A DNA stretch of 32,272 nucleotides from an uncultured virus (IMG/VR IMGVR_UViG_3300037843_000309) (lineage: Duplodnaviria > Heunggongvirae > Uroviricota > Caudoviricetes), in IMG/VR virus record IMGVR_UViG_3300037843_000309; one strand, given 5' to 3'. The position numbers were made by a program, and so were the translations under genes. The notes below the pieces were generated by a model, which saw only the letters and a list, made by a program, of their open reading frames with translations, was not told where the DNA came from and did not search any database. Below, one piece after another: positions 1 through 32,272 of the stretch. The first letter of the stretch is position 1, and each line of letters starts with the position of its first letter.

Positions 1-515
1 GAGAATCCGCAAAGTGGATCAAAACGGAAGACATGGTGGTTGATGGTCGAAGGGTAAGCCACATATGCAAGCCTCTTGAGACATGGCCGAATACAAACTC
101 ATGGGCTCTGGGTTACTTGGCTGCCGCCTTTGATGGAGAGGGATACCTTGCCAGGTCCAGGAATCGTCTTCATAAATTAGGATTCTGCCAGAGAAATAAC
201 GAGATGTTGTCTACTGTCGAAAGTAGCTTGAGGTCCCTTGGATTTAAATTCAGAAAAGGAAGGCAAAGGAAAAACGGGATTGGAAAACAGGACTGCGTTT
301 ACATTAACGTGCAAAGAAAGGCCCAGATGGTTAGACTCCTTGGGCAGTCCAGGCCACCCCGATTGCTTTCCAAATTTGACCCACTAATGCTTCGCATGAT
401 GGACTCTCCGGTAAAGGTTAAATTGGTATCTAAAAGAGAATGTGGCGTCCAACGTGTTATCGCTCTCGGAACCAGCACAAGAACTTTTATTGCCGAGGGG
501 TTGGCATCCCACAAC
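1..515 (+). mobile_element. Intein (C-terminal part) with LAGLIDADG-type endonuclease domain
   Basis: GYLAAAFDGEG LAGLIDADG motif. Block F/G-like VIALGTSTRTFIAEGLASHN ends in His-Asn (510-515), followed by +1 Cys (516-518). Confidence 0.9.
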
Positions 516-707
516 TGCATCTGGATACCCAAGAGCCAGCCAGGGAGCAAGAATCCAATCTCGTGGGGGAGCAACTACACGATTACGGATGACGGTTTCT
601 CCTACGTGGATGAGGTTTTCGCTCTACTGATGGAGGACGAGATTCCGCCCAAGGGATTCGATTTCGATATGTTGCTTTCGGATCTCGCGGTCGTTACGGT
701 AAGATAA
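3..707 (+). CDS. 5'-truncated intein-containing protein; C-extein (516-707) of unknown function
   Basis: Frame is open from position 3 (ESAKWIKTEDM...), so the ATG at 33 is probably internal. Contains a LAGLIDADG helix and an intein C-terminus followed by CIWIPK... Confidence 0.8.
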   Translation, partial: ESAKWIKTEDMVVDGRRVSHICKPLETWPNTNSWALGYLAAAFDGEGYLARSRNRLHKLGFCQRNNEMLSTVESSLRSLGFKFRKGRQRKNGIGKQDCVYINVQRKAQMVRLLGQSRPPRLLSKFDPLMLRMMDSPVKVKLVSKRECGVQRVIALGTSTRTFIAEGLASHNCIWIPKSQPGSKNPISWGSNYTITDDGFSYVDEVFALLMEDEIPPKGFDFDMLLSDLAVVTVR

Positions 708-792
708 CCCCTGCGCCTCCGGTCAGTCGCGGAGCGGGGTTGGGTGGTTGCCGGACCTGATGTTCCAACCCTGCGCGTATTAAGGAGAAGCC

Positions 793-993
793 ATGAAGTT
801 CCTTGGGGATAGAATCCAGATGACGCTGCGGTACCCGGTTGGACTCAAGGAAACCCTTGAGCGCCGCGCCGCAGCGATGGGCATCAGCGCGAATGAGTTG
901 ATTTGCAGTGACGTGGAGCGCGGGAACAAGAACTTCGAGCGCCAGAACGGCGGAGAGGCGGTGAAGAGTGGAAGTCGCAAAACTCATAACTGA
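793..993 (+). CDS. Arc/ribbon-helix-helix DNA-binding protein
   Basis: SD TAAGGAG upstream. QMTLRYPVGLKETLERRAAAMGISANELI matches the Arc/RHH pattern (strand xLRxP, helix, G-x-S-x-N helix). Confidence 0.8.
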   Translation: MKFLGDRIQMTLRYPVGLKETLERRAAAMGISANELICSDVERGNKNFERQNGGEAVKSGSRKTHN

Positions 994-1459
994 GATCGTT
1001 ATCTGTCTCGCTCTGGTGGTTATCGGCGGGGGGCTGCTGGGGACGGTGGTTTGGCTGACGCTCCGCCTGAAAGAGGCGATTGAGGCGCTCACCGCCATCT
1101 GCGAACTCTTTGAGAAGGTCATTGACAACGAAGCGGCAGTTGCGGCGAGCGCCGATGAGATGGCGGCGGCGGTAGGGGGGTTCAAGGCGACCGTTTCCGA
1201 GGATCTCAAGGCGGTGAAAGAGGCTGAGATGGCCCTCATTCGCATTGTGGCGAGCAATATCGTCACCCTCAAGGGGTTGTCGAATGTGGTGTCGGTGTTC
1301 GAGAAGAACCTGCTGGATGCCATCCCGAACCGGGAGAAGAAGAACTACGACGTGTCGCCGGAGATTGCGGGACTCAGCAAAGAACAACAAGAGGAACTCG
1401 AAGCGGCCGAAGTGTTGAGGGTGCAGACGGCGCGCGCCCCGGAGATCATCGCGACGTAG
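968..1459 (+). CDS. Membrane-anchored helical/coiled-coil hypothetical protein
   Basis: N-terminal hydrophobic segment IVICLALVVIGGGLLGTVVWLTL followed by Ala/Glu/Lys-rich helices; SD-like GAGG upstream of the GTG. Confidence 0.7.
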   Translation: MEVAKLITEIVICLALVVIGGGLLGTVVWLTLRLKEAIEALTAICELFEKVIDNEAAVAASADEMAAAVGGFKATVSEDLKAVKEAEMALIRIVASNIVTLKGLSNVVSVFEKNLLDAIPNREKKNYDVSPEIAGLSKEQQEELEAAEVLRVQTARAPEIIAT

Positions 1460-1468
1460 GAGGTTACT

Positions 1469-1876
1469 GTGGAAAAAGGCAGGCGAGGTTTTCTAAAATG
1501 GCTAGGGGTTGGTGGGGTAGCGGGAGCGGCATCAATTCTCCCGACTGGTGCAGTTCAACCTCAAGAGAAAGAGAAAATTTTCCTCAAGCATGTCTGCGAT
1601 TGCGGAAAAGAAATTGAGATTGAGGTTCCAAGTATTGAAGGAACAGAGGTCTACCTTTCCTGCGGTTCGTGCGGGCGCGCTCATTCCCTTCTATGGTCGG
1701 AGGGGGTGTTCAAGAACAGGCTCCAGTATTCAGGGGACACCTACGACACAAGTTGGATAACGCCTCTTGGCTCGGAGTGGAAAAACCTTCCCACCGTCGA
1801 AGCGTCGCCCAAAGAATTGGGTGTTGGGAAATGCCTTCGGTTCGATCCGGAAACAGGCAAGGAATCGGAAAGATGA
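1469..1876 (+). CDS. Twin-arginine-signal-like protein with Zn ribbon
   Basis: SD AGGAGG. N-terminal GRRGFLK followed by a Gly/Ala hydrophobic stretch; CDCG and CGSCG motifs. Confidence 0.7.
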   Translation: MEKGRRGFLKWLGVGGVAGAASILPTGAVQPQEKEKIFLKHVCDCGKEIEIEVPSIEGTEVYLSCGSCGRAHSLLWSEGVFKNRLQYSGDTYDTSWITPLGSEWKNLPTVEASPKELGVGKCLRFDPETGKESER

Positions 1877-2790
1877 AGCACATCTCATGGCTGGAAGCTG
1901 CGCGCGACGTTGACTGTATTGCCTGCCGGGTTAATGGGCGAAGCGGGGTCATGGTGCGGGAGTTCTCGAAACCCTCGCATCCATCCGAGTGCAGGGGCTG
2001 CACTGTCCCACTTGCGCCCGGGTGCAAATTCTGCCCCGAGTGCGGAACGAAGGTGTCCAATGAAAAACCGCCCATTACCGTGGAGTTTGTCTGCCAGGAT
2101 GGAGTCTGCGGCATCCGGAGAGGACCGTACATCGTGGACACTGAGGACTCACCTCCGGCGAATGGCGATGGGCCTGCGCCTGCATCTTCAAATCCGGTTG
2201 CTCCTACACCAGAAGAGGTTGCCAAGTTCTCGAAGCCTCCCGCCGAGCGAAAGTCGCGGTTAGCGGTGGACAAGCCCATCGAACCCATTGAACAGGATGA
2301 CCTCATCGCGTGGTGCAAGGAGAAATTTGCTCCCGCCTTCAAGATTCTGGATGAGGAATTCCCTCTGACCGTATCGCCAATTTCGCTCATAAATGACCCA
2401 AAACTGCCGCCCATCAAAGGCGTGAAGGTGGTCTACGGACACCAGGGGCCGCACCGCAAGGCGAACGAGTTGCAGGCGTTTATCCGCCTTGACGTGATCG
2501 AGGAAAAGTTCTGGTGCGAGGATGGCGAGCCCTCTCAGGAGCGTTTCGAGAAGGCGGAAGAGTCGCTCAAGGCACAAATCAAGAACGCGGTCCGAGGTGT
2601 GCCGACGGAGATTCACAAGGTCGTGCATCGGCCCACGGGCCCATCGAGTGTGCAGGTCTGTGGGGTGTGCGGGAATCGTAAACCCTGCGGGTGCGGCACG
2701 GAACTGAAAGCAAGCAACATGCTGGCGGAGCCGGTCAAGGGATCGGAAGCGCCAATACTGTCAGTAGCGGATTACATTAGGCAAAAGTAG
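1873..2790 (+). CDS. Multi zinc-ribbon (double zinc ribbon-like) protein
   Basis: ATGA overlap with the upstream stop gives start 1873, not 1669. CIAC, CRGC...CKFCPECG, CQDGVC and C-terminal CGVCG..CGC. Confidence 0.75.
   Translation: MKHISWLEAARDVDCIACRVNGRSGVMVREFSKPSHPSECRGCTVPLAPGCKFCPECGTKVSNEKPPITVEFVCQDGVCGIRRGPYIVDTEDSPPANGDGPAPASSNPVAPTPEEVAKFSKPPAERKSRLAVDKPIEPIEQDDLIAWCKEKFAPAFKILDEEFPLTVSPISLINDPKLPPIKGVKVVYGHQGPHRKANELQAFIRLDVIEEKFWCEDGEPSQERFEKAEESLKAQIKNAVRGVPTEIHKVVHRPTGPSSVQVCGVCGNRKPCGCGTELKASNMLAEPVKGSEAPILSVADYIRQK
1988..2004. repeat. Palindrome copy 1 (AGTGCAG-GGG-CTGCACT), inside CDS
   Basis: Exact arms; encodes C-R-G-C-T of a CxxC knuckle. Confidence 0.85.
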
Positions 2791-2882
2791 CACTCCAATG
2801 CGTCGGGAAAACTGAATAGCGGACCATCCGTTTCGGAAGATGAAAAATTCTTCCATCGAGGTCAACCCTAACATCGGGAGGG

Positions 2883-3680
2883 TTGGCCTCGTTCTTTTTG
2901 GTGCCTATGAGCAAACCAACTTACGGCGTAAAGCTAATCGACAACGTCCTCCACATCCTGCGGGAGAAGTCGATTCGCAACAACAACGCGCCCAACGAGC
3001 ATGAGGTCGCTATCGCCATCGACTACATTGGCGGCAAGAAGGCGAAGCTCATCATGCAGGAAACCGGGGAGTCGCTCGAAGGGATACTGGTCGCGCTCAA
3101 GCGCACTCGGGACGAGATTCGTCGCGGCAACGCGCCAGTGCAGGTCCTGCACCGCTTCCCCAAGCTGGTGGCATGGCAGGCGGAGAAGTTCCATCTGGAC
3201 GACCGCACGAATGGCCACGCGAAGCCCGAACCCGCGAAGCCCGACGACATCTTCACCACCCCGCCGGGCGAGATTGCGAAGCACAGTGCCGAGAATGCCC
3301 TGTCCCGGGCGGGAGTTAAAATCACCACAGAAGTCAGAAAGCAGATTCAGGAAATCTCGACGTTCAAGTACACCGACCCCGACCCCGAGGACCCGGAAAC
3401 CTTCAAGAAGTTTATGAGCGAAGTGCGCACTAATGTGATGCGGGTTGTCGCTCCGCTGGCTGGCCAGGTGCTTGCGGCGGAACTCGCCGGCGGCGGCGCC
3501 ATGACGACTGGCCTTGAAGTCGCCGGACTCCTGCCGAAGGGGAAGGGCCTCACCATCGCGCAGCAATTCAACATGGGCGGAGCGTCAGACGACAAGCACA
3601 AGCGCTTGCGCAGCGGGTTGGGATTTGAGCGATTACTCGACAAGGCCGACGCCGTCATCGACGCCGAAGTGGTAAAATGA
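2883..3680 (+). CDS. Putative terminase small subunit
   Basis: Directly upstream of TerL with an ATGA overlap; helical; C-terminal VIDAEVV tail typical of TerS-like proteins; SD GGGAGG before TTG. Assignment is mainly positional. Confidence 0.55.
   Translation: MASFFLVPMSKPTYGVKLIDNVLHILREKSIRNNNAPNEHEVAIAIDYIGGKKAKLIMQETGESLEGILVALKRTRDEIRRGNAPVQVLHRFPKLVAWQAEKFHLDDRTNGHAKPEPAKPDDIFTTPPGEIAKHSAENALSRAGVKITTEVRKQIQEISTFKYTDPDPEDPETFKKFMSEVRTNVMRVVAPLAGQVLAAELAGGGAMTTGLEVAGLLPKGKGLTIAQQFNMGGASDDKHKRLRSGLGFERLLDKADAVIDAEVVK
3136..3152. repeat. Palindrome copy 2 (CAGTGCAG-GTC-CTGCAC), inside CDS
   Basis: Exact GTGCAG/CTGCAC arms; encodes V-Q-V-L-H. Confidence 0.8.
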
Positions 3681-5917
3681 AGCAGGAAAAATACGCCCAA
3701 GAGTTGATCGAATATTTTGACAAGCTGCTTGTCCGCATCCTTGATGAGGACGAAGACGCCAACCCCTATGATGCCCTTACTACCGCAGAAGAGTCGATCA
3801 TCGTCGGAGAAATTGCACGCTGCAAGAAGGACTTTGTCTATGCGGCCGGAAACTATTTCTGGTTGAGCAAGACGAAGGATGCCAAGCGGAAGCTGGTTGA
3901 CATCGACGCAATGCCAGCACAAGAGATCCTTCTAAGTATCATTTTTGACTTTTGGAAGAAGGGGAAGCCTGCACGCATCCAGATTCACAAGGCCCGTCAA
4001 TTGGGAATTTCTTCAATATGTGAAGTATTGATGGCTTGGAAGATGTTGTTTTTTAAGGACCAGATCGGCATGATCGTGGCTCAAAATCCTAAGATTTCTG
4101 CTCGCATGCTTGAAATCACAACCTACATTTACGACCACGTTCCTTGGTGGATGCACCCGATGCCGGGAAATCGAGAGGTGAACGAACTGTTTGTTCTCGA
4201 CAACCCGGACGAGTCTGAGCGCCGTATAAATCCTGGCATGTCCAACTATCTTGTTGCTAACGCCTGCAATAAGATGTCAAGTTTCGGACAGGGAATGGCC
4301 CTTCACTGTGTTCACTTGACAGAGGTTTCGAGTTGGAGGCCAGAGGGAAGGGCGCGAGAAATAATCGATGGTGACCTCCTCTACGGGCTTCCCGATGAGC
4401 CAAATACATTCGCGATCATGGAGTCGAAACCCAAAGGGGTTGGTGGATACTGGTACGAGTTGTGGCAGGATAATGCAAAACAAGGCTTGCGTGCTCAGTT
4501 CTACCCGTTGTTCATTCCGTGCTTCGCTGAACACAATCGTCGGCTTCCGGCGCCAACCGACTTCACTCCGAACGAAGAAGAAACCGCCATGTCGGAGCGC
4601 TACTCGATCGAGTGGCATAAGTGCCGTAAGTGCGGGAAAATGGTTTCGACCGCCTACGTTGACTATCCGGTATGCTTGTTTTGTGGATGCTCGGATCACG
4701 ATCCGATCCCCCTCGACAACGACCAACTCTATTGGTATCGAGACAAAAAAGACGACGTAAAAAACGATCCAGAGCGGTACCGTCTATTCTTGCAAGAAAT
4801 GGCGGTAAATGCCGAGGAAGGATTCCAAGTTCACGGGATTCAGGTATTCCCCCAGGACGTCCGCAACTACCTTGAGAAGTCGGTGAACTGGCGCGGTAAG
4901 CGCGGGTACTTCGATGAGAACCTCCAATTCCACTGTACAGTGAAAAACCTCGATGGCAGCGTGTCGTGCCCATCCTGCACGCAGAATCACTCGGACGAGG
5001 ACTTCCCGTTGTTTGTGTGGGAGTTGCCGACACCCGGGAAGAATTACGTTTTCGGCATCGACGTGGCTGAAGGCGGTACGGAAGGCGACTGGTCGGTAAT
5101 CCATGCCATCCGGGTGGGCCACGGTTTCGAGCCCGATACACAGGTGCTTGAGTGGCGCGGCCAGGTTGACGCAGTCGAACTCTCTCGCGTCGTCTACCTT
5201 TTAGGGAAGGCCTACAACAACGCGCTCATCGCGATGGAAGTCGGCACGGCGTCAGGCGGCGGCGAATTGTGCCAGTGGGAGTTGACCGGGAAGCTGGGGT
5301 ACCAGAACATCTTCCGGTGGAAGAATTACGACTCAAAGAACCCTGTTTCCAACAAGTTCGGGTGGGTCACGAATGCGCGTACCCGTCCCATGCTCATTAC
5401 CAACGCCATCCGGTGGCTCCGCCAGAAGATTTGGAAGCCGCAGAGCCCTACGTTCCTTGATGAAGTACGGACGTTTGTGCGGGAAGAAGAAGAGGCGAAG
5501 GCGAAGGCGGTCAGCGGGACGTTCGACGATACCGTGATTGCCGGCATGATCTGCATCTTCTGTGCGCACGAATCGGACTTCGATCCGGGCACCGGGCGCA
5601 TCATGATGCCGACGAACCGGCTCCGCGGGGTCGAGGGGGGCGCGTCATTAAACTGGACTTGTACCTGCGAATGTGGTAACACATGGGACGTAGCGGACCC
5701 GCGCGGCGAGATTTGCCTCAAGTGCGGGAAGCCGGTCCTGAACGCCAAGCGCAAGGGAACGTGCTCATGCGGGAAGCTGGCGGAGCCGATGGGTCCGAAT
5801 TCCATGACCTGCAAAAAGTGCGGACTGCGCATGGTGTATACGAAACGCGAAACCGTCGATTTCAACGAGGTGAGGGTGGAAGAGAACGCCGAACTTCCGT
5901 CCTACGACTGCCTATGA
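3677..5917 (+). CDS. terL: Terminase large subunit with Zn-ribbon insertions
   Basis: Walker A-like HKARQLGIS, Walker B-like VHLTEVSSW, motif III MESKPKG; RNase H-like nuclease YVFGIDVAEG..DWS, ALIAME, FDDTVIA. Confidence 0.95.
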   Translation: MKQEKYAQELIEYFDKLLVRILDEDEDANPYDALTTAEESIIVGEIARCKKDFVYAAGNYFWLSKTKDAKRKLVDIDAMPAQEILLSIIFDFWKKGKPARIQIHKARQLGISSICEVLMAWKMLFFKDQIGMIVAQNPKISARMLEITTYIYDHVPWWMHPMPGNREVNELFVLDNPDESERRINPGMSNYLVANACNKMSSFGQGMALHCVHLTEVSSWRPEGRAREIIDGDLLYGLPDEPNTFAIMESKPKGVGGYWYELWQDNAKQGLRAQFYPLFIPCFAEHNRRLPAPTDFTPNEEETAMSERYSIEWHKCRKCGKMVSTAYVDYPVCLFCGCSDHDPIPLDNDQLYWYRDKKDDVKNDPERYRLFLQEMAVNAEEGFQVHGIQVFPQDVRNYLEKSVNWRGKRGYFDENLQFHCTVKNLDGSVSCPSCTQNHSDEDFPLFVWELPTPGKNYVFGIDVAEGGTEGDWSVIHAIRVGHGFEPDTQVLEWRGQVDAVELSRVVYLLGKAYNNALIAMEVGTASGGGELCQWELTGKLGYQNIFRWKNYDSKNPVSNKFGWVTNARTRPMLITNAIRWLRQKIWKPQSPTFLDEVRTFVREEEEAKAKAVSGTFDDTVIAGMICIFCAHESDFDPGTGRIMMPTNRLRGVEGGASLNWTCTCECGNTWDVADPRGEICLKCGKPVLNAKRKGTCSCGKLAEPMGPNSMTCKKCGLRMVYTKRETVDFNEVRVEENAELPSYDCL
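5297..5330 (+). repeat. 34-bp direct repeat, copy A (in terL)
   Basis: GGGTACCAGAACATCTTCCGGTGGAAGAATTACG, identical at 6497-6530. Confidence 0.95.
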
Positions 5918-6111
5918 GAATGGCGCTCTATCGAGCATACGATTTCGTTTTCCCGATATGGTTTGGGATTTCCCCGGACCCCTCCACTATGAACATTTTC
6001 GACCCACCTCGCCAGTTATGCCTTTTTGTGTGGCCTAAGCGCCTGTATCGGAACTTCCTTATTTGGTGGTTAAAGAGAAGGATGATAAGGTCAGTGCAGG
6101 GCCTGCACTGA
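5914..6111 (+). CDS. Small Trp/Phe-rich hypothetical protein ending inside the palindrome (...SVQGLH*)
   Basis: ATGA overlap with the terL stop; 65 aa; fills the gap exactly. Confidence 0.55.
   Translation: MRMALYRAYDFVFPIWFGISPDPSTMNIFDPPRQLCLFVWPKRLYRNFLIWWLKRRMIRSVQGLH
6091..6111. repeat. Palindrome copy 3 (TCAGTGCAG-GGC-CTGCACTGA)
   Basis: Perfect 9-bp arms; provides the TGA stop and runs into the SD GAGGAGG of the gene at 6122. Confidence 0.95.
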
Positions 6112-6121
6112 GGAGGATTTA

Positions 6122-6865
6122 ATGCCACGACACGACGAGTCGCTTCCGATAAAAAACGATGTTCTCCCGTGGATCGAGAAAACTGTTTCCAAGAGGGGGG
6201 AAGACCTTGCTTCACCGTTGAATATATGGGAATTCCCAATCCTTGGAAGTCGGTACGTTTTGGGGGTTATTGTTGGAGAATCCCGCAAGGAAGATTCAGT
6301 GATCCATGCGATCCGCATCGACCGTGGGTTGAATCCTGATATACAGGTTTTCGAGTGGCGCGGCCAGATTGACGCGGTCAAGTTATCGAGAACGATTTAT
6401 TCTCTTGCCAAGTTCTACAATGAGGCATTGGTCGCGATTGAGGTTTCTGGAGCCTCTGGAACAGGAGAACTTTGCCAGTGGAATCTTTTGAAGCTCGGGT
6501 ACCAGAACATCTTCCGGTGGAAGAATTACGGGCCGATTGGTGATTGCTCGTCCTGTCGACACGCCCTAAACAGCCATGAACTTATGGACGATGGGGTCCA
6601 TCCTTGCAAAGTAAAAGGATGTAAGTGTAAGGCACTGAAGCAGAAGCAGGGGATGGCTGACCATTACGGGTGGATTACCAATGTCAGAACTCGGGATATG
6701 CTTATCGCCAATGCGAGGCGATGGTTAAATCAGCATCTTTGGTCTGTGAGGTCTCCCAAATTTCTGGAAGAAGCTAGAACTTGGAAAACCGATGAATCTA
6801 TTCGAGCGGGGATGATTGCCATTTTCTGCGCCCATGAAAGCGATTACGAGGAGAAGTCAGCGTAA
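6122..6865 (+). CDS. Stand-alone paralog of the TerL C-terminal nuclease domain, probably inactive
   Basis: Collinear with the TerL C-terminal half (VIHAIR, EWRGQ.DAV.LSR, GELCQW, LGYQNIFRWKNY, IFCAHESD). GIDVA becomes GVIVG and DDTV becomes DESI. Confidence 0.9.
   Translation: MPRHDESLPIKNDVLPWIEKTVSKRGEDLASPLNIWEFPILGSRYVLGVIVGESRKEDSVIHAIRIDRGLNPDIQVFEWRGQIDAVKLSRTIYSLAKFYNEALVAIEVSGASGTGELCQWNLLKLGYQNIFRWKNYGPIGDCSSCRHALNSHELMDDGVHPCKVKGCKCKALKQKQGMADHYGWITNVRTRDMLIANARRWLNQHLWSVRSPKFLEEARTWKTDESIRAGMIAIFCAHESDYEEKSA
6497..6530 (+). repeat. 34-bp direct repeat, copy B (in TerL paralog)
   Basis: Identical to 5297-5330, offset 1200 bp. Confidence 0.95.
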
Positions 6866-6876
6866 AGGAGACCGCC

Positions 6877-7527
6877 ATGTCAACAGCAACCTTGAATGAA
6901 GTGCGCGTGCACATCGATTCCGAAGACCTTCGGAAGGGGAAGAACCTGTACCGCGCTTCCAAAGACGAAGGCGAAATCATCGCGGGGATCGTCCACGAAT
7001 GGGTGGAAAATCAGGGGAAATTGTTCATCTCCCATCCCACGCTTCGCGAACTCGCCGCGCGCGCCGGGGTGCGCAACCCCATCCGAACCGAGGAAGACCT
7101 CATCAAGGTGTTCGAGTGCGTGACGAATCTCGGGAAGAACTCCTGCGTCGTCCACCTCGAAGCGGCGGAGATTCCTCAGATTGCCGCGAGCGCAGAGGGG
7201 CAGAAGATTCCCATGGGCGAAGCCATTGTCCAGTACTTGACGCACGCGATCGCCATGGGGTGGTTTTCCGAGCGCATCGAAGTGAAGAACATCATGTTCC
7301 AGCCGGCCGAGTTCAAAAACCTTGCGGCCATCCTGGGGGTTCCCGCCGTCCGCAGTTCCGAGCACCTCATCAAACTGATTATGGGCCTCAAGAAGCAATT
7401 GGGTGATGCCCGGGAGCAGGTGCGCGCGGCGAAAGAAGCGCAGGATGCGCTCGCGGTGCCGGTGGACGTGGCAGACGAACTTAGCGTAGATGTGACGGCG
7501 TCGGCTGGCGACCTGTCGCAAATCTAG
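6877..7527 (+). CDS. Hypothetical protein with internal duplication, tandem RHH-like units
   Basis: SD AAGGAG. LAARAGVRNPIRTEEDLIK resembles LAAILGVPAVRSSEHLIK; VRVHIDSED resembles CVVHLEAAE. Confidence 0.75.
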   Translation: MSTATLNEVRVHIDSEDLRKGKNLYRASKDEGEIIAGIVHEWVENQGKLFISHPTLRELAARAGVRNPIRTEEDLIKVFECVTNLGKNSCVVHLEAAEIPQIAASAEGQKIPMGEAIVQYLTHAIAMGWFSERIEVKNIMFQPAEFKNLAAILGVPAVRSSEHLIKLIMGLKKQLGDAREQVRAAKEAQDALAVPVDVADELSVDVTASAGDLSQI

Positions 7528-7542
7528 TGCAGGGCCTGCACT
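7526..7542. repeat. Palindrome copy 4 (AGTGCAG-GGC-CTGCACT)
   Basis: Overlaps the TAG stop at 7525-7527; followed by the SD GAGGAG of the gene at 7554. Confidence 0.95.
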
Positions 7543-7553
7543 GAGGAGCGGAA

Positions 7554-8012
7554 GTGCCAATCTTTGAGTACGAGTGCCGCGCCTGCGGAAACACGATTGA
7601 GCGATACCACCCGTCGCTCAAGGCGTCTCCTGGATTCATGGTCTGCGGGGATGGCGCGAAAGAGCGCGGCGAGGTGCGGGGGTGCGGGGGGCCGATGCAG
7701 AAAATCATGTCCGTCCCCCACGTCGAAACCTTCAAGCCCTTCACCACCCGGAACATCGACCCAAGCGGCGCGGTGACGCATGTCACCTCTCGAAGCCAGC
7801 TTGAGATGCTGAAGCGCAAATTCGGTGTCCGCGAGGCGCGCGTGAACGGGATGTTTGGCGGCGACATGCGGAGCAACCCCATTAACCCGGAGCGGCCAAC
7901 CGGCCCCGTCAAGCCGAGGGCGAGAAAAGAAGCTGTGCGAATTACCCCGGATGAAGCGAAGGCGTTGCAGGCCCGGGCGGAGCATACCAACTTTGGGGCG
8001 AGGCGGGCATAA
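7554..8012 (+). CDS. FmdB-family (CxxC_CXXC_SSSS-like) zinc-ribbon protein
   Basis: Canonical start MPIFEYECRACG, then VC...RGCGG.MQKIMS. Confidence 0.85.
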   Translation: MPIFEYECRACGNTIERYHPSLKASPGFMVCGDGAKERGEVRGCGGPMQKIMSVPHVETFKPFTTRNIDPSGAVTHVTSRSQLEMLKRKFGVREARVNGMFGGDMRSNPINPERPTGPVKPRARKEAVRITPDEAKALQARAEHTNFGARRA

Positions 8013-9949
8013 TGGGAATCGCGGTGATGGCGTCCGGGGAACTCGACCAGGCAGAGAAATTTGCGAATCGAAGCGGAGCGCTTCCGCCACCCTTACTCAG
8101 GTACAAGTCCGACGAGCCTTTTTACCCGAAATACTACCTCGACAGCGCCTCCCGCTGGGCCGACACGGTCTACGAGGAATCCGTCAACCAACTTAGTTAC
8201 GACGAGGAAACGGCGCAAGCCACCCGCTACATCCAGTTAATCATGGGGAAGCAGTGGCCCGCCGAACGCCCCAATTACAAGTCGCGGCCCGTCATCAACA
8301 AAATCTCCAAATTCTTCTGGGAACTCGTCGCCTACCTCACCGACCTTCGCCTCAACATCGACGTTTCCACCGAAAACGACGAATACAAGAAGCTGACGGA
8401 GTTGTTCAAAAAGACCGTGCAGTGGAATTACCGTAACGAGCGCGGGACAATGGCGACCATCTTCGCCATCATGCACGCTTCTCTGGGCTCCGGATACATC
8501 AAGGTCTACCCGAACAACGTCAAAAACGACATCTGCTACCTCCCCTGCGGGCCCGACTCCGTCACGCCCATCATGGCGAATCCGATCGACCTCCAGCTTT
8601 CCGCCGGCATCATTCACCAGGCGTGGATGCCGCTGACGTGGTTTCAGGAGAAGTTCCCGAATTCTGGCCACTCCGTCCAGGCGGAAATGAGTTACGAAGG
8701 CGAATCGATGGGCGAGCGCCCGGGGTACGTACCCGAATACACTTGGAACGCTATCGCGCCAGGTCTCCGCAAGTTCCTCTATTCGGTGAGCCAACCTGAA
8801 ACCCGCGGCGGCGGGGGATGGGGAACAGGGAAGATGCCGGTCGCGCTCTACACCGAGTTCTGGTTTCGCGACCCTCAAATCAACACCTCGCGGCAGGACA
8901 TCAAGATTGGTTCGGGAAACTGGTCGTACACGGTTCTCCCGGGCGAGCGCATCTACCCGTGGGGGCGCCTGCTATGCACTGCGCAGAAAACCCGGCGCAA
9001 GCCGCTTTACGATGGCCCCAACTTCCACTGGCACGGCCAATTCCCCTTCGCGCTTCTACGCCTTCAACCCGTCCCCTGGATGTGGAGTGGAATATCAGAG
9101 TTCCGCGACCTCTGGCCCATCAACTCGTCACTCAACCAGGTGGTGGCCGACGGCCTCGACCTCCAAAAGCAATGCCTCAACCCCACCTTCGCGGTGAAGG
9201 ATGGCGCGATTGACGAAGCGACGTGGGCGAAGTACTTCCCAGGGATGCCCGGGCAGAAGATTCGCATGTTGTTGCGCAACGAAACCATCGACCAGCAGAT
9301 GAAGTGGATTTACCCCGACATGGGGATCCTTAACTCCGTCCCCCAGATGTACCAGTTGCTCAAGGGGGCGTTCGACGAGCAGAGCGGCATCATCGACATT
9401 GGCAAGCTGTCATCGAAAAAGCAGGTACCCTCGGAGTCCACCGTCGAGTCGATCCGCGAGTCGCAACAGGGGAAGTTCCGGGTGAAAGGGCTTTTCCTCG
9501 AACAGTTCATTGAGGACGTGGGGAGGCTGGCGCTCTCGGACATAATTCAGTTTTACACCCGCAAGCGCGTCATCCAGATGTTCGGATCGAAGGGGCTCGA
9601 ATGGGAGCACCTCGACTACGACCCCGACACTATTGTTCCCTACATCCAAAACCAAAAGGGAAGCGTTGATCCCTACTTCCGCGGGCGCGACTTCGTCAAA
9701 CAGTTTATTTTGAGTGTAGCCGCTGGCAGCGGGATGCCGGCGCAGCGTCGCGCCAACGCCGAAATCGCCATGGCGCTTCGCCGCGGGCGAGACATCGACC
9801 GCAAGAGCCTGATTCATGCCTTGCAGGAAGCCGGATACAACCTGCCGCCGGCAGAGGTCATCGACCTGCGGCTGCGGGAAGAATTTTCTCCACCCCCGCC
9901 GAAAAAGGGCGGGAAGGGTGCCGGGGCACAGGTACCGGCACCGGCGTAG
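8012..9949 (+). CDS. Portal protein (P22-like/podovirus type)
   Basis: 645 aa, between TerL and the capsid genes; motifs RPVINKI, GQFPF..LR..P.PW.WSG, INSSLNQ..D, FDEQSGI; low-complexity C-terminal tail. Confidence 0.85.
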   Translation: MGIAVMASGELDQAEKFANRSGALPPPLLRYKSDEPFYPKYYLDSASRWADTVYEESVNQLSYDEETAQATRYIQLIMGKQWPAERPNYKSRPVINKISKFFWELVAYLTDLRLNIDVSTENDEYKKLTELFKKTVQWNYRNERGTMATIFAIMHASLGSGYIKVYPNNVKNDICYLPCGPDSVTPIMANPIDLQLSAGIIHQAWMPLTWFQEKFPNSGHSVQAEMSYEGESMGERPGYVPEYTWNAIAPGLRKFLYSVSQPETRGGGGWGTGKMPVALYTEFWFRDPQINTSRQDIKIGSGNWSYTVLPGERIYPWGRLLCTAQKTRRKPLYDGPNFHWHGQFPFALLRLQPVPWMWSGISEFRDLWPINSSLNQVVADGLDLQKQCLNPTFAVKDGAIDEATWAKYFPGMPGQKIRMLLRNETIDQQMKWIYPDMGILNSVPQMYQLLKGAFDEQSGIIDIGKLSSKKQVPSESTVESIRESQQGKFRVKGLFLEQFIEDVGRLALSDIIQFYTRKRVIQMFGSKGLEWEHLDYDPDTIVPYIQNQKGSVDPYFRGRDFVKQFILSVAAGSGMPAQRRANAEIAMALRRGRDIDRKSLIHALQEAGYNLPPAEVIDLRLREEFSPPPPKKGGKGAGAQVPAPA

Positions 9950-9957
9950 GGAGGGAC

Positions 9958-10200
9958 ATGCGACGAACAACTGACAATCGGGAGTACGCGGTTTTAACCT
10001 ACTGTGGGCGGCGAATCGAGGTCCATCCCGACATTTTCAATGCCTGCTACTTTTTGCTCAACGATCCCGACAAGTCTGCCAAAATAGAAATCGGCGTGAT
10101 GAGCGGAAACATCTCAAACGTGCATATTAACGGCCTGAAAGCGAGTTCGCTGATGCCAGAACCTGCCATGAACGAGCCTCTCTACACCTTCACGAAGTAG
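9958..10200 (+). CDS. Hypothetical protein
   Basis: SD GGAGG; 80 aa; KIEIGVMSGNISNV loosely resembles a YezD/DUF2292-type beta-hairpin. Confidence 0.65.
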   Translation: MRRTTDNREYAVLTYCGRRIEVHPDIFNACYFLLNDPDKSAKIEIGVMSGNISNVHINGLKASSLMPEPAMNEPLYTFTK

Positions 10201-10208
10201 GAAAAAAC

Positions 10209-10227
10209 CAGTGCAGGACCTGCACTG
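10209..10227. repeat. Palindrome copy 5 (CAGTGCAG-GAC-CTGCACTG)
   Basis: Perfect 8-bp arms, 8 nt after a stop codon and 13 nt upstream of a TTGACT box. Confidence 0.95.
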
Positions 10228-10240
10228 ACAAAAATCACCC

Positions 10241-10269
10241 TTGACTTTTGATTTTCACTATTGCAGACT
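10241..10269 (+). promoter_or_regulatory. Candidate sigma70-type promoter
   Basis: TTGACT (10241-10246), 17 bp, CAGACT (10264-10269), in an AT-rich intergenic gap. The -10 is only a partial match. Confidence 0.45.
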
Positions 10270-10326
10270 CCCTTCTGATAGCAAGGGTTCCCTCCCTTGA
10301 CTTTCACCTTCTACGGTGGCGGATCC

Positions 10327-10372
10327 AACGGGGGACTCAGGCAGAAATGCCCGGGTCCCCCGTTTTGCTTTT
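10327..10372 (+). terminator. Intrinsic terminator / attenuator hairpin
   Basis: AACGGGGGAC...GGCA-GAAA-TGCC...GTCCCCCGTT followed by TTGCTTTT. Confidence 0.75.
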
Positions 10373-10386
10373 ATGGGAGAAAACGA

Positions 10387-10569
10387 ATGCGAAAAATGAA
10401 GTACAAAACCACGGGCCGCATGGACCCGAAGCACGCCGTCTCCGGAGGGTTTGGCGGACGCATGGATCCGAAGCGCGCGGTGAGTGGCGCGAAGGGTGTT
10501 GGGTCGGGGCGGATGGCGAAAGCGAGTCGCGGCTCCCACTACGGCAGCCGAAAGCACCGGGGGAGATAG
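10387..10569 (+). CDS. Small basic Gly/Arg/Lys-rich protein with tandem GRMDPKxAVSG repeat
   Basis: SD GGGAG before ATG 10387; GRMDPKHAVSG and GRMDPKRAVSG; ends RKHRGR. Confidence 0.7.
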   Translation: MRKMKYKTTGRMDPKHAVSGGFGGRMDPKRAVSGAKGVGSGRMAKASRGSHYGSRKHRGR

Positions 10570-10572
10570 CCG

Positions 10573-10767
10573 ATGCGCGGTACCGCCGTTCCCGCCGACG
10601 CTCCCGAGCGCGAGTACGATTGCAAGGCTGACGCGCGGACGCTGATGGAAGCGGAAGAAATCAGGGCCGACGAGAAGAGGATGCAGGGCGTGCGTGAGCA
10701 TGCCGGAAGGCTCAAGTCGGCAGTAGGGCGCGGCAAGCGCGCGAAGCGCGAGAAGGTTCGCGAGTAG
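10573..10767 (+). CDS. Small phage protein (DARTLxxAEEIxxD motif) with basic tail
   Basis: SD GGGGAG; motif I recall from small podophage head-region ORFs; ends GKRAKREKVRE. Confidence 0.75.
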   Translation: MRGTAVPADAPEREYDCKADARTLMEAEEIRADEKRMQGVREHAGRLKSAVGRGKRAKREKVRE

Positions 10768-10772
10768 ACAAT

Positions 10773-11246
10773 ATGTGGAAACTCGGCAACACAACGCCAA
10801 CCCGGGAAGATTGGATCAAGATGGCGGTTTGGATTGACGCCGAGGGTTGCATTGAGGGTCTTCATTCTCGGACGGGGAAGCGAAGATGTCTTTCTCTTCG
10901 GGTGGCGGTGACGGTTTTTAATACCGACCCGAGAGTTTTCCTCTGGTGCCACAAGACGTTTGGTGGTGGCGGGAAGTCGATTGTCCGGAAAAGAAATTAT
11001 GGCCGTCCCTGCTATAACTGGCGGTGTTCTGGGCGATGCGCGAAGTGGATTTTGGAGAATTGCCTTGAGCACTTCTTGATTAAGCGTGAGCAGGCCGAGA
11101 TTGCTTTGGCTTTGTATGCGACGACCTTGCGACAGGGAGGGCAGAACGGCGCCCTGACACCTGAGTTAATATTTAAGCGCGAAGCGATGTTTTCCGCGTT
11201 GAAAAGTTTGAAACACCAACAGCACCAACCTCCAGTAATTCAGTAG
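10773..11246 (+). CDS. Free-standing single-motif LAGLIDADG homing endonuclease
   Basis: WIKMAVWIDAEGCI helix, then VTVFNTD, FGGG, YNW and HFLIKREQA, typical of the LAGLIDADG fold. Confidence 0.85.
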   Translation: MWKLGNTTPTREDWIKMAVWIDAEGCIEGLHSRTGKRRCLSLRVAVTVFNTDPRVFLWCHKTFGGGGKSIVRKRNYGRPCYNWRCSGRCAKWILENCLEHFLIKREQAEIALALYATTLRQGGQNGALTPELIFKREAMFSALKSLKHQQHQPPVIQ

Positions 11247-11266
11247 GTTGGGGAAAGGAGATCACC

Positions 11267-11314
11267 GTGGATATTATGCGTTCCAAGCGCGGTAAGAAGC
11301 ACCGCAAAGGTTAA
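11267..11314 (+). CDS. 15-aa basic micropeptide MDIMRSKRGKKHRKG
   Basis: Strong SD AAAGGAG 6 nt before the GTG; basic tail resembles neighbouring genes. Below the ORF-track size cutoff. Confidence 0.5.
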   Translation: MDIMRSKRGKKHRKG

Positions 11315-11316
11315 TC

Positions 11317-11398
11317 CTCCTCTCCCCCTGAGCTTTCCGCAAGGATAGCTCCCCGGGAGTCGGGTTAATCGGGGGAGGGGGGCGGCGAGTTCCCCTCC
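11317..11398 (+). promoter_or_regulatory. Structured RNA element with alternative pairings
   Basis: 11317-11328 pairs with 11371-11382, enclosing a GCAA-tetraloop hairpin and a CCCG/CGGG hairpin; alternatively 11374-11380 pairs with 11392-11398. Confidence 0.5.
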
Positions 11399-11431
11399 TA
11401 CCACCTTTTCACCACCAAGAAGTGAGGTAAC

Positions 11432-11779
11432 ATGCCGACACCGCATGGCAGCAAGATTATCATGGACAGCGCGACGATTGCGCCGAACGCCAAGGATCAC
11501 TCGGGTTTGGCGACCAGCCAGTTCAATGGCAAGGGTGGGCGCTCTGCCATCCACAACGAGATGGCGACTCCGACGCCGGAAAGCACCCTGAAGTCTGTGC
11601 CTCCGAGCCTTGCCGCATGGGCCGACACGCCCCCCAAGGGAGCGCATATCATGCCAGCGTCAACACATACCCCTGTTGTGCAAGACGGCGGCTTTGCTGA
11701 CTATGTTACCGGGAGCGGCTCGGCGAGCGAAATTGTGAAGTCTGGCAAATTTCCAAAGCCGGGATCCTGGGGTAAATAA
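11432..11779 (+). CDS. Hypothetical protein, paralog A (FNGKGGR..I.NEMAT motif)
   Basis: SD GAGGT; homologous to the next gene. Confidence 0.8.
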   Translation: MPTPHGSKIIMDSATIAPNAKDHSGLATSQFNGKGGRSAIHNEMATPTPESTLKSVPPSLAAWADTPPKGAHIMPASTHTPVVQDGGFADYVTGSGSASEIVKSGKFPKPGSWGK

Positions 11780-12084
11780 TGGCGTCGAAGCAGACAGGCC
11801 GCGTCGTGATGGATGGAGCTACGGTTCCTCCGTGCGACAAGTCGATTTCCCCCATCGCCGCCACGTATTTCAATGGTAAGGGTGGCCGCCGGGGAATTTG
11901 CAACGAGATGGCGACCCTGCCTTCCCAAAAAGACCTTGGTCCAGTTCCGAGCGGCGAGGACATGAATTACGAAATCACCAATCGCAAGGGAGTGGTGGTA
12001 AGTCCAATCGCTGCAATATCTCCAACACCTTCTTTCGCTGATGGTACGACAAGGCCCGGTAAGCAGCCGGGGCCGTGGGAATAA
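11779..12084 (+). CDS. Hypothetical protein, paralog B
   Basis: TAATG overlap; shares MD.AT..P, FNGKGGR..I.NEMAT, FAD and PG.W with 11432-11779. Confidence 0.8.
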   Translation: MASKQTGRVVMDGATVPPCDKSISPIAATYFNGKGGRRGICNEMATLPSQKDLGPVPSGEDMNYEITNRKGVVVSPIAAISPTPSFADGTTRPGKQPGPWE

Positions 12085-12087
12085 TCA

Positions 12088-12441
12088 ATGGGAATGGCAC
12101 CACAAGCGACGCCTCCAACACCGCCCAACGTGCGCGGCCAGCAAGGCCCCCTTGGGCAGATTGCGTCCGGATCCCCCAACCCCGTCGACCTCATCACCCA
12201 AAAGCTTACGTCCGTTGCCGACGAGATGCGTCGGATTCTTCCACTTGTCCAACAGGTCAAACCCGGAGCCATGATGTACTTCGAGCGTGGACTCCAAGCT
12301 TTTGCTCTGGGAATGTCCGAACTTCAGGGGGAATCGCGTCCCGACATGACACCCCCCACACCGCCCGAGGCACCCAATGAGCCGGCGGCTCCGCCCAGCG
12401 CATCGGCCGGACCGCAGCCCGGAGGGTATCCTGGTGCCTGA
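12088..12441 (+). CDS. Pro/Gln-rich head-region protein
   Basis: Helical core flanked by Pro-rich tails; lies shortly upstream of the scaffold gene. Confidence 0.7.
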   Translation: MGMAPQATPPTPPNVRGQQGPLGQIASGSPNPVDLITQKLTSVADEMRRILPLVQQVKPGAMMYFERGLQAFALGMSELQGESRPDMTPPTPPEAPNEPAAPPSASAGPQPGGYPGA

Positions 12442-12643
12442 AGAAGCAGGCAAAAACGCTTCCATGGAAGCGTCTAAACGCGAGTCGGAAATAGCACAGG
12501 ATTCGCGTGTAACAGCAAGAAACGATGCAGTTAATGCCGATCCAAGGCTTGGCGGAGCATTTGGGCCTAATGATTGGATGCGATCTGGAACTTACCGGAA
12601 CGATGGTGGTTCGGGTCGTAAAAGAAAAAAAGGGAGACGATAA
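12434..12643 (+). CDS. Small protein with basic C-terminus (...GRKRKKGRR)
   Basis: GGAGG at 12421-12425 precedes the in-frame GTG at 12434. Confidence 0.6.
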   Translation: MPEEAGKNASMEASKRESEIAQDSRVTARNDAVNADPRLGGAFGPNDWMRSGTYRNDGGSGRKRKKGRR

Positions 12644-12644
12644 C

Positions 12645-12661
12645 CAGTGCAGGACATGCAC
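12645..12661. repeat. Palindrome copy 6 (CAGTGCAG-GAC-aTGCAC)
   Basis: One core mismatch; directly after the TAA at 12641-12643. Confidence 0.85.
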
Positions 12662-12767
12662 CAATCAGAAGCGCAAGTGGTTAGCGGAAGCGTAGAGCGG
12701 TACTGGAACCCCGTTCGCGGGGAAGGTCACCGTTCCGTGGGCCGACTATCCATGGAGGCGAACTGAC

Positions 12768-13685
12768 ATGGGAAACCCATTCACCAGTCTTTTGAACGAT
12801 TTAAGTAACCCGGCTGACAAGGAAATTTTGACCAAACTCAGTCCGGAAGGGCAAGAATTCCTTTCCGGCGCCGCCATGCGGCAGTCGGACTTCTCCCGCA
12901 AGAACGACGAATACGTCCGCCTGAAGACCGCAGCTTCCACCTGGGAACCGTGGCAGGCCGGACAGCGACCGGAGTGGGAACGGCGCTATAAAGAATTCCC
13001 AACAGTCGAAGCAAAGGCGCGAGAACTGGAACAGAAATACGTGACCGCGCAAGCCGAAATTGACGCACTCAAAGCGGCCTCACCCAATGCCGATGGGTCC
13101 ATCGACATCTCGAAACTCTCTCAATCGACGGTAGACCTGCTGCAAAGCAAGTTGAAACCGCAACTTGAAGGTTTCGTGACGAAGGCGGATCTCAAGACGG
13201 CCATGGAAGAGGTTGCGAAAACTGCCTGGACCCGGACCGCAGAGGACCTTCTGCCGGTGGCGATGCAGGCTCAGGAACTCTCGCAGCGGTATTACCGGGA
13301 GTTTGGCGAGCCCATGTCCCACGAAACCATCATCAAGGTGGCAGCCGAAAGCGGACGGAAGGGTCAGGAGTCACTCGATTTCGCCTGGCAGAAGCTTGCG
13401 GGCCCGAAGTTGGAAGCGAAGCGCCAAGCCGACATCGACCAAAAGATCAAAGAAGCCGAAGAACGCGGGGTTCAGAAGGGATTGCGCGAGGCGCAAACCC
13501 ACAACAACCTCCCTCCGGGGATGGAAGAAGGGGCTCCCGGGTTCCAGTTCGCGAAGCCCGTGGAGTCGATTGACCAGCTTCCCCCCGATTACGAGCTTGG
13601 CCAGAAGGGCGGGTTCATGCTCGGTCAACTCGCCGGAGACGAATTAAGGAAATTGGGCGCCCAGCGCTCACAGCAAGGGACTTGA
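12768..13685 (+). CDS. Capsid scaffolding protein
   Basis: SD GGAGG; charged coiled-coil protein immediately before the capsid gene; RQSDFSRK motif of the DY.RK type. Confidence 0.75.
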   Translation: MGNPFTSLLNDLSNPADKEILTKLSPEGQEFLSGAAMRQSDFSRKNDEYVRLKTAASTWEPWQAGQRPEWERRYKEFPTVEAKARELEQKYVTAQAEIDALKAASPNADGSIDISKLSQSTVDLLQSKLKPQLEGFVTKADLKTAMEEVAKTAWTRTAEDLLPVAMQAQELSQRYYREFGEPMSHETIIKVAAESGRKGQESLDFAWQKLAGPKLEAKRQADIDQKIKEAEERGVQKGLREAQTHNNLPPGMEEGAPGFQFAKPVESIDQLPPDYELGQKGGFMLGQLAGDELRKLGAQRSQQGT

Positions 13686-13729
13686 AAATCAACCGGATGC
13701 CTTTCACCCGGTAAACTGGAGTAAAGACA

Positions 13730-14725
13730 ATGCTTGCACTGACTGATATTAACAGCGTTACGCAGCGCATGATCGTCCCGAAGGCCTACGACGTGGTGTT
13801 CAAGTACAGCCCCATGTTTGTGCGCCTCCGGACCCGGCATGCAGTGCAGTTTACCGGCGGCACGTCCATCGACACGCCCATCATCTACCAGAAGCTGAAA
13901 GGTGGACCGTTCACCCGCGGCCAGGGCCTCAACATCGACTACGTGAACACGGACACCGCGTTCAGCGTCAAGCCGAAGTTCTACTATGTCTCCGTCGTGC
14001 TGTTCGGGACGGACGGTATTCTGAACCGCGGCGAGAATGCGGCCATGTCGCTGGTGGAATTGAAACTGGCAAACGCCGCCGCGGCCATGGGCGAGAACCT
14101 GTCGATCGATATGTACCTCGACGGCCTCTCAACCACCGCTGTCAACACGAACCTGGGAGCCAACTCGACCACCGCGTCGCTCGACGGCTTCGCCCAGTGG
14201 ATTGATGACGGCACCAACGTCACGACCGTTGGCAGCATCACCCGCACCGACCTGAGCGCGGCCGGAACCGTTGGAGGCGGGAACGCCTACTTCAAGTCGT
14301 TCGCGAGCACCCCCATCGCCACCACCGACCTCAACACCGCCTTCGGTAAGGCGTGGTTTGGTCCCGACCGTCCCGACCTGCTGTCGGCAACCCCCGACGT
14401 CTGGAACTACGTCGTCGCGAAGTTGCAGCCGGCCCAGCGCTTCGACCGCCCCGACACCGACGTGGTCAAGGCGGGGTTCCAAGCGATCCAGTACATGGGC
14501 GCCGACTTCGTGGTCGACAACTACTGCCCCGCGAGCTCGCTGTGGGGCTTCAACACGAAGTACATCCAGTTCTACATGACAACCAATCGGTTATTTCAAT
14601 TTGGGTTTACAGGTTTCAAAGATGACCAAGGCACTGTAGACTACGCCGGCCAGTATCTTTTCGGCGGAAACATTGTAGTCGCGAACCCTCGGACCTGTTT
14701 CCAGTTGGTTCTGATCTCCGGTTAA
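13730..14725 (+). CDS. Major capsid protein (HK97 fold)
   Basis: 331 aa after the scaffold; GG..I..PI.Y, Y.DG, LDGF...I, VGSITR, GF..I.Y.GA..V.D..CP and C-terminal G......NPR; strongly C/G-ending codons. Confidence 0.9.
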   Translation: MLALTDINSVTQRMIVPKAYDVVFKYSPMFVRLRTRHAVQFTGGTSIDTPIIYQKLKGGPFTRGQGLNIDYVNTDTAFSVKPKFYYVSVVLFGTDGILNRGENAAMSLVELKLANAAAAMGENLSIDMYLDGLSTTAVNTNLGANSTTASLDGFAQWIDDGTNVTTVGSITRTDLSAAGTVGGGNAYFKSFASTPIATTDLNTAFGKAWFGPDRPDLLSATPDVWNYVVAKLQPAQRFDRPDTDVVKAGFQAIQYMGADFVVDNYCPASSLWGFNTKYIQFYMTTNRLFQFGFTGFKDDQGTVDYAGQYLFGGNIVVANPRTCFQLVLISG

Positions 14726-14744
14726 TAGCCGGGAGTGAGTTTAG

Positions 14745-14764
14745 GGGCGGCGGAAACGCCGCCC
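14745..14764 (+). other. GC-rich GAAA-tetraloop hairpin after the capsid gene
   Basis: GGGCGGCG-GAAA-CGCCGCCC with no U-tract, so more likely an mRNA stabiliser or pause site than a terminator. Confidence 0.6.
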
Positions 14765-14772
14765 GAGTAATC

Positions 14773-14791
14773 CAGTGCAGCACCTGCACTG
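14773..14791. repeat. Palindrome copy 7 (CAGTGCAG-CAC-CTGCACTG)
   Basis: Perfect 8-bp arms, intergenic. Confidence 0.95.
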
Positions 14792-14816
14792 ACACGAAGC
14801 TTGACGGAGGATTACC

Positions 14817-15473
14817 ATGCCAGTAGGCGTACCGAGTACTTTTGGACACTTGATTATCCCGACCACGCAGGTCACGACGGGGAACGTTTACACCGTGAAC
14901 GACCAGGTCGCAAACAGCGCGGTTCCACCCATCCCGCCTGGCTCTATCTGGTTTACCAAGGACGTCGCCGGAAACTGCGTTGAGTACCAGTACGTGCGGC
15001 TCGCCTCCTCGAACACGTCTGGGAACAACTGGGCTCCCGGAAGCCCTCTCTACTACCGCGACTTCACGCGGACGGTGGTGTCGGACTTCGCGAACGATTC
15101 TGCGACCTTCGTTTCTGGCACCTGCGCCTTCGTGTCGTCCTTTGCTGGCGTGCTGCTGAACCAGAGCGCCGTCAACGGTGGAAACAACGCCAACGCCAAC
15201 GACAGCTACGTCATCATCATCAAGAACGGCGTCATCCCGATCCAGACGGGTAACGCTCAAGTCGGAAATGCCAACAGCGTCAGCCAGTTGATGGCGGCTG
15301 GAAACTTCGGTGCTCTGGCTGCGAGCAACACCAGCATGGGGTATCAGGATCAATGGATCACCTCTAACGCCAGCTTCCCCCCGATTGGTGTTGCCAATAA
15401 CAGCGCTCCGTTAGTCGCCTTCATCACGGCGATTTCGGCTACCCAGGCGTTCCTGGTTGGGCCCATCATCTAG
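14817..15473 (+). CDS. Putative capsid decoration/cement protein
   Basis: SD GGAGG; follows the capsid gene; G...EYQYVR and GV........Y..I...G pattern; beta-rich. Confidence 0.65.
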   Translation: MPVGVPSTFGHLIIPTTQVTTGNVYTVNDQVANSAVPPIPPGSIWFTKDVAGNCVEYQYVRLASSNTSGNNWAPGSPLYYRDFTRTVVSDFANDSATFVSGTCAFVSSFAGVLLNQSAVNGGNNANANDSYVIIIKNGVIPIQTGNAQVGNANSVSQLMAAGNFGALAASNTSMGYQDQWITSNASFPPIGVANNSAPLVAFITAISATQAFLVGPII

Positions 15474-15482
15474 GAGGGCGCT

Positions 15483-15689
15483 TTGCCGGCGGTCGTGTCA
15501 AGCTACCTCGCCGCTCTGGAGTGGAAGGAGGGCGAGGGGCTAAATGCGCAGTTCAAGAACGGAAGGGTAGCGAACTACCCCGACGTTCCCGAAGAGGTCT
15601 ATCTTTCCGTGATTGGCTCGGCGTCGGTCGGAAGCGCCTTTGACAGCCAGGTGAAGAAGGCGGGGTACGCCTTCACCTATATCGCATAG
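15483..15689 (+). CDS. KTSC domain protein
   Basis: SS.L....W....L..QFKNG....Y.DVP..VY......S.GS.F...VK..Y is the KTSC signature; SD AGGAGG. Confidence 0.9.
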   Translation: MPAVVSSYLAALEWKEGEGLNAQFKNGRVANYPDVPEEVYLSVIGSASVGSAFDSQVKKAGYAFTYIA

Positions 15690-15700
15690 GGAGATCTACG

Positions 15701-16153
15701 ATGGCATTAAAAATAACGGCGGTGCAGGGTCCGAACGGAGCATACGCGAATCTGGGTGACCTCAACGGGAGACTCTATTTGATCACCGGAGACACCTCCT
15801 ATCCCAATGGCGGAACCGAACCCACCAGTGGATATACGGTGAAGGGCAATATCGCCCTTGGCACGATCCTCTACGGGCATGCAAATCCGGCCTCAAACAA
15901 TGCCATGGGAGTCGAGTGCAAGTTCAGGCCCGATACGGGCAGAGTCCATTTCTTCTACCCAACTGGTGGAACGACCGGAAACGCAAACGTGGGTGGAAGC
16001 CCGCTGGTAACCCCTGGCAGCGCGACGAACAACAGTAATAACAGCACCCTTGGTGGGAACAACGCCACCCTGACCGGCGGTCCCGGGATTGAAATTCCGA
16101 ACGGCGCAAATTGCGTGAGTTTGAGTTACCAGGTGCTGTTCATCGGATACTAA
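15701..16153 (+). CDS. Putative virion structural protein
   Basis: SD GGGAG; GDTSYPNGG..Y motif; Gly/Asn/Thr-rich; C-terminal V.FIGY. Confidence 0.65.
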   Translation: MALKITAVQGPNGAYANLGDLNGRLYLITGDTSYPNGGTEPTSGYTVKGNIALGTILYGHANPASNNAMGVECKFRPDTGRVHFFYPTGGTTGNANVGGSPLVTPGSATNNSNNSTLGGNNATLTGGPGIEIPNGANCVSLSYQVLFIGY

Positions 16154-16155
16154 CC

Positions 16156-16174
16156 CAGTGCAGGACATGCACTG
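16156..16174. repeat. Palindrome copy 8 (CAGTGCAG-GAC-aTGCACTG), followed by a T7 tract
   Basis: Directly after a TAA stop; ACTTTTTTT at 16175-16183 may let it double as a terminator. Confidence 0.9.
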
Positions 16175-16201
16175 ACTTTTTTTGATGAGGGATGAAATAG
16201 T

Positions 16202-17452
16202 GTGGCTCAAGACACGTTTTCTCAGTGCTTTCGGAGACTGCGATTATATTCGCCCACACTACCCGTCCCTCTAGCCCAGCAGTTCATCAAAAACCGCTAC
16301 CGCCAAACCATCAATGACCAGACCTGGTCTTTCAGCTACGCTGAGGGCCAGATGATGGTTTTTGAGTCCATCTTCGGCACCGCCTCCATCGTCCGCAAGA
16401 GTAACTCCGTCACCCTCACGCCCAGTGGGGGAATCACGGGCATCACCCTTAATAACGCCGGCTTGGGATTCACCGCAAATGACATCCTCTACCTTGTGGG
16501 CGGATGCAACGCTCAGGTGACAGTGAATACGATTGGCGCCGGCGGGAAGATTGCGACGTGGACGCTCACGAACATCGGCGCGGCGTATACCACCGCAACG
16601 GCCGCACAGTCCTGGGGAGGGACGGGAACCGGGGCCACCTTCAATATCACGTCCGTCGGGAACGGGGTTCTCCCGGGGGACAATACGACCATCGTGGGGC
16701 GCCAGATCCTACTGGGCGGGATGGCGCCGATTTACACGATTGTCGCGAATCCGAGCGCGACGGTTGTCACCATCGACCAGCCGATGGGCGACATGACGAA
16801 TTCGGCGGTGAGTTTCGAGATTTCGTGCATCTACTTCACCTCGGAGAAGCCCGACTTCGAGCGGCTCATCAGCTTCAAGGACGTCACGAATAGCTGGCAA
16901 CTGTGGCGCGACGTGCTCGCAGATGAACTGAATGCCTGGGACGCACAGCGATCGAGCGCCGGAACGCCGACAATTCTCGCGAACCTGACCTACAACACCG
17001 ACTACTTGTCGCTGCTCGGCGGGAACACGGATTACCTCGGCCTATCGAGCGCGTCGGCTCCCACGGTGCGCCAGGAACTCTGGCCGCGGCAGCAGACCGA
17101 CTACATCTACCCGTACCTCTACAAGCGCGCGGTGCCAGACCTGAACCTTCCCACCGACACCCTGATTGGTGCTGTGACGGGGGACATCATCGTGGAAGGG
17201 GCGCTGGCCGATCTCTGTATGTGGCCGGGGACGCCGGAAGTTCCGAATCCCAAGCGCAATCCAGTCGAGTACAATATCCACCAGAAGCATTACATGGACC
17301 TGATGGACAAGGCGCGGTTGCGCGATCACGCCATCATGGAGCGCGACCTGACCAATGCGTGGTTCAGCTTGCCATACGCGCCTTATCCCAATGGGATGTC
17401 GGCCAGATTTTACCAATCGCACGTTGATTGCGGACTTGTGACAGGCTGGTAA
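16202..17452 (+). CDS. Head-tail adaptor-like protein with beta-rich insertion
   Basis: N-terminal helices ending WSF, then PDFERL, ELWP..., Y.Y.R...DL....D and DIIVEGALA, a podophage adaptor-like pattern; long Thr/Gly-rich insert. Confidence 0.65.
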   Translation: MAQDTFSQCFRRLRLYSPTLPVPLAQQFIKNRYRQTINDQTWSFSYAEGQMMVFESIFGTASIVRKSNSVTLTPSGGITGITLNNAGLGFTANDILYLVGGCNAQVTVNTIGAGGKIATWTLTNIGAAYTTATAAQSWGGTGTGATFNITSVGNGVLPGDNTTIVGRQILLGGMAPIYTIVANPSATVVTIDQPMGDMTNSAVSFEISCIYFTSEKPDFERLISFKDVTNSWQLWRDVLADELNAWDAQRSSAGTPTILANLTYNTDYLSLLGGNTDYLGLSSASAPTVRQELWPRQQTDYIYPYLYKRAVPDLNLPTDTLIGAVTGDIIVEGALADLCMWPGTPEVPNPKRNPVEYNIHQKHYMDLMDKARLRDHAIMERDLTNAWFSLPYAPYPNGMSARFYQSHVDCGLVTGW

Positions 17453-17465
17453 GAGGAGACTCACT

Positions 17466-17993
17466 ATGAAAAGGACTTTCCCAAATCTCTTTAAGATCAA
17501 TACGAGCAACAACTCCCAACCGTTGTGCTACACGACGCTGACGGCGAACGTGAATCCATTTGGAACTGTGCCAGTCTTCATCCCTGTCGCCACCAGCACC
17601 AACTTTCGTATTCACGACCGCGTGGTGCTCGACCCCGGGCTCACGATGGAAGAGACCACTGAAGTCATTTCGATTCCGGGGAACGCCAATTTCACCGCCA
17701 TCCTGAAGAACTCACACAACAACAACAATTTCGTGGGGTTGCACTTCGCGTGCGCAACGGTCTACTGCCAGCCGACGGCGGGGAATACCGGTCCCATCTA
17801 CATCGGGAACAACGCCGCCATGTCGAACAACGCCTACGTTATCGAGAAGCTGACCAACGTGGCCGCGAATGCGCAGCCTTACGACTTCTCTGACAACCAG
17901 CAGGGGAGCGGCATCAACCCGCTCAATACCAAGGAGTATTTCGGATACGGAACGGCCAATGACACCTACACCGTCGCTTTGGGGTACATCTAA
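17466..17993 (+). CDS. Putative virion structural protein
   Basis: SD GAGGAG; beta-rich; NTGPIYIG motif seen in small phage virion proteins. Confidence 0.65.
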   Translation: MKRTFPNLFKINTSNNSQPLCYTTLTANVNPFGTVPVFIPVATSTNFRIHDRVVLDPGLTMEETTEVISIPGNANFTAILKNSHNNNNFVGLHFACATVYCQPTAGNTGPIYIGNNAAMSNNAYVIEKLTNVAANAQPYDFSDNQQGSGINPLNTKEYFGYGTANDTYTVALGYI

Positions 17994-17996
17994 ACC

Positions 17997-18299
17997 ATGT
18001 TGACCTACCTTATTTCGGTTGGAAATTCGACGCCGGTTGCGCTTCCCGTGCTCACTCAAGGAACAATCACCGGCATGTGGGTGCAGGAAGATCCGAGCGT
18101 CGCGAATTGGCCCACGACCGACTTCTTCCTGATGGGTCCCGGAAACAACAACACAGCCACAGCGGCGAGGAAGGTATCAGGAACGGGGTGGCCCATCCCG
18201 CTCGTTCAGACCGGAGCCAACTTCGGCAAGGGATCGAACATGGGGTGGCTTCAAACTGTGAGCGGGAACACTAATTTTCAGGTGATTGAGTATCCATGA
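17997..18299 (+). CDS. Putative virion structural protein
   Basis: Tightly packed in the operon; beta-rich; 100 aa. Confidence 0.6.
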   Translation: MLTYLISVGNSTPVALPVLTQGTITGMWVQEDPSVANWPTTDFFLMGPGNNNTATAARKVSGTGWPIPLVQTGANFGKGSNMGWLQTVSGNTNFQVIEYP

Positions 18300-19981
18300 T
18301 TATCCCAATAGACGATACAGCACGGGCGCTCCTAGATGCCGACTCGCTGCGCGGCTATCCAGATAAAATCGACATTCCCGATCAAACTTATGGGGAAATC
18401 GAGGGACGCCTGCTTCGCCAACATCCCGAGCAGGACGCCGAAGACCGGAAATGGCAGACTGTTCGCAACTACCTCTGGACCCACCATTACCATCTGCGGG
18501 CGGTGAATCCTAACGGAACGCCAAAGGAACGCGTCACGGTTAAAGCTGTGGAGATTCCTCCAGCCGTTCCTGCGGTAGCTGGTGATGCGATTTCAAATGC
18601 CGACCGATCCTGGTTTAAGCGCTGGGCAATTTCAGTTTTGGTAATGCTCGGCCTTATCCTTTTGGCAATTCTGCTTTCGGCTTCGCGTGCTCACGCCCAA
18701 TGGAGTCAGATTGGCACGATTACCTTCGAAGACACGACGCCGACGATTATCAAGACCTTCGCCGCGCCATTTCGTATTCAGTGCGGAGTTAATATCACCT
18801 GCACATACACCACTGATGCGAATGGCAATACCGTTCTAAATTTTGCGTCGGCTGGCGGCGGGGCCGTAGGCAGCTTCTCAGGCGACGGATCGTTGCTCAG
18901 TAACTCTCTTTCGGTTGGTGCCGTGACCGCCACGCTCGCCAATGCCGGGGCCAACAAGTGGTGGGGAAATAATACCGGTTCAAGCACCGCGCCCGGTTAT
19001 CAAAGCATCGGTAGTGCGGATACGTCGCCTAATTGGTATGTAGCCGCAGGGGGAACCCACGATGCCCAAACCGCGACGCTGGTTCCCGCTGTACCCGCCT
19101 TGGCAACGGGGCTCGTCGTGAACTTCCTGCCCGTGGCCTCAAACACGGGGACGACACCCACACTGGCAGTGAACGGGCTCGCGGCCAAGACCATCACCAA
19201 GTGTGGGCAGTCGGCGCTAGTGGCAGGAGACCTGAGCACCACAGCGATTGCTTCTGTCTTTTACGATGGTACGGATTTTGAGTTATTAAATCCACAGGTG
19301 AATGGATGCGGGGGCGCAACGCAACTGAACGACTCCAACGGCAAATCAGAAATCTTGACGACCGCAACCGCTTCAGCCGTCGATCAAGTCACAGTGACCA
19401 ATTCTGCAACCGCGAATCCCGCCACTGTCTCCATCTACGCGACGGGAAGTGATAACAACGTCTCCCTGAATCTCGGGGGTAAGGGAACCGGCGTAACTCA
19501 GTTTGGAAATTTCGGGAACACCACTAATGGGCTGCAATTAGCCAGCAATGGTACGTTTAATAGATATCTTAACGTTCCATTGGCGGGTGGGCCGGGCCTT
19601 GCTGTTGTTGACGGAGTTTCAAATGTTACCAACCAGACAGCCTCTCAAACCACGGTAAATTTACTGGCTTCTGGAAGTGTGGCGGCTGGAGGGTATCGTA
19701 TCAACTATTACGCGGACGAAAAAACTGCATGTTCCACCGTGTCGGCAGGCGGCGTAACTTTCACCTTCGGTTGGACGGATGGAACGCTCGCTCGCACCTT
19801 TACAACATCTTCACTTAACGCCGATACCTCCGATGTCGCAGCCGATTATATTCAAGGCTCAGTGGACATTCAGTCTGCTGTTTCGGTCGCCATTACCTAT
19901 ATCTCGACGTACACAGCTACATGCAGCACAGGCGGCCCGTTTGCCTATGACTTTCATGCTTCGCTTGAGAGGACACAATAA
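18296..19981 (+). CDS. Tail fibre-like protein with an internal signal peptide/anchor
   Basis: About 105-aa soluble N-terminus, then KRWAISVLVMLGLILLAILLSASRAHA|Q; fibre-type module (ASNTGTTPTLAVNGLAAKTI...GDL...YDGT.F.LLNP). Confidence 0.7.
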   Translation: MIIPIDDTARALLDADSLRGYPDKIDIPDQTYGEIEGRLLRQHPEQDAEDRKWQTVRNYLWTHHYHLRAVNPNGTPKERVTVKAVEIPPAVPAVAGDAISNADRSWFKRWAISVLVMLGLILLAILLSASRAHAQWSQIGTITFEDTTPTIIKTFAAPFRIQCGVNITCTYTTDANGNTVLNFASAGGGAVGSFSGDGSLLSNSLSVGAVTATLANAGANKWWGNNTGSSTAPGYQSIGSADTSPNWYVAAGGTHDAQTATLVPAVPALATGLVVNFLPVASNTGTTPTLAVNGLAAKTITKCGQSALVAGDLSTTAIASVFYDGTDFELLNPQVNGCGGATQLNDSNGKSEILTTATASAVDQVTVTNSATANPATVSIYATGSDNNVSLNLGGKGTGVTQFGNFGNTTNGLQLASNGTFNRYLNVPLAGGPGLAVVDGVSNVTNQTASQTTVNLLASGSVAAGGYRINYYADEKTACSTVSAGGVTFTFGWTDGTLARTFTTSSLNADTSDVAADYIQGSVDIQSAVSVAITYISTYTATCSTGGPFAYDFHASLERTQ

Positions 19982-20442
19982 TGAAACGCGCTTTGCTTCT
20001 GGCTTTTGTGGCTTTCATCGTCGGATACACGGTTGCCCCGCGCAACGCCCCGGCCAGCGTTACCCTTACCACCCCATTTAGTCAAGCAGGTCCGAATGTG
20101 ACAGCAGAGACAGACCCTTACGCTGCGCCAATGGCGATTTGCGCCGACCAGGTAACGCAGATCATGACGCTCAAGATTTACCCTGCCACGGCACAGACCA
20201 TCAACGGCGGCAAGGTGACGGGCGTCACGGTGGGAACAATTCCCCCTGTTGAGTTCACTATCAATGCTCAGACCGGAGCGTGGTCAAGCACCAATGGGCA
20301 GGCGGGGACGCTGACAGGCTCAGGCCTCATCGGAGCGCAAGGGTGGCTGGCATCGGCCCTAACGTCCACAATGAAAAACCAAGCCGAGCCGTGGCTGATT
20401 TCGGTTGGAGTTATGCCGGGCGTGCAGACGCCGTGGCAATAG
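19981..20442 (+). CDS. Signal-peptide-bearing hypothetical protein
   Basis: MKRALLLAFVAFIVGYTVA...APA|S. Confidence 0.7.
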   Translation: MKRALLLAFVAFIVGYTVAPRNAPASVTLTTPFSQAGPNVTAETDPYAAPMAICADQVTQIMTLKIYPATAQTINGGKVTGVTVGTIPPVEFTINAQTGAWSSTNGQAGTLTGSGLIGAQGWLASALTSTMKNQAEPWLISVGVMPGVQTPWQ

Positions 20443-20448
20443 GAAACC

Positions 20449-20535
20449 ATGTTAAGTGAACTTGAACTCCGGCGGCTTTTGAGGAAGTCGATTTACTGTG
20501 CCATGCTCTCGGAAGCGGGAACGATCTCAAGGTGA
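20449..20535 (+). CDS. Possible 28-aa micropeptide MLSELELRRLLRKSIYCAMLSEAGTISR
   Basis: AGGA SD; fills the intergenic gap almost exactly. Confidence 0.35.
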   Translation: MLSELELRRLLRKSIYCAMLSEAGTISR

Positions 20536-20538
20536 CCC

Positions 20539-22179
20539 ATGAAGAAACTTCTCTTGGCGGTTGCGGTGCTGATTCTCAGTGCAGGCCCTGCACTGGGGCA
20601 GTATATTCCGGTGAGCGGCTATGTTTCCCAAGGTGGAACAACGGTCACCGTGGGGGGCTTGCCTCCAACCGTTGCCACCTACCTAAAAACATTCCCCGGG
20701 GCTACCGTGACGGTCTACGCGACGGGAACCTCCAATCTCGTATCAATTTATTCAAATTCCAGTGGTAGCGCCAAAGCCAATCCTTTTACCTCTGACTCTG
20801 TGACTTCGCTATGGATTTTTTGGGTAGCTCCAGGAATCTATGATATTCGTTTTTCCGGAACTGGGATAACTGTTCCGTGGACGGTCAGTACTGGAGTCCA
20901 AGTTACAGGGATTGGCAATAGCACGACTGTCATCGACGCATCCTTGGTATTTGGCGCAACATGGGGAGACCGGGTCATAGCAGCAGCAGCGGCAGGAACA
21001 TGCCCAACAGTCGGCTGTACCATAGATACCCGAGGCTTAACAGGTGTCCAGGTAATCCCATCCTTGATTACCCTCCCACCTTCCACGCATCTGATTCTTG
21101 GCGATGCTCAGATTCAATGCCTTACAATTCCTTGTATCAGCTATACCCACTCTGACATCATCGAGGGCCAAGGGGGACTCTCTCTTAGCGCAGCGTGTCC
21201 CCAAGGAAGCATTATATGGGGTAACGTCACGTCGCCAGCGGGTGCGATGATAACGCCAGTTTCTGGAGCTTACCAAGTCAACATGCACGACTTCGCACTC
21301 GTCGATTCCGGCAACGCCTGTGCTTCCGTAAGCGGGAATACTACTCATATCGGTATCGACTTCAGCCAAGTCCTAAACTCACAATTCCGCAACATCAACT
21401 TCGTGGGATTTGACAAGGGCCTTTACGCGAACCATGTAGGCGGATGTGACTGCTACAATCATATCGAGAATGTAAATTTTCTCGCGTTGAATCAGGATGG
21501 ATTGTATTTAGGAGCAGACGCTAACTGGAATGTGGTGCTGAACGTCCAGAGCAATTTCGTTCCCGCAAAATCCAACGTAGTTCACCTTGACGGTGCTACC
21601 GGGAATGACATTGTAGGGGTCAAATGCGAAAATGGCGACGTGACGGCCCTATGCGTGAACGTTACTTCTATATCCGGCACGAGCGCTGACAACAATATCT
21701 TAGGGATTGTCTCCGCTACCGGGTTTGCTACGCCTCAGTGGAGTGACACGTCGGGGAGCGTTGCCAGTTTCGGGATAGGAAACACAATTCAGGTCAGCAA
21801 CCGATTTGTGGAAGTGAACGGCAGATTTACCACGGGCGACGAAGGCATTACCGCCTCGGTGAACAACATCAACCTTGGGCCTTTATCGTCCTCCATCGGC
21901 ACAACGACGCTCTACACCGACCCGGTAGGTGGCAACTCCAGCAGCTACATCATCAACTACACCTTGTACGCAACCACTGGAAGTACGGGCAACGTCCAGG
22001 CCACCTTCACCTGGGGGAACGGGTTTTATAACCAAGTCTGCACTTCTCCGGTGCTGAACATCACGACTAACAACGGCTTTGAAGGAACGCGCGCTGTGTC
22101 GGGTGGCACAATCCAGTACAGCACGACCTACGTGGCCTCTGGGAATTATTATCTCTATGCGACGGTGACAAAACAATGA
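20539..22179 (+). CDS. Tailspike-like beta-helix protein with signal peptide
   Basis: Signal MKKLLLAVAVLILSAGPALG|Q; virion-attachment-type N-domain (GATVTVYATGT....IY.......NPF..D); pectate-lyase-like N/I/G repeats; beta-sandwich C-domain. Confidence 0.75.
   Translation: MKKLLLAVAVLILSAGPALGQYIPVSGYVSQGGTTVTVGGLPPTVATYLKTFPGATVTVYATGTSNLVSIYSNSSGSAKANPFTSDSVTSLWIFWVAPGIYDIRFSGTGITVPWTVSTGVQVTGIGNSTTVIDASLVFGATWGDRVIAAAAAGTCPTVGCTIDTRGLTGVQVIPSLITLPPSTHLILGDAQIQCLTIPCISYTHSDIIEGQGGLSLSAACPQGSIIWGNVTSPAGAMITPVSGAYQVNMHDFALVDSGNACASVSGNTTHIGIDFSQVLNSQFRNINFVGFDKGLYANHVGGCDCYNHIENVNFLALNQDGLYLGADANWNVVLNVQSNFVPAKSNVVHLDGATGNDIVGVKCENGDVTALCVNVTSISGTSADNNILGIVSATGFATPQWSDTSGSVASFGIGNTIQVSNRFVEVNGRFTTGDEGITASVNNINLGPLSSSIGTTTLYTDPVGGNSSSYIINYTLYATTGSTGNVQATFTWGNGFYNQVCTSPVLNITTNNGFEGTRAVSGGTIQYSTTYVASGNYYLYATVTKQ
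20575..20595. repeat. Palindrome copy 9, inverted relative to copies 3/4/10/11, inside the signal-peptide codons
   Basis: CTCAGTGCAG-GCC-CTGCACTG; its reverse complement contains AGTGCAGGGCCTGCACTGAG exactly; encodes L-S-A-G-P-A-L. Confidence 0.95.
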
Positions 22180-22730
22180 GGAAAATCCTTGGCTTGATGG
22201 CCTTAGTGTTGACCCTCTCACCCGGATTGTTCTTTGGGCAGATGCAGCAGATATACGAATCTACCGGTAGTGGTGTCCCAACGGGGGCCTGTAACGCTCA
22301 GATGCAGTATTTCAACGTGACCAACGCGACAATGTACTTCTGCGGGTCCACCAACGGGGGCACTACTTATTCCTGGATCGCGCTTGCTTCCGGGGTGAAA
22401 ACCTGCACGATGTCGCTGGGAGACGGTAAAAATGCGATACCAGCGGGAACCTACCCACTGGACTTCCAATGCTCTAACGACACGTCCATAGCGTACACGA
22501 TTCTTAGTATTCAATGCGCGTCGGACAACTCCGGGGCCTCGACCTGCGACGTGGCGACAAACGCGCCAAGCGATTTACTTGCTACCCCAATTACGGCCTT
22601 ATCAAGTTGGCAGACCGGAACGCTAAGTTCTACGACCACAATCACCACCAGCCAATATCTCAAGCGAACTTTTGTGGCTGATGGAAGCTCAAAGCAAATC
22701 ACCATGAAGGTTGTAGTTAGCACCTTCTAG
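22176..22730 (+). CDS. Signal-peptide-bearing Cys-rich fibre-like protein
   Basis: MRKILGLMALVLTLSPGLFFG|Q; G.G.PTGAC...YF......Y.C.....W module typical of fibre/tropism domains. Confidence 0.7.
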   Translation: MRKILGLMALVLTLSPGLFFGQMQQIYESTGSGVPTGACNAQMQYFNVTNATMYFCGSTNGGTTYSWIALASGVKTCTMSLGDGKNAIPAGTYPLDFQCSNDTSIAYTILSIQCASDNSGASTCDVATNAPSDLLATPITALSSWQTGTLSSTTTITTSQYLKRTFVADGSSKQITMKVVVSTF

Positions 22731-22737
22731 GAGTTTA

Positions 22738-24933
22738 ATGCTGAAAAGATTCATCATCGCGCTTGTTTTCCTGGCCTCGGTGAAGTTCTGCTGCGCCACG
22801 ATTCATTACGTTCGACCTACGGCGGATTGTACCTATTCGGGTGACGGCACAAAATGGAACTGCGCTGCTTCGGGAGGAGCGGCAGGAGCCGTGCTGGAAG
22901 TCACCGGGACTCTGACCCGTGGCGATATCTACATGCTCGCAGGCTCCGCCAACCTATACGCCGATTTCACTAGATCTGAGGCTGACTCGGGAACTTCCAC
23001 TATCAGCATCGTCAAGGCCGTCGATTGCACAATAGGTAGTAATAACACTCTTGTTTGGTATTGTCCTGGCGGGACCGCTCCGCTCTATTCCGCCGGCACG
23101 GGACCGCAGACTATAAGCGGCTGGTCGGCTGGGATGGGTACGACTTCCGGTCAATGGAAGGATACGTGGACGGACCCCCAGAGCCACGGCTCCCGTCATT
23201 GGAACTTCTGCACCGACTATTTTCTCGTAGATGGAGTAGTGGGCAACACGGACCCCATCACCGGCCCGAGCGGGCAGGGCTTTCAGGCGCTGGGCCAAGG
23301 GGGGATTGGAGTCGGCTGCGGAGCGGCGAGTCAAACCAACATCTCAATACTTCACTCCGAGATTGGGAGTTACGGTCTGTCTCCATTCTACCGCTCGTCC
23401 GTGTCTAGTTGCTCCTACAGCGGAGGGGTCGCGGTCATCGGCACGTCCATCAACACGGGCGGAGTCTCGGGAGACAGGTACGGTGGTTGGACTTCCTCGA
23501 ACGCGGTCCTTTTCACCAACAAGACTGCATCATCTGCGAGTTCGTCTAGCGTGTCGATTGCGCTATCGTCAAGCCCTTGCGCCACGCTTTACGCGATTGC
23601 CCTGGATTTCACTCCCGGAGGATTTGTCAACATTGCCAGCGGTGCGGAAACTTTTACGAATATCACAATTTCCTACGATTACATCCATGACGCGGGGATT
23701 CTTGTGGGGTTCGAGAATTGCTCGAACTGCACCTTGCAAGGGAGCTATCTGGCTCGCAATCGGTCTACCCCTACCTACCACGCCAGTTGCATCAACATCA
23801 CGATGCCTGGGGGCACGGTGGTAACTGGCCCCGAAAGTTTCTTTCAGAACTTCTTTCTCGACTGCAACGGCACGGCGGTAATTACAGACCTTGGACAATC
23901 AACTTCTCCTTACGGCGGCATCATGAGCGCCGAGTACGTGTTTTCGAACATCTTCACCTGCTCACCTACAGGCATAGCGACCTTGGGGAATTGTCAGGTT
24001 TCAGGAAGTGTCACTGACACTGCGGGGGAGACCGCTCTCACCAATCTCTATATGTTCCACAACACCTTCGCGTTCCCCAGCCTTTTCCCCTACTACGGGG
24101 CGGGGATGTACTTGAACTGCGGCAACAATGGCCGATGCGCCGGAACAGGGACCTCATCCACCGGAACTGCCATCGACAATCTGTTCTACAATGTTTCAAA
24201 CTCGGGAGGGGACGGCGTGGCGCTCAAAGCCCAAGGCGGGGCGGCAACCGGATTCTCAAACGTCCAACTCTACAATAGCGATGTCAACTCCAATCCGCTG
24301 GATTCGCTCTGGACCTGCACGGCGAATTCTCCTAACTTCGACGTTTGCCACGGCACTGGGCAGGCGGATCCCTTCACCAATGATGCGGGATACGACTACC
24401 ATCCCACGACGGCGTTCACTGCGGCGAACAACGCCAACACCCAATGGGCTACCGGAAACTGTTCGCTGTCATCTCCCTTCAATGCCCCGCCTTACGACCT
24501 AGACTTCTACGGGGTAGTGTTTGGGAGTACTACCGGATGCGCACGAGGAGCGGTTGAGTTCGGCGGTAGTCCCCCTCCTCCGGGAGCAGTGAGCCTATCA
24601 ACCCGCACGATTGCCTTTGGCACGGTAATAACAGGAACGCAAAATGACGGGGTGGGCACAGACCCTTCCCCTTTGATTCTAACCAACATTGGCGGGGGCA
24701 CGCTCACTATCAGTAGCATTACGCCGCCTACCGGGTTCACAGAATCCGACACCTGCGGAGCATCACTTGTTTCCCTCGCTTACTGCACCATTACCGTTAC
24801 AGTGGGGGCAGGTTCGCACTCGGGAAATCTTGTCCTTACGACCAGCGCCACGACTAGCCCGGACGATGTGGCGCTGTCGGCCATCGGGGTCGCCACCTTT
24901 ATCGTCCCAACTTCGGGAGGAAGTTTCAATTAA
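22738..24933 (+). CDS. Secreted-type Cys-rich beta-helix protein with C-terminal ASH/choice-of-anchor D-like Ig domain
   Basis: Signal MLKRFIIALVFLASVKFCCA|T; YVRP N-terminal motif; beta-helix repeats; DPF.....DY..GAVEF; IAFG.V..G...LTN.G..TLTISSI...F...DTCG.SL...CTITV...VALSA.G. Confidence 0.75.
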   Translation: MLKRFIIALVFLASVKFCCATIHYVRPTADCTYSGDGTKWNCAASGGAAGAVLEVTGTLTRGDIYMLAGSANLYADFTRSEADSGTSTISIVKAVDCTIGSNNTLVWYCPGGTAPLYSAGTGPQTISGWSAGMGTTSGQWKDTWTDPQSHGSRHWNFCTDYFLVDGVVGNTDPITGPSGQGFQALGQGGIGVGCGAASQTNISILHSEIGSYGLSPFYRSSVSSCSYSGGVAVIGTSINTGGVSGDRYGGWTSSNAVLFTNKTASSASSSSVSIALSSSPCATLYAIALDFTPGGFVNIASGAETFTNITISYDYIHDAGILVGFENCSNCTLQGSYLARNRSTPTYHASCINITMPGGTVVTGPESFFQNFFLDCNGTAVITDLGQSTSPYGGIMSAEYVFSNIFTCSPTGIATLGNCQVSGSVTDTAGETALTNLYMFHNTFAFPSLFPYYGAGMYLNCGNNGRCAGTGTSSTGTAIDNLFYNVSNSGGDGVALKAQGGAATGFSNVQLYNSDVNSNPLDSLWTCTANSPNFDVCHGTGQADPFTNDAGYDYHPTTAFTAANNANTQWATGNCSLSSPFNAPPYDLDFYGVVFGSTTGCARGAVEFGGSPPPPGAVSLSTRTIAFGTVITGTQNDGVGTDPSPLILTNIGGGTLTISSITPPTGFTESDTCGASLVSLAYCTITVTVGAGSHSGNLVLTTSATTSPDDVALSAIGVATFIVPTSGGSFN

Positions 24934-25014
24934 AATGCCGTTCGGATTCAATAAAGGAACTGAGACGTCGAGGTTTTGGATTGACCCTCGGGGTATAATG
25001 ATGAAGGAGGTCTT

Positions 25015-25215
25015 ATGGGATTGATACAGGTAGTCGTGGTTCTCATCGTCGTGGGCCTGCTGCTTTGGCTTGCCCTTACTTACATTCCAATGGCCCCGCC
25101 GTTTCCCAAGATTATAACGGCGGTGGTGGTGATCTGCGTGGTACTCTGGCTGCTCAACGTGTTTGGGATCCTCAACATGGGAGAGATTCACGTTGGGCAT
25201 ATAGGAAGGGGATGA
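25015..25215 (+). CDS. Small two-TM membrane protein (Thivi_2564-like)
   Basis: SD AAGGAGG; LI..VVVLIVVGLLLWL...IPM......I..VVVI.VVLWLL.VFG. Confidence 0.8.
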   Translation: MGLIQVVVVLIVVGLLLWLALTYIPMAPPFPKIITAVVVICVVLWLLNVFGILNMGEIHVGHIGRG

Positions 25216-25216
25216 C

Positions 25217-25672
25217 ATGATTCACCATAGCGTTGGATTCGCCATCGGCGTGTTCGTTTTCTTCGCGCTGGGCTCAGGCTTCAACGTCTGGCGTCACGCG
25301 GCCAGCGTCGTGAATTCCAAGCTAAACGGCATCACCACTTATGGCCAGTTCTTTCGGGTCAATGGACCGGCCCAGGCGTTCAAAACCTTTGGGGCTCTCT
25401 GCTTCCTTATGTGGTGGAGCTTCAACAATCCCGCCGTCGAGAATCTTGCGACCACTCTATGGCCATCGACCTTTGGGCCTGCTCCGGGCTGGCTGCTTTC
25501 GATTCTGACCGTCACACCCGCAACGGCGGGAGCCTTCGGATTGTTCTGGGACGTGCTGGCAGATTTGGTTCTCGTCTACGCCAAGAAAAAGTGGCCGGGA
25601 ATAGTGCCGGAAGTTCCGCCGACGCTTGACAGCGCGGTAGTGAAGGAAATTTCCACGCCCACTTCAAAATAG
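25217..25672 (+). CDS. Multi-TM membrane protein, holin candidate
   Basis: About three hydrophobic segments, basic KKK after the last; upstream of a cell-wall enzyme gene. Confidence 0.55.
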   Translation: MIHHSVGFAIGVFVFFALGSGFNVWRHAASVVNSKLNGITTYGQFFRVNGPAQAFKTFGALCFLMWWSFNNPAVENLATTLWPSTFGPAPGWLLSILTVTPATAGAFGLFWDVLADLVLVYAKKKWPGIVPEVPPTLDSAVVKEISTPTSK

Positions 25673-25681
25673 GGAATCAAT

Positions 25682-26206
25682 GTGTCGCCTGACCACCATG
25701 AACACGGCCCCCTGACGCGGAACGAAATCACTCTTATCCGCGAACTCATCAAGACCACCATCGATGAGCGCGACAAGCGGTATGAGGATAGATTCAAGGC
25801 CTCAGAAACGGCGGTAGCGGCGGCCCTGCAAGCGCAGAAAGAAGCGGTTAACGCGGCTTTCGCGGCATCCAAAGAGGCTATTGGGAAGGCCGAAATGGCG
25901 CAAACGGCCTACAACGAGCGGTCCAACGAGTTCCGGCAGGCACTTGATGACCAAGCGCGGCTGCAACTCTCACGCACAGAGGCGGAGCAACAATTCCGGT
26001 CGGGAGAACAGAAGATTGAGGATCTTAAAAAGCGCGTGGGGGATTTGGAAAAGGGAGAAGTTGGGCTTAAAACTCAGGAAGTCAGCAAGGAACGGTCTAA
26101 TGCCAACATCGTTCTGTATATCGGCATGGCGGCAACTCTGTTGATCGCTTTTGGGAGTTTGCTGGTCTCGGCAATCTTGGCCATCAAGAAGTTTTGGGGG
26201 CCGTGA
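25682..26206 (+). CDS. Coiled-coil protein with C-terminal TM (lysis-region membrane protein)
   Basis: ERDKRYEDRF.A...AV.AAL.AQKEAV...KAE.A...NEFR..L.DQ; hydrophobic C-terminus followed by KK. Confidence 0.7.
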   Translation: MSPDHHEHGPLTRNEITLIRELIKTTIDERDKRYEDRFKASETAVAAALQAQKEAVNAAFAASKEAIGKAEMAQTAYNERSNEFRQALDDQARLQLSRTEAEQQFRSGEQKIEDLKKRVGDLEKGEVGLKTQEVSKERSNANIVLYIGMAATLLIAFGSLLVSAILAIKKFWGP

Positions 26207-26252
26207 GCGAAAGAACACAGACGAGCACTAGGTTTCATGGTAAGGTGGGGAC

Positions 26253-26804
26253 ATGGTAGCAAGATTCATTTTCGGAAATCACCATTGGGACCATCTTACC
26301 CGGCAGTTCGAAGAACTTCTCCGGGTGCAGAGGGAATCCCTCGAAGTTCAAAAGGCAATTCTGAAAGCGGTTTTGGCCGCTTCACAGAAACAGGCAGCAA
26401 AGCTGGCGATTCACTTCGGGTCGCAAGCGATAGGAGAAGTCAATATGGCTCTACGTCTTCCAGTTGGACAGACCGACCAGTATTACATTACTTCCGACGC
26501 ACCTTTGGCAACCGGACAAACGATTGCGGTGGTATCAGGAGACCCCACGGTTGTTCTCACTCCCGATGCGACTCCGGCAATCGACCCCAAAACTAACATC
26601 CAGAGCGTGGCCAGCGGTTCGGTGGCCATCGGCCCCTCGCCTGTGCTTGGCACAGCGGTAACCGTTACCGCAACCCTGACCGCCGCCGATGGCGTGACGG
26701 TTGTGGATACCGAAACCGACACCGTTACCCCGGTCAGCGCCGGCGCAAAGAAAATCGGCATCCTGTTCGAGGATGCGAGTGTGAGTCCGTCCCCCGCGGG
26801 ATAA
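26253..26804 (+). CDS. Ig-like domain protein with N-terminal amphipathic helix (possible internal start at 26445)
   Basis: Thr/Val-rich beta C-terminal part (VSGDPTV, VTVTAT, D.VT.V); internal AGGAG SD before ATG 26445. Confidence 0.6.
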   Translation: MVARFIFGNHHWDHLTRQFEELLRVQRESLEVQKAILKAVLAASQKQAAKLAIHFGSQAIGEVNMALRLPVGQTDQYYITSDAPLATGQTIAVVSGDPTVVLTPDATPAIDPKTNIQSVASGSVAIGPSPVLGTAVTVTATLTAADGVTVVDTETDTVTPVSAGAKKIGILFEDASVSPSPAG

Positions 26805-26843
26805 GTCGATGGATTCGATTCATGATGAAATGTCGTACTTCAA

Positions 26844-26881
26844 GGGGCGCGGATCTCATCGGGAAACCGCGCCCTGTTTTT
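26844..26881 (+). terminator. Intrinsic terminator
   Basis: GGGCGCGG (26845-26852) pairs with CCGCGCCC (26867-26874), followed by TGTTTTT. Confidence 0.7.
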
Positions 26882-26886
26882 AGGGT

Positions 26887-26903
26887 AGTGCAGGGCCTGC
26901 ACT
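26887..26903. repeat. Palindrome copy 10 (AGTGCAG-GGC-CTGCACT)
   Basis: Directly after the terminator; followed by the GAGGA SD of the gene at 26916. Confidence 0.95.
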
Positions 26904-26915
26904 GAGGAATAAAGA

Positions 26916-27338
26916 ATGTGGACATTTGAAATCCAAACTGGAAGGATTTTCGATCCGACAGGAACGCTGGCGGGTACGGGCTACGCCGGCGGAAACCTTG
27001 GCAAGGTTCCCGAAGCGGTCAACAACCCCGACTATGTTAAAGTTCACAACACCGGCCCGCTGCCTCCAGGTGATTACGACATGGTCGAACTGGTGGCCCA
27101 ATCGCATTTGGGTCCCAACGCGATTCGCCTCGAACCTCGACCGGAAAACGAGATGTTTGGGCGCGCGGGGTTCTACATCCATCCAGACCTGATTGATGCC
27201 GCGCAGCACCCACAGAGCGCGAGCGAGGGATGCATTGTTTATACTCAGAGGATGCAAATGTGGAATTCTTCCGACCATGGGTTGCACGTCGTCCCTTTCT
27301 CGGAGCTTTTGACCCCGATGGATATCACTGGGTCTTAG
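26916..27338 (+). CDS. DUF2778/Tlde1-like L,D-transpeptidase-fold enzyme, putative endolysin
   Basis: MW.F...TG, GYAG, NNP...V.N.GPLPPG.Y, L.P, GR.GFYIH-x16-C ending SASEGCI. Confidence 0.85.
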   Translation: MWTFEIQTGRIFDPTGTLAGTGYAGGNLGKVPEAVNNPDYVKVHNTGPLPPGDYDMVELVAQSHLGPNAIRLEPRPENEMFGRAGFYIHPDLIDAAQHPQSASEGCIVYTQRMQMWNSSDHGLHVVPFSELLTPMDITGS

Positions 27339-27347
27339 GAGGGTGAG

Positions 27348-27521
27348 ATGCGGAAGAAGCGTTCGCCAGTGAGCAAGAAGATTTCGATTCTCCGGCATGA
27401 GGGCGTAAAGCAGGATCAGGCTGTGGCCACTGCGCTATCAATGAAGCGCGCTGGCAGGCTGACGCCGGAAGGCGATTACGTCCACGTCCGAAGCAAGAAG
27501 CGAGCCAAGGGCCGAAGGTGA
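27348..27521 (+). CDS. Small basic phage protein (KKIS.L.HEG..Q.QAVA.ALS family)
   Basis: SD AGGAGG; 57 aa MRKKRSPVSKKISILRHEGVKQDQAVATALSM...KKRAKGRR. Missed by the ORF track. Confidence 0.75.
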   Translation: MRKKRSPVSKKISILRHEGVKQDQAVATALSMKRAGRLTPEGDYVHVRSKKRAKGRR

Positions 27522-27524
27522 AAA

Positions 27525-28265
27525 GTGCCGTTTCAGAATATTCCGTTATCGACGCTGCGCACCTACGTCACGAGCCGTCTCCAGAACCCCTACTTCTGGT
27601 CCGCGCTCGAAGTGCAGGTGGCGATCAACGATGCGATTCTGTCGCTGCAACTTGCGACGGGGTTATGGCAGGGTCGTTTTGTTGTCTCTACTGTTGCCGG
27701 AAGGTCAATCTACAACATTGGCTCTCTCGCGCAACTCCAGGTAGGCGGCGTCACCCAGCTTCTCATGCCGCTGCGCATGGCCTTCAACTCGGCTCCACTC
27801 GACCCGACTTCAACCGACGACCTCGATAACGGCTACCCACAGGCCCCCGGGTGGCAACTGACCACCACCGCAACCCCAGGCGCTCCGACAACGCCAACGA
27901 TGTGGGCACCCATCGGAATCTCGTATTTCGCGCTTTACCCGGCTGACGCCGTGGGCGGGAACAGCTTGCAGATCGATGGGATTATCAGGAGCCCTACCCT
28001 CGTCCAGGAATCCGACTTCATCAACATCGACACGTCCCAAATCCCGGCGCTGGTGGGCGAGTGCCTAGCAACTTTGGCATTTAAGAGAGGTGGAATTGCT
28101 TTGCAAAAAGCTCTGGCCGGGCATCGCGATTTCGTGAGGATGTGCGCGCAGATCAACTCGCACATCAAGGCGATGGCACCGTTCCGGAAGTACATGGCGG
28201 AGGACGCCTCGCGGCGCACACGCCGTCGTGATACCATTCAACCCGTGGGCCTTGGGGCTCGTTAG
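27525..28265 (+). CDS. Head-tail adaptor-like protein, paralog 2
   Basis: L..LR..V..RL....FWS..E....INDA, G...Y.I, ALYP, ALV......LAF.K. Confidence 0.7.
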   Translation: MPFQNIPLSTLRTYVTSRLQNPYFWSALEVQVAINDAILSLQLATGLWQGRFVVSTVAGRSIYNIGSLAQLQVGGVTQLLMPLRMAFNSAPLDPTSTDDLDNGYPQAPGWQLTTTATPGAPTTPTMWAPIGISYFALYPADAVGGNSLQIDGIIRSPTLVQESDFINIDTSQIPALVGECLATLAFKRGGIALQKALAGHRDFVRMCAQINSHIKAMAPFRKYMAEDASRRTRRRDTIQPVGLGAR

Positions 28266-28272
28266 GAGGAAT

Positions 28273-28425
28273 ATGGCACACAGAAAAATGAAGTTCCAAA
28301 AGGCCAAGGCGCAGGCGAATAGCGATTTCACCCGCACCTTCCCGGCGAAGGCCGACTCGCAGGGGAACCGGGCGAAGCCCAACCACGCGAAGGGCGCGGG
28401 CAAGAGAGCCAAGGCGAAGAGGTAG
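28273..28425 (+). CDS. Small basic protein (...GKRAKAKR)
   Basis: SD AGGAGG before ATG 28273; 50 aa; Lys/Ala-rich. Confidence 0.7.
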   Translation: MAHRKMKFQKAKAQANSDFTRTFPAKADSQGNRAKPNHAKGAGKRAKAKR

Positions 28426-28428
28426 AGA

Positions 28429-29139
28429 ATGCCGTACAGTACGCTCGATACTGAATGCCTCAACACGATGCAGGCGCGCACCTTGGAGCCGCAGAACAAT
28501 GGTGCCTCGCTCACAAGTACTCAGTGGGCGCTCGCGGACTTTATAAACGCGCTCAATCAGGCCCAAAATGAATGGTTAAGGGATACCGGGTGTGTCGTTA
28601 AGCACGTCGGTTATGAGGCGCCCGGGGTTAATACCGGCATCGCCGTGGTGCCGGGGACCGAAGCGGTAGGCCTCCCCCAGGATTCAATCGACATTTTGCG
28701 GGCGGCGTGGATTACCTATGACGTGAATAACCCGGTGCTGCCGGCGACGGTTACCGACCTTCCGCGGGACGATGCGTGGTCGCTCGATAACCTGCAATCG
28801 CAGTGGGAAGAGAACGACGCGAACCCGCCGGAAGAATACACGGAGTCGATTTCGCCGGTGCAGCAGATTTATCTGGCGTTTCCACCCTCCGACATCGGGT
28901 CGCTCGATTTGCTCTACGTCGCCATCGGCGCGGTGCTGTCGAATACGGGGGTGGCGCTGTCGGTTCCCGACATTGGGGTGTCAGCGGTGCAGTGGCGGTC
29001 GCTCGAATTGTTGCTGCGCAAGGTGGGTGAGGCGGAGGATAGTACCCGGGCGGATTACTGCCAGCAGAAATATCTCGAAGACGTCGCGCTCGCGAAGGCG
29101 ATGCTTGGAATGCCGTACCGAATCGCAGCGGAGGGTTGA
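28429..29139 (+). CDS. Head-tail adaptor-like protein, paralog 3
   Basis: W...D.I..LN.AQ.E..RDT, LP.D...I.R, I.L..PP, L.Y.A, helical C-terminus with ..K..E..D. Confidence 0.7.
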   Translation: MPYSTLDTECLNTMQARTLEPQNNGASLTSTQWALADFINALNQAQNEWLRDTGCVVKHVGYEAPGVNTGIAVVPGTEAVGLPQDSIDILRAAWITYDVNNPVLPATVTDLPRDDAWSLDNLQSQWEENDANPPEEYTESISPVQQIYLAFPPSDIGSLDLLYVAIGAVLSNTGVALSVPDIGVSAVQWRSLELLLRKVGEAEDSTRADYCQQKYLEDVALAKAMLGMPYRIAAEG

Positions 29140-29357
29140 TGGCAGACGAAAAAGTCCAACTTGGAACCCCCACCGACGCTATCGTCGAGGCGATGGAAAA
29201 GGTTTCCGACATGGAGGGGGTGCTTATCATCTGGCAGAGGCCAGAAGGAGGTATTTCCTGTACGTCAAACGGAGAAATGACCGTCCAGCAAGCAATCTAT
29301 CTTGCCGAAGCGTTCAAATACGAAATGCTCGCAAGGGTTTTCGGAGACAGGGATTAG
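29136..29357 (+). CDS. Hypothetical protein
   Basis: Overlaps the upstream stop; SD GGAGG; 73 aa. Confidence 0.65.
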   Translation: MMADEKVQLGTPTDAIVEAMEKVSDMEGVLIIWQRPEGGISCTSNGEMTVQQAIYLAEAFKYEMLARVFGDRD

Positions 29358-29368
29358 GGAGGGAATCT

Positions 29369-29590
29369 ATGCGATTGAGAGTTTTGGACATCAACACTCC
29401 GTGGTTCTGGCTGACGGTTTTCTGGCAACGTTTATATGGCAAACCTTGGCTGGAAATGTCGATTTGGAGTCCAAATACCCACCGAAGCTGGTGGTTTTAT
29501 GCGTTTCAGTGGGAAAAATATGCAGAGGGAGGGGGCGGATATGGCTTGGAATCGCCTTCCGATGAAAAGCTAGTGCAGGGCCTGCACTGA
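29369..29590 (+). CDS. Small Trp-rich hypothetical protein ending inside the palindrome (...LVQGLH*)
   Basis: SD GGAGG before ATG 29369; 73 aa; the TGA stop is supplied by the palindrome. Confidence 0.6.
   Translation: MRLRVLDINTPWFWLTVFWQRLYGKPWLEMSIWSPNTHRSWWFYAFQWEKYAEGGGGYGLESPSDEKLVQGLH
29572..29588. repeat. Palindrome copy 11 (AGTGCAG-GGC-CTGCACT)
   Basis: Exact copy; continues TGA-G-ATG into the next gene. Confidence 0.95.
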
Positions 29591-29591
29591 G

Positions 29592-32272
29592 ATGCCGAAA
29601 GAGCCACAGCATTTTCCGGTCAAGATTAAGTTCGCAGGAGTCGACCTCCGGGCGGCAGTGGACCAGCTTGGCCCAGGGCGCTTCCGCGCTGCGAAGAACC
29701 TGAAGCCCATCATCGAGGGGGCGCTCCGCTCGCGCGAGGGGACGATCCTCTACAATGGCGCGCCGCTCCCCCAGCTTCCCGTCCACTCGCTTTTCTACCT
29801 CAATGACCCGGTGAATTCGGCCAAAATCCTCATGGCGGGTGGGAACAACAGCGTCTACAACGTCGCTACGCAGGCACTGCTCGATTCCGGGTACTCGGGG
29901 AACCCGCTTTCGGAAGTCGACTACCGCACCTCGGGGAGTTCATCGGCCTACGCCATTGTGGGCGATTCGCTTCGCATGTCGAAGTTCACTTCCGCCGGCG
30001 TGCGCACACAGCTTGGCATTACCCCGCCGGTTGCCATCAGTACCTACACTCCCTTTCCCAACATTGTGGGGATCGACAAGTTCACCGCCGACGGTCTTTA
30101 TACCTACCACAGTTTCGCCTCACATACGGCAGGGACGACTTTCGCCAACGGAGTGACGGCAAAGAACGTGTCGGCGCTTCAGGTGCAGACGGGCTCCCCG
30201 CTTCCCACGGGGTTCTCAAACCTTACTCGCGTTTTGCCGATGGACTTCACCAACATCAATGGGGTCCCGTCGACCGATGGAGACTATTTTCACCTCTGGC
30301 TGAACGTCGACAACTCTGCCTCGATTCAGGAAATCCGCATCCTATTCGATGTAGACCCGGCGTCGATTACGGGTGGGCAATTCAACAGCGAATCCTTCCT
30401 CATGAACTTTTATTGGGTGTCGATTGCTGGCTCGGCGCTGACAGGGGTTGTTAACACCAGCCAAACCACTCTCGCCGCTCGCGCTGCCGCTCTTGCTCAG
30501 GCGCAAACCACGGTTGCTCAGTTTCCTCCCGGCTTTACCCCCGGGATTTCTCCTGTAAACCAAAATACCGCCTATTCGACACAGCTTTACCCCGGCTCGA
30601 TTCAGTGGACTGAACTCAAGATCCCGCGCTCTCAGTTCACCCGCTCGGGGTCAAGCGGTACCCTTGATTGGTCGACGGTGCAGGGATTCAGCATCACCAT
30701 CATCCCAACCCAATACACCCAGCCGGTTGTCACCCTGAACGACTTCTACTACTTTGGTGGATTTGGTCCCGATTCGACGTACGGGGATTCCGGGTACGAC
30801 TACCGGATGACGTATAAGAGTTCGGTGACGATGGACGAGTCGAACGGGGGGACGATCCAGAACGGCGCGCCTGGGTCAAACAACGACTCCCTTGGACCCG
30901 ACTACAGCGGAACCAGCCTTGCCCAAGTGTCGGTTTTGAATGGTGGAAACAATTACGTGACGGGTGACATCCTCAATGTTTCTGGCGGGAATAATGGGCA
31001 GATTGTAGCGGTAAGAACTGCCGCTGGAGCCGTCGAAATCGCGCAAATCTATTCCGCCGGATGGGGTTACACAGCAAACAATAATGTGCCAACGACCGGC
31101 GGGTCTGGTGATAACAACTGTACGCTTGCAATCTATGGTGTCGGCAACGGCCTCCCCGTGCAGAGAAATCCGGTTTTTTTCAATAGCCCACCATTTTCTG
31201 CCAATCCTGAGATGGATACCCAGTGTTTTTATCGCCGCGGGGGGACGCTGGCAGACGATTGGCGTCTGGTCGCACAGCAATCGAATCCTTCTCCCAATTC
31301 CGTCACCGCTGCTTCGGTGTCAGGAACTGTCGCTACGATTACAACTGCCATCAAGCACCAGTTCATCATTGGCCAAGGGGTGGCATTGGCGTCCGTGTGG
31401 TCGGCTCCAACTGGAAGTTCGCAGGTTATTGTTACCGCTGTCCCAACACCTACTACTTTCACCTATACGGTGAACGGAAGCCAGGGGGCTTTTACGCCCG
31501 GCGGGAATTGCTACGCCTGCGACCTGTCGTCTGACACCGATATTGCCTCGGAGTCGACCGTTCCGCTCAACAACGATGTTCCGGTGACGACAATAAATTC
31601 CTCTGGCACCACGGTCTACGCCCAACCAGTGGCATTCCTTTGGGGTCCATTCAACGGCAACACGATATTCGGGATTGACCACTTGCGGCCGGGATTCGTT
31701 GTCTGGTGCAATCCGGGGAACCCCGATGGGTGGTCAAGCCTTAACAATGTCGAAGTGACGCAGCCTTCCGACCCGCTCCAAAACGGCTTTTACTGGGGAG
31801 GTCAGCCGTGGGTGTTTTCGCAGCGCAAACTCTACCAGTTGACCCCGGCCCAGGTTGGTGCGAACCAGTACATCCCGTCCGAAACGCCATGCGACCACGG
31901 CCTTGCCGCGCGTTGGGGGCTTGCTGGAGGTCCCAGCACGCCGGCGGTATGGTTTGTGGCAAAGGACGGCGTGTGGGAAATCGAGCCCGGCTCGGCGCCC
32001 ACCAATATCACCGACGACGACCTCTACCCGCTTTTCCATGGCAACACGGTCGAGGGGAACGCGCCCATCGATTTCACCCAGGAAGCCAAGATTCGGCTCG
32101 CCTACTTCTCTCAAGAAGTGTGGTTCACCTTCCAAGATACGCTGAGGGCACAGCAGGTATGGATTTACGAGCGTGCGCAATCGTGGGTATACGACCGGCC
32201 AAAACGCCGCTGGCGCCAGGCGAGTTACCCTTGGGGACCGCTGTGCATTTACCCCATGCCGCTTGAGTTCCA
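29592..32272 (+). CDS. 3'-truncated tail nozzle / packaged-DNA-stabilisation-like protein with inserted accessory domains
   Basis: Frame from ATG 29592 (MPKEPQHFPVKIKFAGVDLR....L.PG....AKN.....GAL..R.G) was open in every segment I translated and at the window end. Propeller-like WCNPGNPDGW, VWF...DGVW and WVYD; follows the adaptor genes. Absent from the track because it has no stop. Confidence 0.75.
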   Translation, partial: MPKEPQHFPVKIKFAGVDLRAAVDQLGPGRFRAAKNLKPIIEGALRSREGTILYNGAPLPQLPVHSLFYLNDPVNSAKILMAGGNNSVYNVATQALLDSGYSGNPLSEVDYRTSGSSSAYAIVGDSLRMSKFTSAGVRTQLGITPPVAISTYTPFPNIVGIDKFTADGLYTYHSFASHTAGTTFANGVTAKNVSALQVQTGSPLPTGFSNLTRVLPMDFTNINGVPSTDGDYFHLWLNVDNSASIQEIRILFDVDPASITGGQFNSESFLMNFYWVSIAGSALTGVVNTSQTTLAARAAALAQAQTTVAQFPPGFTPGISPVNQNTAYSTQLYPGSIQWTELKIPRSQFTRSGSSGTLDWSTVQGFSITIIPTQYTQPVVTLNDFYYFGGFGPDSTYGDSGYDYRMTYKSSVTMDESNGGTIQNGAPGSNNDSLGPDYSGTSLAQVSVLNGGNNYVTGDILNVSGGNNGQIVAVRTAAGAVEIAQIYSAGWGYTANNNVPTTGGSGDNNCTLAIYGVGNGLPVQRNPVFFNSPPFSANPEMDTQCFYRRGGTLADDWRLVAQQSNPSPNSVTAASVSGTVATITTAIKHQFIIGQGVALASVWSAPTGSSQVIVTAVPTPTTFTYTVNGSQGAFTPGGNCYACDLSSDTDIASESTVPLNNDVPVTTINSSGTTVYAQPVAFLWGPFNGNTIFGIDHLRPGFVVWCNPGNPDGWSSLNNVEVTQPSDPLQNGFYWGGQPWVFSQRKLYQLTPAQVGANQYIPSETPCDHGLAARWGLAGGPSTPAVWFVAKDGVWEIEPGSAPTNITDDDLYPLFHGNTVEGNAPIDFTQEAKIRLAYFSQEVWFTFQDTLRAQQVWIYERAQSWVYDRPKRRWRQASYPWGPLCIYPMPLEF

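Follow-up and report, generated by a model that had tools for sequence, protein, structure and literature searches.

What is the role of a short palindrome that a phage carries at one gene junction after another, and is it read as double-stranded DNA or as a folded strand? This question is raised by a stretch of 32,272 nucleotides, here called the window (the whole stretch of DNA that was analysed), which is the late module of a podovirus-like phage from peat and makes up about one third of a genome of ~100 kb. The phage is new. Megablast of 6 kb of the window against 50,697 phage records gave no match, and neither the capsid nor the portal protein had any hit when IMG/VR was scanned for exact peptides. 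Four peat runs contain the stretch, none of them listed as RNA; the reads and contigs that match the window represent the same strain only, with zero variants at all motif copies. One read joint linking two motif copies had a short side of 21 letters and was taken as a repeat artefact.

The motif consists of two 7-bp inverted arms 3 bp apart, AGTGCAG-NNN-CTGCACT, in which the arms are invariant and the centre is variable. The exact core GTGCAG-NNN-CTGCAC occurs nine times in the window (core starts 1989, 3138, 6094, 7527, 10211, 14775, 20579, 26888 and 29573), and two further copies, at 12647 and 16158, have one mismatch, both reading GTGCAGGACATGCAC. These are the numbers given in the original prediction, and chance expectation is 0: the exact core never appeared in 100 dinucleotide-preserving shuffles of the window (mean 0.00, maximum 0). 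When up to two mismatches are allowed there are 15 matches, against 1.71 expected. The coordinates reported earlier are right for the 17-mer AGTGCAG..CTGCACT, with a shift of 0 to 3 bases. Copies are spread evenly, 1.1-6.3 kb apart and at about one site per 3 kb, as follows (no strand is assigned to any of them).

1988..2004: copy 1, AGTGCAG-GGG-CTGCACT, within the ORF at 1669-2790
3137..3153: copy 2, GTGCAG-GTC-CTGCAC followed by C and not T, within the ORF at 2883-3680, just 5' of the large terminase gene
6093..6109: copy 3, centre GGC, intergenic, 176 nt past the terminase stop; followed by TGAGGAGG and an ATG at 6122
7526..7542: copy 4, centre GGC; its core begins on the final base of the stop codon of the ORF at 6877-7527, and a GTG start lies 12 nt on, at 7554
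10210..10226: copy 5, centre GAC, 10 nt past the stop of the ORF at 9958-10200, heading the longest non-coding stretch
12646..12662: copy 6, one mismatch, GTGCAG-GAC-ATGCAC, followed by a 105-nt conserved leader and the gene at 12768
14774..14790: copy 7, centre CAC, 49 nt past the stop of the major capsid gene, with an ATG 27 nt on, at 14817
16157..16173: copy 8, one mismatch, 4 nt past the stop of the ORF at 15701-16153; a T-run comes next, and a GTG lies 29 nt on, at 16202
20578..20594: copy 9, centre GCC, in codons 14-19 (S-A-G-P-A-L) of the ORF at 20539-22179
26887..26903: copy 10, centre GGC, after a terminator-like hairpin and T-run, with an ATG 13 nt on, at 26916
29572..29588: copy 11, centre GGC, 4 nt 5' of the ATG at 29592, which starts a large late protein

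Some of these places have features of their own. An upstream A-run makes copy 5 (10210..10226) terminator-like on the minus strand, copy 7 (14774..14790) sits just 3' of a G+C-rich hairpin, and the N-terminus of the ORF at 20539-22179, which holds copy 9, is signal-peptide-like. At the junction equivalent to copy 6, the close relative L003 has GTGCAT-GAC-CTGCAC.

The symmetry of the motif extends in both directions from the core. The base 5' of the core is A in 11 of 11 copies and the base 3' of it is T in nine of 11. The spacer triplets are those listed originally, where they were taken to vary; they are in fact constrained, reading G-N-C in nine of the 11 copies (P about 3e-4), so the palindrome reaches to one base from the centre. 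No compensatory change occurs among the window's copies, as had been noted.

The copies are also placed non-randomly with respect to genes. Eight of the 11 are intergenic, which bears out the earlier count of copies at gene junctions, and the non-coding share of the window is only 6.7% by our own gene calls (binomial P = 5e-8); the other three (1989, 3138 and 20579) lie inside ORFs. Most sites fit into the tiny gap that separates a stop codon from the ribosome-binding site (RBS) following it, on the sense side just 5' of the RBS, for genes on either strand. An RBS-like word plus start codon follows within 60 nt at six of 11 sites in the window, 13 of 15 in the relative G004 and nine of 13 in the high-G+C element G015, compared with ~30% of random positions. 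The sites are furthermore strand-polar. On the coding strand the central base is a purine at all eight intergenic window sites (P = 0.008), and the TGA(G/C) extension of the right arm described previously is present in seven of 11 copies, all seven among the eight intergenic ones. In G015, six of 13 sites read GTGCAA-NN-CTGCAC in the sense orientation and none has the mirror form. When the window and its relatives are taken together, intergenic copies occur in both early and late operons; the relatives carry sites in replication and early regions too, those of G004 and G013 lying across replication and structural regions.

In some relatives of the window the arms are retained and the spacer is 2 or 3 nt long; others have different, genome-specific palindromes, and some have none. 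There are 14 copies in G004, 17 in G013, 10 in the temperate provirus G016 and 10 in its relative G017, with 0 for the reversed-pattern control in each, and in these four records as in the window the arms are alike between copies and the centres differ. Spacer-less palindromes of 12 and 18 bp are found in relatives (TCCAGTACTGGA, seven copies; CACTCCTATATAGGAGTG, six copies, the sixth with one mismatch, CACTCCTATATGGGAGTG), and GTCCGCC-N-GGCGGAC is present eight times in G422, including one variant (GTCCGCTCAGCGGAC). Even L004 and L011, close relatives with capsid identity of 92-93%, have another gene and another palindrome directly after the capsid gene. The pattern named originally as one that would tell against the operator idea, with relatives keeping pairing and not sequence, does hold at the level of the family, where other palindromes occur. 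Within each genome the arms are invariant, and this makes co-evolving pairs of protein and site likelier than an RNA of which only the structure counts. Arrays of the same arms lie outside the family in G016, G017, G015 and a contig of a Terriglobia MAG (G098:C24). The window family, G016/G017, G015 and G098:C24 have no capsid gene in common and almost no common proteins, and the G+C content of G015 is 71%, against 56-60% in the other motif-bearing records.

The comparison of G016 with G017 is the most direct measure of what is conserved. Across nine orthologous sites, differences number one in 108 positions in the arms, nine in 21 in the centres and 83 in 360 in the 20-nt flanks (P = 1e-9 by Fisher's exact test). 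Both arms are therefore under strong purifying selection and the centre is free, a pattern that points to sequence-specific recognition of both arms. Gene conversion is ruled out as its cause, because the centre would have been homogenised as well. Spacers of 2 and 3 nt coexist within each of G006, G016, G017 and G098:C24, as do spacers of 1 and 2 nt within G012, and each orthologous G016/G017 site retains its own spacer length, which indicates that both spacer forms are selected.

We put at about 0.5 the probability that the copies are double-stranded DNA sites for a single sequence-specific, dyad-symmetric protein, a dimer or tetramer that would probably be encoded by the phage. Judged from sequence comparison, this reading is favoured by the frequency of the copies, their intergenic bias, their conserved arms, the symmetry that continues towards the centre, the lack of flank covariation, the precedent of phiC31 and a tandem pair of sites in G016 (which also has an integrase) at the head of the early operon, where it resembles an operator. 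Symmetry holds in particular where a hairpin cannot pair: G and C face each other at positions 7/7' in nine of 11 window copies, positions 6/6' are symmetric in sites with a 2-nt spacer, and some of the palindromes have no spacer. A single protein species would have a docking site roughly every 3 kb and, once bound, might act on transcription, either as a timing device or, as at the conserved inverted repeats (CIRs) of phiC31 and the stoperators of L5, as a roadblock or occluder. The motif belongs to phages and not to the host chromosome. Strand polarity, the failure to find a universal binder and the feasibility of RNA hairpins count against a DNA-bound dimer, and coexisting 2-nt and 3-nt spacers argue against a rigid one, which should not tolerate them. 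Of the original idea of a dimeric-protein operator, then, the invariant arms, symmetric centre and intergenic bias stand, and the mixed spacers and polarity tell against it. Nothing in our analysis supports the further proposals of a role in late-operon silencing or in genome organisation or packaging. Nor does the suggested analogy with matS or parS find support: no ParB or MatP match was obtained among the proteins of the window and G004, and the sites are evenly spread.

The binder is perhaps an Arc/Mnt-type protein encoded upstream of the first copy:

793..993, plus strand: candidate cognate regulator, a 66-aa Arc/Mnt-type ribbon-helix-helix (RHH) protein with the beta-strand QMTLRYP; a weak lead

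A profile of this protein and its relatives (A4) retrieved Mnt (E = 5e-6) and Arc (E = 8e-4) in a search of PDB sequences, which establishes the RHH assignment made originally; the ORF at 6877-7527, proposed as a second RHH candidate, has no DNA-binding signal. Relatives of the 793-993 protein are encoded in the motif-bearing G004, G016 and G017, and none was found in three complete motif-less relatives. This distribution suggests that it may be the motif binder. RHH proteins are, however, frequent in phages; identity between the window's protein and the other Arc-like ones is just 22%, none of these genes, the window's own included, has an adjoining motif copy, and Arc-like genes were not found in the motif-bearing G015, G006, G012 and C24. 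All-against-all comparison by BLASTP and phmmer yielded no protein common to every motif-bearing lineage, and annotation with Pfam and PHROGs identified no regulator beside the arrays in G015 and G016. The c repressor of phiC31 had a best E of 1.9 by BLASTP against the ORFs of the window, G004, G013, G006, G015, G016, G017 and L223. Two other proteins were considered and dropped. A KTSC-domain protein (15483-15689) is present in G016, but also in the motif-less G009 and G011, and so does not track the motif; a 94-aa Zn-ribbon protein whose C-terminus looks RHH-like by eye occurs only in G013 and G098:C24 (52% identity).

As the main rival reading, the same arms might instead act as a hairpin in mRNA or in transiently single-stranded DNA, with a protein that recognises the sequence of the 5-bp GUGCA/UGCAC stem and ignores the loop; such an element would control how the next cistron downstream is processed or translated, or how stable its mRNA is. 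We regard this as a real possibility, though an unlikely one. The gap between the invariant 5-bp arms ranges from 3 to 5 nt, even inside a single genome, as would come naturally to a loop, and the window copies as RNA have predicted folding energies of -6 to -13 kcal/mol. The sense-side position 5' of the RBS on both strands, the proximity of an RBS-like start at most sites, and the polarity of the central base and 3' flank are likewise what a hairpin would predict. Against it, none of the 84 sites has a compensatory change in pairs 1-5, a zero that has to be read with the scan in mind, as GTGCA/TGCAC was itself required there and compensatory variants could not be counted. Site-by-site covariation is absent from the flanks: flank position 1 pairs at 46 of 84 sites, compared with a permutation mean of 47.7, positions 2-6 are similar, and the figures for G015 are 25 of 36 against 23.0. 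G.U pairs are not enriched among single mismatches (roughly 3-4 of 19 versus 1 in 6, by hand tally of a small sample). The retention of symmetry at unpairable positions is unexpected for a stem; the loop is free here, whereas known hairpin binders usually read it; three of the 11 window copies are intragenic; and no RNA-binding candidate was found, with no match to Rfam 15 in the window at gathering score. CsrA-type GGA loops are present in only some copies and were dropped.

If double-stranded DNA is what is read, the reader could also be a global regulator or nucleoid protein of the host, recruited independently by different phages, although this seems doubtful to us. It would explain why the same arms occur in elements without a common capsid gene and with almost no common proteins, and why no phage protein common to all of them was found; moreover, one element lies in a Terriglobia MAG, and one capsid relative of the window is labelled Terriglobia by its source. 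Yet close and distant relatives have other palindromes, or none, at comparable junctions, and the G+C content of G015 makes a common host group doubtful. Among 301 Terriglobia genomes, 198 carry any copy, mostly with 0-3 copies per genome, about equal to the reversed control; the sole outlier is G098 (14 copies versus one in the control), on account of a single contig. Comparison of 12 kb of G016 DNA with 401 Terriglobia genomes gave chance-sized matches only.

There is little chance that the copies serve as junctions or linkers that act mainly by recombining with one another (module exchange and deletion) and have no regulatory role. Gene blocks are bracketed by sites, L004 and L011 differ in gene and palindrome right after the capsid gene, and deletions between repeat copies are reported for Cluster O phages (PMC4351075). 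However, homologous exchange would have very little to work with in copies of 14-17 bp, no recombinase has a distribution that follows the motif, and recombination leaves unexplained both the combination of invariant arms with a free centre and the purifying selection seen between G016 and G017.

It is less probable still that the copies are promoters for a phage polymerase or sigma factor, possibly hairpin promoters of the type used by the N4 virion RNA polymerase. A stem of 5-7 bp with a 3-nt loop is like the N4 early promoters, sites lie 4-30 nt 5' of starts, and sigma-70-like promoters in the window are not above chance (4 versus 6.3 and 7 versus 7.8). But the motif at 29573 is only 4 nt from the ATG, three copies are intragenic, a siphovirus-like provirus has the same motif, and sigma-70 region 2 was detected in none of five related records (three of them complete), where the control was positive in 10 of 14 genomes. 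PF00940, for T7-type single-subunit RNA polymerases, was found in none of the five either, but with the control genomes equally silent this absence carries no weight. Sigma-54 promoters, the LexA box and the CIRCE box do not appear to fit.

Finally, a host REP-like element with its RAYT, or plain intrinsic terminators, might be suggested by a short palindrome at gene ends and by the T-run after copy 16158, but both are close to refuted: a scan of 185,579 species genomes gave 79 matches, one per stretch and arrays in none, the sole twice-matched genome having the motif in repeated coding sequence; two Acidobacteriota MAGs have two copies each, the same as the control; the Pfam search for Y1 transposase (RAYT) among the 40 window proteins had no match; and just one copy in 11 (16158, plus strand) looks like a terminator on the coding strand.

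Whatever reads them, the arms have a wide distribution: their carriers include 100-kb podovirus-like phages, a temperate siphovirus-like provirus, a high-G+C element and the Terriglobia MAG contig. It is conceivable, if on balance doubtful, that GTGCA-N3-5-TGCAC is one recognition module across unrelated phages, tolerant of 1 bp in spacing, and thus represents either a portable system of regulator and site or a hairpin factor that ignores the loop. We know of no description in phages of loop-ignoring hairpin control at gene junctions. A portable system would imply cross-regulation or cross-immunity among carrier phages, and should the shared arms reflect a common regulator, phages in the same habitat would be able to repress one another's genes or set their timing.

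Dyad repeats at junctions throughout the genome recur in phages, as in Cluster O, phiC31 and L5; to our knowledge, the function of such repeats has been tested only in phiC31 and L5. The reading of the window copies as double-stranded DNA sites can be set against each. The stoperators of Cluster A phages, L5 among them, are numerous intergenic sites in early and late operons, at all of which a single phage protein probably acts by blocking transcription. Each is 13 bp long, asymmetric and always oriented the same way with respect to transcription, and the repressor that binds it is a helix-turn-helix monomer. The window motif is similar in having many copies of one short site in early and late intergenic gaps, and dissimilar in being palindromic, with only the flank and central base polar. 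The c repressor of phiC31 binds its CIRs, and our count for the phiC31 record is 15 copies of TACTCACGTGAGTA; they lie in gaps from a stop codon to the following RBS, in early as well as late regions, some of them beside terminator-like hairpins. The CIRs share with the window motif the stop-to-RBS anatomy and the perfect palindrome, but have neither a variable centre nor a variable spacer length; phiC31 is a temperate phage, whereas G004 and G013 yielded no integrase. The 17-bp operator of Mnt, which the protein binds as a tetramer, is built as a dyad around a single central base, a layout that AGTGCAGG-N-CCTGCACT shares, although Arc and Mnt of P22 have one operator each and the present sites form a genome-wide set.

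There is a likeness, too, to the repeat of Cluster O mycobacteriophages such as Corndog, TGTTCGG-NNN-CCGAACA (Cresawn et al. 2015, PMC4351075). A full-text literature search for the arm sequences found nothing relevant, and a general search on phage intergenic palindromes found nothing specific. According to the Cluster O report, the 17-bp dyad occurs tens of times in each genome, is missing from host genomes, was found in no other mycobacteriophage, and is proposed to bind dimeric regulatory proteins, its function being left open by the authors (PMC4351075). Both motifs have 7-bp arms, a 3-bp gap, invariant arms and a variable centre, and the Cluster O repeats likewise lie in short intergenic gaps or near gene 5' ends, some of them within genes; their centre has a slight orientation preference, comparable to the central purine in the window (PMC4351075). 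The window motif shows the properties by which the Cluster O repeat is described there: its division into arms and centre, its spread through the genome with an intergenic bias, and its not being a host repeat (PMC4351075). It differs from that description in sequence, phage family and host, in a spacer of 2 or 3 nt (1-2 nt in G012), at times within one genome, and in arms that are common to unrelated phages. The layout itself is already known; what this case adds is that purifying selection on the arms can be measured while the centre drifts, that the spacing of the arms can differ by one base pair within a genome, and, unusually, that phages whose structural genes are unrelated have these arms in common.

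We found nine perfect copies of the core GTGCAG-NNN-CTGCAC in the 32,272 bases of the window, against 0.00 per shuffle in 100 dinucleotide-preserving shuffles; two more, at 12647 and 16158, depart from it by a single mismatch and share the sequence GTGCAGGACATGCAC. The eleven dispersed palindromes of the original prediction are thus borne out; their predicted positions hold as coordinates of a 17-mer, with shifts of 0-3 bases. The base preceding the core is A in all 11 copies and the base following it is T in nine. The 3-nt spacer, which had been described as variable, is so at its middle base but seldom at the outer two: it reads G-N-C in nine of the 11 copies (P ~3e-4), so that the symmetry of the palindrome extends to within one base of its centre. 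By our own gene calls, non-coding DNA makes up 6.7% of the window and houses eight of the 11 copies (P = 5e-8), in agreement with the eight predicted at gene junctions. A start codon follows 4-29 nt downstream of six of these eight, usually with a GGAGG-like word present. The remaining three copies are inside ORFs, one of them in codons 14-19 of a signal-peptide-like N-terminus.

All confident genes of the window are on the + strand, and the terminase, portal, capsid and adaptor genes mark it as a late module, from a podovirus-like phage.

Window genes assigned with Pfam and PHROGs
3-707 and 10773-11246, LAGLIDADG-like ORF and HNH endonuclease gene
3677-5917, +, large terminase
8012-9949, +, portal
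13730-14725, +, major capsid protein
starts 27525 and 28429, +, two SU10-type adaptor proteins

No named phage is similar to the window at the DNA level. For its capsid protein, 246 relatives were found at E <= 0.001; many are on contigs of ~100 kb and one is, according to its source name, of Terriglobia MAG origin. All runs listed as containing window DNA are peat metagenomes, none of them RNA; contigs of 31.9 and 27.3 kb in one of these runs reach beyond the window, in a genome of ~100 kb. Several other features of these genes were observed. The 746-aa terminase lacks the Hint (intein) domain present in the 1135-aa terminase of G004, a capsid relative (L243:5692-9099). The adjacent small genes 11432-11779 and 11779-12084 have clearly similar products and appear to be tandem paralogues. 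Four successive late proteins (starts 19981, 20539, 22176 and 22738) have signal-peptide-like hydrophobic N-termini, which are unusual among virion proteins. A Tlde1 domain (Pfam E = 1.5e-12) marks the protein encoded at 26916-27338, directly 3' of copy 10, as a possible cell-wall-acting enzyme. A non-coding leader of ~105 nt (12662-12767) precedes gene 12768, itself the gene before the capsid gene. This leader is kept in the relatives L003 and L011, contains long invariant runs as well as a CCCCG..CGGGG hairpin, and may represent an RNA element or promoter region. G+C-rich hairpins lie immediately 5' of copies 7 and 10 (14740-14765 and 26845-26880, the latter with a T-run), so terminator-like structures adjoin motif copies. 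One contig of a public peat metagenome run links 14795, just past copy 7, to 20577, the start of copy 9, with a short side of 21 letters; we read this joint as an assembly ambiguity caused by the repeat, and not as a real deletion.

Judging by sequence, the copies are putative double-stranded, dyad-symmetric DNA sites, a reading to which we assign a probability of about 0.5. It is favoured by symmetry that persists at positions unable to pair in a hairpin, namely the G..C at 7/7' in the window, position 6/6' in copies with a 2-nt spacer, and those palindromes of relatives, 12 bp and 18 bp long, that lack a spacer. It is favoured also by flanks that do not covary site by site: flank position 1 pairs in 46 of 84 sites against a permutation mean of 47.7, with similar results at positions 2-6, and the flanks of G015, an unrelated element, pair in 25 of 36 cases against 23.0. 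The free centre argues in the same direction, as for operators with uncontacted middle bases. Both the unpairable positions and the flanks speak against the motif acting as a hairpin, which we consider unlikely, although several observations point that way. Arm spacing differs by one base inside single genomes, with both lengths conserved; the centre base on the coding strand is a purine in all eight intergenic window copies (P = 0.008); and the TGA(G/C) extension, which had been noted as a source of polarity, stands directly 3' of seven of these eight. Similarly, six of 13 sites in G015 read GTGCAA-NN-CTGCAC in the sense orientation and none has the mirror form, and window copies have predicted RNA folding energies of -6 to -13 kcal/mol. 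On the coding strand only one of the 11 window copies resembles a terminator, and Rfam has no match in the window. No sigma factor was found in five related records, and a search of these for a T7-type polymerase gave no match, the control genomes being equally silent. Any action at the copies, be it roadblock, timing or other, is something we only infer.

The motif is not a host repeat. A scan with AGTGCAGGNCCTGCACT of one genome per species, covering 185,579 prokaryote species, returned 79 stretches, each with a single copy, from taxonomically scattered genomes; the sole genome with two matches has the motif within repeated coding sequence. Two Acidobacteriota MAGs have two copies each, the same level as the reversed control. 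Among 301 Terriglobia genomes (including the unpublished G092 and G123, on neither of which any result depends), 198 have at least one copy with a 2- or 3-nt spacer; most of the 301 have 0-3 copies, near the control level. The only outlier is G098, with 14 copies against one in the control, six of them inside 12 kb of a single 41-kb contig. A host REP element with a cognate RAYT had been named as the alternative; no array was found in any genome of the species scan, and the window encodes no Y1 transposase.

The same arms are found in elements unrelated to the window family. An IMG/VR scan with AGTGCAGNNCTGCACT gave 110 stretches; the counts below are for whole records from among the 80 listed.

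Unrelated motif-bearing elements
G016, 81.8-kb provirus with tyrosine integrase, 10 copies, all at 29.9-40.6 kb
G017, relative of G016, 10 copies
G015, 131 kb, 71% G+C, 6 perfect copies; 13 sites with arm position 6 free

None of five unrelated motif-bearing records encodes the window capsid family, and almost no proteins are common to these elements and the window family. In G016, G017 and G015 alike the motif is found in runs of small genes, where it fills the gap after a stop codon and stands 15-35 nt ahead of a start; the run of G016 is headed by two copies 20 bp apart. At 62-83 kb of G015 (L359) the arms extend to ~10 bp (CCGA..TCGG), and the A for G at arm position 6 has a constant side relative to the downstream gene in all six sites with it. 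Across nine sites orthologous between G016 and G017, differences were found at 1 of 108 arm positions, 9 of 21 centre positions and 83 of 360 positions in the 20-nt flanks (Fisher P = 1e-9), and spacer length is kept site by site. This indicates that both arms are recognised by sequence; gene conversion among copies is excluded as the cause, because it would make the centres uniform too.

The exact 3-nt-spacer motif is absent from all 80 metagenome and 80 IMG/VR loci surveyed around capsid relatives. Relatives at 55-59% capsid identity have the same arms with a 2-nt spacer: 14 copies in G004 (69.5 kb) and 17 in the overlapping G013, seven of them past the end of G004, with none in either control. 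Besides structural regions, these copies occupy regions of replication and regulation (DnaB, RecT, methylases), so the motif is not confined to the late operon. A further relative, G006, combines 2-nt-spacer copies with three of GTGCAT-TTA-CTGCAC, and G012 (38% capsid identity) has nine copies of GTGCAA-N1-2-TTGCAC, with two spacer lengths and a symmetric arm change at position 6. At the junction orthologous to window copy 12647, the closest relative (L003) has GTGCAT-GAC-CTGCAC and L011 a degenerate remnant. Other relatives have different palindromes: TCCAGTACTGGA (seven copies), CACTCCTATATAGGAGTG (six, the sixth with one mismatch, CACTCCTATATGGGAGTG), GTCCGCC-N-GGCGGAC (eight, including one variant, GTCCGCTCAGCGGAC), GTCCGA-NN-TCGGAC (five) and CACTTT-N5-AAAGTG (five). 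In many relatives, among them the complete records G009 and G010 at their surveyed loci, no palindrome reaches three copies. The palindromes of G419, G421, G422, G418 and G420 (L385-L400) are genome-specific, each being present in 5-8 perfect or near-perfect copies, and two lack a spacer altogether; junction palindromes therefore recur in this phage family with lineage-specific sequence.

The predicted regulator at 793-993 proved to be a genuine Arc/Mnt-type ribbon-helix-helix protein (beta-strand QMTLRYP), whereas ORF 6877-7527, the second such candidate, has no DNA-binding signal. The 793-993 product can be aligned to small proteins encoded by G004, G016 and G017, and a profile from these four Arc-like proteins matches the solved structures of Mnt (E = 5e-6) and Arc (8e-4). 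The profile found nothing at E <= 1 in three complete motif-less relatives, in G012, G015 or G006, or in five relatives with other palindromes, a distribution with which Pfam Arc agrees. As a candidate for the cognate binder the protein is only a lead, since the profile was built from the same four proteins, the window protein is 22% identical to the other three, none of the four genes has a motif copy beside it, and ribbon-helix-helix proteins are frequent in phages. The densest site cluster of G004 (three in 2.4 kb) encloses its Arc-like gene as well as the one XRE-type gene found there. Separately, G013 and G098 contig C24, otherwise unrelated motif-bearing elements, share a protein of 94 aa with a zinc ribbon at its N-terminus (L361:9173-9457 and L382:6945-7229, 52% identical); its C-terminus looks ribbon-helix-helix-like by eye, and motif copies flank the gene in both.

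Comparable arrays have been described. Cluster O mycobacteriophages carry TGTTCGG-NNN-CCGAACA in more than 30 copies, whose arms are invariant and whose centre varies; many of these are intergenic or near 5' ends, and the host has none. Dimeric regulators were suggested there and function left open (PMC4351075). In the phiC31 record we counted 15 copies of TACTCACGTGAGTA, which, like the motif here, occupy stop-to-RBS gaps. The phiC31 repressor binds these repeats; no relative of it was found among the ORFs of the window and seven related or motif-bearing records. L5 stoperators are asymmetric sites, and as asymmetry is their defining feature, the palindromic window motif falls outside that class. 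The palindrome array of the window is a real feature of a kind already known; new here are an arm sequence common to phages with unrelated structural genes, the tolerance of a one-base change in arm spacing, and the quantified selection on the arms.
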